Shown here: piece by piece, positions 1 through 64,000 of the stretch
How the letters are laid out: each line of letters begins with the position of its first letter
Numbering within the stretch: the stretch's first letter is position 1
Assembly: GCA_045586965.1 (NCBI GenBank)
Contig: JAZNBJ010000037.1
Location: 587 to 64,586, forward strand
From: Candidatus Gastranaerophilaceae bacterium
Lineage (GTDB): Bacteria; Cyanobacteriota; Vampirovibrionia; Gastranaerophilales; Gastranaerophilaceae
Length of the DNA stretch: 64,000 bases
Direction of reading: 5' to 3'
Notes under the pieces: generated by a model
Seen by the model: the letters and a program-made list of their open reading frames with translations, nothing else
Databases searched by the model: none
What the model was told of the DNA's origin: nothing
Made by a program: the position numbers and the translations under genes

Positions 1-63
1 GCTGTGTGTTCTGGTGAGAAAAAAAGCATGTATGGGTTTAAATGGACCAAGGTTCTAAATTAA
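1..63 (+). CDS. 3' end of a homing-endonuclease-like ORF (5' part lies outside the window)
   Basis: Frame 1 is open from base 1 to TAA 61-63. The tail ...SGEKKSMYGFKWTKVLN resembles the ...SGKPYKGFIWKYEKK tail of the NUMOD4/HNH ORF at 6241-6804. It lies directly upstream of the PolB fragment. Confidence 0.35.
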   Translation, partial: AVCSGEKKSMYGFKWTKVLN

Positions 64-79
64 GATATAGTCAGTAAGT

Positions 80-982
80 GCATCGCTATATCCAAGTATG
101 ATACTTGAATACAATTTTTATCCCCAACATTTAGGAACTGCGTTTCTTAAAGTCTATGGTCGAATTAAAAATGAACGAATTGAAGCAAAACACAATGGTA
201 ATAAAATTAAGAACGAAACTTTAAAGTTAGCTCTTAATGGTTTATCTGGCAACTTACAGAATGAACACAGTTGGGTTTATGACCCAAAAGCAGTAATGTC
301 TATTAGAATTAATGGACAATTACTATTACTAATGTTAGCTGAACAATTAGTTCAAATAGGATGTAAAATAATACAAGCAAATACAGATGGACTATTTATC
401 CTTGTTAAAAAATCTGACTATCCTACTTGTAAAGATATTTGTAGCAAGTGGGAAAATCTTACTCATTTGGTTCTTGAGGAAGATCGTTTTAAAGCCATGT
501 ATCAATTTGCTATCAATGATTACTTTGCTATCACAGAAGATGACAAAGTAAAAGAAAAAGGAATGTTTATTACTACAACCAAATTAGGTAAAGGTTTATC
601 ACCAAAGATAATACCAAAAGCAGTAATTGCATTCTTTAAAGACGGGGTGCCTGTTGAAGAAACTATTAAAGGTTGCAAAGACATTAAAGATTTTCTTATG
701 TCTGAAAAGACAGGTAAGCAATGGCATGTTGAATACATGAATGAAGAACAACAGAGAACAAACCGTTTCTATGCATCTACTAATGGTGGATACTTATGGA
801 AATGGAAAGACAACGGAGGAATAAAACAGTATAACAATATGTTAACTGCGTCTGGTGTTACTTTATTAAATACATTCGACGATACACCTATTGAGAAAAG
901 AAATATAAACTACAGGTATTATATACTTGAAGCTTATAAAATAATCAGAGAATTAAAACCACTACAATTAAGTCTATGGTAA
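80..982 (+). CDS. polB: Family B DNA polymerase, C-terminal portion (begins inside motif A)
   Basis: ASLYPSMI (the rest of motif A, DxxSLYPS) is at 80-103. KLALNGLSGNL resembles motif B (KxxxNSxYG) and IQANTDGLFI resembles motif C (YxDTDS). An in-frame TAA at 56-58 cuts off everything upstream. Stop is TAA 980-982. The 5' boundary is approximate. Confidence 0.7.
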   Translation, partial: ASLYPSMILEYNFYPQHLGTAFLKVYGRIKNERIEAKHNGNKIKNETLKLALNGLSGNLQNEHSWVYDPKAVMSIRINGQLLLLMLAEQLVQIGCKIIQANTDGLFILVKKSDYPTCKDICSKWENLTHLVLEEDRFKAMYQFAINDYFAITEDDKVKEKGMFITTTKLGKGLSPKIIPKAVIAFFKDGVPVEETIKGCKDIKDFLMSEKTGKQWHVEYMNEEQQRTNRFYASTNGGYLWKWKDNGGIKQYNNMLTASGVTLLNTFDDTPIEKRNINYRYYILEAYKIIRELKPLQLSLW

Positions 983-990
983 TACCAAAG

Positions 991-999
991 ACTATCAGA
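991..999 (+). promoter_or_regulatory. ACTATCAGA motif, copy 1 (candidate promoter/operator element)
   Basis: This 9-mer sits in the intergenic spacer about 40 nt upstream of ATG 1041. The same 9-mer occurs twice in tandem upstream of ATG 3167. Confidence 0.25.
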
Positions 1000-1040
1000 T
1001 ATATTTCAGAACCATAGCTTGTATAATATTATATAAGATT

Positions 1041-1607
1041 ATGATTTTAGAAATAGATACATCTGTCTTAGACAGAATACCAAATATTAATTTAAATCAA
1101 CTTATATTTTTAACTCTTGTATTGAATGATAATCAAACAATTAATCAAGACATTCACAAACTTCTCAGCCTTGTTCGTGAAGAAGAGATACAAGAATTAA
1201 AGTCTGCTGATCTAATATCTATTGATATAGATCCCAAAGGCAACCAAGTAATTCATAAAACACAAAGATTAATAGAGCTTTTAAAAGAAGACAAATCAAT
1301 GTTTGATGAATTCTATGAATTATACCCAATTTATGTAATGCGTCCTGATGGAACTAAAGGTTTCTTAAGAAGCAACATAAACAAATGTAGAAAAGAATAT
1401 AACCGAATTGTAGGTAGATCTAAAGCAATGCACGAACACATAATGCGTTGCTTAAAATTTGAATTAGATTCAAAAATGACTACAGGCAAAATAGGTTATA
1501 TGAAAACTATGTGGAAATGGTTAGTTCAAAGAGAATGGGAAGCCATTGAAGACCAAATGAACGAAGAATCTTATAACACAAACAGTTATGGAACAAACAT
1601 CATTTGA
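1041..1607 (+). CDS. hypothetical replication-module protein
   Basis: Intact ATG..TGA ORF of 188 aa. It overlaps the downstream helicase gene by 20 nt. I recognise no motif. Confidence 0.6.
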   Translation: MILEIDTSVLDRIPNINLNQLIFLTLVLNDNQTINQDIHKLLSLVREEEIQELKSADLISIDIDPKGNQVIHKTQRLIELLKEDKSMFDEFYELYPIYVMRPDGTKGFLRSNINKCRKEYNRIVGRSKAMHEHIMRCLKFELDSKMTTGKIGYMKTMWKWLVQREWEAIEDQMNEESYNTNSYGTNII

Positions 1608-2571
1608 TACTCTCACATTCAAACACATATCTTCTGTTGCCGATGAAACAATAGAATATATGAAAGAGCGTAAAGCTCATAATGTTGAATCACTTAGAAC
1701 CAGATGGAATAAATTTAACTCCTGTTGTATGGGAGGAATTGAACCCAATACTATATACACTATAGTAGGTATAAGTGGTAGCGGTAAATCGTCGTTTGTC
1801 AACAGTTTGGAAAGTGATATAGTTGATTTAAACCCCTCTCAGGATATTGTAATATTAAACTTTAGTTTAGAAATGGTTAACTACCGACAAGTTGGTAGAA
1901 AACTAAGTAGTAAGTTAAGGCGTACTACTTCTCAGCTTTATTCTGCAACAGAAGATTTGTCAGATAATGACTTATTTGCTGCAGAAAAAGCCGCTCAACA
2001 AATAAAACGTTACCCTATCTATTATGTAGATAATCCAGGTACGGTTGAGACTATTGGTAAAACAATTGAGAAATTTTATGAACTAAAAGTAAAAGGAACC
2101 AATAAAAAATTCATAGTAATACTTGACCACGTATTGCTCGTAGAAGGTTCTGGGTCAACATTACAAACAATATCAGATTTACAGAAACTGTTTATTAAGG
2201 TAAAGAAATTACCTAATACAACAATAATACAGCTTTCACAGATGAATCGAAATATTGAAGCTCCTGAGAGAATTAATAATCCATCTATGCATTATCCTAT
2301 GCGTAGCGATATATCTTCAGCAGATACTATATTTCATGCGTCAGATTACGTTATTTGTATACATCGTCCCGAACTCATTTTGGCAGGGAGATTATACGGA
2401 CCGAATCGTTTATTAGTGGAGAATAAAGTCTTCCTTCATATTCTAAAAAATAGAGATGCAGGAGACTGTGCCATATTAGAGTTTGAGAACGATCTAAAGT
2501 ACAATAACTTGATTGAAACTGAAAGAAATACAGACACTACTAAAAATATATCGTTTAGTAATAACATTTAA
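1588..2571 (+). CDS. DnaB-like replicative helicase (RecA-fold domain)
   Basis: Walker A is GISGSGKSSF and Walker B is FIVILDHVLL. IIQLSQMNRN matches the DnaB LSQLNR motif. Stop is TAA. Confidence 0.7.
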   Translation: MEQTSFDTLTFKHISSVADETIEYMKERKAHNVESLRTRWNKFNSCCMGGIEPNTIYTIVGISGSGKSSFVNSLESDIVDLNPSQDIVILNFSLEMVNYRQVGRKLSSKLRRTTSQLYSATEDLSDNDLFAAEKAAQQIKRYPIYYVDNPGTVETIGKTIEKFYELKVKGTNKKFIVILDHVLLVEGSGSTLQTISDLQKLFIKVKKLPNTTIIQLSQMNRNIEAPERINNPSMHYPMRSDISSADTIFHASDYVICIHRPELILAGRLYGPNRLLVENKVFLHILKNRDAGDCAILEFENDLKYNNLIETERNTDTTKNISFSNNI

Positions 2572-2585
2572 AAAGGCTGAAAATT

Positions 2586-3104
2586 ATGAAGACATATACA
2601 TTTACTTTACCTAAAACAACTGACAATGCTAAGAAGTATAAGAACTCTCTTATTGAACGAGTAATCACTGCATATCCTTGGTTGACAATTGATAGCTCAT
2701 TTGATTTTCCGAAATCAGATTTTGGTATCGAAAACGCAATTGCTGGTGATATGATTACTTTGGGTATTAGTCCTACTCATAATGTTTCTTGGAAGTCTAG
2801 CGCATGCAAGAACTGTCCATTTGCAAACAGTTGTCTTAAGGATTCTGTAAATTTCGACTTGGAAACTGAATTTATTCCTGCAATGAATGCATTGAAGACA
2901 TATGCTTTCGAAAACTTTCCTTTTAAGAAGGATTATGATTTCGAAGATGAATTCGGTACTCCTATTAAGATTTTCGATAACTTTGTACAAATAGGTTACG
3001 AAATCATTCCTATCAAACATGGTTCATTGAACTATTTGAAACCTAAAACCAAGAAGCTTATCATTGATATTGTAATCAAGATTAAGAAGAACGGTTGGTA
3101 TTAA
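2586..3104 (+). CDS. hypothetical protein
   Basis: Intact ATG..TAA ORF of 172 aa with compact spacing to its neighbours. Confidence 0.55.
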   Translation: MKTYTFTLPKTTDNAKKYKNSLIERVITAYPWLTIDSSFDFPKSDFGIENAIAGDMITLGISPTHNVSWKSSACKNCPFANSCLKDSVNFDLETEFIPAMNALKTYAFENFPFKKDYDFEDEFGTPIKIFDNFVQIGYEIIPIKHGSLNYLKPKTKKLIIDIVIKIKKNGWY

Positions 3105-3119
3105 TTAACTAATTCCGCA

Positions 3120-3137
3120 ACTATCAGAACTATCAGA
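3120..3137 (+). promoter_or_regulatory. ACTATCAGA motif, tandem copies 2 and 3
   Basis: ACTATCAGAACTATCAGA lies 30 nt upstream of ATG 3167 and is identical to the 9-mer at 991-999. Confidence 0.25.
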
Positions 3138-3166
3138 ATTTTCGAGGAATACAAAAATAAACGTTT

Positions 3167-3910
3167 ATGATTGTATTACCAAAAGAAAAAAGTACACCCA
3201 AAGTAAATAATCCATCATTGTTGATTCTGTTCGGTCGACCAAAGGCCGGCAAATCAACTTTAATGGCTAATTTAGATGATAACTTAATTATCGACTTAGA
3301 GAACGGTTATCAAGCTCTATCGGCTTTAGTTGTACAAGCTAGAAGTATTAATGACTTCGCAGAAATAGCAAATGCAATTAAAGAAGAAATGAATAACAAT
3401 GGAGGCAAATATCCTTACAAACGTATTACTATTGATAATGCAACACGTTTGGAAGAAATGTGTCTTTCATATGCAATTACTTTATATCGCCAAACTCCAA
3501 TGGGTAAGGCGTATCAAGGTACAGATATTAGAACATTACCAAATGGTTCTGGTTACATGTACTTACGTCAAGCAGTACGTAAAGTAATTGATATGTTCAA
3601 AAGTCTTTGTGAGTCATTGATTTTAGTAGCCCACGTGAAAGAAAAGATGATTAACAAAGAAGGAGAAGAGCTCAGTGAAATGTCTATTGACCTCACTGGT
3701 AAATTAGGAGATATACTTTGTGGTGAAGCAGATGCAATTGGATATGTGTATCGCAAAAAGAATGAAACTATTATTTCATTTGAAGGCGGTGAAAACACTA
3801 TTCGAGAAGCTCGTGCAGACCATTTAAGAGGAAAGAAGATTGTAGTAGCTACTAGTGACGAAAACAATAAAGTTACAGTAGATATGTCAAAGATTTTCTT
3901 GCCTGAATAA
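3167..3910 (+). CDS. AAA_24 / Sak4-like RecA-fold ATPase
   Basis: An N-terminal Walker A (LILFGRPKAGKSTL) lies about 20 aa from the start. Walker B-like motifs are ITIDNATRLEE and LILVAHVKE. The size and layout are typical of phage Sak4-type ATPases. Confidence 0.6.
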   Translation: MIVLPKEKSTPKVNNPSLLILFGRPKAGKSTLMANLDDNLIIDLENGYQALSALVVQARSINDFAEIANAIKEEMNNNGGKYPYKRITIDNATRLEEMCLSYAITLYRQTPMGKAYQGTDIRTLPNGSGYMYLRQAVRKVIDMFKSLCESLILVAHVKEKMINKEGEELSEMSIDLTGKLGDILCGEADAIGYVYRKKNETIISFEGGENTIREARADHLRGKKIVVATSDENNKVTVDMSKIFLPE

Positions 3911-3948
3911 TTATTAACAGTGCCTTAGTGCCAAAATAATTTAACGAT

Positions 3949-4566
3949 ATGATTTTTAGTACAGAATTAGCAAATAAGATTGAAACAGTAAGTGGTAGTA
4001 AGTATTTGGAAGCAGGTATTCACGATGACGTAAAACTCGTGAGTGCTCGTTCCGCAGTATCTATGAACGGAAATAACTTCCTTGAAATTAAATTCGAAAA
4101 GAACGGTAAGGAACTGGTTCACACCGAATGGGAACCAACTCCTTCACCAAACGCTACGGAAGAACAAACACAAGCAAAAGCAACTAACCAAGTTAGTCGT
4201 ATTATGCAAATTTTGAAGTGTTTTTATCCTGCAGAAATGCTTACTTTCACAGGTGCATCATACATGGAATTTATTACATGGGTAGTAAATCTTTTGAATG
4301 ATGCAGACAAGAACAAGTTGTTGAAGGTTAAGGTTGTTTATAACACAAAGGGTTATACTACATTGCCTAACTATGCAAAGTTTGCTTTCATTGAACCAAT
4401 GGAATTGCCAGAAGGTCAAGAAAGTAAGATTGCAGAATTGGGTATTGATGTATTTACTCGTCCTGTAATTGCAGATAAAGAAGTTAATGTAACCAATCCG
4501 TTGGAAAACATAACTTCTGGTTTTGTAAGTACACAATCCTCAGCAAGCAATGATTTGCCGTTTTAA
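3949..4566 (+). CDS. putative single-stranded DNA-binding protein
   Basis: The C-terminal tip ...SSASNDLPF resembles the conserved SSB acidic tail ending in IPF. It sits between the recombination ATPase and the primase. The call rests on this weak motif only. Confidence 0.4.
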   Translation: MIFSTELANKIETVSGSKYLEAGIHDDVKLVSARSAVSMNGNNFLEIKFEKNGKELVHTEWEPTPSPNATEEQTQAKATNQVSRIMQILKCFYPAEMLTFTGASYMEFITWVVNLLNDADKNKLLKVKVVYNTKGYTTLPNYAKFAFIEPMELPEGQESKIAELGIDVFTRPVIADKEVNVTNPLENITSGFVSTQSSASNDLPF

Positions 4567-4612
4567 TCTTATTTGATTAAATAATATCCGTCGCTAGACG
4601 TTAAAATAGGGC

Positions 4613-4734
4613 GATGTGTTCTATTAAGCTGGTTAAGTACGGGGCATAGGGAGGTAAGTTAGAAGAAACTTTTAACTCGTCAGAAATGACGCTATTGCCA
4701 ATCGGGGATGGGGGTTCGAATCCCCCACACATCA
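4613..4734 (+). tRNA. tRNA-like gene with a large insertion replacing the anticodon arm; anticodon not assignable
   Basis: There is a perfect 7-bp acceptor stem (GATGTGT 4613-4619 / ACACATC 4727-4733), then T8. The D-arm is TATT/AGTA with loop AAGCTGGTTA. The T-arm is GGGGG-TTCGAAT-CCCCC (4710-4726), followed by discriminator A. About 70 nt lie between the D and T arms instead of about 23. That stretch contains two hairpins (4657-4677 and 4678-4691) and no 5bp-7nt-5bp anticodon arm. Confidence 0.5.
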
Positions 4735-4755
4735 CAAATTTAAAACATATATCAT

Positions 4756-5733
4756 ATGATTTACGACACTACCAAAGTAAAAGACAATGTTGAGTTAGTT
4801 ACTTTAGATTGGATACTTTCTAAAGTAACCGAATATGATATATACTCAGCGTATCTTGGGAATTTTAAAGTAGGCATGATCTATAACAGTCCATTTAGAA
4901 AGGATAAAAATCCTTCATTTGGCTGTTATTACAGCAGACGAACAAAACAACTGATGTTTAAAGATCATGGTACAGGTGATTGCGGTAATGTAATTAAGTT
5001 CGTACAATTATTTACCGGTTTAACTAATTATTCAGATATACTAAATGATATAGTTAATAAACTTAAAATTACCAATAATACGCAATTGGTTAGCTCTAAG
5101 CAATATATACCGTCACAAGAGACAGTAATCGGTGTTGTAAGGCAAGACTTTACGAAAACAGACACCGATTACTGGTCTCAGTACAACATAAGTAAACAGA
5201 CATTAAAGAAATTTGATGTTAGTAGTATTAAATATTATTTATGCAACGGTATTGTAAAGGGTATTTACAAGGATACAAATCCTATGTACGCATACAAGGT
5301 GTATAATCACTTTAAGATTTACAAACCTTTAGCAGACAAATATACAAAATGGCGTAATAACCTGACAGAAAATGATATTCAGGGGTTTAAACAGTTACCT
5401 AAAACTGGTGATATTTTAATTATCACAAAAAGCTTAAAAGACGTCATGTGTTTATATGAAATGGGTATACCAGCCATTTCACCAAGTTCAGAGTCTACTT
5501 GGATTCCAGAGAAGGCTCTAGAAGATATTTTAAAGCGTTTTAAGCGCGTTTTAATATGTTTTGATAGAGATGTAGCCGGAGTTAAAAATCTTCGAAAATT
5601 AAGCCTTAAAACAGGCTTAGAGCCGCTTCTTGTACACAAGAAATTTAAAGCAAAAGATATATCTGATGCAGTCTCTACAAATGGTTTTGAAATTGTTAAA
5701 AATTGGTTATATGAAACTCTCAAAATTAATTAA
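4756..5733 (+). CDS. DNA primase (Toprim domain)
   Basis: SPFRKDKNPSFGCY is a primase N-terminal finger-like motif. The Toprim signature is ILIITKSLKDVMCLYEMGIPAISPSSE plus VLICFDRDVAG (DxD). Stop is TAA. Confidence 0.7.
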   Translation: MIYDTTKVKDNVELVTLDWILSKVTEYDIYSAYLGNFKVGMIYNSPFRKDKNPSFGCYYSRRTKQLMFKDHGTGDCGNVIKFVQLFTGLTNYSDILNDIVNKLKITNNTQLVSSKQYIPSQETVIGVVRQDFTKTDTDYWSQYNISKQTLKKFDVSSIKYYLCNGIVKGIYKDTNPMYAYKVYNHFKIYKPLADKYTKWRNNLTENDIQGFKQLPKTGDILIITKSLKDVMCLYEMGIPAISPSSESTWIPEKALEDILKRFKRVLICFDRDVAGVKNLRKLSLKTGLEPLLVHKKFKAKDISDAVSTNGFEIVKNWLYETLKIN

Positions 5734-5875
5734 AGAAATTAAAAGAGTAACAAGAGAAGAAGATCCAGATATAGCAATAATAGACGATTTTTATGAATAC
5801 AAATTTCATATAAAATATTTAAACAAAACAGCGTGTATTGTAATTTATGATGAAGGCGAAGACGAAGACGACTAA
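5711..5875 (+). CDS. small acidic protein, paralog 1 (MKLSKLIKE... family)
   Basis: I place the start at internal ATG 5711 because about 38 nt around it (5701-5739) are duplicated at 5887-5924 around ATG 5897. It ends in an acidic tail, EGEDEDD. Confidence 0.5.
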   Translation: MKLSKLIKEIKRVTREEDPDIAIIDDFYEYKFHIKYLNKTACIVIYDEGEDEDD

Positions 5876-5896
5876 CTAGAAAAAGAAATTGGATAT

Positions 5897-6157
5897 ATGA
5901 AACTTTCAAAATTAATCAAAGAATTGCAAGATATACAAAAGAATTGGTCAATTGATCCAGATGTATGTGTTAGAACACCTGATTTTGAAGATCGAGATAT
6001 TGAAGACTTTTGTACAACAATTAGTTCAGATAGAGAAGAACGATATTTAGTGATATTGGGATTTAACGAAGACGATTATTATAATGAAAACATTATAACA
6101 ATTGAATTAAATCCTTGGTATAAACGATTATGGAATCGAATTAAACATTGGTTCTAA
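5897..6157 (+). CDS. small protein, paralog 2 (MKLSKLIKE... family)
   Basis: ATG..TAA ORF of 86 aa. Its N-terminus MKLSKLIKELQ matches MKLSKLIKEIK of the preceding gene. Confidence 0.55.
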   Translation: MKLSKLIKELQDIQKNWSIDPDVCVRTPDFEDRDIEDFCTTISSDREERYLVILGFNEDDYYNENIITIELNPWYKRLWNRIKHWF

Positions 6158-6240
6158 TGAAAAAATAGAGAAAGAAAAAAGAAGACAAAAAAAGTAACCT
6201 TTTGGCCTTTTATACGTTATCCTTATAAAACATTACAACA

Positions 6241-6804
6241 ATGAAAGAAATTTGGAAAGATATAAAAGAATACGAAGGTTATTACCAAATTAGTAATTTG
6301 GGAAATGTGCGATCGTTAGATCGTATTGTTGAACAAGTGTGTGGAAAAGATAAAACAAAAACACAAAAAAATTTATATAAAGGAAAAATATTAAAAACAC
6401 ATGTAATCAATTCTGGTTATGTTGTTGTAGATTTATGTAAAAATCACAAATCTAAAAAATATTTAGTACATAGATTGGTTGGAAATGCGTTTTTAGAAAA
6501 AAATAAAAACAATTCGCAGATAAATCATAAAGATGAAAACAAATTAAATAATTGTGTTGAAAATCTTGAATGGTGTACCCCTTTATATAATTCCACATAC
6601 CTCGACAAACATAAAAAAGTAGCATTAAAAATAAGCAACATTGTATTACAATTTGATTTGAATAATAATTTTATAGCAAGTTATGTAGGATCAAATCATG
6701 CATCAAGTTTAACAAATGTTCCATCGCGAGGAATTAGAAAAAGTTGCAATTCTGGAAAACCTTATAAAGGATTTATTTGGAAATATGAAAAAAAAGAGAA
6801 ATAA
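6241..6804 (+). CDS. HNH homing endonuclease with NUMOD4-type N-terminus
   Basis: MKEIWKDIKEYEGYYQISNLGNVRSL is a classic NUMOD4 start. HRLVGNAFL...INHKDENKLNNCVENLEWCT is an HNH_3-type motif. The gene appears free-standing. Confidence 0.8.
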   Translation: MKEIWKDIKEYEGYYQISNLGNVRSLDRIVEQVCGKDKTKTQKNLYKGKILKTHVINSGYVVVDLCKNHKSKKYLVHRLVGNAFLEKNKNNSQINHKDENKLNNCVENLEWCTPLYNSTYLDKHKKVALKISNIVLQFDLNNNFIASYVGSNHASSLTNVPSRGIRKSCNSGKPYKGFIWKYEKKEK

Positions 6805-7177
6805 ATAGGGAAAAATACGTAACGTACAACCAAACACATTTGACGGAATAAAATTTCGTAGTAAATTGGAAACGTATACATATAAAAAATTAAAAGAGGC
6901 AAACATCGCTGCAGACTATGAGTCAACTCATTTCGAACTAATACCAAAGTTTGAATATAATAATGAGAAAGTAAGAGCAATGACTTACTTGCCCGATTTT
7001 GTAGGCAAAGACTTTATAATAGAATGTAAAGGACTCATTGGTGACAGTTTTCCCTTAAGATGGAAAATTTTTAAATACACACTTATGCAAAAAAATTTAA
7101 ACTACAAATTATATTTAGTTAGAAATCAAAAGGAAGTAGATGCAATGATTGCTGAACTAAAAACTAACAGAGCATGA
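6785..7177 (+). CDS. DUF1064-like PD-(D/E)XK endonuclease with an in-frame TAG at 6806-6808
   Basis: The conserved family N-terminus (NVQPNTFDGIKFRSKLETYTYKKL) lies upstream of the track's TTG start at 6866. No ATG/GTG/TTG occurs between TAG 6806 and that TTG. ATG 6785 followed by TAG read-through restores a full-length protein. The catalytic-type motif is YLPDFVGKDFIIECKG. Stop is TGA. Confidence 0.55.
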
Positions 7178-7956
7178 CAGAATTTATTAAGATAGGAGAA
7201 AAGATTCAAGTAAAACCAAACGGTTTAGATTACGATTTAATTCCTGGTAAAGTCTATGACTTAAAATGGGATAATTTTAATGATTATACCTATTTGCAGG
7301 AAAATGGTGATCTAAATTTACCTAAAAAACTTTATAAGTTTGAAGGTGATGATAAATTCATCAAACGTTGTTTAACCTATTTCAATTCAGAAAATTCAGG
7401 AGAAACAACAGGTGTATTGTTATCAGGCCTTAAAGGTAGTGGTAAATCTGTATTAGCTAAACGATTAGCTAGAGAAAGTAATCTTCCTATTATCATAGTA
7501 GACCCAGAATATCGACTTTGTCGTATTGAAAAATTCTTCAAGGAAGTAAAAACTCCAGTATGTATAATCCTTGATGAGTTTGAAAAGAATTCATATTTCT
7601 GGCCTACTAAAGATATATTAACTTTCTTAGATGGTATACAATCTACTGCTAAGAAGTTAGTAATTATGACATGTAACAAAACAGATGACTTAGATGAAAA
7701 TCTTATCGACCGTGCTTCGCGCATACGTTATTGGCGCACTTACAAAATGGAAGACAATGTGCCTTTCATTGAAGCTTTAATAAAAGACAAAGGTCTTGAA
7801 AATGTAGAAGAACTGTCTAACTTTATTAAAGAACGTATGAAAGTCATATCTTTCGATAATATAAATTCTTTCTTAGAAGAATATGTATTATTTAAAGACG
7901 AATGTACTTTAGATGAAATATTTGAAGTATTAAATATGACTGATAAAAGCGAGTAA
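7174..7956 (+). CDS. AAA+ ATPase
   Basis: Walker A is GVLLSGLKGSGKSVLAKRLA and Walker B is VCIILDEFEK. A sensor-like motif is LVIMTCN. The start forms an ATGA overlap with the preceding stop. Confidence 0.65.
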   Translation: MTEFIKIGEKIQVKPNGLDYDLIPGKVYDLKWDNFNDYTYLQENGDLNLPKKLYKFEGDDKFIKRCLTYFNSENSGETTGVLLSGLKGSGKSVLAKRLARESNLPIIIVDPEYRLCRIEKFFKEVKTPVCIILDEFEKNSYFWPTKDILTFLDGIQSTAKKLVIMTCNKTDDLDENLIDRASRIRYWRTYKMEDNVPFIEALIKDKGLENVEELSNFIKERMKVISFDNINSFLEEYVLFKDECTLDEIFEVLNMTDKSE

Positions 7957-7974
7957 TGATAATATTTTTATTAA

Positions 7975-8007
7975 TAGCCGTGGGGAAACTCACGGCTAAT
8001 TTTTATT
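7975..8007 (+). terminator. Rho-independent terminator
   Basis: The stem is TAGCCGTG/CACGGCTA with loop GGGAAACT, followed by ATTTTTATT. It lies 19 nt after the TAA of 7174-7956. Confidence 0.7.
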
Positions 8008-8016
8008 CTTAACGCT

Positions 8017-8289
8017 ATGAACATATTAAGAAAAGCATACGATTCAATTAAACGAACTATTGAATTTGAATTTTTCAAACGTAAATTCAACAATTGGTTA
8101 GAAACCAAAGAAATTGAAATTTTAGATGAAATCAATAGAAATGATGCAAAAATAATAGAATATCTATCTGACGAACGATTTGGAACAGCATTCTCTTTTT
8201 TTAGAAATAAAACCGATCGAGAATATGAGTTGCAAGCATTACGTGACTATAAAAATTATGTTCTAAAAAAGATAAAGGATGGAAATTAA
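8017..8289 (+). CDS. hypothetical protein
   Basis: ATG..TAA ORF of 90 aa that overlaps the next gene by 11 nt. Confidence 0.5.
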   Translation: MNILRKAYDSIKRTIEFEFFKRKFNNWLETKEIEILDEINRNDAKIIEYLSDERFGTAFSFFRNKTDREYELQALRDYKNYVLKKIKDGN

Positions 8290-9247
8290 AATACCATATT
8301 ATGAAGATAACACCCGTATTAGTAATTCTGCTATTGGATGGTTTCTTCGAAAAGGTCCACGTTATCTGAAAGATATGTTGGACGGAAAGGAGGAAGGATT
8401 AAAACTTCCTCAACTTGAACGTGGTACTATGATTCATGAATATATACTCCAACCAGATGAATTCTGGAAAGACTATACTATGATTGATTATGAAGTACCA
8501 AAAGTAAAACAACAGAAGGATTTCTGTGAAGCATATGCGACTTCATTAGAGCTCCTAGAAGACGATAAAAAACTTGCTGCTTACCGTAGTTCATATAGCA
8601 ACAATAAAAGCTCTGAGATCGTCTTAAAAGAAGCCACAGAGCTATGTAACAAGTATGCTTCATATATAGAAGCATTAAAACAACAAAATAATAACAAAAA
8701 AGTAATATCTGGAGCTGATTTAACTATGTTAAAACGTATTAAGGATAACCTTGATAAACATAAAAAAGCAAGAGAATTACTTGACGATCTACTTTATGAT
8801 GATGCTAACAATGAATTTCACATTAATTGGGAATTTAAAGGTGTGCCTTGTAAATCATTATTAGATCGTGTTATCTTTGACCATATAAAAAAAAAGATAA
8901 TACTTATCGACTTAAAAACAACATCTGATGTATGGAATTTCAAACATTCTGTAGAAGAGTTTGATTACTATCGTCAGATAGCCTATTATTTACTTGCTAT
9001 TACTTGGTATATGAAAGATTGTGGAATAGACATTTCAGATTATGATTCTGAAGCATATATTATTGCAATTCAAACCAATGGTAATAACGAAGTAAGAGTG
9101 TTTGATATGTTTGATGAACAAGAGATTCTTGATCGCAAAGATACTATAACATACGCATTATCAGAAATTTCATACCATATCAGTTCAGGTAATTGGGATC
9201 ATTCTCGTAATTACTATGAAGGAGATGGAATTGAACAACTCGGATAA
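8279..9247 (+). CDS. PD-(D/E)XK (RecB/Cas4-like) exonuclease
   Basis: Motifs are GTMIHEYIL, a D...LIDLKTT (D/ExK) core and a YYRQIAYYL (QxxxY) motif. Confidence 0.6.
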   Translation: MEIKIPYYEDNTRISNSAIGWFLRKGPRYLKDMLDGKEEGLKLPQLERGTMIHEYILQPDEFWKDYTMIDYEVPKVKQQKDFCEAYATSLELLEDDKKLAAYRSSYSNNKSSEIVLKEATELCNKYASYIEALKQQNNNKKVISGADLTMLKRIKDNLDKHKKARELLDDLLYDDANNEFHINWEFKGVPCKSLLDRVIFDHIKKKIILIDLKTTSDVWNFKHSVEEFDYYRQIAYYLLAITWYMKDCGIDISDYDSEAYIIAIQTNGNNEVRVFDMFDEQEILDRKDTITYALSEISYHISSGNWDHSRNYYEGDGIEQLG

Positions 9248-9734
9248 TTTAGAACAAGGAAAAAGAAACGCTGTTTTATTTTTACTACCGTTAATATTAA
9301 ATACAGACGATAACTATTTAAATTTATATAACAAAAGTTTATTAGGTTTTTTCTACAAAGACACAAATAAACCGGAATGGGAAGATAAAATAATAATAGC
9401 ATACGAATATAACACACCTCTACGAAAAGTAGATGAATTCTTTAAAAAAAACAAAAACAGTTTTGAATCATATTCAGAGCATATTGATGGAAAACATTAC
9501 AAAATCTATGCATTTACAGTTCCCTTTGAATTTAAGAAAGATTACAAACACTTAACCAAAGGAGATTACAAATGTTTATCGGTTGGCGCTGAAATTAAAC
9601 TCACACAACACTGGAATAACCAATATCTTGCAAAAAAGATAAGACACTATATTAGTGGTTACAAAAGTTGTTGGAATACGCATTATGATTTTGTAAAAAC
9701 AGGTATATTGAATTTAAACAACGTACCTGTATAA
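9216..9734 (+). CDS. hypothetical protein (last gene of the + strand module)
   Basis: ATG..TAA ORF of 172 aa followed by a terminator. The true start may be the second ATG at 9225. Confidence 0.5.
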   Translation: MKEMELNNSDNLEQGKRNAVLFLLPLILNTDDNYLNLYNKSLLGFFYKDTNKPEWEDKIIIAYEYNTPLRKVDEFFKKNKNSFESYSEHIDGKHYKIYAFTVPFEFKKDYKHLTKGDYKCLSVGAEIKLTQHWNNQYLAKKIRHYISGYKSCWNTHYDFVKTGILNLNNVPV

Positions 9735-9741
9735 AACAAAT

Positions 9742-9774
9742 AAGGTATACCTTTATTGGTATACCTTATTTTTC
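9742..9774. terminator. bidirectional hairpin terminator at the convergence point of the two modules
   Basis: A 10-bp stem (AAGGTATACC/GGTATACCTT) with loop TTTATT. T-rich runs flank it on both strands: ATTTTTC on + and ATTTGTTTT on -. Confidence 0.7.
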
Positions 9775-9829
9775 ATATATATGCCCTGATAAGTACGAGT
9801 TAGTACTTAACTAATGTGGAATTATTTTA

Positions 9830-12800
9830 TCACATCATTCTCTAAAAGCTTTCCATTTCTCGATCGATGTTTGACAAACGACCAATCTGTTTAACAACAG
9901 GGAATATTCTAGCAGTTTTGTTTAAAAGTTTGTTATCAAACAAATGTTCACCGCTCTGATATTCTTCCAATGGAGAAAATACTTGTGTAAATGCTCCAAT
10001 TATATCATTTATATAAGTAATAGAAGGGAATGGGTCTTTCAAAATCTTTGTGAATGACAATGGATTTACAAAGAACGTCAAATCTGTATATAACCTATAC
10101 ATATGATAGCGTATGTTGGAAACAACTACATTTGGTTCATCATCATCTCCTCCGGAAGAACCTAAAACAGAATATGCCAAATAAGAAAATGCGGCAACTC
10201 CGATTTCAACCAAAAATCTTATAAAGTCTGCTTTTTCTGTATTTGATAACTCGTTCCATTTTCTAGCCTGAATTTTTGCCTTTTCCAACCTTAATAAGTT
10301 ATATCCGACAAAACTAACAAGTGGTGCAACATACGGATTGTATATAAATGCATATTGTGCACCCCAACGATAAAAGCCTTTTCTATTATCCCCTAATATT
10401 TCATCGTAATATTCTGCAGCAAAACGTCTATTGAAGTTTGAAGCAATCCAGCGGCGCAAACTCAAACCCATTATACCATACCATTTTGATTCTGCTAATA
10501 CAGAAGCTCTATCACTATAATTACCATGTAACAATATAAGATTCTAACGTAGCTGTAAAGAAAAACTAGTGACATCGTCTCTATTAAAATTTGCAACTTT
10601 GTCATCTACTTCTAACTCCATGTCATCATTTATTTTAATAAAATCCAACATACTTCCAAGAACATTTCCATCTTTATCTTTTGCTTGAAGTTCTATAAGA
10701 CTTGCTAACATAAAACGAACTTGCATTTCATGTTCGCCAATGTGTGTAGTTAAATAACCATAATCGCTGAAAGAATGTCGCAGTAAACCTTTTAACGATA
10801 AGTTGAAATCAGAATCAAATATATTAAAGTATTCAGCTAATCTGTTGTATTGATTGTTTGGCACTAACTCCAAATAATCTTTTGCCATGCTAAAGACACC
10901 TGTAGCATATAACTTTGTAGCTCTTTTGTAAGACTTTAATGAAACGAATTGACCACACAAAGCTTCTTCCAATTGATTTATTTCTCCGACTAACGGATTA
11001 TTAAACAAACTGACCGGATTTAACATCATCACACGATTTGATGTAAGTTTAACCCATAGTTTTATTAACTTTGCAATGTCTACTTTATGTCCTGTTGGCG
11101 TTTCAAATCCACCTATATCTTCAAGACTATTACCATAAAATACAGTGTTTAACCAACCTTCAAATTGATCTCTTGTGTTTGTTTGGAATGAAGAAGTTCT
11201 CTCCTTTTGTTGATTACTTTTGTTCTTTCCAAGTAAAGATACCTTGTTTTTATCGTATGTTTTACGAGTAGATAAAACATTTGCTGTCTATAACGCAAAT
11301 GATTCTATTTCGCGTTTTGCCACATGTGTTTGCGCAGAATCATACCATTTTAGATATATTGTAGGCAAGTCAAATGATTGTTCGTCTTCGTTAAGTTCAC
11401 CTATATAAAACATAGGAACACTACGTATAGGATTTCCCTATTGGTCAACAAAAGTACCTCTGATTGTGTCATCTTTCATTATCAAACTACTTTGTTGAAT
11501 ACCGCTCTTTAAAGCAGAAACAGCTCCGTTTGCGGCAACGCGTTCCATTCCACGTTTATAAATTCCAGGTAATCTTCCGTTAAGACGCAAGTTTCTGTTA
11601 ATTTGAGAATCCATTTCTGAAACACCTTCTACCAAAACTTGATATAAAGCAAACTTAGGATCATTCGTTTGTTTTAATTGCATCATTTTATCATACTTCT
11701 CATTCTTATATAGAGTACGATCAGGCTTTCTGTACTTAACTTCAAGCTCATAGTCGGTTATTTCTAAGAAATCTTTTGTTTCAGAACTAATCTTTTCAGA
11801 GCGATATAATTCACCAAGACTCTTTCTTTGATTTACTGGGAGTTTTTCATTTTCTTTGATGATTTGAAGCTCTTTTTTTCTAACTTCTTTATTTTCTTCT
11901 TCTTCAAAGTAAGCGTTTAACAAGGATTCTCTTTCTTGATTGTATGCTGCAATATCGTGTATTGGGCAATTTACATCTAACCATTTCTTGAATTTCTCTT
12001 GTTTTTCAGCAAATGATAATTCTGACTAACTGTCAAATATTTCTTCTTTTGCTTTCCTTTCAGCATCTCTGTATTTTATACCTTGTGGAGAAATTAAGTA
12101 AACCTGACCAGTTTCTGATACTTCTACGAAATCTTTGTAGACATCTTTTAGAATAGAAGTGTTGCCAACTCCATATTTTTTCTAAAACTCTTTTACAGCC
12201 TTAGCCAGTTTTGCACGGTATCTGTTCACTTTCATTTGTTTTATTGACATTTTGTAATCAAACATCTTAACAAAAGCCTAAACAAACGGATCTTTTGAAT
12301 AATAAACACTGTCTAAGGATACAGACAAACCGCCACATTCAAATATGTTTTCAGCTATTTCGGATTGTTGTCTTAACCATTCCTTAGTTTCAAATTCAAT
12401 TTCTTCACGATTTTCTTCTATGTATTTTGCTACATACGCGTCTATATCTTTTTGAGATGCATTTGGATGCTTTTCTTTATACTTTTGAGTAGCTTCTTTT
12501 TTATATTTGTATTCTATTCTAGAGATGTAAGGTGTTATAGCATCTATAAACAGTCTGGTTCCCTCTGAATTGTAAGCAGCTACAATGTTTCTCTAAAGTT
12601 CAGAAAGCTTGTTACATTGAATGTCAAGAGCCCTAACACGTTCATCTCCAAGTATACTTCTATACTTGTGAGCAAGACCTGTTATGTCGTTTATAATAGA
12701 ATAACCGTTAGCGACTTCTCTATAGTCTTGTAAAACATCCAAATCCCAAGTAGCTTCATCTCCTTGCTTATAACGCTTTTCTATGGCATCATTTAATCGC

Positions 12801-15238
12801 TGCAACTGTTTTGTTGCATATTCTGCATACTTAAATAATGCCTCTAGTTCTTCTAATTCTGATATTTTTTCTAACAAGCGTTTTGCGTCATATGCTTGAG
12901 ATCTACTTCTTTTTCTTAGTTTCAAGATTTCGTGTTGAATATTCAAACGAGTGATAACTTTATCCAAAACCCTACGTGTATCCTTTATCATTTGAGTTCT
13001 TTTCTTAGCCTCTTCTTCTTTTATTTCAGAAAAGTCTTTAAATACACGAAGATTTACGTCATCTTTTATAAATTGAGGAGTAATCAACTCATAAAAACCA
13101 TTTTCTTTCAGTTTAGCTTCACCTTCTTTGTGAGTTAAATCTTCACGATATGCTCTATATATACTACTTATATAACCTGCAGTAACATAATCATTGCTAA
13201 TGTAATATGTTATAGGAATAATACCTTTTCTTGCTATCTTTATTCCTTTTTTCTCAAGCATTTTCGAGTATATACTTAACTGCAAATCATAACCGTCAGA
13301 CTGAGAAATTGTACCAAATTTTCTACTCAAAACATACTTAAATCCGTGTAAAGGTCTACCTTTTTCATTTTTATCTTTACCGTCTAATTTTAGAAGTTTT
13401 GTTTTGTAGTCCAAAAGTATATATTCACCAGTAGCCTTTTCTCTAACAATTAAGTCCGCAGTACCAGCAATACCTACTTCAGGGTCACTCAGCGTAACCT
13501 CAGATGCAACGTAATCATATTTCTCAGATATTTTATCGACAATCGCTTTAAAATACTTTATAGAGTCTTTTGCAAACATTTGATACACATCCTAAGGAAT
13601 AGGTTTATTCTCAAATAAACATTCCATTACTTTGTGAATGGCAGTACCTCTTTCTCTTGCATTTTTTGACATTTTCTTTTGAATGTCATCTTCTGCAGAA
13701 GGATCGTAGTCAGAGTAACCTATCTACTCCTTTATCATAGTAGTACGGATTAATTTCTTACCAGTTCTAGTATCTATATATAAACCAGTTTCTGGATCTA
13801 AAACAATACCTTCCTAAATTTCATTCAATATTTTACGAGCTGCCTCTATTGGCATATTGGTCATTTCTTGATGTTTTACTCCTGATAATATGTCTGATGT
13901 TTGTCCTAATTGTCTACGCTCTAAAAACGCATCAGTTATCTCCGCTAGCAGCATTTGTTTAGCAAGTTTATTTTTATTTAACATTTTTTTGATAAAATCA
14001 ATAAACTTCTGCCACCAATTGCGTGCCTTACCTTCCATCTCTACAGTACGAACACCAACAGCTTGTACAAGAGCTTCTTCACTACCAAATGTTTCTATAC
14101 CTTTTTGAACAAGAGGGGTACCTTTGAACATAGCAATATAGTAGTGAGCATATTCGTGTGGTATTGTATCAAGTCCAGATTCTAAATTGTCTATAAGTAC
14201 TTTTAAAGCATTTAAATCAATCTCACCAACATAACCTCCTTCTATAGAATCAACAAATTCTACAGATATTTCAGGGAATAATTGACGTAGTACCGTAGAC
14301 AATCTTTGTGATAAAGCCCATTCTTCTGTAGTAAAATGTTTTCTACGGTTATTTATACCAGTTTTCTTTTGATGATATATGTTATTATCTACAGTAGAGA
14401 AATTACCATTGTTGTCTATATGTTTGATTTGGTTTGGTTCGAAGACAACCAATTGTGTTTGTTTGGAACGATAGTCATCAGCATCATTGTCAGAATCAAC
14501 CACTGTTAAGACGTAACCGTCTGTATTTTCATCGCCAATCTGCTTTGCCCGATGTATAAAACTTTTTAAATCTTCCTGCACAGACGTATAATTGCCTATG
14601 TGCGGGTCAAAACCGGTTTCAATACCCTGCTGTTGTGCAACAATAGGGGTTTTTATGTTTAAAAACACAGGTAAAACTTCGCCGAATTCAACGTTGCCTG
14701 TGCCAAACGATTCTGGTTTTGAAGCGTATTCGATTTTGGCAATACGAGGATCAGTTATAAACCAGAATCCAGATATTTCTCTAGGTCTGTGTTCCGATCC
14801 AATCTTTTGTTTATCAAATATGGCAATGGGGGTGTTTGTGCGATTGCCGTGATAAACAACCAAAGGTTCACCATTCTCATCTACTACTTTGGATACATTT
14901 GTTGTATCTTCAGAAGTCCAATCTCCAAACCAGTTCTTAAATGCCTCAGAATACGTATTTGCTTTAGCTCTGATGGCTTTTTGTCTGTCACCGTAGTGAT
15001 TTATCAAAGACTTAAATAAAATAGATTCTGAGCCATTTGGAGCTTTATCTATAGGGTTACCCTAATTCTAATCCCAAATATCATATGCTGCATCCATTGC
15101 TGCTGCATCTGTACCTGTTCTCAATAGTCTGAGTTCTTTGTTCCTGAACTCTTCAATAGTTAACGGATTGCCACCTAAAGCGGTGACAATCTCGTTAAAC
15201 TCATTTCTTATTTGTTCATTATTTATATTTGGACACAT
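9830..15238 (-). CDS. giant polyvalent virion protein (about 1,802 codons): ART-like N-domain, HExxH zincin, PD-(D/E)XK nuclease
   Basis: The frame runs from ATG 15238-15236 to TGA 9832-9830 with 13 in-frame TAGs and no other stop, except a short out-of-frame stretch at about 12300-12435. Motifs: VVDENGEPLVVYHG (about 14850), HEYAH at 14144-14158, and GTADLIV...YILLDYKT at about 13403-13456. The track's apparent end, TAG 9842, is followed by RMM and then TGA. Confidence 0.7.
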
Positions 15239-15249
15239 AATATGTTATT

Positions 15250-18200
15250 TTAGCATTTTTCACTAGGTCTTTGTTTTTTAGTTTCGTTCTGATGTTGCTG
15301 TACAATGTCAGGGTTACTTTCGAATAGATTTAATTGTTTGTCACTTATAAATCTAGCTTTAAACGCTTTTTCATTAGTAATGTCAACCCCTTTTTCGTTT
15401 CTAAATTTCCAATTAGATGTTGTATGCACTTCATTTGGTATACCTAATCTTTGCGCAGCTATTATACCAGCTTCATCTACACCAGTTTGACCACCGCTTC
15501 TAATTTCAGATATTACTACACCTTGAGATTGAAGATATTTTAATGACTCTTCTACATACGAATTAACTTCTTCTTGAGTCCATCCTTTTCCAAACAAAGT
15601 GTATATACCGTTTCCGGCTATATTTATTTTCACAGGTCTATTTAAAGCTTTGGCTTTTTCTGCAACTTGTTCCAATTTTGCACGGTCTATTGTACGTTTA
15701 CTCATTCTAATTGGAGCGTACTTATTTTTTGCACTTTTTGCAGTAAGCTCTTCTCCACTTGTGCTAAAATCTTCTGCGAAAGCAAGGGTTATGTCTGACC
15801 AAACAGCATTGTCAATGGTTCTTTGTTTGTAATCAGAAGACCTTGCTGTAGTGAATCTAGTTTGTGTAGAAGTGGTTTTATTTGATTCATTATTTTGATT
15901 TTCTTGAGAATTGTACATTTTCACTCCGCTAAAATTTATACGATTTATTTCTTTTCCACCAACAGCGTCAAGTATTCGTTGAACAACAGGATTTTCCTCA
16001 TCACCAACGACTAATACCGAACGGTGTTCGTCAGAAACAGGAATAACATCATCTGTAGATGTAATCACATGAAATTCTTTATCTTTATATTCTGAATATT
16101 CTTTCATCAAAGATTCTGAAGGAATTCCACTTGGAACAAAGTAAACTACATCGGAAGCATCTACCGCGACATTTACATCAAACACCCGCATCACATCGTG
16201 TGAATTAGAATATTTAGAAAAATCTATAACTTCATCAGCAGGTATCATAGCCAAGGGAGAAATACGTTTAACAAGGGCAGCTTGCTGTTTTTCATCCAAT
16301 TCGGTGTGATTTGACGCAGAACTATTTGCATCTGCATTAAATAACGATTTAATGTTACCTGTTTTTGTATCAATATAACCGTCTGCTCTTAACGAGTAAG
16401 CCGATAATTTTGAATTTCTATATCCTAGTGGAGTTATTCTATAATAAATAGGATTTGCGTAAACATTGCCATTTTTAGCTTTTACTAAAGTAATGTCTCC
16501 TAATTTATATAACGTAACTACACCGTTTGCGTCTTTAAGTTTGATAAATTTTTGAAAGGTTCCTTGTTCTTTCTACATCAGTTCATATGAACCGTAGCTT
16601 ATGTAAGCAATAGATTTATCGTTGAAAGGGAACATTCTATTATCCGCCTTTATTACAGGAACTATTTCATCGTCACTTGTAGCAACCATTTCCATTATCA
16701 AATCTAACATTGATTGTGGAAGAGAGCCGTGTCCGAGTCTACTAGGATCCATTACATATTTAGAAATGTAATCATTGTATGTACCATAACTTCCAGCAGT
16801 AATATTTGCTAAATGTTGTGGAGGTAATAAATCAAATAAAGAAGTCTTGATCAAACCACCTGCATTTGAATCCGTACCAGCAGTAACATAAAACATATAC
16901 ACAGCAAAATCTTTTACCCATTGTACTATTTCAGGATTACTACTGTTAAACAAATCACTAATTGCCATTTGAACAGCGCTTTTTGTAGTTTCATCATTTC
17001 TAACATCATCGTTAATGTTAAAGAACTGAGGATTCTTACTTTCAAATAGAGGATTATATTTTACATTTAAGAAGAAGTCATCTCCAATTCCTTCTAAAAG
17101 CGCAGCCGTTTTGATTTTGTTAAATCTAGCCCCAACACTATTTGGTCCTGTAGTCAAACTTAACAAAGGAACTGTTGTTTCTGGGAATCTGTTGAACAAA
17201 TATTCATTGAAGAATGGTAATAGCATTGCTGCTTTTATTCTAGGTCCAACAACACGTAAGAAGTTTTTACTAAACCTTCCGTATTTTCCATATTGCTTAG
17301 ACAGTTCATCTGCTGTGTTTTTGTATATCTCGCTAAATTCAAAGATTGTTTGATTGAACGCATTAAACATTCCCAACACACCTTCTAGGTATTTCTTACC
17401 TAAGAATGTATCATTGAACAAAACTTCTGGGTTTTCAAAAGTATCGTTGTATGGGGACACAACACGATCCATTAACTGCATAAAGCTTATTATTTGATCT
17501 GCAGATATACCATATTTTTTTGTATCTATTTGAGCTACAGTTATTGCGTCATGATATGCTTGTGCTTTTTCATTCAAACGAATAAATGTATTCAAATATC
17601 TTAATTGCTGAGCATACCATTCTGTACTTCTTTGATCTTGTGGTACATCAGCCTGAGCCTTCAAGTAATCAATTTCCATTTCTTTAGCAGAAGCCATTTC
17701 AAAAACAGGTCTTCCAGCAAAATCAGTGTATTCGTATTTAACGAAATCCAAGTATCTACTTCCTTTACTAAGCTGCGGATTTACACCAATGTGACCCTGT
17801 TTCCAGTTCTACCAGTTTTTAGCAACAGAAACAAGCACAGGTTGAGTTAAAAACGCAAATGTATCATTGCCAAATCCAGCGCTGGTCATAAATGCGGTTA
17901 TGTCATATGTATAACCGTTTACATTCATTGCACCAATATAATTGTCTTTAACAGCATCTACGTGTGCATTGATCAAAGCTGATGTAATATCAAGAATATC
18001 TTCTCCGTTTCTGTCAAACAGTTCAGAAATACTCTTAATACCAAGATCTTTCAAAAAGTCATCATTTCTTAATTTAAGACCCGCCACTTGTGTAAAGAAT
18101 CGGAATACTGAATTCAACGCCATAGGGCCGATACCATTATCAGATCCTGCATTTTTTACCTTCTGTGCAGTTTGGAATATTGGATTTAGATAGTATCCGT

Positions 18201-21200
18201 CTACAGTATCATCAAAACTACCTTCTACACGATTTCTTTTGTCCATGAGACTTGTAGCGAAATCTTTCAACGGTGCCGTACAAACATCCAAAGGAGTATT
18301 TGCAGCAAGATAGTGTTCTTTTGACGTTAGAACAGCTTGATACATGTCTAGTAGACAATTTTGAAGCATTTTTTCGTCAATATTTTTTGTTGACTTTAAA
18401 ATATCATTCAAGTTATACTTAATTTTCTAAACCTTTCCATCCACAACTTCGTAATTTGGTCTTGCCAAGAACATCTTGTCAATATCGAAGTCAGAACCAG
18501 TTTGTGCAGTAATACCAGCCGGGAATGAAATAATAGATCCTCTTTGTGACGGGAACAAGTCTACAATTTCAACCGGTATTGTTGAGTTTTGACCTTGTGT
18601 TGGTACACGATAAGACAAAGCGAACAGTTCTTGATTTTCCAAAATAAATCTACGTTGATCGTCAAAGTTGTTAAAGTCATAACCTTTAATCTTTTGTTTT
18701 TTAGCCTACTTAATAATGTCGTCAAAGAAGGAGATAGACAATTTAACCTACATGCGTTGATTTATTGTACCGTCTCTCTTTATTTCACCAGGCATTAACA
18801 AGCGTGTGTCTTTATGCTTTTTGAGATTGAAAATGTTATCATATCCAACACTTGCAACTTGGAATAAAGGCATACCTGGAGTAGTGGTATTGATTACGGT
18901 TTTACCCATTTCCGCAAGTATACGAGATTGAATCCATGTTATGTTTGGAAGACCTGCAGGATGAATTCCGTATTCACCGTTAAATGTAGCCATCGCAGCC
19001 AATGTTTCCAGTGGCATACCTTGTGTTTCCGCCATGTCTTTTAGCTTTTCCATAAACTGCTGTTTGTCCACACCGTTTTCAGTTATACCGTACATTTTCT
19101 TGAATTTGGTATAACCTCTTTCTGTAAGTTCATCCAATAACGACTTATACAGATCTAGCATTTGTTTACCAGTTATGTTTGTACCGCCAACATTATATTT
19201 TGTAGATGGTTTTATATTCATCATTGCTATTTTCATAAACTGTGTTAACAAATCTGCAGTTTCGTTATGACTGGTTTCGGTATTCAACTGCTTACCAATT
19301 AATTCAAAATATTGTGATTGAATTACTGAATTGTTCATCGCTTTCTTGTTGAAATTTCCGTTTTCGTCAAATAATTCGAAGCTAGCAACACCACCAGATT
19401 TTACAGCACTTTCCAATTTAAGCATATCTATCTGTTTACTACGCATAAATTTCAAGATCTCTTCCATTTGATGTCCTTTTGCATATATTTTAAATATAGG
19501 GCTTAAAGACATTTTGTCATAAGTAGGAACATACAATCCTGATGCGTTATCAGCAGTTTCTCCATAATACACATACTTCAACGATGTTGTATGGAAACCA
19601 GAAGTAACTCCCAATATCCAACCTTTGTATTGATTAGCGTTTTTCGCTGGATCTTTTTTATACTCAGCTTCTCTTTTTAACAATTCGTCATAATTTATTT
19701 TTAATACAGCGCACATTTCACGAACAGCTTTTTCATTTCTGTTTACCAAACCATTAGGTCCTGTAATTTCATCGTAATGTTCTAATAAATTATAACAAGC
19801 TTCATCTACAACATTCCACTTACCTTCACGCTGTCTTAATTGACGATACATTTCTGCTGTTATAAATACACTAGCGTCAGTTGGGTCGTTATTTAGATAA
19901 CCTATGAAACGATTTACAGCATCTTCTACAGCTGCTTTTGCAAGCATTTCATCTGACAAAGGTTCTCCGTTTTCGTTAAGACCTTTTCTTCTTCCGTTAT
20001 TCGCGTGTTCTAGATACCTAGCTATCAACGGAGACTTTTTGGCATTCTTTGTTAGATTTTTATTTTCATCCAACAGAACAGTATAATCTGTTATTGGTGT
20101 AATTGTACCTTTAGATGCTATAGAAAAACCAAGATCAACATCTTCAACTACATTCTTACCCTTTACAGTATATCCAGTAACAACATCTGCTCCAAGAACA
20201 TTACGCATGTCTCCTTCAAACTTGGCTGTATTTACAACCAAACTTGTATTAGCGGTAACTACGTTGAACGTTTCAGAATCATTTAATCTGTCTTCATCGA
20301 AAGCGTTTAACATAGTACTCTTTTCTGATGTGATTTGTATTGTTGATGTAATACCACTATAACGCTTATTTACAGATGTGATGTCCTTGTGGAAGCCAAT
20401 GTCTCCAGATACAATTTTTTCAAACTCTAGGTTATCCATCATATTTGATAGAGTAAATACACCTATCGCCTTGTACAAAGTTGCTGAAGGAATTGCATCA
20501 GACTTAATTTGTTCTATTTTATTCTTTAAAGAAGGATCAATGTTTGCAAATAGGTTTTTAGGTAAATATTTGTTTTTCAAATCTTCTATTGCAACATAAC
20601 CTGTAGCTACATTAGGATTTACATCAAAAATTAAACCAAGTTGTGATAATTTCTTAGTGGTAATTGCAATGTTACGACGTAAAATTGTCTTTATTCCATT
20701 TTGATATTCATTCGCAATACCAACTGCAATCTTTCTTGCTGATAATAAATCACGATCGTGTTCAAACAAACCTTTTGTCATTTGATTTATTTGATCTTGT
20801 GTCAGTTTTATATCTCTTCCTAGGTTTTTAAAGTGCCTAAATTGATAGCCGCTACCTTGTTGCAAGTCAATGTGAAATGCACGTTTTACTATTCTTTGTG
20901 CACTTTCAGGTTTATTTACAAATTCAGCCTTTCCTTCTACGAAATGATATTGCTTCCTAAGCAAACGCAATGCTTTTGCTGCGTTTTCGTTTGTTTTAAA
21001 CAGTTCCTCTTGTTCTCTTGGAGATAGATTTGAAAAATCTTTTGCTGTGTATTTCTTTCCTGTAGCTTCATATATCTCTTGTAAGAACAATTCTCTTGTC
21101 TTCATAGCATCAGCTACAGCTAATATTTCATCAGCTAAGTAATCAACAAAACGTTTAACGATATTTCTGTTAATGGTCAAATCTTCATCAAAGTAGTGAG

Positions 21201-24200
21201 CTATGTCATTAGGAATACCTACAATTTCAGCAGCAAAACGCTTGTTTGCCAAAGACGGTATTGTGTGGTTACCTTCTAATGTGGTAGTGAAACGATTTAA
21301 AATATCCTCTATTTCTGTAATATCTATATCAGCTACACTTTCGTGGAAATCTTCATTAACCATTGTTGCCAATTTTGTATCTGCGTAAATAGCAGTATTT
21401 CCTCGTAATATTTCTTGTAACCAAGTAGAATTTACAGCATATGGATTTCTTAGCATTCTTTCACGCCAAGACTTACTACGAATTCTAGCATCAAATAATC
21501 TTGTTATGAAATTGTGTGAACCAATTGTATATATTTTTACACCCTCTGGACCTCTTTGAGAATTGTTTTTATAATCAGATGGTAATTTTTTTCCAATACG
21601 TTCTGCTAATACGTTTAAATCGCCTTTTAAATCAAACAAATCTTTTATTATTTTTGAACCAAATTTCTTTTTAGAATTTAATTCATTTTGCAAATCTGTT
21701 GTAGTTATACTTGATAATTTTTTCGCTACATTTTTCAACAAGTTAAATGTACCACTATCGTCCGACTTTGTTACAAGTTCTGCCATAGCAGAATGATCCA
21801 TGTTAAAGCTTATTCCGAAAGTTGTTTCTAACTGTTGCAGTAGATTTATAACAGACTTCTTGTCTGACGATTTAACAGACTTCACGGCATCTGCGAGTGG
21901 TTTTAATAACTGTCTCAAATTTTTTGATGAAAAGCCTACACTTTCTCTAGAAACAGAACCTATTGCAACTAATGCATTTTTGATGCCACGTTTCCAATGT
22001 ATTAACAAATTATCGTTTACTGCAGTTTCATCTCCACTACGAGTACTAGCTGACACATATTCTACATCAACCACCTTACCTTTATCGTCTACAATTTCTT
22101 TTGTTGAATAATCGTGATATGTAAAACGGTGTATGTGTCTAACGAAATCACTAAAAAATCTATTTACAAACGCTTGAGATGTTTGTTTGTCTGTCAACAT
22201 TTGATAAACTTGCATCACAGTGTTATCATTCATTTGATCACGATAACGGAATGCTGCAACTTTCAGTTTTTCAAGCATATCTTCTGTGTTTTCAGCAGTA
22301 TCTATTGAACGAGCCAATTTGTTGAACAATGCTGCAACATTACTGTAACGTATCAATCCGTCTGAAGTAAATTTAGCACCGCTTGCATCTTGTAAATTTG
22401 TATCTGTTACACTCCATATAAACATCTTCATGCTTACATCCAATGACTTAAACGCATCCTTTAGATAAGAATCTCTGTTTTTTGATATAGAATCAGTAAC
22501 AGCATTTGATCCAGGTTCTCCCATAAGATCAATGTCGTCATTTATAATCTATTCTGGGTTGTTTGTATCATCAAACTCAGCGTTAAATTGTTTGTCACAG
22601 AACTTAGTGAGTATCTCTTTCCAAGCGTCCCATTGCTTTGTTTCTATTATTTTTTCATATACATTTATCATATTTGACATCAATATGACAGCTTCGTATA
22701 CATCATCCTTATTGAAACCTGCTGGTAAATTTTTTAAACCAGACGCAACATTCTTTTCAAGTTCACTTAATGCCTTTTTATACGTACCAAGTTGGTCTTG
22801 CAACGCTTTTTTAACCGCTTCTGTATTTACTTGCAGTTTTCCATTTTCAAGAATTTGTATGCTACTTGTTCTTAACAAACGACCTAACAAATCTCTTTTT
22901 ATTTCGTCGTATTGTCTTGCGTTTTTAGCAACCTGCACGTCTTTGTACATTATTCCAGAGAACGGATTTGAATCTCCGTACACATTTTTGAACAGTTCTA
23001 AATTATTAGAAGTTGCTTTTGCATACGCATATCTACCGGCACGCATATCTTCAAACAATTTATCCATGTTGTGATACTTTGGAGTAATGTTCATGCCAGT
23101 GAGACGTCTTATTCCAGATAAGATGGCGTCATACAATTTCTTAAACTTTTTTGCCAAGATTCCAACGTGTTTTGTTTCAACATTGTTACCCTTGTCTTGA
23201 ATGTATACGGCAAATTGATCTGCTAAGAATTCTTCGACTTGTTTGTCGCTTTTGTCTTTTAATTCTTGCCATTTTTCTCTGGCGTCAGCGTACATTTTCT
23301 GTCTAGACTTTTCAGATAGCAAGAACAAACTTACACGGTGGAAAGACTCGTGATACAACGAATTCTTTGCTATTTTTCCACTTCTAGCGTCCTTGAAAAT
23401 TCTGATTCCATTAGATAAACACTCACCAAACACATAGATCATGGCCTCTCTAGAACTATCCCAAGCAGTTTCTTCTTCTGCAAATGTATAAACAGGGAAG
23501 TTTTCTCCAAGTATGCGCTTCACGTTTTCTAATGCTGTTGAATAATCTTCTTTCTCAACATGCTCAGAAACAAACTACAATACTGATGCAAACTTAGGAG
23601 AGCTACCAAATAATTCTGCAGATACTTTATAAATCAACTGAGGGTTTGACTCTATTAATTTAACTGCTTTTACAGGATTACTTTCAATACCTACCGCATT
23701 GTAGTATCTTGCGATTATATTCTTTATTGCATTTTGAACAGTTGCACTTTCTTTTGCATTTCTTGCACTCTATACTAATTCCGCAGCATTTTTTGTAGCC
23801 CATTCGGAAACATCCTTTGGTGCTACTTCGGATCTTGGGTTCACTGCAGTTTTAGGTTGGCTTTGTGGTTGTAAACCTTGGTTAACGGCATCTGCTGCTG
23901 TAGGGGCCTGTCTTTCCATTCCTCCTAAATCAGCTAAAGGATTTATTCCAACACTTTCATTTCCTGTTTGTGCAAGTCCAGCCTATTGATATAAGCTTTG
24001 TCTCATATCTTCTGCATCTTCTTGTGTCAAATTATCAGAATACTCTAGGACATAATCGTCAATTAGCTGTTTCACAGTTATTGTATTTCCAGAAGCATCT
24101 TTAAGATCTTCTTGTGTGACATCTAACGAAAAGTCTACATCTGAATTAGACCATCTCAAAGGTATTGATGTCTAAACTGAAGAAGTTACGTGCACTGGCT

Positions 24201-27200
24201 CTTGGAAAGGAACCATTCTTGTGTTTTGAGCTACAACTCCAGTTGTTGCAGATCCACCTCCAATGACAATAACAGTTCCGTCGGGTTGTTGTATGGTGCT
24301 TCCTGCAGGAAGTGTTGAATAATCTACACCAACAGCAGAAGCTTGTGTTTGTGCCGTTCCTTGTTGTGCCTATTGAGTAGGCTGTTGTGTCTTCTGCATT
24401 TTTGCAGTATCAAAGTATGCGGTAATCATCTTACCTTTTTCATCCAAAATAGGATTATTATTTTCGTCAACCAATACAATTGAAAGACTTTTTCTTTCAG
24501 CCAAACCAGAAACAAGACCGTGGAATTTACCACCACGTTGAATACCCCATCCTTCTTTAACACCTTCACCTTGCGCATATCTTACTGCAGCTTGATTTTC
24601 CGACCAAGGTACACCACTAGGTTTACCTTCTTTATCCAAGATTGCTGCGTAATACTTTTTATTCGTATCTAATAAATCCGAAACTTTATTTACAAAATGA
24701 TCAAAAATATCAAATACTTTTGTAACATATGTTGCGGCATTATCACCTGCAGACAATACAGACAAACCAGTTGTTTTATCATTTGACCATTCTACTGCTT
24801 CTTCTCTTGACATTTCTTCTCCAAGCTACTTTCTTGCATTCGCAGCAGAACCTTGTTGGATTGGATCATTTGGTAATCCTGTGAATTTTCTATCTGATCT
24901 GTAACGTATATATACGCTAGGATTTACAAAGATGTTAGAACTTTCATTTGTATTTAAGTCTGTTTGCAACCATCCGTTGTCAACTACAGACGCAACATAA
25001 TTATCATTCGCATCTTCTTTAAAAATAACATTTCCCTCTTTTGTTATTTCTAAATCATTTCCAACTACAGCACTTGTGTTTGCTAACTTTTTAGAATCCA
25101 CACGATATGGTTTGTTTTCCATTATGAATTTGACAAAATCAGCAAAGTTGTCATTGTTCAAAGTAGAAGTTGTACCAAACCTAACATCGCCAGTATTCTT
25201 ATTAAAGTATAGTAAACGACGATAATTGTTGTCATTTGGATTATTTATAATAGCATCTGTTCCTGTATAAATAAATCTGTCAATAAGCTGTTGAACTGTC
25301 ATTTGAGTTTTTACAGTATATCCGTTGTCTGTAGTAAACTCATTTATAAACTGATCCATCTTCAACTTACCCATTCGTACAGCATTAAATATGTCTGCAA
25401 TAAATGTAGCCATATTTTCATCCATATACTTAGGATTAAGTTTTACAGGATATTCTTTATGCGCTGAATTTAAGAATCTGGGTAAAACCAAATATATTGC
25501 ACCTGCAGTACCGCTTGCATTTTTCATGGTGTGTTTTTCACCCTTTTGGTTATAGTATATAATAGATGCTCCTCCATCGGTATTAAATGAACCAAATGCA
25601 AATTGTAAAGGAGCTGTATCATAACCAGCAAAAGCGTCATCTGCTTTTACTTCTGCAGCAACATCTGATATGTATTTCTTAGTTATTTCTTCAGAAAGTT
25701 TATCCTTTTCTTCATTTACAGCTTCTTCTACTCGATCAAGTATAATTCCTGGAGTAATACCAGACTTTAATACTTTGTCGTTCTTTGTGGCTTCGTCACT
25801 ATCTTCCTTTTCTTTTTTGGTTTTACTTCGATACAAACTATCTAACACAGGTTGCAAGAAAGAATGAACTTGAACTAATTCGGTTAAGTAATCAACTCGC
25901 TGTTCTTTTGTTTCGTTTGCATTACGACCTTTCATTCCCGAAATCTTTTCAAGAATTGTATCGTATGGCTTAAACGCTTCTTCTAACTGTGTATCAAGAT
26001 CTGTTTGCTCTTGTGGATCTTTTTGTGCCTTGTCTTTTGTATTACGAGACAACCACTTCTCTAATGAGAAGACATATCTTCCGTTTTCGTCCTTTTGCAA
26101 ACCTAAAGATTTAACTTCTGATATTTTGTGGTTAACGTGATAAGAAACGGTATTAAAGTCATCATAATTGACAGCATTTCCGTTTGGTGTTGAAGAACCA
26201 TAAGTAAATACCTGAGCTATGTTAGATGGTTTAGTTAACATTGAGAACTTCTTATTGAAGAAGTAATCTGTTAAGGTTTCTTCAGCAACTTCTGCTTTAC
26301 CATGTTGAACAAACTGATAACCCAAATCCTTTAATTGCGAAATAAATTCTTGTGCATTCTTAGATTGATTCAAAACTTTTTCAAAATCTTGAAACATCTT
26401 TGTTGCTTTTTGTATGCTTTCTGGAGTATTTGAATACTTTAATTCTTCATATTCTTGTGTCTGCTGATTTCTTTCAAACACACGAATTGAAGAACTTCCG
26501 TTAAACCATCTTCCTTTTATTGCGTCTTCTACTGTAATTTCAATAGGTGTTGCAAATTCAGAATTATCTGTATTTTTTGTGTATGTCAAGAAAGATTCGG
26601 GAGACACGCTTTGAACAAACTGTAAAAGTTTTTTTGCACGTAATCTTTGTGATTCTTTTGGAGATTTTGTATTTCCAGCAAGACCCAAATTCTTTCTTAT
26701 ATAATTACTCCAAAGAGTATCTAATTTTGTAGCTCCGTGTCCGTAACGTATTAATCCTTTTACAACAGAAGATAATGCGGTTTCACCGCCATCAAGTTGC
26801 TTGTTTAAATCTTCCTCAGTAACATCAAACTGAAGGTCTTTTAACAAACTCAAGAATTCTTCCATATTATCTATTACACGTGCTGTAGCTTCAACTGAAG
26901 CACTTGTGTAATATTGATTAATCTCTGATGCAGACATTTGTGTTCCATCATCTTTGGCAAAGAATCTTGATTGAGGATTTACTTTTGTCTAAATTGAATA
27001 ATCAAAATCACCGTATACTATTTCAACTTGTTTATCTGAAAAATAAACACGGCTTCTAAAAGAATTTTCAACTTCTTCTTCTGTAAAACCTTCTTTTGAA
27101 AGATCTGCATCTTTTTTAACAAGCTTATAATTGTTTAGCAAATCGTGTATTAAACCAGCACGAGCGTTAAATTCCTCATTGTTTACAGTTTCCGATCTGC

Positions 27201-30200
27201 TCGCAGATGAGAAATCAGACAAAACAACAAATGTTGATTGTTTACCGGTTCTTGGTTGAAACATTAAGGCTGTTAAAGGAAGTGAATATACCAAATTTTT
27301 ATAAGCTTCCTTTGTAATAGACACACCATTGTAATTTGCAGCAGTTTCTTCATTCTTTGCAAACTTTTCAAGAAGTTCATATAATTCTACAGAGTTATAT
27401 TGTTTATTCTATTTTAACTCAGCTATTTTTTCACCAAGCTTATTGAAAAACTCTACAGCTTTGTATCTACTATATGTTTCACCTTTTACAGTAAAGTGAT
27501 CATCTTTCACATATTTTTTAGCTTCTTGTACAGAAAAATATGGTGCTGCAATATGACCTCTCCAGAACCTAGCTTGGTGATAAGGGTTGAGCAGCTTTGT
27601 TCTTGCGGCTTTGTTTGATTGTTTGTCATTTGGTATTGGGTATGCCTTTACTTTGTTTACTTTACCCATTTCAGCCTGAACAAGCTTTTCTCTCCAAGTA
27701 GGCTTAACCTTTTCAGTTTCTTTTTCGTTTTCTTCGAAATCAAAAACATCTCCGGTAGAACTTACCAATTCTGTTCTTAATGCACGTTTTTTCTTGTTTT
27801 CAGCAATGTCGTTTGCAACAAGATTTTCTAATCTTGTTAATTTTGACGCATACAGAGTTTCTTTACCTTCGTTGTTTACAGTTTTTAAAGAAGATAACCA
27901 TTCTCTATTTTGATCCGTCCGCATTATTATTTTGTTTTGTGACGGATTTTCTTTTTGTCTGGTTAAATTGTCAGCGATTACATCAAGGGTTTCAACAATC
28001 TTGTCGTTTGCCTCTTTATTTTCTGGATTTTCTTCCGAATCTTTTGCCAACCTTTCCTTTTGTTTTGCGACATTTTCCAACAACTTATCTATATGTTTTT
28101 CATCGCTGGCGTCACTAACTGGTTGCAATGTTAATATTAAACCTTCATTTTCAGAATATTCTGCTTCGTTTTGTCTTACAACATATCTGTTTCCAGAAGC
28201 ATCTTGCCAAACAGTATGCTCTGCTTTAAATCCTGCATTTTTACGTTGAGCTCTAGCTCTAGACTCTGCAGAAATGCGTAAAACACGGTCTAATTGCTTA
28301 GCCATGTTTTCAGATATATCTGTAATTTCTTTTAATATTTTCTTTTCTTCTTCGGAAGCATTTTCAAATTGATCGCCTTTCTAATATTGATATTTAATGC
28401 GATTTGTAGCTCTACTTACGTATCTAACATATTCTTCAGGAGTATTAGTTAACTCTGCGCCTCTGTTTAGATATTCTGCAAAAGATCTAAGATAACTATT
28501 TTCTGGAATAGAATCTAACAAGGTATGCAGCTCGTCTGCAGTACTGGTTATTTGCTCATTTATATAAGCTTGTTCTTCTTCCATTTGTTGTTTAGTCATA
28601 TCCTAAACCTTTGTGTCATTGATTACAGCAGCACCTTCTTTTACTTCTGTATTTGTTTTAGCAGCTTCATTTGACGCATCTGCCAAATTATTTTGTCTTG
28701 TTTGAGTTTCTTTGTATTTTGCAACAACATTTTTTACAAAATCTTTCTTTGCATCTTGATACTGCATGTTTTTTAAGTTCAAAAGAGTACCTAACACAGT
28801 AATGTCTGAATGATCTCTTGCGACTTTTTCGATAGAATTGTTGTCTGCCAAAGCTTCAGCAGAAAACGATTGTGCCGCATCGGTTATAACATCTGACAAG
28901 ACCAAATCGCTCTTTTTTATATCAGGGTGAGCTGTCATTAAATCTCTAACAATCGCATCACGTTGCATTTGTAACTTTGTCAAATTTGTAATGTATGCTA
29001 AAGCTGTTTCAGCTTCTTCGATATGCGATTCTTGTGACAACATTTTTTTCTCTGCCATAATCTTTTTGATTTCTTCCTATTTTTTTATGGCTTGTGATTT
29101 TTCCTGAACATGTTGTATTTCTTTATTCAAAAGAGATAATGCAGCAAAACTTCTAAAATCAGCTTCGTTTAGCTCGTCTTTTGTGAACTTAGCATCCTTT
29201 ATTTCCTATTGAAAAGTTTCATCCTAGCTACGATCCGTTACTACTGCTGTAATTTTACCGCCTTCTTTTTCATATTCTTTTAATATTTTGTTAGCCTGAT
29301 CCGCTTCTTTGTTTGCATTATAACCCAACGCCATATACAAATCAACATCGTCATCAGACAAATCTTCTACATTTTGAAGTTTTTTACGCATTTCTCTGCT
29401 GTAACCAATCATAGCAACAGCTTCTCTTTTCTATTCTTCTATATGCTCATCTACTTGATCTTCTGTTGCAGGTGTTTGGCCATCAGTTAAAACGGTAGCA
29501 TCTAAATTGTATTTTTTTGTTTTTCCATCTGGACCAACACTCTTTAATTCTTTTTTTAATTCATCAAGAGCTTCTGTCCACGCTCTACCCGAAGGAAGAC
29601 CTTCTCTTACGTTTTTAAAGAATTCCTTACTTCTGTTAACTTCATCTTGAGTACTCAATGTATACTCTAATTGCTTTGCGACTTTTGGTATAGTCAACAA
29701 AGTTTGAATTTCTCCATTCGCTCTAGATACCAACGAAGCTGTACCAAACGGATTAAACAGTGATAATAAGAAACCACTACCCATTTCTTCAAACAGCTGT
29801 TGATCATCTTTGTATTCAGGATATAACCCAAAAGCAGCACCCATTGATTTGGTTCTTAACCATATATCGTGACCAAGATCTGTAAATACTTGTCCGTCAG
29901 CAACAGCATCTAAAAAAGTTTGATTTACATTTTCATCTGCATATTCTCCATTCAAATATTCTTTTACTAAAAAATTCTGAGCACCTTCTTCACTGGCTTC
30001 AATCATACCACGTATGGTTGTATCTGTAGCCAACTTACGCAAATCTCCAAGTAAACGTTTGTTTCTGGCAATAGCACCACTGGCTGCAACATTTAGACCT
30101 GCCTTAAATCTTTTTGCTGCAGCTACTTTCAATGCGTTTGGAACTAATTTACTAGTTGCTGTACCTAATGTTTTTTTAGCAATCGCTGTAAATGGTTTTG

Positions 30201-31242
30201 ACAAAGAACCAACGGGCAAAAGATAAGTTAAATCAGACACAGCTTCTCCAAAGCCTAATGCATTATTACGCTCAAATAAACGTCTTGATTCTACATACGC
30301 ATCCTTTGCAGACTCTGCAAAACCAGAGCTAAATGTATCCAAAGTAGGATCAGCAAGTGCAGCTTGTATAATTTGTTGTGGGGTCATTGTGCTTGTGTCT
30401 ACACCACGTTCTTGTAGTTGAGCTGATACTTTTTCACGAACTTTGTTCATGTCTACCTTCTTATCTTCTGCGAGTTGCATCATTTTTTCGTAGTAGCCAT
30501 TGAACGCTTCCATATGTGATTCCTCTTGTCTTGATTTAACGTTTCCTAAAGCTCCGCCAAGAAGACCTCCCAATACAAATCCAACTCCAGCGCCAATACC
30601 GCCACCCCAAGCACCAATCGCAGCACCTGCTTTTGCGCCAGCCCAAGCGCCACCAAGACTGACAGCTTGCCATACAGGAGATGTCATTGAAGTACCAGCT
30701 GTAGCAGGCATCTTATACATCCAATTTCCCCATCCTTGCACAGCCTCATTGCTTTTGTTGGTATAGTATTGAGAAATATCGTAATTATTTACACCAAAGA
30801 GTGCGTTATTATCACGCTGATCCTTATTGTGAAAATAACTAGCTTCTTCTTCTGCAAAAGTTTTATCCTACTCATCAATTATTTCTTGTAATTCTTGATT
30901 TGTAGGATCCTTTTTTTCTGTCCATAGCCCAAGCTTTCTCAAAGTACTAATACCTTCGATCTTCTCATCCTCATTGTCACTTTGAGCTAACTTTGCATAC
31001 TTTTTATTATTTGTAGCTTGCAACATACGATCTTGATTTGCCTACATTTCACCTTCCTATACAGAACGGTAATAGGAAGCGGCAGCATCGCCGAGATATT
31101 CATACCAATTATATCCCGGCGCGCTAGCGTTTCCTCTTATGTTTTTTCTATTTAGTAGACTTGTTGTGTCAAGATCAATGTCTGTTCGTCCGTAACGAAT
31201 ACCCTGCAAGTAATCTTGTAATATTTCAATATTATTGTCCAT
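15250..31242 (-). CDS. giant 5,330-codon ORF containing the crAss-type virion RNA polymerase module, fused to membrane, zincin and SLOG-like modules
   Basis: The frame runs from ATG 31242-31240 to TAA 15252-15250. All 14 gaps between ORF-track pieces, read codon by codon, hold 23 in-frame TAGs and no TAA/TGA. Motifs: a glycine-zipper TM segment (about 30530-30700), HESFH at 23338-23352, GSDFDIDK at 18478-18492 (the DxDxD metal site of crAss-like/YonO-type RNAPs) and SGGQTGVDEAG at about 15465-15498. Confidence 0.8.
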
Positions 31243-31246
31243 GTTT

Positions 31247-33235
31247 TTATCTTAAAGCTCCACTTGGAGTATAATTTTTTAACATCAAATTTGCATCATC
31301 TCCAAAAATTTGATTATCTTGAGACTTCGTTGTACCATATTCTTTTTGGTACATTGAGTTACTTCTCTTTTTATCTATATTTGCCATTGTATCTGGAATT
31401 ACAGTTGTTATTTTGACGGCAGCTCTTCCTTCCTCGTCGTGTGTTAACTCATATCCAGCTTCAGCTAATTTACTACTCAATCCTCCACCTAACCAAGAAG
31501 ATAGTGTAGAATAACCAGGAGACCCATCCCATATAGGAATTGCCACTTCTACTACGTAATTTCTACTTCCACCTGATTCTAAGATTCCGGTAATTTCTTG
31601 CACATAACCAGTTCCTAATTCACCGGCAGCAAATCTTTCTTCTATACTTATGTTATTTGTATCTGTTGGGCCACCAAACCAACGACCTCTATCCAATTGA
31701 ATAGACTCTAAATCAATTTGATTTGTACCATCTCCAAAACCAGACGCAGAAGCTCTGTTACGAAGATATTGATTTGTGTTATATATAAATGATCTTGGTG
31801 ATAATGTTTTTGAACCACTTATAGAAAAACCAAGTTCGTTTTTAGACTTTCTTTCTCCAAACAGTTGTTCATTTAAATCAAATCCTGTCATGTTGGAAAC
31901 TTTTTGCGACATTTCTTTTAACGCATATCCCCACATGTGTTGGAACGAAGGAAGATTAAAATGATAATCTCCTCCAAGAAGTTCATTAGACGTATCTGCT
32001 TTTAACAAATCAAAGATTGACTTATTTAATTCTTTTTCAGACATGTTACCGTTGTCTTGCTGTAAAACGTATTCTTTCATTAAGTTTTCGTACATTCTAC
32101 CGTAAGCTTCATCTTGTGCTTTACCTGCAAGATTTACGTATTGATTGAAAGTAAAATCACGTTTCTGCTCCAAATCTTTATTGTCTGGATCTTCATTTAA
32201 CGCTTCTGTTAACTATAACGTAGCAAGTTGCAAATTGTCTAAATCTTTTGTATATTTTCCAGCGAACTCAGGATCCATATCAAACATTGTTTGAAGAATC
32301 GCCTTTCGTTTATCATCTCCTTCTTTGCGCAAAGCATCTTCTAATCCTATCGCACCGGTCGCGTTAGCTTGTTGTTGAGCTCTTGCTTTTGCGATTTCTG
32401 TATTGACGTCAAGTTGTGTCTTCCATGCATTAAATCCTAAAGTATCATCAATTGGCGTAGATACTATTTTCTTACGTTGTGCACCAATAAGGTGTTCCAT
32501 CAACTTGTTATCTGCATCTTCTCCATACAACTGTTGATAACGTTCTCTCCACGCAGCACCTTGTGGGGTGTTTATTATTTCTGTATATTGCAAAGAATCT
32601 GCAATATCTCCGTAAGTAATAGCATTCCATCCGCTTGTCCAAGGTCTTACTTCGTTTGGATTTAAAGGGTTTCTATTACCTCCGTAGTATGTCGGTTCAA
32701 TTCCTTCAACATATGGACTTCCTAATTCTTCTAACGATTTATACGGCATTGGAGAAAGTGTTGTCATCATTCTATCTTCTCCAAGAGTATCCCATTGCGA
32801 TACATTTATTTTATCCATCCAAGGAGCGTACCTGCCTGCAGCAATTAGTTTTGCTTTATTGTCTTCATAGACTTCGAATGCTTTGGCATTTTGTTTTAAT
32901 CTGCCCATATCGGCATAATTCAGATTATTTATAGCTTGTTGTAACCCAGCTCTAAATGCAGAATCCTTCATTGCATCGGGATCTGATGCAGCGCGTTCAA
33001 TGTATTTTCTAATTACAGGGTTATTGTAAGTCAAATCCCCCCAACGTTGCATATCTATATCTGACAACGATTGAAATTCAGCCCATGTTTTTTGTTGTGC
33101 AGCCAATTCTTTTCTAGCCTCATCTACTGCAGCTTTCTAAGTAACTCCGATCTTATACAGTTGATCAAAGTTAATGGGTACATATGTATCTATGTACCCA
33201 ATTTCTGTTGGTTTATAAAATCTATTTACTGTCAT
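31247..33235 (-). CDS. virion/ejection protein, function unknown (662 aa)
   Basis: The frame runs from ATG 33235 to TAA 31247 with in-frame TAGs at 33137 and 32213. It joins track ORFs 31247-32173 and 32213-33106, which share a frame. The ATG lies 2 nt after the upstream TAA. Confidence 0.7.
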
Positions 33236-33237
33236 AA

Positions 33238-35538
33238 TTATGAATATAATGGAGCAAGGTCCTCGTGAGTAAATCCAGCTTCCAAGAATCTTCTGTACAA
33301 TGGAAGTAATTGCTTATCTCTCAGTTTTGTATTATAAGACTTAGTACTACCAGCTAAGATATTGTGTATACTTTTTCTAGCAGCATCATTTGTCATCAAA
33401 GCTGCAGCTCTATTTTGAGCGTTATTTGTTCTTGCTAAATTAGTAGCATTAACCCATTGTTGACCCAAATTGTTCAACATTTCTGCTTCTTCACCACGGT
33501 ATTGATTATTTGCATTAGCTTCTTGTAATCTTACTTTAGCGATAGCATCTGCTGCATTTACAGCACTTTGTGTCATGGCTGCTAAGTTTCTACCAGTATT
33601 TGCACCAGTTCTAGTCAAGTTATAATTACCCATTGCTCTTTCTCTGGCGTTGTCAGCCATAGCCCCTTCAACCAATCTGGCTCTACGATTACGCATGGTG
33701 TTCATAATAGTACGATGATAAGGATTATATACAGCGTCTTCTATTTCAGGTTTAGCACCTAATCCAGGTATAGCTGCAGCTAATTGACCAATAGTGCCAG
33801 CAAGATCTCCAATCCAACTGTAATCTTTCTCCGGTTTTGTGTATTTTATAACTTCTTCTTCTGGTTCAAAATCACCATCTGGGTCTGTTACTTTCTTTAA
33901 AGTAGGAATTGGTTCTGTTTTATTTAAACCGTATTTGTTAGCAATTTGATCAGCGACATCATCTACAAACGCCCTAGCCTAAATGTATTCTTTACTGTAT
34001 GGATCAACTTGTTCGCTGTAATCTTTTATTGCCGGTTCAACTTTTTCAACTCCTGAAGTTGCAGAAACCCTTGTTCCTTTTTCCTCATCGTTTTGAGAAA
34101 CAACCGTCTATCTTGGCCAGTAACCGTTAAACAAACCAAAATTATCAAATTGATGATAACCTCCAATGATTGGTTTTTCATTTCTACCCAAAATCATATT
34201 TCTAAATTCAGGAGATATTGTATGCAACTTTTCATCTGTAATAAACAAATTCATAAGTTCATCATATTCCTATTGTTGATCCGCCGCAAGTTGCTCGTAT
34301 TCCTATTTTGTCAAGTTTCCTCTACCAACTCTATTCAGTGTTTTTTCTGTTATTTTATTTTCTCTAGCAATGCGAGCTTCTCTGCCATAATCTGTAATCC
34401 AACCAAGTCTATAATCCCATTTCAATCCGTTTTCTACAGGATTTACAGTGGTATATTTATTAGGGGCACCAATTGTTCTTTTCTCCGGAGTTGTTGTTGT
34501 CTGTAAATTACCGTTTTCGTCTATGTAATAATATAAAGTCTCTGTTTCACCGCCTTCGTAAGCAGGAACAACAACGCCATCTTTAGCTGCCATTACTTTA
34601 GAACCATCAAGCTTCTTAAACTTCTTTTTGTTACCTTCCTTGTCTAATACAGCTTGTTGCTCATCGACTAAACGTTGTAATTCAGCTTCCATATTTCTAT
34701 CGTTCAATATCTTGGAATCAGCGAACTGAATATTCTGTAAAGACTTACGTGTCTTGTATTTTCTAGTTACAGCATCACCATCTTCCTTAAACTTATTACC
34801 TGTTCTAGGATTAATCTTATTACCTAACACAGCTGTACCTGGTTCCAGTGCACTTAAGTATTGGTCTGCTCCATGTGTACCGGCATCAGGATTTTGCGTT
34901 ACAGTGCCATCCGGATGCAACATAACTTCACCTCTGTCTGTAAAAGCTAACTGCTTATTACCCATCATACCGCCGTCTTTAAAACTATTAACTCCTCCCA
35001 TTGTATTTTCTTGTGCAAATTCATATGCTAAATTCTCAGTACCTTCTACAGCAGCTCTGTTTGCATAAGCGTTAGACTTAATACGATTACGTTCACGTCT
35101 TAGTCTACTATTAGCTCCAAAAGCACCCATTAAACCTGTACCTAAAGTACCCTAATCATAATCCGTAAAGCTGGTCATTTCAGCTTCTCTTCCTTTCTAT
35201 CCAATTGAACCAACTACACCACCGATAGCTCCACCGATAGCAGCACCCCAAGGTCCAAATGCAGCACCTATAGAAGCACCTTTGCCTATACCACCAAATA
35301 TATCACCGGCAGTTTGTGCTGCAACCTAACTACTGGTAGTAGCTGTGCTTGTTCCTAAGAAGCTATTTGCAAGCATACCACCTGCAGCAATGGCTCCTTG
35401 TCCAATAGCTCCAACCTATACTGCAGTTAATCCTTTACCTGCAGCAGAACCATTAGCTCCTGGAGTAGAACCACCAACAGATCCACCTGGAGTATAAGCC
35501 GGAACTTTAATGTTATTTCTTTTAATTGTTTTCTTCAT
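33238..35538 (-). CDS. tail/ejection protein with Gly/Ala-rich N-terminal membrane-active region (766 aa)
   Basis: The frame runs from ATG 35538 to TAA 33238 with 8 in-frame TAGs. The N-terminal 150 aa are GxxxG/AxxxG-rich (…GAIGQGAIAAGGMLAN…GAAFGPWGAAIGGAIGGVVGSIG…). Confidence 0.7.
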
Positions 35539-35539
35539 A

Positions 35540-38500
35540 TCAAATTAGAGAATATCTATAAGTTGTTGTAATTGACGGTATTCTAAATGTAGAATAACCA
35601 TCAGCTTCAAACTCATAAGTACATACTAAATATTTACCTCTCATTCTTGCCGGATAGGACGACGGGTCTTTTAAATCTACCGCCTGTCTAGGCATTGCAA
35701 ACCTATAGCTATCCTCTCTGTAATCAACAACTAAGTCTGTTATCTTACCTGTTGTCTAATGTTTTGTTTTAAATTCAACACTTTCAACAATGTCACTTCT
35801 TCTATTTTTTGCATAGGGTTCTTTGTCCAAACCGTTTACTTCTGTACCAGTAGTATTAAAGTCACCATGCAATCTTACATTATCAAAAGTCTTAGTTAAC
35901 TCTACGTCTTTGTTCACTACAAACTCTATCTTTGCATTCTTACTAACATTGTTTGTTGGATCTACATCTAATGAATTTACTCTAAAGAATTCATTGTCTT
36001 TTATACCAACAACAGAGTCTGAGAATACTAACGCCCATTGTGGGTTAAAAGTATAAAATGATGTAAATCTACCAACCAACTCATTAAATATCAAAGACTT
36101 GTCATAGAACTTGAACCATACTTCATTATACTTTCTATCGTACAAACCTAAAGTAACATTACGCTTATCAATATACAATTCATTCAAATAAGACTGAACA
36201 AACTTGTTCTTAGACAAAGCGTGTATGTTACCATCATAAGCACAAATCTCATTCTTATCTACGTCATACCAGTAGATGGTACCTATAGTAGTAACAATAC
36301 TTCTGTCATTTACTATAGATGAACCATTGCTTGTAGTAATATAATCGTATCTATCAAGTATGCCACCTGTACCCAATGTTAACTGACCAATATTATTATC
36401 TGTAATTAATGATCTTTCATTAACGGAAGCAATACCTAGCGCAGTATCTTGGAAGAAGAATAACTTATCTTTGAATCCAACCAAATTAGTAATACCACCC
36501 CATTGACTGTCAACGTCCAAGTAATTAGCAACTTTAAATGTAGTCCAGGCATCTAATACTTCATTGTTAATCTTTACTTCAGATGAATAAATTCTATCAG
36601 AAGAATGTAGATTGTCTATAGAATAAATAGAAGCTGGTACGTATTGTCTACTGCCATTTTGATTTGAATACACAGGATTATACAAGTAGTAAGGTCTATC
36701 TTGTACATGATAGGTTCCTTTTTGAGTTATATCTGTCTATAGGTGTGTGTCAAGATAACTTGAATTATAGTTTGTTCCATCTAAGACACCTCCTGAATTA
36801 TCCCACAAACCGCCTCTATAACTCCTGTGAGCCATATCTCCATTGAACAAATTCATATTGATACTAGACTCAAAAGGAATATAACAACCAACATAATGTT
36901 TCTTCTATGCGTCGACGGCTTCATCGTTTGCTTGAAATGTTGCTGTAAATATATAATCCAACAAATTAAGATATGTATCTCCACCATAAGTCACACACGT
37001 TTGATAATTACCATCTGTTTGTATGTTTTTATATCCGCCTGTTGGAATATATACAGAATTCTGTCTACTAGTGTAAGTTATGCCACCGTAAGGAGTAACG
37101 TTCCTTTTTACATTAAAAACAGGTAAAGCATTTACGTAATCCACGTCGTTACCAACATAACTACTGCCATCTAATTTGGATAAAACAGAACTTTGACTCA
37201 ATACTGGTAATTCTCTTGATGTTTTCACAACTAAACACGGACCACCAGGACCTGTGATCGTTTGAGAGTTTGTAACACTAAAATGACTCATATTCCAGTT
37301 GGTAAACAACTTTTCACCAACATTTATTCGATGTGGCAGTACACCGGAACTATAAGAATTGTAAGATATTATAGGTGGATATTTTGCTTCCTATATTATT
37401 GTTGGTATTGTATAATCGTTATCAGAAGATACAATGTCGTAATACTTAGCGATAGATCCTGCATAACTTGTATCAACATCGTCACCGCTTTCGGTACGAT
37501 ACCCCCAAGGTAATTGAAAAACAACTTGAATATTTGTTGTTACACCATCTCTTCTAATACACGTCCAGTTACTATGAGAATCTACATAATGCTCTTTTCC
37601 AGTAGACTGCAAAACCCAAGACGGAGCTGCAAAAGTTCTAGATTTATCTGTGCAATACATTCCTCCGTTATTTTCATACAAACTAGCATAACGGTCTGGA
37701 TACACACTACCTTCTGCTGTATCTATGTGTGATATAGCAAAGTATAAATGATCTAATTTACTAGAAGATCCCAAGTACGTCTCAATCTATTCTTGCTGCA
37801 GACATATTTCTGGAGAGAACATTTTGAAGTATTGCGTTTCTCTTTCTGTTCTCATTGCAATGGATTCTGTACCTTTCTTGTATGTAATAAGAGCATCGTT
37901 CGTAAATGCCGGAAGTACATGAGATCTCATTTCAATGGAATCAGCTAACTAAGAACCAGTTCCAACTTTTCCATCCTACTCTTGTATAGAATAAGAGTAA
38001 AGATTAGATAAAGCGCATTGCATCAACACACTTCTATCTTGTTCTGTTCTATCACATCTTACTATTTCATAAGCAGTCGTACCTTCTGGAAGATTTCTTA
38101 TGTAGAACATTAGACCAAGAGCCTATCCTTCAACTAGATATTTTCCGTCGTTATATTTTTTTGTAAACGGATTGCATTGCGAAGCGTGTGGAAATCTAAT
38201 ATCTCCAATCCAATGTACGGGGCTTGGTAACGATTTGTCGTTATACAAAACAATACCAAACCGATACACCTCATCTCTGTTATATCCAGTTAATTCTGAA
38301 GCTATGACAGGATCTGAATAATTTGGGATTCTACCTATGTTTCCGTCAGCAAACTGATGTACAACACTAAAACTATAATCTCCCGGAGATGAAAGTTCCA
38401 CCTAAGACATTACAACGCTATTTGTACTCATGAAAGGGTTCACAGAACTTCTTTGAGTTTCCTCATCTGTAAGTTTTATAGGAGCTGTTACGAATTTATA

Positions 38501-39801
38501 AGACACGTTTATACCGGTCCCACCAAACATTCCATCTAGATCACGATCATATCTTTGCGATAGCTAAGTGCTCCAAAAATCCAAATTGTTATACGGATTG
38601 ATACAATCGTGTTGATTCGGTATGTTTAAATCCTATATTGATTGTATGTTTTCAACTGCGTTTGCAATAATAGAAGATCCGTCAGAGCTATCCAATCTTA
38701 GTTGTTTGTCTGTATTAAAACGATAGGCTCTAGCATCCCAATCAGGATTCCAAGTATCCTCTGTTACATTTGCTGCAAACAGTCTATTCTATAACTTAGT
38801 AATAGTCTTAGCAAAGAACTGATAACCAACCAAATTGTTAAATTCATCTATAGTAATCTCACCAAGGAACGCATTACCTGAATCAACATATGAAATTGTA
38901 TTTGTATTTTTATCAATATCAATTTCATCTACAATTACAATCCTAGGTATAGAATTATTATCAGTATATCTGATACTAATAATTCTACATTTGGTAAAGT
39001 CTTTTGTTATTAATTCAGCTTCTACCTTACATGATTTGCCAGAAGAATTACCAGGATAATCTCCTTGATAATCTTGACTGTTTTGATTTGTAGTACTAGA
39101 AGTAAGATGTACCAATGGGCTCATTGGCGATAATGTTGTTTCACTACCCCTTAAATTAAACAATTGATAGCAGTATTGAACTACACCAACCGGTAAATTA
39201 CCAACACCCAATCCGGCAATTTTGAATGGAGTTAATACGGCACCAGGAGTAATATCCAACGCTTTTGCATTCTTAATAAAACCGTCAGCGTCAACAACAT
39301 CAGTATTAGCGTCAACATACTTATCTTCAACGATATTCAATTGTTTGATAGCACTGTTACCATCAGTAAAGTAGATCTTGATAACCTAATCACTTTCATA
39401 GTTACTTACTATTGATAAGTTTGGTGTAACACTTCTATCTTGACACAAACCAAGCATACCTTTTAGTATGGTAATAATTGTAAGTTCTTTAGTATCAAAG
39501 CCTTCTATACGATACACCCTGTTAATAACATCTGCACCAGTACCTTCTGCTGTAATAACAATTCCGTAATTATGAATACTACTTGTACCGATTACTTCTT
39601 CATCTTTACCAATTACATCACTTGCCAGTAAGTATTTTTCAACACCTTCTATATTCTAAAGTACACCACTTGTACCGTTATCATTAGTCATGATACGTAC
39701 ATTCTCTGCGTACCTGTATTCTCCTTCAGGTGTTAAAGCAACGTCATAATCCATATTCATTCCGCTGCCAAAGGTGTTTATTTGTGCTGTTGTACTTATC
39801 A
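35540..39801 (-). CDS. large tail protein (about 1,420 codons; muzzle/stabilisation-type position), with a frame break near its 5' end
   Basis: The frame is open from 39724 to TGA 35542-35540 with 14 in-frame TAGs. It joins track ORFs 35756-36685, 36905-37309, 37391-37774, 38123-38401 and 38789-39340. ATG 39801 opens a 37-codon ORF in the adjacent frame that merges naturally at a GGAAAT run (about 39720). The alternative start is ATG 39691. Confidence 0.65.
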
Positions 39802-39825
39802 TAACTAATTATAAATATTTTGTTC

Positions 39826-40719
39826 TTCACCAGTAGTACTCATGAAAGTATCCTGGTCATTTATTTCTGGATATAACTTATGCCATGTGTTAGATATAGT
39901 TGACATGTCATCTACGCCAGTAGGTAACATTGCTTCAGCATAAGCTTGTTTACGATAGAAGTTCCATGAATTCTATGCATCATAGTATATTCTATCTGAA
40001 ACCAATCCTCTTAATCTCTTTGGGTAAAGTAACTTAGTTGTTACATACCAAAATATAGCTTCCTTAAACGATTCCATGTCAGGTATCATTGGCATACCTT
40101 CGTCATCTGTATATATTGCATAGTATTGTATCTTAACAAATCCTTCTGGCATATTAGTGACAATATATCCAGGCTTTGTCATATACTGCAAATCATTACT
40201 AAACATTGTACCGTCTTTGTGTCCACCGCCCAAGTAAGCACCGTTAACAGTATTTACAGTATGTCTGTTAAGCAAAGTACTAAGTGTTTTTCTTAAGTCT
40301 GGGTCTTCATTCAACTTATCTAATGCTTCTCTATCTGTACTTATGTTGAACATTGACTTAACTAAAGGAAACAACTTATTATCTTGAAATAACATGCCGC
40401 CAACAGTACTACTACAGTTATTATCGTGATATAAACCAAAGCTAGAAGTACACTTTCTCATTGGCAACCATCCGCCGTTACAAAACGAAAAAGCAACCTA
40501 TCCTAATTTGTATAAGTCGCAAGGCAGTGCAGCTTGATGACCTTTGACTGGTAATACTGCAACTTTGTGTTCATATTGTTGTATTGCACCTATCTTAAGT
40601 AAACCTTCAAGGATATATTCTTTTATATCTGTAATAGGTAAATCACTTTCAGGCAACTAAAGATCTGCAATCACTTTTGCTATAATTGATTTTGAACTAA
40701 TTAATCTATTATGTATCAT
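39826..40719 (-). CDS. structural protein, unknown function (297 aa)
   Basis: The frame runs from ATG 40719 to TGA 39826 with in-frame TAGs at 40657, 40498 and 39973. It has an ATGA overlap with the upstream gene. Confidence 0.65.
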
Positions 40720-41180
40720 TTCTCTATAAAATCTATGTTACCTGCAAAAATTATTTTAGCTAGGTTGCGTTTATTATCTCTTGTTGCTACAAACTAATAT
40801 TTACTTTTATTGGCAGTCAAACAATTCTGTTTACTCCAAAAGAATCTGAATTTGTATTCGTTACTATGTAGATTAAGTAAGTATACTGGTTTACCTGCTT
40901 CCTTTGTTGCTTTCCAGTCCCATCTTAAACTCTTACCTGTATATTCCTTTGGTTTATGTTTCACTATCTATAAGGTTCCTAATCTACACGGTAATTTAAC
41001 TTCTCTACTTTCCAACATAATCTAATCTCTTAGAAACTATAAGTATTCTACCAGAATAGCTTTGTATGTTTTCAAGTTAACATCATAAACAGTACCTTCT
41101 TCTATCTTACTTTTGTAGTCCAGATAGAAGTCAGCTATTGTATAACTCTTGCGTCGGTAATTTATCTTTTCTTCTATCAT
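40716..41180 (-). CDS. small protein, possibly HU/IHF-like DNA-binding (154 aa)
   Basis: The frame runs from ATG 41180 to TGA 40716 with 4 in-frame TAGs. The ORF track misses it entirely. VKLPCRLGTLQIVKHKP resembles the HU/IHF beta-arm entry, and crAss-like structural modules are known to carry an IHF-like gene. The functional call is weak. Confidence 0.45.
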
Positions 41181-41935
41181 TGTTTCTTATAAATATTTTG
41201 AGTATTGTCTTCTGTGTTGTTAACAACATCACTTGGCTATGGTAGCATAAACCTTAATTCTCTATCCATGATTAATTGTGTTAGAGTAGGTATCATTGCT
41301 CCTGGCATTGGATAATCTTCATCTGGGTTATAACAGTCTGTAGCTGTAGGATCTTCTGCAACAACATCAACACTGACGTATTCAATTTGATTGCTATCTC
41401 CTTCTACATGAACTCTATTGTCTTTTATCCAAGCTATATAATCACCACAAGTAGCTTTACGATACTTTTGAAACTTAGCTTTAGTTGCACTACCAAGTTG
41501 TATTGGGTTTCCATACATATCACGTACTGCAATTACACCAGATCTCTTATGTGATCCAATAAGTGTTGGCAACTCTTTATCACCAACATATGTTATCTTT
41601 CCAGGTGACGTTTCTACTGCGTCCAGGTGAATAGGCTCTATTGTACTAATAAAAGCATCATCTATTTCACCGTCTTTATCTAATTGCTGTTTAATTAAAA
41701 AAGCTCTGTAGCCTTTTATCCACAGCTCAATCTAATGTCTACTGAGGTGTTCTGATTCACCTATATTACTATTTCTAGCAATCAGTAGAATGTTATCAAT
41801 CAAGTTATTTAAAGACATGTCTATATTATATTTAACGTTAATATGCCTTAAACGCATTTTAAGCCGTTCTAAGACACTTTCTTTGCTTCTATGTACAAAT
41901 GGCCACAAAACATAATAGCGTTTATTACAGAGCAT
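41177..41935 (-). CDS. structural-module protein (252 aa)
   Basis: The frame runs from ATG 41935 to TGA 41177 with TAGs at 41732 and 41237. It joins track ORFs 41732-41935 and 41237-41572. It has an ATGA overlap with the next gene. Confidence 0.65.
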
Positions 41936-41943
41936 ATAAACAT

Positions 41944-41973
41944 AAAAAAAAGGTTAGCTTTTTTAGCTAACCT
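41944..41973 (-). terminator. strong Rho-independent terminator (minus strand)
   Basis: A 9-bp stem (AGGTTAGCT/AGCTAACCT) with a 5-nt loop. On the minus strand it is followed by T8 (A-run 41944-41951 on +). The TAA of the upstream gene lies inside the stem. Confidence 0.8.
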
Positions 41974-42424
41974 TAATTGTTTCAATATCTTCTTTCTGTT
42001 CAGGGACTGCATGTCTCTAAGGCTATTCTCTAAGTAACCCAAGTATGTCCTAACATTTTTTAATCTCATTCTTATAAAACTCGATTGCTTTAATCTTGGA
42101 CTCGTATTCTTTACATTGATTTGTAACCTAAGTAATGAGTTCATTCTTATTAGTAGACACAGTAAGTCCAATAACACTATCTGTAATTGTCGACTTGTCT
42201 GCACCAACTGTCAGTTTTTTAGATACACCTTCACAGCTAATTGTAATATCTATTAACTTTCTCTTAACAGTTTGAGCCATGTAGGGATTGGGATTTGACA
42301 TATCATCGTACTATCCACTAATCTAAGTAATCGTACCGATGTTATACGTATTAACTTTTCTAAACGTTCCGGCATTCTCCAATATATAAATACTATCACC
42401 GATTTTTAAATCTTTAAATTCCAT
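41963..42424 (-). CDS. small protein (153 aa), very TAG-dense
   Basis: The frame runs from ATG 42424 to TAA 41963, verified codon by codon, with 6 in-frame TAGs (42323, 42311, 42128, 42050, 42023, 42017). The track instead reports an out-of-frame ORF at 41869-42207. Confidence 0.6.
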
Positions 42425-42438
42425 AAGCAAAAGGTTTA

Positions 42439-42456
42439 GGGGGTGTTGCCACCCCC
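42439..42456 (-). terminator. GC-rich hairpin after gene 42472-42873 (probable terminator)
   Basis: GGGGGTG-TTGC-CACCCCC, followed on the minus strand by TAAACCTTTTGCTT. Confidence 0.5.
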
Positions 42457-42471
42457 TGGTTATAATTAATA

Positions 42472-42873
42472 TTAAGCAGTAACAATGTGGTTAACAACTT
42501 GGAAAACACCGGTATTTTTGTTATAATATATTAAATATCTGTTACCAACTGTAATCTCTGCATTTGTTATTTGATCCCCAGAGCCATTTAACAAAGCTCT
42601 GGCACTAGTCGAGGTTGTAGTTGAGTTAGCTTGACTTAGTGTAAGACTAGTATCAATGTTAACTAAGTAAGCTGCAGTAGCCGTAGCTGGGACTGTGTTT
42701 GCTATATTTAGCAACACAAATCCCTCACACGGTAACCTTCTCCATATCTTAGGGCAAATACCATATGTAACTGTTGTAGCTGTAGTATCAGTAGTTACAT
42801 ACAAAGTATTTACAGGAAAAGTGTGTAACACTCTCAAACCTCTATTGTTATAAGGGTTGAAAGGAAAACTCAT
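42472..42873 (-). CDS. small abundant-looking structural protein (133 aa)
   Basis: ATG 42873 is preceded by a strong Shine-Dalgarno sequence, AGGAGGT (42878-42884). Stop is TAA 42472 and there is no in-frame TAG. A hairpin follows the gene. Confidence 0.65.
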   Translation of the reverse strand: MSFPFNPYNNRGLRVLHTFPVNTLYVTTDTTATTVTYGICPKIWRRLPCEGFVLLNIANTVPATATAAYLVNIDTSLTLSQANSTTTSTSARALLNGSGDQITNAEITVGNRYLIYYNKNTGVFQVVNHIVTA

Positions 42874-42887
42874 AATTACCTCCTTTC

Positions 42888-43805
42888 TTATGCACAACAA
42901 CCACCGTTTACATAACCATTATAACCATATACGTTGCCATTATAGCTGTCGTATGGGTTACATGTTAAGTATGCTGGTATAGGACAAGGACGAATCTTGC
43001 TAACAATGTTTTCAGTCTATGTTTGTGACAAAGCTGACATTTGATAAGCAGTACGTTCATCACGCAAAGCGTCGATCTTGTTTTGCATTTCACGCATTTC
43101 AGCAGCACGTTGACCAGCTAAGATTTGAGCTGTAGAATCTTTAATGATTTCTTTCAAGTCACATGTTTGCTTTTGAGTTTCATAAGCTACGCTTGAGAAA
43201 CCACGTTCCATGCCATTGTTAACACCGTTAATTGCACTAATCAAAGTATTGGTTTGGTTGCAATTAGCCAATTGGTTTTCATAACCCATCTTCAAAATTG
43301 ATTGTTGGGTATTGCAGCAGCAGTCTTTGATTGCAGTGATAATACCACAGTCACCTTGGTTAACTGCGTTAATTACACGTTCTGCGCTGAAACCAACTTG
43401 TCCAGATACCTTGTCAATGGCACCTTGTACTGCACATATTGCTGAATTAAGAGTGTTGAAATCACAGTTGAGGGTAGTAGCCAACTGACCGATAGCAACA
43501 TTGTTACCCTTAATAGCATCCATGAGCAAGCTACTGTTTTGGTTATCGGCAATAGTTTCTTGAATAGTTTGCAATTGATTGTCTACACAACCAAAGGCAC
43601 CATTTCTACCATTCATGCCGTTGTTGCCCCAAAGAGCCCAAAGTAAGATGATCCATAACCATCCACCGTTTCCACCAAAACCACCGTTATTCATCATAGC
43701 CATAAGTGCATAAGGATCACTTATACCTTTATTACCATTCTGTATCAAAGCAGCAAGACCTGCATCGTAACCACGATCTTGCAAAATTATTCTATCGTCT
43801 AACAT
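42888..43805 (-). CDS. membrane-anchored Cys-rich coiled-coil protein (305 aa)
   Basis: The frame runs from ATG 43805 to TAA 42888 with one TAG at 43017. It has a Gly-rich segment, then a TM helix (GGWLWIILLWALWG), then multiple Cys clusters (DCCCN, ...GGCCA at the C-terminus). Confidence 0.65.
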
Positions 43806-43830
43806 AATTGATTTGTTTTAAATTGATTTA

Positions 43831-44412
43831 TTAATATCTCATATAGCGTACAGCACGCATACGTCCACGACTAGCATAATGATTTTTTGATTCATATTCA
43901 TCATCTTCATCGTCGTCATAATCATAGTCATCTGTATGATAACGTCCCATTACACTTCCAGAGGCATACATTCTTCCACGTCCTCTACGAGCATAGTGTG
44001 GAACATATTCTTCTTCATACTCTTCTTCGTCTTCTTCTTCGTGGTATGCATCACACATAACGTACTTGAAATACATCCACATCTTACCTGTTTCAATATC
44101 TTTGTCATTTAACCAAGCTTTAGTGAGTTCCACAAAGTGTTTTACATTATCGCTACCAGTCATGTTGACGATAGCTTTGTAGAAGTCTGAACGAACCATG
44201 TTAAGTGCAACGAACCAGTCGTATTTATTAAACTTGTCACCCTTGATGTTCACACCAAATTGTTGAGCAATTTGAGCAGCTTCTTCTATTGACCAATGAG
44301 CACCGGTTGATCCGTCTTCGTTGCGCATCTTAGCTACTGCCTTTTCTGCGCACTTCTCATTGAAATGCTTACCGTACATCCTTTCGTGACGTTCCAACTT
44401 CATTTTATCCAT
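43831..44412 (-). CDS. protein with acidic and Arg-rich repeats (193 aa)
   Basis: Intact ATG..TAA ORF without TAG. The C-terminal half alternates acidic runs (EEEDEEEYEEE, DDYDYDDDEDDE) with repeated HYARRGRGRMY / HYASRGRMRAVRY. Confidence 0.7.
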   Translation of the reverse strand: MDKMKLERHERMYGKHFNEKCAEKAVAKMRNEDGSTGAHWSIEEAAQIAQQFGVNIKGDKFNKYDWFVALNMVRSDFYKAIVNMTGSDNVKHFVELTKAWLNDKDIETGKMWMYFKYVMCDAYHEEEDEEEYEEEYVPHYARRGRGRMYASGSVMGRYHTDDYDYDDDEDDEYESKNHYASRGRMRAVRYMRY

Positions 44413-44442
44413 ATTGATTATACTTTATTGAGTTAATAATTA

Positions 44443-45075
44443 TTATTGTGTAATATTTATTACACGGGTATCACTCGTAATAATTAAGTCATTGCTGTTA
44501 TGTATTTGATACTTGCTGTTAGTTATCTTCTTGAAATCAAAGTGTAAGAGTCTTGAGAACCAGTTTTTGTATTTACGTTTGTATTCTTTTTTGGCAGTAA
44601 CGAACAGTGTCTATTCGTTTTGTATTTCTAACTTAGTAGTTAGTACACTGTCTTTCTTATTGATAGTTATTGATGTTAATTCATTAGGTTTGATAACCTC
44701 ACAGAAGTCACAACCTTTTACTATTACGGTTGTATCATGACGTATGACTTGACTCTGTTTCTATAATTGTCTCAGCTCTTTATCTTTGATTTTTAATTTC
44801 TTCTAAGTTGCAAGCAACTCCTAAACAACGCTATCTTTACTCTACTTAAGGTCATCCAAAGTAAGTGTTAGTGTTCTGTTGTCTTCGGCAATTCCTGCAG
44901 CTTTATTTTCATAATACAGACAATTGTTATATAACTTGTCTATTTCCTATTCTTTATTCTTTAGTTGTTTATGCTATAAAAACAAAAAAGCAGAGAGTAT
45001 CATAATGATAGTCACTGCTAATAATTTGCGATTACTGATAAACCAACTAATTAACTTCGTTAATACTGGTATCAT
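44443..45075 (-). CDS. i-spanin-like protein (N-terminal TM helix + coiled coil, 210 aa)
   Basis: ATG 45075 forms an ATGA overlap with the holin stop. Stop is TAA 44443 and there are 7 in-frame TAGs. The TM helix is LLAVTIIMILSAFLFL, followed by a K/E/Q/L-rich coiled coil. The track misses it. Confidence 0.55.
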
Positions 45076-45542
45076 TTTATATGTTCATCTAATATATCTG
45101 AAACGTCTACTTCTAAATATTTATCTGCCTTAGATTTGATAAACTTCTTTAAGATCTTTGTTATGATTGAGTTAGGTTTTAATGCTGCTCTAGCTTCGAG
45201 CATTGAAATGAATTCGGCAAAGCATACACTGCCTGCGGCAGCTTTAGCTAACACCAGGTCTTCATATGTTGCAAATATAAACTTATCTACTAATGTGAAG
45301 CAGGCTATCATCATTGCTGCGAATCCCAGCTTCTCTACGGTTCTCCAAAATTTAACAGATTCAAAATGCTTATTACCAGAAAATTTTCTTGATACCTTGT
45401 AACCAAAGTATAAATCAACAAATATGAAGAGAAATGAAGTGCCAACTAAGGGCACAGCAGGTGCTAGTATAGCTGCTAATCCAGCTATCCAACCACACAC
45501 AGATTGGATACCGTTAGCAAATATACGTTTAACGAATCCCAT
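45072..45542 (-). CDS. holin
   Basis: Three hydrophobic helices are present. FIFVDLYFGYKVSRKF...FESVKFWRTVEKL resembles the phage_holin_4-type motif. ATG 45542 is preceded by AAGGAG. Stop is TGA and there is no in-frame TAG. Confidence 0.65.
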   Translation of the reverse strand: MGFVKRIFANGIQSVCGWIAGLAAILAPAVPLVGTSFLFIFVDLYFGYKVSRKFSGNKHFESVKFWRTVEKLGFAAMMIACFTLVDKFIFATYEDLVLAKAAAGSVCFAEFISMLEARAALKPNSIITKILKKFIKSKADKYLEVDVSDILDEHIK

Positions 45543-45672
45543 TATTTCATAACTCCTTTGTAATATCATAATCAAAAACTCACGAGAAATTTCAGATAGT
45601 TCTCTGTTAGTAATTGTTATAACGCAAATATCAACAATGGGTTCCTATTATATATACTATGTATATTATATA

Positions 45673-45795
45673 TTATAGCGGTTGTTGTGTACGCTTTCTC
45701 ATAGTCTTTCTGCGTACTACTTTAGATTTAGCTCTCAATGAAGTAAATCCAATCTCTTGTATCTTTCTAGATACCATTTCGTCGTATAGTGTCAT
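45673..45795 (-). CDS. possible 40-aa basic peptide
   Basis: A short ATG..TAA ORF (MTLYDEMVSRKIQEIGFTSLRAKSKVVRRKTMRKRTQQPL) between the endolysin and the holin. Nothing supports it beyond the open frame. Confidence 0.25.
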   Translation of the reverse strand: MTLYDEMVSRKIQEIGFTSLRAKSKVVRRKTMRKRTQQPL

Positions 45796-45887
45796 AGTTG
45801 TATGGTTTTATGATTAATAACAAGTTAACAAAACCATATGATAAATAGTTTGATACATTAACACCCAACAAGTTATGATAATAGCGT

Positions 45888-46283
45888 TTATTTTAAATGT
45901 AATATCTGATTTCTATTATTCTTGGTAAAGCTTACATGTATCCAACTGTAATCACTCTCATCAATCAATTGATCAAAAGTAAGGTTATCTCTAATAAGTT
46001 CAAATAACTTCATATTTGCCTTCTTAGATCCAGCTGTAATGTCAGCAGCCTCACCCTTCATATGCTGACTCGTTTTAGAGCCATTTACAGCCTCGTTAAG
46101 CGCTTCTGATCTAAATCCTGAGGAAACCCTTATCGCCTTCTTATAAAGCGATCTGAGAGGATCTAAAACGTATTTAATGAGGTTCATTAAAGCATTGATC
46201 TAATCCCAGTTTGGAATATTCTCAATATCTTTAGATTTAGCCGTATCAGACTAAATCATTTCTTTAAATGTAAAGTATTTCAT
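45888..46283 (-). CDS. endolysin, peptidase M15-type (131 aa)
   Basis: SGFRSEALNEAVNGSKTSQHMKGEAADI matches the M15 SxHxxGxAxD core. The family N-terminus FTFKEMIxSDTAKSKDIENIP is recovered only by reading through TAGs at 46251 and 46200. Stop is TAA. Confidence 0.75.
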
Positions 46284-46426
46284 TTGTCTTTAATTAATCC
46301 ATCTGCAATTAAGTTAGCTAGTATATTCATACTTAATTGCTTATCGTCGTTATCAATCTCTTTTACTTTCTCAGAGATTTCTAGGAGCAGACGATATATC
46401 TGCTCCAGTAATTCTCTATCTGTCAT
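46280..46426 (-). CDS. 48-aa protein translationally coupled to the endolysin
   Basis: ATG 46426..TGA 46280, with an ATGA overlap onto the endolysin start. It has no TM segment and no known function. Confidence 0.4.
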   Translation of the reverse strand: MTDRELLEQIYRLLLEISEKVKEIDNDDKQLSMNILANLIADGLIKDK

Positions 46427-46430
46427 ATTA

Positions 46431-48044
46431 TTATTCGTAGTATACATCTGTGTCTATCGTATTACCAGACATAGCATTTCCGTCTGCCATTACACAAAGT
46501 GTATTTATATCAAACCAATTATCTAAAACAGAACTAGAACCTTCTTTAAGAGTATTTGGATCATCCGCCATACTTGCCATAAGTCTTATCTTACATCCTT
46601 GTCCAGACGATGGTTTTACCCAAAAGTCAGGGAAACGCAAATACAATTGCAACGTACCTTCTCCTGCAGTATATGTAGCGTCTACATTTGTGGTAGTACC
46701 ATTACCATTCCATTCGTCGTTTGTCATTTGCGGATCTAAAATTACCTCTGCTATAATTGGAGTTTGAGAGCCAGAAGCATTTGTACAATACGCTCCAAAT
46801 TTTATACTATTGCCTGAATAAGATTTATCTGCTGTTTTTATCACAAAACCTTCACCAACCTTTTTTTCAACTTTCATTTGAATATATAGTGTACTCGAAT
46901 ACGCAGATATATTTTGAGATTGTTGCGAAGTTGGAAGATCGCTAGTTTTAAACTGTATCCACGGACTATAACTAATATTATATCCCCATTTGATATTAGT
47001 TAAATTACGATTAAACCAACAACCGAATTGAATTGGCCAACAGAAGCCAGGATTACCGTAAAATCCTACATACCCTGGAGCTGGAATTATTGTACCTTCT
47101 ACAGAAGGATCTGTGGTAACAACAGTCATGTCGCCTGCAGGAACAGAGTTATTGTTTGGATTAAAAAATATTTCTTCATTTGGATTTCCATTTGCTTCTT
47201 GTAACGCTAACATGAAATTAACAGTAGGACCGTTTTCACCAATATGCCAATAATTATCAACACCATATAAGTAATCAAGACAATCTTTTACATTCATCAT
47301 GAAACGTGGAGCCTAGTCGTACAACAAAGTTCTAGAAAACCATTTGCCCAATAACTCATTAGGGTACACGGCTTCTGTCCAGCTGCCTTCAGCGCTAACA
47401 TGCGGCCACATTTCCACTGCAAATCTTAATTCAGGTTGTCTTTGAAAAAATTCGAGTGTTGATACAAAACCATTGTTGTTTCCAGGTAATGCGTCAAATT
47501 CGATTGTAAAGTTTGCGTTTGGAAATAAATTTACAACCTTTAGATTTCCTGTAGAATCTATTAGTTCTTTTACTTCTGTATGAGGTTCTATAATTATAGG
47601 AGCTTCCGCATTATCTCTATAATATTCAAAATCGGTAAGCCTCATCCAATTTGTATTTACTACTGGCTTTTGATATTCCCATGTATATTGACTAAAGTAA
47701 GTTAGTAACCAGTCTTTTAGCTATTTACCAGATCTCATTGAGCTTGACGGCTTTGCGTTTAACCCCCAAAAAACTTGAGCACCGTTATCACCTTCTTTAC
47801 TTGGATCTTCTGTAACGTTTACAATGGTTCCATCTTCTTTTACAAACTAAATTGTTGAATAAGGGATAGATTCATAACTATTATTTTTAGTTATGTACGG
47901 TTTATGTTTACTCCATCTATTTATCTAATTGCTGGTACAAGCCTCAGCCAGATCATAGTAAGCACCAGATGGAGATATACCTAATACATGGTATACATCA
48001 TCCTTTAAACTAATAGGAGCTGTAATATATCCATTACTATTCAT
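46431..48044 (-). CDS. tail fibre / receptor-binding-type protein (537 aa)
   Basis: The frame runs from ATG 48044 to TAA 46431 with TAGs at 47925, 47847, 47721 and 47313. It joins track ORFs 46431-47300 and 47313-47645. Confidence 0.6.
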
Positions 48045-48288
48045 TTTCTATATTATTTAATTGTTCTAACTCTTCCTATGCCCACACTTGTTCATATTGT
48101 TCTAACATATCTGCAGGCATTGGTATTTCTTCAAAATGTTCTGGTAATTCTAACAGAGGCTCCTCTAGTTTCTTACCATTCAGATAGTATGTGTAGCCCA
48201 GAGATATTTCTGGACCAAACACATAGCCATCACTAATACGTCTAAACGTATTACCTCGTTTTGTTACTTTAATTGTTATCGGTTTCAT
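48034..48288 (-). CDS. small protein (84 aa)
   Basis: The frame runs from ATG 48288 to TAA 48034 with TAGs at 48076 and 48037. Confidence 0.5.
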
Positions 48289-48290
48289 AA

Positions 48291-51200
48291 TCAGTCAAAT
48301 AAATCTTCTGGAACATAATATCCTCTGTATAACCATTTTTTGTCGGTAGCATCGTATAAGTAATAGTAATCTTTTCCACAAGTATTTCCCCAAAAAGACC
48401 CGTATCTAGAACCATCGTTTACTGTAATTTCTCTATATTTTGGCCACTCATAACCATTAAAACCCCAATAACCAATGTAATTGTAATTTTCATCGTAAAA
48501 CATTAAATCACGAGGGCTGCCGCAACGGTTAGCGGCTTTTACTTGACCACCTCTGATTTTGTGCCCGGTGATTACATCAAGTTGTATTACAAAACAATCG
48601 TACCATCCGTCTACTAATTCACCAGTACTTGTAGAAAGACTTTTGTACTAAATTGCTTTGTTTGCATCATACACAATTACATCAAATACAAGTGATTTAT
48701 TTTTATCTAATTTGGATGTAGCTTTAATAGTGACCTTGTTTCCATTTGCACCAGCAGCTCCAGAAGCTAAACCTGTTTTATAATCAAAATTAATGTATTC
48801 TTCTCCTTCTAATATTTCCCAATTGACACCTTTTTCGTATGGGTAATCATCACCAAAATTAACCGCAATCAGCTAATTATACATTATAGTGCGTTTTGTC
48901 AAAGGATAAATCTCTCCCAATTGACTTAATGGTTTAACTACGTCAGAATAATTTGACCACATAGTTGCTGTTTTATAAAGATCTACACTATCGTCTGGAA
49001 CATATATATCTATAATTCTTGAATTGTAACCTACACTCTCGAAAGTGGGTGGAGTTTCTGCTTTACAAACAATTTTGTTTGCCAGCAATTGCCAACCAAA
49101 CTGTTTCATATACGTAAGTGTAGAAGGTAGTACAAGAAACTCACTATTATGACACGTGTGATGAACTGCACCTTTAACATCGGTAATTCCTTCGGGAATA
49201 ATTGTATAACTCAGATTATAACAACCGTCAACACCGGGAATGTGCTAAGGTTTATTGTTGATGTATTTAGGTAACGAATACGCATACATATTTTTGTTAT
49301 TTACAAAATAACCTCCCGATTCAAACATAATGCCATCAAAATATTTATATTCATAAAAAAAGTTAATCAGGTCATTGTCGCGGAAACAGTCATTAGTGGC
49401 ATCATTTCTTGCAGAAAATGATGTAACTGTTTTAATTTCATCCATAGTTACATATCCATCTTGATTTTCATCTACATAGGTGTCATTACCCCAATAAGAT
49501 TGCGGTCTTCTCCAACCAGCTTTCTTTTCTTTTAAAATTCTAAATACTTCAGGATCCTAAAATCTAACTGCATATCCTAATGCGTTGATTTCCAAATTAG
49601 GGAATTTCTCATTCAATACCTGTATTGAATCTTCATAAACATAACTATTTACATTTACAGTTCCACTGAGTACTGGAAGTGGGTCACTACCCGCTACACC
49701 TTCGTTGTTCAATCCTACATAAGAGCCATCAGCCAACTATGTCAATTTATCCAGTACAGATGAATCTTCAAAGTTAGAAGTAAAGTCTACAGCACGAACA
49801 CGTTTTAATGCGTGATCATCACCTTGTACAGATTGAATTTCCATTATATCGGTTAGCATTGTAAGAGGGTCTAACTTAGGACATTCTTGCACAAAGAAGT
49901 CTGTGATGTTTAAAGCACATTCGCCCATATCAATACCTTCTATAGTAAGTAATGGGAAGTTTCTAAGTGTGATATATTGATTATAAGGACCGTATTGAAT
50001 ATTCTAAAGCGCTCCACCAACAGGCAAAGTTAACTGTGTTATAGAAGTACCTCCTGCATATACGTTTCTAAGATGAGTACAACTACTCAATTCAATTTTT
50101 CCGGTAAGAGTAGATATGTTTCTCAAATCTACAGTTTGTAATGACACGCAATTACCAACGGTTAAATTTGATATTGAAATTGTTATAGGTTCTGTAGGAT
50201 GGCCTAAACGCAATTCACGTAACATTCTACCGGATACTTCCATTGTACCAGTCACGTTTTTATCATACCAATCACCAATATCTTGAAGATAAGAAGCAGC
50301 TTGTATATTATTTTGTTGGTCAGCGCTACCACCTAGAGACAAATGCATTGTGCACACTTCACCAGCTTTCGTTCTCGGTCCTTGTTTGATACTAGTACCT
50401 GTTGCAATCGCAGGATACATATCAATTGCCGGAGTAAGGTTATATGTAATATCCCAACCGGCAGCACGCACTGTAATAATGTCATCACCGTCTGCACTAA
50501 ATGTACCATACGAATATTTAGACATCATATACAATATACGTTTGCTAATCCATCTACGTTCTGCAGAATAGTGATCACCTAACGATTGTGTAATTGGGTC
50601 AGTGTCATTTGAATAGTTACCATTCATCTGAGCCCATTTAGCATCTTCGTAAGTCCATTTAGCATCTGCGTTATACAAAGACATTGGGAAATATTCTTGA
50701 GCTTGCTAGAAATAATACTTATCAAAGAAGGCATAAATACGATCGTAATAAGTACCATCCGTCTTACCACTAAGCGTTTCCATTGCCTTCATGAATTTAA
50801 CCATCTCTTGATTAATTTCTTTAGGAAATGCAGAATCTACAAGATTCCAGAATACTGAGGTAGCTCCATTCCACACAGGACCACCGTCTTCATAAGTATC
50901 GTGAGTTTCTACGTAGTATCCTTTTCTAGATTGACCCTGATTGGTAATAGGCCAAATGGTATCCATATCATCGCCTCTCCAACGGAATCTATAACCATCT
51001 GAAAGATTTCCAAATACATAAGGATAAGTATTCTTTGCTCTATTATCTGTAGCAGCATTAAATTCAACCCAGTTTCTATGGAATATTGCATCGTATAAAT
51101 CGAAGTAATTTTCCATCTCTTGTCTGAACTTTTGTATACGGGCTTTCTTAAACAACTCATTTAGTTCGTTTACGTTTTTGCCAAGAATTGTATCTTCACC

Positions 51201-54083
51201 AACTTCTGTGTTCGGCGTAGAAGACGATACTAGGTTATAACCTTTGTCTACTAATTGAGTATATAAGTTTATTGTAGTACCTCCTGGGTCTGAAGGAATA
51301 AATTTACCTTCTGCCATTTCGTAGTAATACAAATCACCACCTGTAACCCAGAATTCGTATGGTTCGTTTTTATAAGTATCCTTGTTTGCATTTAATTCTT
51401 CCGCTGTACCTTCAAATGGTTTTATTCTGTCACTGCAAGAGTAAGCGAAATTATATGCAGGCATCCATAGTCTTTCATAAATCTCTTTAACTCCTGCGGG
51501 ATCTTTTTTACTGTCAGAAGCACCTGCATCATAATCCCAAGAGTTTTCACCATTGTATTGATAAGATTCCTCTGACGGATTATACGCCATGTAAGATTTA
51601 TTTGGATTCCAGGGAACTCTAAACAAAGCAAACAATGGAGCATTATCTGCACCTTCAACACTCAATAAATTAGGATAATCATCTGTATCATAACCAAAAC
51701 ACAAGTCGTCACCTTTATCCGGACCCATTGTATACAAACCTATGAAGTTGTATTTATACGTACCTTCTTCTGTAAGCACTTTCTAGAAACCGACAAAAGG
51801 GTATTGATACACGGCAATTCTAGCGTTAGCTTCGTTGCTCAATCCAAGTTGTTGCCATATATCGTTAAACGCTGCAACAGAACCCATCTTATGACTATGC
51901 ATAGACGAAGCAAAGTTCTTCTTAGCAGTAAGGCGCTTAGACTTACTTGGCTTAGTTGGATCTTTGGTAAATCTCAATTTCTTGCCTGTTGTAGTTTCTG
52001 AACCATCCGCATACGTCATAATACTATCGTCTGCGAATTTCCAACGCAGATTCCACTTACGGTATTTCATTGAAGATGTACCTTGACCTCCTACAGGTGC
52101 ATTCTGAACAGTAAAATTCCAATCAGGATGATCGGCAAAGAATACTTCTAAAGTACCAACAATATCTTCAGACGTGTTATCTATAGAGGGAACATCACAG
52201 TCTATTACGAAACAATTGTATTGGTCTACTGTATTATCGTAATCTATCTGAGAACCTTCAGAATCATATATATCATTTGCCAACGAAATTTCATTTTTCT
52301 GCCCAGTACTAACCAGCCAGTTTATATAATTTTGTTGAACCGCACTAGCAGACAAACCGTTGTTGTATATTCTAATTCCGTATATGTCAACATCTGCGTA
52401 ATCCGAACCCAAAGTTATAGGAGTGTTGTGTGCAAAATAGTCATTGTTTGCATAAACAAATTCACGATTCTTCACACCGTTTATGTATATCACAGCAAGA
52501 TTAAATGCGTCGTTACCATAAGCTTTAGGTACAATAGTCAAAGTAAGTCTTATTCTTTCTCTTTCACAAATATTTATACTCTGTAGCTCTTCATTCTTTT
52601 GGGCATTAGAAAACATTACAACCTTTTCAGGATATACCTTCAAACCCACAAATCGCTCAACATTTGTTGCAAGATTGGTTACAGTTTCATTATAATCTGT
52701 AATGTTGTCAATTAAGAAATCTATTTCTATTGTTTTACCTATAAGAGCAGATTCTTGAGCGAAAGGATAATAATCTAGTACAGCTTTAGCGCCACCCATA
52801 AGGCGTAATATTCTGTTACCTTCTTTATCTGTAGTCCAGCCATCATTACCCCAGTTCATTCCTGTCCAGGTAACATTAATTTCAGAACCATCAATTGTAT
52901 TTGTAGCTTTGAGATAATTGGCTTGGTTATTACTTCTAGTACGAGGATTCATATAGAATACAGCACCAGCGGTAGCACCAAAACTCAAAGAGTTATCCAC
53001 AGGTATTTCAATAGATTCTAACAAAGTATCATCTTGATTTAATAAGTTTATTAAGATCTCAAAGTCATCTTTAGAATTTGTTTCGATTTCCATTGGGAAT
53101 ACAAACTCATTTCTTTGTTCAGTATTAATGCTGTCTTCCACAGATTCATACACCGTGTGTACATCCATTATGGCCTGGAAGTTCAAATACGAATAAGATT
53201 TACCTCCGTCATACAAACAGTATTCAAACATCTTGTTTTCACTCCAGTTAACAGCTTTGTCTATAATATTATTTATAGCAACGAACTTTCCAGTTTCTCC
53301 TGGTGTGATACATATTACTTCTACGTACTTAGATTGAGTAAACAGTGTACCTTCTCCATTACTTAAGTAATACTCTATAGTATACACTCCTGACTTTCCT
53401 GGATGTTTTACAGTATAAGGATATGCTGTATCTGTATAAGTACTATTACCTAGATTGGTTTCATATATTTGTGAATATTCTTCTCCAGTTACCTTTACAA
53501 ACAGTTTCTTTGAAGTATTACCACTAATAAAAAATGGCATACTAAAGTCTTCTTGAAAAGCTCTCCACCATTGGAAATTAGGAGCATCTACACCAAGAGA
53601 AGTTAATTGCACAGTATAAGTAATAGGGTCCGTTTGCATATCTGTGTTCTTACCAATAATTTGTATTTTAATGTTATTGGAACCTGCTGTCAGATATTCT
53701 GCCACATCTAATTTGATTTCTACTCCAGATGCTGTTTCAAACTCTCTAACTACTGTATAGTCTGGATACTTCGCGTTGGTTACCATTACAGTACATAAGC
53801 CAATTTCTCCAGTAGGTTTATAACCTTCTGTAAGATCTTCCATATACTGGCTCACAAAAGTGAAATTCAATATAGCAGGAGTACCCGCTTGTGCAGCCAA
53901 TGTAAGCGAACTCAAATTGTTTTTGATATTGACGCTATACACTATACCACCTTCTCCCATAACAGCGTTACGCAGCAGTTTAACCATATCCACCAATGCA
54001 TTAAACTCCTATGCAGACAACTAATGCAATCTATCTGTTATCGCAATCTTATCCGATTTTACTGGTATTTCATCTATTGTCAT
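48291..54083 (-). CDS. giant tail fibre/host-interaction protein (1,930 aa) with CotH-like region
   Basis: The frame runs from ATG 54083 to TGA 48291 with 10 in-frame TAGs. It joins eight same-frame track ORFs (48291-48503 ... 51783-53996). GGQGTSSMKYRKWNLRWKF and NRAKNTYPY...WRGDDMDTIW resemble CotH motifs (rGnsS..KKs.klkf and hNyy.y...WDlD). Confidence 0.65.
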
Positions 54084-54097
54084 ATTCTATTATTATA

Positions 54098-54304
54098 TTA
54101 TCCACCAAACGTAAAACCAAACGTATAGGCGAAATATTTATTCTCATCAGCTTTAACTCTATCTTTAAGACGTATTATCTACATCAACATGTTGAAGTAG
54201 TCGGTTGATAGTAAGTCTTTTCTATCGCCAACTATTTCAACAGCACTGATAGTAACTTTTCCATTTTCTAAAGTAACACCTTCTGTTACCTTTAATACGT
54301 TCAT
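54098..54304 (-). CDS. small protein (68 aa)
   Basis: The frame runs from ATG 54304 to TAA 54098 with one TAG at 54179. It is not in the track. Confidence 0.4.
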
Positions 54305-54364
54305 ACTATTATATTTTTAATCACTAACGTTATGTTTTAAAACGTAAATATTATGTTGTAAAAA

Positions 54365-56380
54365 TTAAGTATTTGCACCAAGTGCAGAAAGGAATTGATC
54401 TGTGTATAATCCATAATTAGCTTTTATTCTATAAGGATTACTTGTAGAGCCATCTCCTTCTAATGTGAACATTTGATTTAGTTTATTAACTAACGCAAGT
54501 AGATCGTCAGCAATCGCCTATTCTGCAGCCTTTGCTCGACTTATTTCATTATTCAAATTAGTCGTAAGAGTTTGTTCTGCAGCCTCGGCCCTAGTTATTT
54601 CAGAATTCAGATTAGTTGTAAGTGTAGATTCAGCTCCTTTAGCCCTAGTAACTTCAGCATTTAAATTTGTAGTTAATGTAGCTTCTGCAGATTTAGCTCT
54701 TTCTACTTCCGCAGATACTGCGTTAGAAACACTAGTTATACTTTGACTTATGCTGTTTGTTTTGGTATCAATTTCAGATTTAGTATATACAGATATATCT
54801 TTACTTACAGTAATAACTGTACCACTTTTTGTTACATCTGTTACAACATTACCTGCACCAGCAGACTATATGTTTGTGGCACTACCTGCTTCAAGAGCTT
54901 CAACCCTCTCTGTCAAATCATCATCAAACTAATCAAGTTTGTTCCAACAGTCTATTAGATATTTGTCAGTTACTAATTCCCAGCTGTAAGTTCCATTCAC
55001 GTTAGTAAACTAATAAACTAATCCTTTTGTGGTAATATAGTAATCGTCTATATGTTCGTTCTTTAACGCTGTGGTAGTCCATTGATTAGCAGGAGCATTG
55101 CTTAACGTAGGAGCAGCTTCAGATTCACCTTGCCATACATAGAACGGGTTACCTTCTTCTCCGGTTTGTACTACTTGGTTTATCCAGTAACCATCTTGAT
55201 AAACAAGGCCTTCTCCATTCTAAGGACTACTTATATTTACCCCAGCTAAATCTTTTAAAGATATACCAGTAACAGAACCGTCACTTGGATTTAACCCTTT
55301 AGCAGATAAGAACTACTCTGTCCATAAACCGAATTTAGCCTATATAGATTCGATTGTAACAGAAGTATCATTGTTAACAGTTATCTCAGAACCATCTTCA
55401 CCAATTAAACCAAATACTTTACTAAAGAATGCTATATCCAGTTTAGTGGCTAAGTTTTCTTCAGTAGTTGTTTTAAATGCTTGTAAGTCATCGTCTACAT
55501 CAGATATACTCTGTTCTAACGTAGTTACAGCTTCAGCTAATTCCGTCTTAGTTGCTTTTGTAGCTAACTCAGTATTAATATCTGTAACAACACCGTCAAT
55601 ACGAGTATTGATTGTAGATACGGCTGTACTAAGTTCATCTTTACTAGCCTTTGTGCCAAGCTAAGTCTCTATACCTGATATAGAAGTATTTAAACCAGAT
55701 ATAGTAGAATTAAACGTAGAAGTATCTACTTTAGATGATATAGCATCTGTAATATCCTAAGTAGTAGCATAACTATTTCTACTTAAGTAATCCTCTAGCT
55801 AAGACTCATCTAAACCACCGCTTTCTATCAGCTGATTGATCCATTTTGTTCCATTCCATACAATAGACTAACCTTCATTTAATTCAGAAAACTATACATC
55901 ATTTAAAGAAGCTAAGGTTAAAGATACTTCTCCATCTGCTGGATTTAACCCTTTAGCAGAAAGAAATTCATTTGTCCATAAACCAAATTTAGCTTGAATT
56001 GATCTAGTTAGATCTACGACTCCGTCGTCGTGTAGATCTAATTCATTTCCATCTGCGTCAATTAAACCAAATACAGAACTAAATAAATCTTTACTTAGAT
56101 AATTGTCTAGCTAATCGGTTGTTGCTATCTCCTGTAATTTGTAATGCTTTTTACCATCTTCTGTAGAGATACTTTCGTCTGGGACAAGTCTATATGTTTT
56201 ATTATTCTCTGTTACAGATATAATCTAACCGTCTATGGGCACGTACTTGACATCATCCGTATTTGCAGCATATGTCTAAGCATCAGCCAACGTTGTCCAC
56301 ACCTCAGTGCTATCTATGCTCTTTGAATTTGTTCGTCTATACTATAAAGCAAACGACGCTCCGCTTATTTGTAATGCCAT
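54365..56380 (-). CDS. tail fibre with coiled-coil repeats (671 aa), completely missed by the ORF track
   Basis: The frame runs from ATG 56380 (2 nt after the upstream TAA) to TAA 54365 with 16 in-frame TAGs. It has serial ...TLTTNLN(A/S/N)E(V/I)(T/S)RA(K/E)(G/A)AE... heptad-type repeats and three copies of a (A/N)(K/Y)FGLWTxxFLSAxGxN motif. Confidence 0.65.
55287..55339 (-). repeat. 53-nt intragenic direct repeat, copy A
   Basis: About 44/53 identical to 55941-55993. It encodes the AKFGLWTE[TAG]FLSAKGLNP motif. Confidence 0.8.
55941..55993 (-). repeat. 53-nt intragenic direct repeat, copy B
   Basis: GGATTTAACCCTTTAGCAGA...TGTCCATAAACC.AATTTAGC is shared with 55287-55339. It encodes AKFGLWTNEFLSAKGLNP. 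Confidence 0.8.
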
Positions 56381-56382
56381 AA

Positions 56383-58011
56383 TTAGTTAGTTTTAAATGT
56401 AAATTTATCCGCATCGTTTTCAGTCTCAGTTTGTATCAAATACATTTTGTATTCAGATGCAGTATGTCCGTTAGCACCTTCTACCATGATTGTGCCATAA
56501 TACTGGCAAACACCAGTATCTTCTACAAAATTACCAGGATATGCGGTTAATGTTAAACTAGTTAAACTGTCAGAAGGAATACATATTACAAACTTTGTCC
56601 ATTTGCCTATATTGAAACTGTAAGTTCCAGCTCCTTTGTACAAACCATTACTATCCAAATTCCTTACCTCTGCAGAAGTAGTAGGTACTACATCTACAAT
56701 TCCAGCAAACCACTTTCTATATACATTTACAGATATTGTACTAGTTAATGTTTGTTGTGGTACTTCAAGTTCTTCGTTTGCGGCAAATACAACTGTAGCT
56801 TTGTAAGTTTCTCTTGCAGTATGCTGTCCTGTTAAATTTCTTGTAGCCGTTTGTTTACCAGATGAATCTTCTGCACTAAACGAAAGTTTACTTGCTGTAT
56901 TTCCATCATAGTAAGCATCTGTCATAGCACCGTTATCATTACGATATGTTGTATACGTTAAAGTACCCTTGGTAGATCCTATCTCTAAATCTGTACTAGT
57001 TGATATTTTACCAGACAATGTAGCAGGTGTTGCTTTATATAACATCTTACGGAATATCTCTTCCCAACTTGTACCTTTTGCAATTGTGTTTCCGTTAGAA
57101 TAATAACCTACAGTAGTTGTTACTAATATATCTTCTTCTAATACAGAACTGCCGCTATTACCACCTCCACCTGAGCCGGGTGTGCCATTTGGGCCTAATG
57201 CGCTGATAAAACTGTTACTAAAAAAGCCTCTGTCGTCAACAGGATATATAGCTCCTGTAGTTTCGTCTATGGCAAACCACTTATCCATTTCTTTGGAAAA
57301 ATATACGCCAAATTCAGATTTATCAACTTTTTCATCAAGTTTTTCATCTACATACGATTTCTTAGCGTAGTCCTTAAGATCTTCGTCGCTAACAGATCCC
57401 CCGGTCTATACAGTTTCATTAACCCAGTATCCGTTGCGATAAACTAACATCTAACCGTTGTATACAGGCTGACTTAAATGAACGTCTTGTAGTTCGTACA
57501 AATGACTATAAGGAGTATTGTCTGTACCAGAATCTCCAGAAGTACCTTTTACAGATATGAAGTGTTCTGTCCAGAAACCATATCTGGCTTTAATACTTGC
57601 AATTTCTGTAGTAGAATCATTTGGATCTATTTCATTACCGTTTGCATCAATTGCAACAAACAGTTTGTCAAAGTAATCATTATCTAATTTGTTATAGGCG
57701 TTACCTTCACCATCACCAATAATATCACTTATTGGTTTAGCAATCCATTGATTACTACCTTCAACTTGTACAAGAAATCTATCTTCTGTAGCAGCTTCAT
57801 TCGCCCAAGTACCGACATTGGTTAAGTCTCCTAAACCAAGTTCTACAGGCTCTTGTGAACCACCTCCACCTTGTATAATAACAGTACTGCCACCACCTCC
57901 AACCGCTGATGCAGTTGAAGATGATGGTGTTATGCCTCCAGAAGTAGTGTTTCCGTATACAGCTCCTGTTACAAATTTATTATGTTTTGTTCTATCAAGC
58001 TTCATATTCAT
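56383..58011 (-). CDS. tail fibre protein (542 aa)
   Basis: The frame runs from ATG 58011 to TAA 56383 with TAGs at 57451 and 57406. It joins track ORFs 56383-57288 and 57451-58011. It contains Gly-rich linkers and ARYGFWTEHFISVKG, related to the motif in 54365-56380. Confidence 0.65.
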
Positions 58012-58648
58012 TTAATGCTGCTACACCGCTTTGTGATGTAATGTTACCTACTGCACTAATTTCTCCACCAGCAGTCATATTTCCTGTAGTAGCAACAGAC
58101 AATACAGACAAATCACCTTTTATGTGAGTTGGGTTGATTTCTTCATTTGTTGGAGCGTTAAGTAATTCCCACATTAATGTAGAATCAAATCCAGTACCAG
58201 TACCTGAATTAGTGTTAACTGTCATATTAATCCATTTGTTAGTAGTAACATCATAACACAGAGCTTGCTTGTCTGACAGTGTTCCTGATATATTTACATC
58301 TGTCAAATCTCTAAGCATAGTCACAGCAGTAGCAGAACCTCCTACCATATTGTCTAGGTTAAAGTTAGTCCATCTGTCGCCGTCATAATGAAGAATATCA
58401 CCAACAGCTAACTCTTTGGAATCCAAATCAACATCTATCAAATTAGATAGTTTGTTTACAAAACCTATTTGAGTTTGCATCTAGGTAATATTTTCACTCA
58501 AAGTATTTACCTGCACATTTACTTCAGATAGTTCAGTCTTAGTTGCACGATTATCTACTTTAGTTTGTAACGTTTCGATGCTATTTGTATTTGACTTAAC
58601 TTGAGCCTATATTTTTAATAAAAGTTCTTCTATTTGTTCTAGTGTCAT
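57995..58648 (-). CDS. tail fibre-associated coiled-coil protein (217 aa)
   Basis: The frame runs from ATG 58648 to TGA 57995 with TAGs at 58607 and 58481. It overlaps the next gene by 17 nt. Confidence 0.6.
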
Positions 58649-58842
58649 AATACTACTAATTTATTCAATAAGTCTTTCAACTTATTCTATTGTTCTAAAG
58701 TAAGCTCGTATGGTTGTTCTAATAACTTTTCTATATACATAGCACACACCGCGTCTTGTATCGCTCTACGATCGTATGCTATATTGTATTTAGTTATTTT
58801 ATTATACTGCTTACTTATTGTATATAATTCTTTACTCAACAT
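58645..58842 (-). CDS. small protein (65 aa)
   Basis: The frame runs from ATG 58842 to TGA 58645 with one in-frame TAG. It overlaps both neighbours, including an ATGA overlap downstream. Confidence 0.4.
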
Positions 58843-59354
58843 AACGTACAAACCCCATTATTACAATATCTAGATTTACCTCCGTTACAACTAACACATG
58901 TTTTAAATGGCTTATTGTTTACGTTCATTTTTAGATCAATACTTAGCATTCTAGCTAGATCTTTGTAGTAATCTATCTGGTCATCTAACAGATTATTTGC
59001 TACAGCGTAATCCAATAACTATTGTTTCATCACAAACAGCACCATTCTATCTTTTTGTTGTTTATCCAAACATGTGCTACAGTAAGTAGTCATTAGTTCA
59101 ACTTGTCTGTAGTACAGTTCTTTCTTGTCATAGTAGAATGCGACTTCACCGTTTACATTTACTATAAATGCGCTTCTATCTAATTCTGGTTCTAACCACG
59201 ACAAAGGAAAGCTTATTGTATTATCCGCAACTGCGAATTCTTCTACCTTATATGTGTGATCTTCACTCTTTTCAGAATATTTGTTTTCTTCATTTTCTAC
59301 TATGTCAATGTAGATCGTTGGTATTGCGTCTACATCGTAAATCTGTTCAGACAT
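58836..59354 (-). CDS. protein with C-terminal Cys cluster (172 aa)
   Basis: The frame runs from ATG 59354 to TGA 58836 with one TAG at 59019. Cys motifs are CSTCLDK and, at the C-terminus, CVSCNGGKSRYCNNGVCTLC. Confidence 0.6.
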
Positions 59355-59408
59355 AGTTATTGATAATACATCTCCTAATATCTATATACCTATTATATTC
59401 ATAATACT

Positions 59409-59451
59409 AAAAATAAAAAGGGCTACTAGGCCATTACAGCCCAATAGCCCT
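59409..59451 (-). terminator. Rho-independent terminator after gene 59484-60482
   Basis: On the minus strand the stem is AGGGCTA...TAGCCCT, followed by TTTTTATTTTT (A-run 59409-59419 on +). Confidence 0.6.
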
Positions 59452-59483
59452 AAAGTTTAACTTAAAACCTGTAATTACTCAGA

Positions 59484-60482
59484 TTAGTCTTCTGCACCAG
59501 ATTCTTCTGATTCTTCTGATTCTTCAACAGCTCCACTAATGAAAGCTTGGATACCGCTTTCGATAGCCGAACCAGCCAAAGAAGGACAGTAAACTTCAGT
59601 AGTGATAGGAGTGCTCTTAACATATTGGTTGTCATTGCTCAAATACAAGTTATCGTTTTCGATGATAATGTAGTCGTATTCAGCATCAGCAACTACCATA
59701 CGTTCTTGTTCAATTGAAGGATAAGCACCAGTAAATACATGACCCTTATAACCCATGTTGCTTACTTCAGCGTCACGTACTTGCTTCCAGTAACCCTTAC
59801 CAGGTGTACCTTGAGTCTTAACGATAGTAGCACCAGCAACTTCCTTAGGTTGGTTCATAAACAAAGCATGAGGATCTGTAGTATACAAAGTAGCTTCCAT
59901 AGATACTACTGAGTATTGGTTCAATGAGTTAACACCTTCATTGTCATCCTTAGCAAAAGCAGTTAAAGTAATCTTAGCACCACTCAAAGCAGCTTGGATT
60001 CTGCGGTTAGCATGCTTGTTGATCTTAGCTACCAAAGCAGCAGCAACATCAGCAGCAGTAGTGCTTTCTGCATAAGTTTCGTAAGTGTGAGTAAATTGAC
60101 CTGGAGCTTCGTAGATGTCCTTGTAAACGATACGGATAACGTAACGGTTACCTTCAACGATAGTAGCACCAGTCAAGTTAATTTCGATCTTGTCTTGTAC
60201 AGGAGCTTCGTATTCACCTACTACAGCAGACTTAATACGCTTTTGAATCTAGTTAGAGTATTCTACGTTAGACTTGCTAGCAACTGAACCATCAGGCATA
60301 GTTACATTGATTTTACCCTTACAAACACCAATATACAAAGCGTTTGCTTCAGCAGCATCGGCTGCATCAATAATAGTCTTGTTTTCATCGAATAAAGCAA
60401 CATCACCTACTTGCATAGCATCTACTGTAGAAGCCTCAGTAACTTGCTTACCGATCAATACATTGTGAACTGATTGTATCAT
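59484..60482 (-). CDS. abundant-looking structural protein (332 aa) with acidic SEE-repeat tail
   Basis: The frame runs from ATG 60482 to TAA 59484 with a single TAG at 60249. It joins track ORFs 60249-60482 and 59484-60176. Codon usage is visibly GC-richer than in the neighbouring genes. It has its own leader and terminator. Confidence 0.7.
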
Positions 60483-60576
60483 GTTATAATAGTTTAAAAA
60501 AATTAGACATTAGCGCTTAGTCTATTCGCTTAGTTCTACTCCCTTTTACGGTTTCCACGTCCCAAGCGCCTTTTAA
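60483..60576 (-). promoter_or_regulatory. GC-enriched intergenic leader with direct repeats upstream of 59484-60482
   Basis: CGCTTAGT occurs twice on the + strand (60513-60520 and 60527-60534), with a third GCGC-containing copy nearby. On the minus strand, GGCGCTT and AAGCGCT can pair across about 45 nt. Confidence 0.3.
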
Positions 60577-61302
60577 TTATTCCATTGAGTTTATAATTTC
60601 CTAAGTATAGGAATTATATCTGGGATTAGCCTGGTTCTCAATGTACAGCTAAGCGGCTAACTTAACTATTTCTAAATGAGTATGTTCAGGCATATCTGTA
60701 TATTCGTCAAACGGGTTAGTGTGAATATCAATACGTTGAGGCTTTCTCAAGTAAGACATCCTGTAATTACTTACCTTATACTAACCGTCTGTGTGTAAAT
60801 AAATATTGTTACCTGCAATTAATCTAATTGGTTTAGCTTTGGTATATTTTAACTTATACTCTGATAAAGAATTCTCCTTTATTCTATCTATTGTTTCAAT
60901 AGTACCTTCTATTGTATCAGAATAATGTGAGATGTAATTACCTTCTTCATCTTTCTCCCAGCATTCATTCTCAATTCCATCTGCTGGAGCTATACCCGCT
61001 GTATCACCAAGTAAGATTACGTAGTCTTCAGGCAACTCTACTTGATACTCCTTACTGTTTAAAGTAACAATATCGTCTGTATATACTTTATTTGCTACTA
61101 ATGTACGGAGATCATCTGTACGTTTTTGAGTCTATTCAAAAGACTCTCTTTTAAAGTTATTTTCTGAATAACGAGTCTTCCAGAACTTATCAAGAGCCGT
61201 ATTCAAAAAGTATTCACTTATGTTTGTTTTCGGCTTTGTCAAGTTATCATCTAACTTGTTAAGTTCAATTTCAAACGACTCAAGTAGTTCTATGTTTTTC
61301 AT
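60577..61302 (-). CDS. head-tail joining-type protein, paralog 3 of a tandem trio (241 aa)
   Basis: The frame runs from ATG 61302 to TAA 60577 with TAGs at 61132, 60781, 60649 and 60601. It shares ...YFLNTA... and YLRKPQRI...MPEHTHLEIVKLAA with the two upstream genes. Confidence 0.6.
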
Positions 61303-61304
61303 TA

Positions 61305-62054
61305 TTAATCTTCGTTATTTCTTCTTCTGTCACCAGTACCAGCCAATCTGTACTTAGCTTCAGTAATGAACATTTCAACAGCACCTTCAACAATTTCCAT
61401 GTGAACGTTTTCAGGTAATTCGCAGTGATCCAATACCGTTTCGCCATCAACACCAATTACATCAAACTTCTTAGGTTTGCGATAGTAAACTAAATCTAAT
61501 TTTTTAACGATAGTATAAGTATCGTGGATTATGTTTACAAATAAACTTTCTGCTTCATCTGTAACATTACCCGCATTTAATACAATGTATGGTGTAAGTA
61601 TTATGGCTTTATTATAGTAGGTTGAAATTATTTTTTCTACGTCGTCTTCTCTAATTGGTTTGTTTGGAGCTACTACATATTCATTTTCGTTTTCAATTTC
61701 TTCCTCTATTTTATACATCTTGGATAACAAACTATTTGAACGAATGTACAAAAAGTAATCCTCTGGAAGAGATGCACGGTCGGTTGTTTTATCTGTGTTG
61801 TCAGTATCTGCGTTTTCTACCGCAAACAACCCTCTAACAATCAAACCTTTTAAAGCGTCAGCATTCTTCTTCTGAGCTCTTGTGCCATCTTGCACCATAT
61901 CTTCTTGCAAGTAGTTGTTACGTACATAACGTTCTGTATAAGCATTCAAGAATGAAAAAATCGTATCAGAAGTAACCTTTTCCTTAAGTTCGAAAGCAGG
62001 ATTCATCAATTGAATACGTCTTTCAAACTCCATTTGCATTTCTCTTGCTGTCAT
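61305..62054 (-). CDS. head-tail joining-type protein, paralog 2 (249 aa)
   Basis: Intact ATG..TAA ORF with no TAG. The shared motif is YYRKPKKF...CELPENVHMEIVEGAVE. Confidence 0.7.
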   Translation of the reverse strand: MTAREMQMEFERRIQLMNPAFELKEKVTSDTIFSFLNAYTERYVRNNYLQEDMVQDGTRAQKKNADALKGLIVRGLFAVENADTDNTDKTTDRASLPEDYFLYIRSNSLLSKMYKIEEEIENENEYVVAPNKPIREDDVEKIISTYYNKAIILTPYIVLNAGNVTDEAESLFVNIIHDTYTIVKKLDLVYYRKPKKFDVIGVDGETVLDHCELPENVHMEIVEGAVEMFITEAKYRLAGTGDRRRNNED

Positions 62055-62788
62055 TATTCTTGTAAGTTATTTAAGTTAATTTTAGTTTCAGTTCTCTTAG
62101 ATTCTATATTCTCTAATGCTATGAGGACAGCTCTGTTAATTACTTCGTATAAAACTCTATCGGGAACCTCGGTTATATCGTTGTCGGATTTGTTGTTTAT
62201 CTCTTCAGGATACTTTACATAAGTAATATCTATAGTAAAGGTTTTTCCTGTTACAGATGGATCTACGTATACTGTCAACGTGTTATCTGCAATAACTGCT
62301 ACCGGTACAGGTATCCAAGGGCTGTTGTTGTGAGTTAATAAAAACCTATCAGCAACTTCATGATCTATCATAGTTACTGTTGCTGCATCAGGTCTATTGT
62401 TATCTACTTCACCTTCAGCATCTTCCCAATGCAACACAGCAGATACAAAGAACATTTTTTTACCGTTAGCTTCTTTTCCATCGCCAACTGCCGTGAGTAA
62501 TTCACTTACAGATAACGTATTGCTGGCCAAATCGTCTAATTCAATAGCAATGCCCTTATCAGTTTTAACCAATCCTTCTAAATCTTGAATACGCTTAACA
62601 GTACCTTCAAATGGCACTCTTAATGTATTAGTACCGGTGTACTTATTACATATAACTTCTACGTATGCCTGATTTAAAAACAGATCAATTTCTTCTGGTA
62701 AGAATGCAGGACAACCGCCGAAAGCAACTGCTTCGGCGTTCTTGTCCATCATTACTTTAAATGTCTTATGTATCTCAGATACCTTCAT
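62054..62788 (-). CDS. head-tail joining-type protein, paralog 1 (244 aa)
   Basis: Intact ATG..TAA ORF with no TAG. The shared motif is YVKYPEEI...EVPDRVLYEVINRAVL. It has a TAATG overlap with the next gene. Confidence 0.7.
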   Translation of the reverse strand: MKVSEIHKTFKVMMDKNAEAVAFGGCPAFLPEEIDLFLNQAYVEVICNKYTGTNTLRVPFEGTVKRIQDLEGLVKTDKGIAIELDDLASNTLSVSELLTAVGDGKEANGKKMFFVSAVLHWEDAEGEVDNNRPDAATVTMIDHEVADRFLLTHNNSPWIPVPVAVIADNTLTVYVDPSVTGKTFTIDITYVKYPEEINNKSDNDITEVPDRVLYEVINRAVLIALENIESKRTETKINLNNLQE

Positions 62789-62789
62789 T

Positions 62790-63542
62790 TTACTTAGATT
62801 TTATTTCACCCTTAATAGCAAGTAATATATCTTGATTTTTCTTATCCTTCAAGTATGCAATAGCATCATCCAAACCATTACCAATCAAGTCTGTACCAAA
62901 GTAATACTGAGCCTTGTTCTTTCTAATAATGTTCTTAGAGATTGCTTCTTCAACAATAAAGTTAAATTCCTTATCCTTATTGTTAACCCAACGTAGCATA
63001 AACTTCTCAGGAGCTGTTTCAATTTGTTCGCTGAGTTTAGCTTCAACAAGTTCGTTAGACATAGTGTCTGACTTCATACCATAAATACGTAAGCACTTGC
63101 GCATATCTTCAACAGACATCTTATCCATTTCTCTATAAGCGTCACGCTTAACCTTATTACGCTTGTTAGCTTCTTCAGCTTCAGAATCTTTATTAATTAA
63201 CAAGTAGTCTTTGCTTGGGTTCATAGCACCCATGCCATCAGCTACTCTTTTGTGGTTCTTAAGGAATAAGTATTTCAATTCGTCATAAGGCTTCTCTGTA
63301 TCTAATACCAGATCTCTCTTACCAATTTGCACTGCAAAGGTAGTCCAAAATTCACTACCTGGAGCAAGCTTACCTTCCTCATAACCAAGTTCTTTTTCTA
63401 ATCTTCTTGCATCAGACTCTGTCAATCCTGTGTAAATGTTGCCAGTTCTAGTCCAATACGGTCCTACATAATCAAAAGTAGTAGGCCACTTTGTCAATCC
63501 TGTCCAAGGATTTACTTTTACAATTCTAACGATTACTTCCAT
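62790..63542 (-). CDS. capsid-module protein, unknown function (250 aa)
   Basis: Intact ATG..TAA ORF with no TAG. Confidence 0.7.
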   Translation of the reverse strand: MEVIVRIVKVNPWTGLTKWPTTFDYVGPYWTRTGNIYTGLTESDARRLEKELGYEEGKLAPGSEFWTTFAVQIGKRDLVLDTEKPYDELKYLFLKNHKRVADGMGAMNPSKDYLLINKDSEAEEANKRNKVKRDAYREMDKMSVEDMRKCLRIYGMKSDTMSNELVEAKLSEQIETAPEKFMLRWVNNKDKEFNFIVEEAISKNIIRKNKAQYYFGTDLIGNGLDDAIAYLKDKKNQDILLAIKGEIKSK

Positions 63543-63577
63543 AATATTTCTATTAGATTTATCAAGTTAGTGAATTA

Positions 63578-63593
63578 GGGGCCCGAAGGCCCC
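63578..63593. terminator. GC hairpin after the capsid-like gene
   Basis: GGGGCC-CGAA-GGCCCC lies 22 nt downstream of TAA 63616. The T-run (TTTTAATTATT) is on the + strand side; the minus side has only TAATT. Confidence 0.45.
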
Positions 63594-63615
63594 TTTTAAT
63601 TATTCAATCTGTGAA

Positions 63616-64000
63616 TTAGTCAAGGATCAATTCACCACATGCGCGAGGATCTCTCAACATGATACCCATTTCACCAAGGAAGAATACGGTATAACCGTCC
63701 TTACCATTAGATCTGAGTACGTTCTTGCCATTAGCGTAACCGCTAGGAGCAACAGCACCACCAGTGTACCATGTTACGAATTCACGGCCCTTACGTACAA
63801 CCTTAACTACGTTAGCTTCACCATCACGACGACCAAGATCCAAGAAAGTCATACGATATGATTCCTTTGGCTTCAAGGTTACAGGGTGCAACTCACGGTT
63901 ATAAGTTAAGTCATCATACAATGGGAAATACTTCAAAGTCAACTCGATGCCGTTAGTCATCTTGTAAGTCTTGAATTGACCACCGAAAGTCAAGCTGTCA
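63616..64000 (-). CDS. C-terminal part of a highly expressed structural protein (candidate major capsid protein), 5' truncated by window edge
   Basis: The frame is open to base 64000 and stops at TAA 63616. Codon usage is GC-richer, there is no TAG, and a GC hairpin follows. The MCP assignment rests on position and expression signals only. Confidence 0.4.
   Translation of the reverse strand, partial: DSLTFGGQFKTYKMTNGIELTLKYFPLYDDLTYNRELHPVTLKPKESYRMTFLDLGRRDGEANVVKVVRKGREFVTWYTGGAVAPSGYANGKNVLRSNGKDGYTVFFLGEMGIMLRDPRACGELILD

Follow-up and report, generated by a model that had tools for sequence, protein, structure and literature searches.

Recoding of the stop codon TAG is well documented in crAss-like phages (PMC7886860; PMC9523058), and the locus described here is a new example of a known phenomenon. 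In late genes, TAG-to-Gln recoding has been reported for phages of groups Beta, Delta and Zeta (PMC7886860), and the Suoliviridae phages cr53_1 (NC_055889, Blohavirus) and cr125_1 (NC_055900, Aurodevirus) both have late genes of this type, as does the window, i.e. the whole 64-kb stretch of DNA that was analysed. In RefSeq, the annotation of relatives, e.g. cr53_1, already includes TAG read-through and a tRNA(CUA); as many as 40 in-frame TAGs occur in a single late coding sequence there, and the late coding sequences terminate with TAA or TGA, as do those of the window. The phages investigated by Peters et al. (PMC9523058) also carry TAG-interrupted structural genes, and peptides spanning TAG-encoded Gln were found in them, together with use of the standard code in early regions; these are, however, other genomes, 94 kb and 191 kb in size. 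In the model of 10.1101/2021.08.26.457843, the alternative code is shared by structural and lysis genes as a single unit, as in the window, and recoding was proposed as a regulator of late genes and lysis, with TAG occurring preferentially in lysis genes. A few families favoured TAG over CAA/CAG in that study, including a spanin; the corresponding examples in the window are the spanin-like, 154-aa, 153-aa and fibre-like genes. The holin of the window carries no TAG and differs in this from the lysis pattern described there.

A preliminary description of the DNA, made without database searches, had proposed a recoded crAss-like lineage, and this was borne out by matches to the Pfam families Crass_capsid, crAss_MUZ and CrAss_Ring. 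The capsid C-terminus matched Crass_capsid with E=2e-56, while crAss_MUZ, CrAss_Ring_1 and CrAss_Ring_2 gave matches on relatives of 97% identity. At both DNA and protein level, the best matches were cr53_1, cr115_1, cr125_1 and cr114_1, all of them Suoliviridae, which points to a Suoliviridae-like (Delta group) crAss-like phage; formal family placement takes TerL, portal and whole-genome trees, which lie beyond the window. The nearest DNA relatives were Logan contigs with 91-97% identity. The gene order capsid, ring/adaptor, tail, lysis, ring/muzzle, giant virion RNA polymerase (vRNAP), polyvalent protein and convergent replication module is common to the window and the cr53_1 type. Identity to phages of this type was about 74% for DNA over 1 kb and 25-74% for proteins, and ring protein 1 of the window showed at most 70% identity to any classified phage. 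Because these identities are low, the window represents a distinct, unclassified lineage.

TAG as a sense codon in the minus-strand late block

In the minus-strand late genes at 9830-61302, TAG was confirmed to be read through as sense. The features of the late module are as follows.

9830-61302, minus strand: late block with TAG as sense, 24 large genes and 4 small ORFs
9830-15238, minus strand: polyvalent cargo-type protein, 1802 aa, ART-PolyVal ADP-ribosyltransferase domain, 13 TAGs; N-terminus homologous to cr53_1 gp56
15250-31242, minus strand: giant protein, 5330 aa, 23 TAGs
31247-35538, minus strand: two virion protein genes of 662 aa (2 TAGs) and 766 aa (8 TAGs), homologues of cr53_1 gp58 and gp59
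35540-39802, minus strand: muzzle protein, 1420 aa, crAss_MUZ and crAss_MUZ_C, 14 TAGs
39799-41935, minus strand: ring protein 1 (306 aa, 4 TAGs), a 154-aa protein and ring protein 2 (252 aa, 2 TAGs), all three genes coupled by ATGA overlaps
41963-44412, minus strand: four small virion or unknown genes of 153 aa (6 TAGs), 133 aa (0), 193 aa (0) and 305 aa (1)
44443-46283, minus strand: lysis cassette, including a spanin/LysB-like 210-aa gene and a 40-aa ORF
45072-45569, minus strand: holin, no TAG
45888-46283, minus strand: Peptidase_M15_3 endolysin, 131 aa, 2 TAGs
46431-58648, minus strand: tail/fibre-like genes of 537 aa (4 TAGs), 84 aa (2), 1930 aa (10), 671 aa (16), 542 aa (2) and 217 aa (2); no match in a Pfam search of these genes
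58836-61302, minus strand: three genes of 188 aa (2 TAGs), 332 aa (1; 70% identity to cr53_1 gp82) and 241 aa (4; weak similarity to ring protein 3/4)
61305-63999, minus strand: continuation of the late module, 0 TAG; ring 3/4-like, adaptor-like, a 250-aa protein (74% identical to cr53_1 gp85) and the capsid C-terminus
63616-63999, minus strand: major capsid protein (Crass_capsid), C-terminal 127 residues

With TAA and TGA as the only stops, 24 tightly packed, ATG-started genes of 84 to 5330 codons were obtained at 9830-61302, containing 129 in-frame TAGs; two more in the four small ORFs between them gave 131, in agreement with the about 130 claimed in the preliminary description. No internal TAA or TGA occurred in the 16,724 codons of the late genes, and the terminators were TAA in 15 genes, TGA in nine and TAG in none, as had also been claimed. 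In three genes (9830-15238, 39799-40719 and 48034-48288) a TAG is found among the final 1 to 4 codons; their product would be near-identical with TAG as stop or sense, and their termination is ambiguous. Elsewhere in the window the terminators were four TAA in the head genes and 12 TAA and two TGA in the early genes. In the two other frames of the same late genes, TAA and TGA together made up 5.0% and 9.7% of codons, so that chance cannot account for stretches of 1400 to 5330 codons free of stops. The longest minus-strand ORF grew from 1267 to 5334 aa once TAG was read as sense, whereas it stayed at 1267 aa when TGA or TAA was read as sense instead. Coding density of the block was 71% with in-frame table-11 ORFs of at least 60 aa and 97.5% with TAG as sense. 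The tight coupling of genes that had been noted was also found, with four 4-nt ATGA overlaps (39799, 40716, 41177 and 45072), one TAATG overlap (62054) and numerous intergenic gaps of 1 to 4 nt. A predicted reduction from about 60 fragments to about 35 genes held for the fragments, of which table 11 yielded 54 to 68 of at least 60 aa, but the merged genes in the interval numbered only 24 to 28.

Homologues did not align to the separate fragments only; similarity was continuous over the TAG positions. Single alignments to PHROG and Pfam profiles, among them the crAss ring and muzzle families, covered TAG-containing stretches, and cr53_1 proteins aligned end to end with the read-through proteins of the window. 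The C-terminal third of the 5330-aa protein proved homologous to the virion RNA polymerase phi14:2 gp66 (PDB 6VR4, E=1e-23), in an alignment that runs over four TAGs, and contains the metal-binding motif GSDFDIDKM (DxDxD signature, DFDID). If TAG were an ordinary stop, the late genes would be truly fragmented, be it as pseudogenes, through assembly or sequencing errors or as many short genes. Fifty-four in-frame table-11 ORFs of at least 60 aa do have a start codon, and a suppressor tRNA is absent from the window. The frames are, however, broken by TAG only, at off-frame TAA and TGA frequencies of 5-10%, single profile and PDB alignments cross the TAGs, relatives keep the TAG positions or exchange them for CAA/CAG, and the essential muzzle gene contains 7 to 29 TAGs in each of 83 relatives. 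Termination at TAG, which has next to no probability, was effectively refuted by this evidence from frame, homology and conservation, and the interpretation given in the preliminary description was supported overall.

Glutamine at TAG positions

Comparison with relatives shows that TAG stands for Gln in the late genes of the window. Wherever a TAG fell on a conserved column, this column was always Gln, as for three of the 14 TAGs of the muzzle gene. Across 83 relatives, the DNA at muzzle columns 49, 1022 and 1349 was CAA, CAG or TAG only, and at column 338 it was one of these codons or, in a few cases, GAT. Opposite the TAGs of relatives, Gln was the commonest residue in the window (21.8% versus a background of 2.9%, i.e. 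7.5-fold), and 22 of 50 window TAGs were opposite CAA, CAG or TAG in cr53_1. In two relatives with 91-97% DNA identity, 41 of 49 and 33 of 45 TAGs were conserved, and Gln codons were the commonest replacement (5 of 8 in L083 and 4 of 12 in L084). In a public protein collection, gene callers already render the TAG of relatives as Q. TAG accounted for 17.6% (about 18%) of Gln codons in the late genes, and for 4 of 5 in the 154-aa gene, 6 of 9 in the 153-aa gene, 7 of 14 in the spanin/LysB-like gene and 16 of 31 (52%) in the fibre-like 671-aa gene.

Many window TAGs lie on variable columns opposite N, E, D, K, S or T, and the relatives L037 and L051 carry a 91-nt tRNA(CUA) with a long variable arm, the shape of a class II tRNA. 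Both observations would fit insertion of an amino acid other than Gln, such as Tyr, Ser or Leu via a suppressor with a long variable arm. This is nevertheless very unlikely, given the exclusive use of CAA, CAG or TAG by relatives at conserved columns, the enrichment of Gln opposite their TAGs and the proteomic detection of Gln in other crAss-like phages (PMC9523058).

Partition of TAG use and source of the suppressor

TAG use is split by module, early genes being depleted and late genes rich, with the exception of the leader of a resolvase gene. The features to the left of the late block are as follows.

59-9734, plus strand: replication module with DnaB-like helicase, AAA_24, DnaG-type primase, HNH/NUMOD4 endonuclease, AAA ATPase and others
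6785-7177, plus strand: DUF1064/endonuclease-I-like gene, 'Holliday junction resolvase' in the annotation of relatives
9738-9771: palindromic hairpin with a 14-bp stem

The hairpin lies in the 95 nt that separate the converging replication and late modules and is probably a bidirectional terminator. Apart from the resolvase gene, the replication module contained no in-frame TAG in 2997 codons and its stops were TAA or TGA only, so that it reads alike under both codes. The early genes have 79 CAA/CAG codons; at the late share of 17.6%, about 17 TAGs were expected and none was observed. In 80 relatives the TAG rate was 0.07% in early and 1.9% in late genes, and the replication genes of cr53_1-type phages are nearly TAG-free as well. 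The late module runs on past 61302 to the window end (61305-63542 and 63616-63999), where the lack of TAG is not significant (13 Gln codons only, P about 0.08).

A code 15 used constitutively by the whole genome and the host, with no switch during infection, would agree with the finding that no gene of the window ends in TAG. The avoidance of TAG in the replication genes would, however, be needless if TAG always meant Gln. In early genes of cr53_1, 7 of 13 TAGs are among the final 12 codons of the annotated ORF, which would be expected of a TAG that still acts as a stop in these genes, and the known and predicted hosts (Bacteroidota) use the standard code (10.1101/2021.08.26.457843). A constitutive code is thus extremely improbable.

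The partition is far better described, and with high confidence, by a Delta-group (Suoliviridae-like) crAss-like phage with two coding regimes, i.e. TAG-free replication genes and late genes in which TAG is Gln. The replication genes (plus strand, 59-9734), in which TAG is avoided, would be translated correctly by the unmodified host machinery, while the virion, lysis and virion RNA polymerase genes (minus strand, 9830-61302) use TAG as a Gln codon and end in TAA or TGA only. As judged from relatives and the literature, a Gln-charged suppressor tRNA with anticodon CUA would outcompete release factor 1 (RF1) during infection; it would usually be phage-encoded, just upstream of the terminase gene, and its locus would sit past the right end of the window. 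Full-length products of TAG-containing genes would appear only with the suppressor tRNA present, which would shift the production of structural and lysis proteins to late infection. The supE gene of E. coli encodes a tRNA-Gln with anticodon CUA, which in classical amber suppression corrects mutations with partial efficiency. The chemistry would be alike, a CUA tRNA inserting Gln at UAG in competition with RF1, but supE acts partially, whereas in the window suppression is obligatory for the decoding of about 130 codons in essential genes and appears tied to the infection phase.

ARAGORN detected no tRNA in the 64-kb window and Rfam no family, an absence that is uninformative since the tRNA would be expected upstream of TerL, a region not covered by the window. 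The cr53_1 record includes this locus, with a tRNA(CUA), annotated tRNA-Gln, about 350 nt upstream of TerL; the window ends before it. At the corresponding place, within 10 kb upstream of the capsid C-terminal end, a tRNA(CUA) was present in 8 of 40 IMG/VR relatives. The tRNA(CUA) genes of relatives fell into at least four types that are not related to each other, one of which has a long variable arm, and the charged amino acid is therefore not guaranteed to be equal across lineages. The low frequency of 8 in 40 and the lack of a tRNA in the window would also suit decoding of TAG by a host or non-canonical factor, or leaky read-through combined with RF1 inhibition, in place of a phage tRNA(CUA). 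A suppressor was detected in only about 40% of TAG-recoded phages, leaving about 60% with none detectable (10.1101/2021.08.26.457843), and a related recoded 101-kb Segatella phage reportedly has none (10.64898/2026.08.21.746148). Decoding without a phage tRNA is nonetheless rather unlikely, as cr53_1 and several relatives have the tRNA at the expected locus. Also, at a read-through of 90% per codon the ORF with 23 TAGs would be completed in only about 9% of cases, so that read-through per codon would have to be near-complete.

A TAG-bearing gene in the replication module

The preliminary description had confined sense TAG to the late module. This held for 9830-61302, but the plus-strand resolvase gene at 6785-7177, outside this interval, also requires read-through. 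Its in-frame TAG is codon 8 (6806-6808), located after the ATG and before the conserved core. An N-terminal TAG in this gene is common to cr53_1-type phages and the window, and of 80 close relatives, 79 have kept the TAG at codon 8. The word 'resolvase' is absent from 10.1101/2021.08.26.457843, where a TAG in a resolvase leader is not described. A TAG-bearing gene inside the replication module counts against the reading of two coding regimes with late timing. The TAG at codon 8 may act as a translational timer.

TAG read-through in the late module

The window has a G+C content of 34.4% and consists of two convergent modules, with plus-strand genes at 59-9734 and minus-strand genes from 9830 to the right end; the sign of the GC skew flips at about 9.8 kb. 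With stops restricted to TAA and TGA, the region 9830-61302 of the minus strand contained 24 genes starting with ATG, from 84 to 5330 codons in length, which included 129 in-frame TAGs. The larger gaps held four small ORFs, adding two TAGs. Fifteen of the 24 genes ended in TAA and nine in TGA, and no gene in the window terminated at TAG. In the remaining two frames of the late genes, TAA and TGA together accounted for 5.0% and 9.7% of codons, indicating that stop-free runs of 1420, 1802, 1930 and 5330 codons are not accidental. The longest ORF on the minus strand measured 1267 aa under the standard code and 5334 aa with TAG as sense; in control calls with TGA or TAA as sense it remained at 1267 aa. 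Coding density of the late block was 97.5% with TAG as sense, compared with 71% for in-frame ORFs of at least 60 aa under the standard code (table 11). At the gene junctions, ATGA overlaps occurred four times and a TAATG overlap once, and several genes were separated by just 1 to 4 nt. The preliminary description, which had given about 130 in-frame TAGs, about 60 table 11 fragments, termination at TAA or TGA throughout and frequent tight coupling of genes, was accurate on these points. The re-call with table 15 (TAG as Gln) that it had proposed confirmed its observation of TAG as a sense codon through the late module and supported its interpretation; only its figure of about 35 genes was too high for this interval, in which 24 to 28 were counted.

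Three late minus-strand genes carried a TAG 1 to 4 codons ahead of the TAA or TGA, namely 9830-15238, 39799-40719 and 48034-48288, the C-terminal ends being …SFxRMM, …IYNxL and …NIENEx, respectively (x = TAG). Former TAG stops may have left these codons behind; the number of such genes (three, with about 0.9 expected by chance) was not significant.

Megablast matches were obtained with cr53_1 and cr115_1 only. The RefSeq Suoliviridae relative cr53_1 (NC_055889, Blohavirus) showed complete synteny at the protein level, beginning with the gene that follows the capsid gene and extending to the two giant genes at the end of the late module. Together with the capsid, muzzle and ring protein matches, this bore out the suggestion of a recoded crAss-like lineage, and the window is, judged by sequence, a Delta-group (Suoliviridae-like) crAss-like phage.

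Predicted features of the window
59-9734, plus strand: replication module (DnaB-like helicase, AAA_24, DnaG-type primase, HNH/NUMOD4 endonuclease, AAA ATPase)
9830-15238, minus strand: 1802-aa protein with ART-PolyVal ADP-ribosyltransferase domain (domain match)
15250-31242, minus strand: 5330-aa protein with virion RNA polymerase (phi14:2 gp66, PDB 6VR4, E=1e-23; GSDFDIDKM motif)
35540-39802, minus strand: muzzle protein (profile/family matches)
39799-40719, minus strand: ring protein 1 (profile/family matches)
41177-41935, minus strand: ring protein 2 (profile/family matches)
45072-45569, minus strand: holin (profile match)
45888-46283, minus strand: endolysin, Peptidase_M15_3 (profile match)
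63616-63999, minus strand: major capsid protein, C-terminal part (Crass_capsid, E=2e-56; partial ORF at window end)

The best classified phage for ring protein 1 showed about 70% identity, with none closer, and the closest sequences were two Logan contigs, L083 and L084, which were 97% and 91% identical in DNA across 13 kb. By these comparisons the window is a new, unclassified Suoliviridae-like lineage, which is thereby added to the list of code-15 phages. The virion RNA polymerase forms the C-terminal third of the 5330-aa fusion protein; in family detection, most of the length of this protein and of the 1802-aa protein matched no family. The capsid gene crosses the right end of the window. 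Homologues of its C-terminus in the protein database were short, exon-like pieces of 112 to 221 aa with at most 93% identity, none of about 490 aa, which fits the MCP genes split by group I introns in Delta-group crAss-like phages (PMC7886860).

A hairpin at 9738-9771, with a perfect 14-bp stem (AAATAAGGTATACC...GGTATACCTTATTT) followed by a T-run, is situated in the 95-nt gap separating the convergent modules and is probably a bidirectional terminator. The endolysin of the window (45888-46283, minus strand) is a complete 131-aa Peptidase_M15_3 domain with no insertion. The endolysin genes of L083 (2459-3925) and L084 (2460-3926) carry a 357-codon in-frame insertion after ...SKTSQH, which starts with Cys, ends in ...VILGN and is followed by Cys; from these features it looks like an intein with a body of homing-endonuclease size. 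The insertion-free allele has Met at the +1 position.

TAG-to-Gln or TGA-to-Trp recoding was described by Yutin et al. for 243 crAss-like phages, mostly members of groups Beta, Delta and Zeta and mostly in late genes (PMC7886860). Stop-codon recoding in crAss-like phages was also analysed by Borges et al., and TAG-to-Gln recoding was proved by metaproteomics by Peters et al. (PMC9523058). All sequence-level membership tests placed the window among the recoded phages, and RefSeq already annotates the late CDSs of cr53_1 as continuing across in-frame TAGs, as many as 40 per CDS, the same phenomenon as in the window. The recoding found here is a new example of the phenomenon of Yutin et al., its biology already known; with the general phenomenon established, proteomics included, it holds no surprise for a specialist. 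The main value lies in correct annotation. Under the standard code, the 24 to 28 genes of the late module are called as 54 to 68 fragments (60 aa or longer), and roughly one quarter of coding sequence is lost. The muzzle and ring proteins, the lysis cassette and the 5330-aa virion RNA polymerase protein would go unseen; the window therefore needs annotation with TAG as Gln.

Meaning and distribution of TAG

Alignments with homologues continued across TAG positions. The 154-aa protein, with four TAGs, matched phrog_12177 in a single aligned stretch (residues 10-152), the full Peptidase_M15_3 model matched the endolysin across two TAGs, and the 6VR4 alignment of the RNA polymerase passed through four. 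Homology was thus not confined to the separate fragments; such confinement was the outcome that the preliminary description had named as contradicting its reading. Of the 14 TAGs of the muzzle protein, an alignment of 81 full-length homologues placed three at Gln columns that were nearly invariant and another three at columns in which Gln was commonest. Assignment of Gln from such database alignments alone was rejected as partly circular, since these proteins had themselves been translated with TAG as Q, and the test was therefore repeated by codon-level analysis of the DNA of relatives (83 for the muzzle gene; L083 and L084).

At this level, muzzle column 49 was occupied by CAA in 55 relatives and TAG in 28, column 1022 by CAG in 43, CAA in 21 and TAG in 19, and column 1349 by CAA in 69, TAG in 10 and CAG in three. 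Of the TAGs in the 83 relatives, 21.8% stood opposite a window Gln, against a background of 2.9%. Window TAGs were conserved at 41 of 49 and 33 of 45 positions in two close relatives, and their commonest replacements were Gln codons (5/8 in L083, 4/12 in L084). In the cr53_1 alignment, 22 of 50 window TAGs were opposite CAA, CAG or TAG. Because of the muzzle Gln columns, the excess over background, the replacements in L083 and L084 and the cr53_1 alignment, the meaning of TAG deduced from codon comparison is glutamine. The analysis shows, at the level of DNA sequence, late-gene TAG decoded as Gln in the window, with TAA and TGA as the sole predicted terminators.

Across the 24 late genes, TAG accounted for 17.6% of Gln codons, with 498 CAA and 104 CAG making up the remainder. 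Its share was 52% in a 671-aa fibre-like gene, 50% in a spanin-like gene and 67-80% in the 153-aa and 154-aa genes, but 9% in the giant gene, and the holin had none. This uneven usage matches the published preference for TAG in a few families, including a spanin (10.1101/2021.08.26.457843). The late genes past 61302 (61305-63999) contained no TAG and only 13 Gln codons, so that a special avoidance of TAG in these head genes was not accepted (P ~0.08). The first 100 codons of the late genes at 9830-61302 held 39 TAGs, compared with 25.9 expected, a count reached in 0 of 20,000 within-gene permutations among Gln codons, and the first TAG occurred at most 71 codons from the start in 17 of the 21 TAG-containing genes. 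The same test in cr53_1 gave 57 TAGs against 50.4 expected (P=0.07); 5′ enrichment as a general rule of late genes was not reproduced.

The replication module was shown to read identically under both codes; the resolvase gene apart, it contained 79 CAA/CAG codons and no TAG in 2997 codons, compared with about 17 expected at the late-gene share. In 80 relatives, 1.9% of late-ORF codons were TAG, compared with 0.07% in replication ORFs. The split between low-amber replication and high-amber late genes, on which the proposal of a timing role for recoding in late-gene translation is based, was thus reproduced.

Suppressor tRNA genes and decoding

For decoding, a Gln-carrying tRNA with anticodon CUA would be made during infection and would compete with RF1 at TAG, and TAG-containing genes would be fully translated only once this tRNA is present. 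Searches of the 64-kb window for tRNAs and RNA families gave no hit of any kind, and the suppressor locus is expected beyond its right end. An exact 40-mer taken from that end had no match among viral or metagenome contigs, nor was an identical protein found for three proteins of the window. In cr53_1 a tRNA(CUA), annotated as tRNA-Gln, is located about 350 nt upstream of TerL, and 8 of 40 IMG/VR relatives had a tRNA(CUA) at the corresponding place, which lies past the right end of the window; the 97% relative L083, a 19.9-kb contig, stops short of TerL. Surveys have detected a suppressor in just some 40% of phages with recoded TAG (10.1101/2021.08.26.457843), and none was reported for a 101-kb recoded Segatella phage (10.64898/2026.08.21.746148).

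tRNA(CUA) genes in sequences of relatives
L001 (cr53_1): 6664-6738
L016: 195-269
L043: 43-117
L019: 1949-2028
L037: 188-278
L051: 5-95
L052: 385-462

By sequence, the tRNA(CUA) genes found upstream of the terminase in relatives fell into four or more unrelated types; one type is 91 nt long and has a long variable arm, the shape of a class II tRNA. This diversity raises the question whether every lineage inserts the same amino acid at TAG. In an isotype reading from sequence, the cr53_1 type had a U1-U72 mismatch and A73.

In the early genes of cr53_1, 7 of 13 TAGs were among the final 12 codons of ORFs annotated in RefSeq with code 15 (e.g. gp37, gp31, gp25, gp23, gp21, gp42 and gp01). This is expected if TAG is a true terminator there and the code-15 annotation over-extends the ORFs, and it suggests that TAG still terminates early genes of cr53_1. 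A switch during infection would accordingly seem a better fit to these near-terminal TAGs than a constitutive code. In the early genes of the window no near-terminal TAG of this kind was observed.

The amber codon in the resolvase leader

The sole TAG of the replication module was found in the following gene, which shares 60% identity with cr53_1 gp51, an annotated Holliday junction resolvase.

6785-7177, plus strand: resolvase gene (DUF1064 / endonuclease-I-like)
6806-6808, plus strand: TAG at codon 8 of this gene

The gene begins with a Lys/Arg-rich leader (ATG AAA AAA AAG AGA AAT AAA TAG GGA), and the conserved core starts directly after the TAG, with no ATG, GTG or TTG between the two. The cr53_1 homologue has TAG at codon 4, the only near-N-terminal TAG among the genes of its replication module. 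A TAG between ATG and core was present in 79 of 80 IMG/VR relatives, which are not independent lineages; their leaders were short and basic, with 21 distinct sequences, and the TAG followed the ATG by 3 to 25 codons and preceded the core by 0 to 19. No alternative ATG, GTG or TTG start was found among these relatives. At ordinary invariant Gln sites of the relatives the share of TAG was only about 12-34%, which suggests that what is kept in the leader is the codon itself rather than the residue.

A tentative reading, to which we give somewhat less than even weight, is that the leader TAG acts as a built-in translational timer, by which this DNA-branch-cutting nuclease would be made only after amber suppression starts. 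The resolvase, in an early/middle transcription unit, would stay untranslated until suppression is available. The leader TAG is not a universal trait of recoded Suoliviridae, being absent from the recoded cr7_1; in the standard-code cr1_1 the leader contains a Gln codon of the ordinary kind, and that of cr118_1 is short and lacks Gln. No description of the resolvase-leader TAG was found in the literature searched. Beyond the already-known recoding, this single and easily mutated codon is possibly a case in which the timing model can be tested, and a candidate for testing amber suppression as a timer.

A free-standing NUMOD4 + HNH_3 homing-endonuclease ORF (6241-6804, plus strand) was located between the primase and resolvase genes, as were two small ORFs (5666-6157). 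Together these ORFs are probably a mobile insertion, since the primase and resolvase genes overlap directly in cr53_1. The TAA stop of the NUMOD4/HNH_3 ORF is situated 1 nt before the resolvase leader TAG.

Follow-up and report, generated by a model that had tools for sequence, protein, structure and literature searches.

The window analysed here, a 64,000-nucleotide stretch of DNA, contains a minus-strand ORF at positions 15250-31242. By direct codon count, the ORF runs from an ATG at 31242-31240 to a TAA at 15252-15250; of its 5,330 sense codons, 23 are TAG and none is TGA, and the terminal TAA is the only one in frame. The count agrees with the initial annotation, which had read a single ORF of this length across 15,993 nt with 23 TAGs read through, and the two motifs highlighted there were found where it had placed them: HESFH at aa 2631-2635 (23352-23338) and GSDFDIDK at about aa 4248-4255, with its DFDID at aa 4251-4255 (18492-18478). 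The plus strand of the same interval has 285 stops, and the gene is therefore on the minus strand; antisense ORFs within the interval are spurious, as stops break them in relatives. From base composition, the probability that 5,330 codons would lack TAA and TGA by chance is ~1e-142. Searches for Rfam families, tRNAs and internal repeats were all negative. A megablast comparison of the ORF with 50,697 phage records gave no match, and it thus does not come from a deposited phage. The features of the locus, listed in the order of transcription, are as follows.

35540-39802, minus strand: muzzle/stabilization protein, a separate gene (blastp of the upstream genes to phi14:2 gp71, crAss001 gp44 and cr4_1 gp24/gp25)
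33238-35538 and 31247-33235, minus strand: two cargo-position proteins (C1/C2-like), separate genes (same blastp set)
15250-31242, minus strand: whole giant ORF, 5,330 codons plus TAA, with 23 TAGs predicted to encode glutamine (codon count; single ORF in relatives)
30523-30654, minus strand: Gly/Ala-rich hydrophobic segment, aa ~197-240, a putative glycine zipper (hydropathy; Pfam; PHROG)
25579-30522, minus strand: N-terminal body, aa 241-1888, in the position of crAss001 gp47/phi14:2 gp67 (gene order; shared features)
24403-25578, minus strand: conserved middle domain, aa ~1889-2280 (blastp and phmmer to the cr4_1/cr55_1 giants; jackhmmer E~1e-89)
23743-24402, minus strand: low-charge stretch rich in Q/S/T/P/G/A, aa ~2281-2500 (composition scan; sequence)
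22609-23637, minus strand: zincin-like HExxH module, aa ~2536-2878 (invariant residues; AF2 model; marginal profile matches)
22567-22605, minus strand: junction between the gp47-like and RNA polymerase (RNAP) modules, aa ~2880-2892 (ORF break in the relative L006; offsets to crAss001 gp47/gp50 and phi14:2 gp66)
15973-22569, minus strand: predicted gp66-type virion RNAP module, aa ~2892-5090 (phmmer to 6VR4; blastp to gp66 and crAss001 gp50)
15370-15858, minus strand: circularly permuted YpsA-type SLOG domain, C-terminal, aa ~5129-5291 (Pfam PF12694; PHROG 10774)
9830-15238, minus strand: downstream separate gene, 1,802 aa with 13 TAGs, ortholog of gp65/crAss001 gp49 (blastp)

Read-through of TAG is general in the late block, which comprises all minus-strand genes from 9830 to 64000. 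None of the late genes ends in TAG, and in-frame TAGs are absent from the plus-strand genes at 98-9734. Judged from the substitutions seen in relatives, glutamine is the maximum-likelihood identity of TAG in the window (+10.4 nats over glutamate), and a likelihood test in the reverse direction, on the TAGs of the relatives, favours glutamine by +16.4 nats over lysine. The late genes are thus predicted to translate TAG as glutamine, as in genetic code 15, the use of which in crAss-like phages has reportedly been validated in a proteomics study. No suppressor tRNA(CUA) is present in the 64-kb window, and the decoding agent is therefore not seen there. At the module junction, a TAG (aa 2898) followed by an ATG (aa 2907) was considered as a regulated stop/restart and rejected, because the arrangement is not conserved in relatives and is roughly what the density of TAGs would produce by chance.

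In approximately 20 IMG/VR relatives, the same frame is open for at least 4,400-4,700 codons, up to the end of the fetched flank, and a merged contig (IMG/VR 3300035498_000174) has a collinear ORF of 5,221 codons. In one relative, L007, a single HSP at 43% identity spans aa 628-5298 of the giant protein, and distant relatives that use the standard code have unbroken ORFs of roughly 4,800-5,350 aa. Because these IMG/VR and standard-code relatives keep a long open frame, missed stops are unlikely. It could still be argued that at least two genes were merged by an assembly or sequencing error, or that TAG was wrongly taken as sense, given that the window is a single metagenomic sequence, that the frame is broken in one relative (L006) and that the 64 kb include no suppressor tRNA. 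However, such an artefact would have to accommodate the negligible chance probability of the open frame, its recurrence in independent relatives with and without recoding, and the many called proteins of 4,000-6,581 aa in public databases, as well as a late block in which every gene requires TAG as sense, the maximum-likelihood assignment of TAG to glutamine and the reported proteomic support for code 15. An artefact is thus extremely improbable, and this explanation can be considered effectively refuted.

When aa 3301-5330 were compared with the PDB using phmmer, the sole match was 6VR4, the structure of phi14:2 gp66 (E=4.9e-24). The match spans gp66 residues 1036-1768, and GSDFDIDKM is identical residue for residue. 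The module is conserved in relatives up to about aa 5090. It belongs to the late virion/cargo operon, in which the muzzle and cargo genes precede it, as in phi14:2, crAss001, cr4_1 and cr55_1. The earlier assignment of a crAss-type RNAP with a DxDxD site is borne out by the 6VR4 match and the identical motif, and on sequence grounds the module is predicted to be a gp66-type two-barrel virion RNA polymerase. A T7-like single-subunit core is not indicated, as the N4 gp50 entries in the PDB copy used (9pnt) were not matched by aa 3301-5330. Beyond the polymerase, PF12694 is detected at aa ~5129-5210 (29.6 bits against a cutoff of 26.2), and the SLOG region matches PHROG 10774 (E=2.9e-30). This domain is common only to L007, among the fetched loci, and to the proteins P0049, P0101 and P0104, and is best read as a lineage-specific addition.

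Only the glycine zipper and the SLOG domain were recognised when five pieces of ~1,100 aa were scanned with Pfam and PHROGs. The Gly/Ala-rich stretch at aa ~197-240 is the sole hydrophobic segment, and the sole hydropathy peak, in the whole protein. It matches PHROG 16692 and PHROG 6056 ('internal virion protein'), and counterparts are present in close giant homologs, in crAss001 gp47 and in phi14:2 gp67, but absent from RNAP proteins. An N-proximal glycine-zipper transmembrane segment had been proposed here; the Gly-rich hydrophobic segment is real, but its score against Pfam Gly-zipper_Omp (E=0.0014, 18.9 bits) is under the threshold of 25, and because of this its insertion into a membrane is only presumed.

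The N-terminal body that follows is collinear with relatives at 26-43% identity. It has no match in Pfam, PHROG or the PDB and no recognisable domain, and the N-terminal 2,555 aa as a whole have no PDB match. The initial annotation was thus right that a long part of the protein lacks known motifs, as neither Pfam nor the solved structures gave a match for ~2,500 residues at the N-terminus. A local jackhmmer search seeded with the body did not reach gp47 or gp67, and, beyond the HExxH module, no sequence homology to these proteins was detected in the N-terminal 2,500 aa. It is gene order and shared features that suggest the equivalence of the body to gp47/gp67. The low-charge stretch at aa ~2281-2500 is a probable flexible linker.

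In the HExxH module, an alignment of 23 diverse sequences has just five invariant columns, H2631, E2632, H2635, E2671 (at 23230-23232) and A2674; in a 39-sequence alignment of the module, Y2651 is invariant alongside them. The module thus carries an intact gluzincin signature, consisting of HExxH and a conserved downstream glutamate, and because HExxH...E is invariant, the site is probably catalytically competent. The AF2 model of the module (pLDDT 91.2) has the order helix, beta-sheet, HExxH helix, Glu helix; an earlier model, built from a 3-sequence alignment, had a pLDDT of 59, and its fold search was meaningless. Foldseek comparison of the pLDDT 91.2 model with the PDB returned nothing significant (best E=0.8), and gluzincins appeared there only among the weak matches; significant structural matches were to other Crassvirales giants. 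The top profile family was Zmp1/PPEP-1 (M34), with a marginal E=0.08-0.22 and an alignment that spans HExxH and EExxAExF. When the members of the HExxH alignment were scanned one by one with Pfam, no consistent family emerged, and there was no significant match to any characterised peptidase. The zincin motif noted from the sequence is therefore placed within a conserved module with a gluzincin signature. The module is not tied specifically to the fused state, as it is equally conserved in the stand-alone crAss001 gp47, and in two loci (L031 and L049) it is found at the N-terminus of RNAP ORFs.

The product of the downstream gene (9830-15238) carries ART-PolyVal (PF18760, E=1.2e-22 in Pfam) and a second HExxH at aa 361, which is kept in phi14:2 gp65, cr4 gp27 and cr55. 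The suggestion that neighbouring cargo proteins had been fused to the polymerase holds for the gp47/gp67-like body, which is joined to the RNAP, but not for the C1/C2-like cargo proteins (31247-35538) or the gp65-like protein, which are encoded separately.

Fusions of this kind are widespread. An exhaustive search of representatives for homologs of the HExxH module gave 150 listed matches which, with three earlier ones, make a set of 152 proteins. Among the matches listed, 96 of the 152 reach a length of 3,000 aa or more and 18 reach 5,000 aa or more, the largest having 6,581 aa, and 67 of the 152 contain both motifs (YHExxH and DFDxD) in one chain. These motifs are 1,620 aa apart here and ~1,400-1,630 aa apart in fused proteins (the L007-L029 series and others, cr4_1 and cr55_1), and one homolog of 6,272 aa (P0032) is a three-way fusion. 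Among the homologs listed, the fused state is the majority. Homologs with separate genes at the module boundaries are also present in some lineages: in L031 and L049 the split precedes the HExxH module, and in crAss001 it follows it. In L006, the ORF breaks at aa ~1935 and ~2885 and the region is in three overlapping frames, so some lineages may use frameshifting or be genuinely split. Such separate genes point to evolutionary fusion and fission, not to a sequence error here, and these events seem to have happened repeatedly at linker positions.

The fused RNAP arrangement is not new, being common in public data and already described in the literature. Drobysheva et al. (bioRxiv 10.1101/2020.03.07.982082) refer to one huge polyprotein, with cleavage likely, and a review (PMC10136315) states that such fused proteins reach ~6000 aa. 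The fusion had been presented as unusual, which does not hold for an arrangement annotated as single CDSs and found in the majority of homologs. The related expectation that RNAP and cargo proteins are separate genes is correct for the cultured phi14:2 and crAss001, in which the products are ~2,000-2,400 aa, but not for Suoliviridae, in which fused CDSs are annotated. As a discovery, the gene therefore has small weight, since giant fused RNAP genes are a published Crassvirales hallmark. The protein is a divergent example, with about 25-30% identity to annotated relatives and 36-47% to unannotated ones, and may be of use as a clean collinear reference for the fused architecture with a precise module map. 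It also offers invariant zincin residues that can be mutated (H2631, E2632, H2635 and E2671), and the contrast between fused and split forms bears on whether the chains are cut and on the role of the zincin-like site.

Taken together, the locus very probably represents one late gene of a Suoliviridae-like crAss-phage, with TAG read as glutamine, that encodes a 5,330-aa virion cargo protein combining a gp47/gp67-like part, a gp66-type RNAP and a SLOG domain. From the N-terminus, the order of modules is Gly-rich hydrophobic segment, body, middle domain, linker, zincin-like module, RNAP and SLOG domain. By homology (21-33% identity) with phi14:2 and crAss001, the only phages for which packaging in virions and early transcription are known, the protein would be made late, packed in the capsid and driven out through the tail together with the DNA or before it, after which its RNAP module would transcribe the early genes. 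The hydrophobic N-terminal part would probably contact the membrane or the ejection channel, and fusion would ensure that parts which other lineages make as separate subunits are packaged together at a 1:1 ratio.

It may be that the zincin acts on its own chain, cutting in cis either within the capsid or once ejection has taken place, and so frees a gp66-like RNAP and a gp47-like protein that would correspond to the separate subunits of phi14:2 and crAss001. A self-processing polyprotein is a hypothesis already published (Iyer 2017, PMC5512222; Drobysheva et al.), and is consistent with the invariance of HExxH...E, the zincin-like topology of the model and the probable flexible linker just upstream of the module. 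In phi14:2, gp66 is active as a free protein and self-inhibited in the crystal (Drobysheva et al., bioRxiv 10.1101/2020.03.07.982082), for which reason proteolytic activation has been suggested, and Iyer et al. proposed zincin autoprocessing in the class of 'polyvalent proteins', citing the processed P1 DdrB protein. However, crAss001 gp47 keeps the module and its invariant residues C-terminally although the RNAP, gp50, is encoded separately on the other strand, and N4 vRNAP, which has an analogous HExxH domain, is reported to be packaged unprocessed as one tethered chain. These two observations weigh mildly against a zincin that exists to cut the fusion. No conserved cleavage motif was identified in the chain, nor does the module significantly resemble a characterised peptidase, and self-processing thus seems possible but doubtful.

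A chain that stays whole and acts as a tethered ejection protein like that of N4 is plausible, if somewhat short of an even chance. The body and linker would then span the envelope, with the Gly-rich segment inserted in the membrane or ejection channel, and the RNAP would refold in the cytoplasm while still tethered; the zincin-like module could act on cargo or on the host envelope or proteins, or have a regulatory or structural role. The single hydrophobic segment fits this model, being N-proximal and kept in the giants and in gp47/gp67 but not in RNAP proteins, as does the predominance of the fused state among the homologs listed. The succession of membrane segment, long spacer and HExxH beside the polymerase also resembles N4 gp50, in which an NTD in the membrane is followed by a linker, the RNAP and a CTD with HExxH. 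Yet the polymerase here is of the two-barrel type and that of N4 is of the unrelated T7-like family, HExxH and polymerase are in the opposite order to that in N4, and the transmembrane character of the segment is only presumed, its Pfam score being below threshold. Moreover, the RNAPs of phi14:2 and crAss001 have no covalent tether, which shows that one is not required throughout the order. A more specific form of the uncut chain, in which an N4 gp50-like anchor in the envelope or channel is followed by a body and linker of ~2,300 aa and a tethered two-barrel RNAP that transcribes at the entry site, is tentative and rather unlikely. If true, membrane-tethered, ejection-coupled transcription would be convergent in two unrelated virion RNAP lineages, and the invariant zincin site would have a non-processing role. 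Between a cut and an uncut chain, the balance is slightly against an obligatory cut by the embedded zincin.

The closest named counterparts are in Suoliviridae. Both cr4_1 gp26 (YP_010112556.1, 4,491 aa) and cr55_1 gp_05964 (QOR58155.1, 4,551 aa) are annotated single CDSs with the same layout, named 'hypothetical protein'. As in the window, the gene order is muzzle, two cargo genes, giant gene and a gp65-like gene of ~1,800-2,000 aa, and the internal order is the same, with YHExFH ~1,430-1,620 aa upstream of DFDxD. Stop-codon recoding is also needed in cr4_1, and the replication genes of the window are 60-86% identical to those of cr4_1. Similarity between the giants is collinear from aa ~1880 to ~5016 of the window protein, although identity is only about 23-33%. 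The window protein exceeds the other two by ~800 aa and has a more extended N-terminal body, and blastp finds no counterpart of its SLOG domain in cr4_1 or cr55_1, where the alignments end at aa ~5016 and 4826.

More distant systems share the parts but not the chain. N4 gp50 (3,500 aa) is likewise a giant multidomain chain, packaged in the virion and ejected, with an RNAP, an HExxH domain and a membrane-associating N-terminal region, but its polymerase is T7-like, not two-barrel, and its HExxH domain is C-terminal to it; no sequence homology to N4 was detected, and Foldseek ranks N4 gp50 at E=2 only. In phi14:2, gp67, gp66 (PDB 6VR4) and gp65 have the same operon order as here, with a homologous RNAP core and a separate gp65 that has its own HExxH, as in the window. 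However, these are three separate genes and gp67 lacks HExxH, whereas in the window a gp67-like and a gp66-like part form one chain with the zincin-like module between them. In crAss001, gp47 (262 kDa) has, as here, an N-proximal hydrophobic segment and a YHEAFH...EE-x-x-AE module, located near its C-terminus; gp50 (277 kDa) has DFDVD, and gp49 (154 kDa) matches the 1,802-aa gene of the window. The crAss001 genes differ in being separate, with gp50/gp49 inverted relative to gp47 and without fusion or a SLOG domain, and gp47, gp49 and gp50 have all been detected in virions.

The open frame at 15250-31242 is on the minus strand, running from an ATG at 31242 to a TAA at 15250-15252; the plus-strand reading of the interval begins with TTA, finishes with CAT and contains stops throughout. 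By codon count the frame holds 5,330 sense codons, including 23 TAGs, with no TGA and TAA only at its end, and from base composition the chance of such a length without TAA or TGA is estimated at ~1e-142. The long frame read through 23 TAGs in the initial annotation is thus real, but it belongs to the minus strand. Both motifs located there are confirmed: HESFH is at aa 2631-2635 (23352-23338), and the DFDID of GSDFDIDK is at aa 4251-4255 (18492-18478). The proposed N-proximal glycine-zipper transmembrane segment fares less well. A Gly/Ala-rich hydrophobic stretch, the only hydrophobic segment of the giant protein, does occur at aa ~197-240 and matches two PHROGs, one labelled 'internal virion protein', but its match to Pfam Gly-zipper_Omp is below threshold.

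The giant gene is separated from its two neighbours by 4 and 11 nt and has no detectable internal repeats; no Rfam family matches anywhere in the window. Four plus-strand ORFs inside the interval were considered as genes and rejected, as they are not conserved and only one has a similar, stop-broken counterpart in relatives. A 180-aa antisense ORF at 22532-23074 (plus strand), overlapping the zincin and junction regions, is not a gene: what resembles it in relatives merely mirrors the sense strand, and four of five relatives have one to four stops in it.

The minus-strand block at 9830-64000 consists of tightly packed genes if TAG is a sense codon and is fragmented under the standard code. None of the 27 late genes terminates in TAG, which makes up ~17% of their presumptive Gln codons, and in-frame TAGs are absent from the plus-strand genes at 98-9734. 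When substitution patterns between the giant protein and six relatives were compared, Gln was the maximum-likelihood identity for the TAGs of the window (10.4 nats over Glu, n=87) and for those of the relatives (16.4 nats over Lys, n=133). This is code-15 usage, as already published for crAss-like phages (PMC7886860; PMC9523058). Although the late genes need TAG suppression, the 64-kb window contains no tRNA genes; the suppressor tRNA is therefore not visible here and has to come from another part of the genome or from some other source. Among late genes at 39799-63960 (minus strand), TAG density spans 0 to 39 per 1,000 codons; there are 6 TAGs among the 153 codons of 41963-42424 and 16 among the 671 codons of 54365-56380, and several genes, including all four within 61305-63960, have none.

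Comparison with the annotated operons of the crAss-like phages phi14:2, crAss001, cr4_1 and cr55_1 provides a module map. The features relevant to it are the following.

15250-31242, minus strand: giant gene, 5,330 codons
15370-15858, minus strand: SLOG domain, circularly permuted YpsA-type (Pfam 29.6 bits against a cutoff of 26.2; PHROG 10774, E=2.9e-30)
9830-15238, minus strand: downstream gene, 1,802 aa, ortholog of phi14:2 gp65, crAss001 gp49 and cr4_1 gp27
aa 120-277 of the 9830-15238 product, minus strand: ART-PolyVal ADP-ribosyltransferase domain (PF18760, E=1.2e-22)

The crAss-type RNA polymerase (RNAP) that had been recognized in the frame is well founded. The C-terminal 2,030 aa match a single solved structure, the phi14:2 gp66 virion RNAP (6VR4, E=4.9e-24), the catalytic GSDFDIDKM is identical in the two proteins, and aa ~3765-4598 align with gp66 and crAss001 gp50. 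In the suggested comparison with crAss001 gp47, aa 2625-2681, which contain HESFH, align with the C-terminus of gp47 (aa 2151-2204, with its own HExxH at 2157). Offsets to gp47, gp50 and gp66, together with an ORF break in the split relative L006, place the junction of the gp47-like and RNAP parts at aa ~2880-2892; a Q/S/T/P/G/A-rich linker occupies aa ~2281-2500. For aa 1-2500, no sequence homology to gp47 or phi14:2 gp67 is demonstrable. Equivalence of this part to gp47/gp67 is argued instead from gene order, the common HExxH module and the N-proximal hydrophobic segment, which is a feature of gp47 (aa ~106), of gp67 (aa ~172) and of the nearest giant homologs and is missing from gp50 and gp66. 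The three genes upstream encode a muzzle protein and two cargo-position proteins. The giant ORF thus joins a gp47/gp67-like body to a zincin-like module, a gp66-type RNAP and, as an extra domain at the C-terminus, the SLOG domain. Of the fetched loci, L007 alone also has the SLOG domain; three further giant homologs (P0049, P0101 and P0104) carry it too. A TAG at aa 2898 (22549-22551, minus strand) lies at the gp47-like/RNAP junction, nine codons before an in-frame ATG at aa 2907 (22522-22524); it is not kept in relatives, and its occurrence is roughly at chance level for the TAG density.

The gp65-like neighbour carries, after its ART domain, a second and distinct HExxH at aa 361 that is kept in phi14:2 gp65, cr4_1 gp27 and cr55_1. 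It is this motif, not that of the giant protein, that corresponds to the 'Zincin-like domain' attributed to gp65 in the literature (bioRxiv 10.1101/2020.03.07.982082). With its ART domain and this conserved HExxH, the neighbour has the classic make-up of a 'polyvalent protein', an ART joined to a metallopeptidase-like domain, and it lies in the RNAP operon. The SLOG domain at the RNAP C-terminus and the ART domain in the adjoining gene hint at a pre-packaged function related to NAD+ or ADP-ribose. A 766-aa cargo-position protein (33238-35538, minus strand) has long Gly/Ala-rich hydrophobic stretches near its N-terminus (aa ~35-115), which resemble the giant-protein segment and weakly match the crAss001 gp45 transmembrane region.

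Across 23 sequences of the HESFH module, taken from loci that differ widely (15-43% identical to the window), exactly five columns are invariant: H2631, E2632, H2635, E2671 and A2674. A 39-sequence alignment retains these and adds Y2651. Gluzincins are recognized by an HExxH together with a conserved Glu carried by a later helix (PMC5512222). An AlphaFold2 model built with a deeper alignment (pLDDT 91.2, pTM 0.86) orders the elements as N-terminal helix, beta-sheet, HExxH helix and later helix with Glu2671. The best PDB family for the module profile is Pro-Pro endopeptidase/Zmp1 (M34), with E only 0.08-0.22; HExxH falls on HETAH and EExLAExF on EEFFAESF. Foldseek against the PDB has no significant match, with gluzincins of families M32, M4 and M1 as well as N4 gp50 at E>=0.8, and against predicted viral structures it strongly matches other Crassvirales giants (cr4_1, E=1.6e-11, TM 0.74, and a dozen others). 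On this evidence the module is termed zincin-like, its metal-site signature being intact, and is assigned to no specific peptidase family.

The fusion itself is real. Searching IMG/VR with the RNAP core gave 80 loci. Every one of the ~20 relatives with 50-64% core identity keeps the frame open as far as the fetched upstream flank reaches (at least 4,400-4,700 codons) when TAG is read as sense. Uninterrupted ORFs also occur in distant relatives that use the standard code (L029, 4,990 aa; L036, 5,154; L044, at least 5,331; L048, 5,347; L085, 5,149). Other IMG/VR loci have split RNAP genes of 2,100-2,500 aa. L007 aligns in one HSP over aa 628-5298 at 43% identity. Merging two fetched pieces of IMGVR_UViG_3300035498_000174 yields one 5,221-codon ORF with 14 TAGs, collinear with aa 44-5086 and likewise containing the hydrophobic segment, YHEAFH and GSDFDIDK.

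Nor is the fusion unusual, contrary to the initial annotation. When 1.84 billion representatives were searched exhaustively by HMMER with aa 2557-2897 as query, 184 homologs reached E<=0.001. Among the 152 homologs analysed, 96 are at least 3,000 aa long, 74 at least 4,000, 18 at least 5,000 and three at least 6,000 (maximum 6,581); the closest of these have 5,340, 5,302 and 5,331 aa, and under strict patterns 67 of the 152 combine YHExxH and GSDFDxD in one chain. In P0032 (6,272 aa) the gp65-like part is fused as well. In the literature, one huge polyprotein that is probably cleaved has already been described (bioRxiv 10.1101/2020.03.07.982082), and RNAP genes of 'up to ~6000 aa' have been termed a hallmark (PMC10136315). 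The expectation of RNAPs of ~2,000-2,500 aa with separate neighbours describes the cultured phi14:2 and crAss001, but does not extend beyond them. Lineages differ in where the split falls: L031 and L049 are divided ahead of the HExxH module, crAss001 is divided behind it, and L006 has its breaks at aa ~1935 and ~2885, a pattern that fits repeated fusion and fission at linkers. In the TAG-recoded L006 (Logan ERR14839968 contig, 2928-18939), the homologous region forms three ORFs overlapping in different frames, broken exactly where homology runs on; these breaks may be due to sequencing errors that shift the frame, to genuine fission of the gene or to programmed frameshifting.

By homology with phi14:2 and crAss001, the giant product would be a virion cargo protein made late and ejected with the DNA or ahead of it, after which its RNAP module would transcribe early genes. 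Fusion fixes the ratio of parts that other lineages make as separate subunits and means that they are packaged together. It may be that the chain is cut by its own zincin, a tentative reading with which the apparently competent site, the Q/S/T/P/G/A-rich linker, the polyvalent-protein precedent (PMC5512222) and the self-inhibited gp66 crystal form, for which proteolytic activation was suggested (bioRxiv 10.1101/2020.03.07.982082), are all consistent. However, the module is equally conserved in crAss001 gp47, where the RNAP (gp50) is a separate gene on the other strand, which argues against cutting of the fusion as its purpose. The N4 vRNAP argues the same way: this ejected chain of 3,500 aa, which has an NTD that binds membrane and a conserved HExxH domain of its own, is reported to be packaged unprocessed and is described as staying tethered (PMC5512222 among sources). 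An intact, tethered chain is a somewhat better prospect here, if still short of an even chance; processing by another protease, or other fates, would account for the remainder.

Window replication genes are 60-86% identical to those of cr4_1 (Suoliviridae), on which basis the phage belongs in or near that family. In cr4_1 and cr55_1 (also Suoliviridae) the homolog is a single CDS (4,491 and 4,551 aa), and gene order is the same as in the window. The high identity is confined to the replication genes (1041-9247, plus strand; primase 86%), against ~25-42% for the RNAP/cargo block (9830-39802, minus strand), so that either rates of evolution are very uneven or modules have been exchanged. The giant protein is a divergent new example of the fused giant RNAP proteins already known in Crassvirales, a group that in turn exemplifies the theme of 'polyvalent proteins' delivered by the virion (PMC5512222). 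Its distinguishing marks are its size, towards the top of the known range, and the SLOG domain added at the C-terminus.
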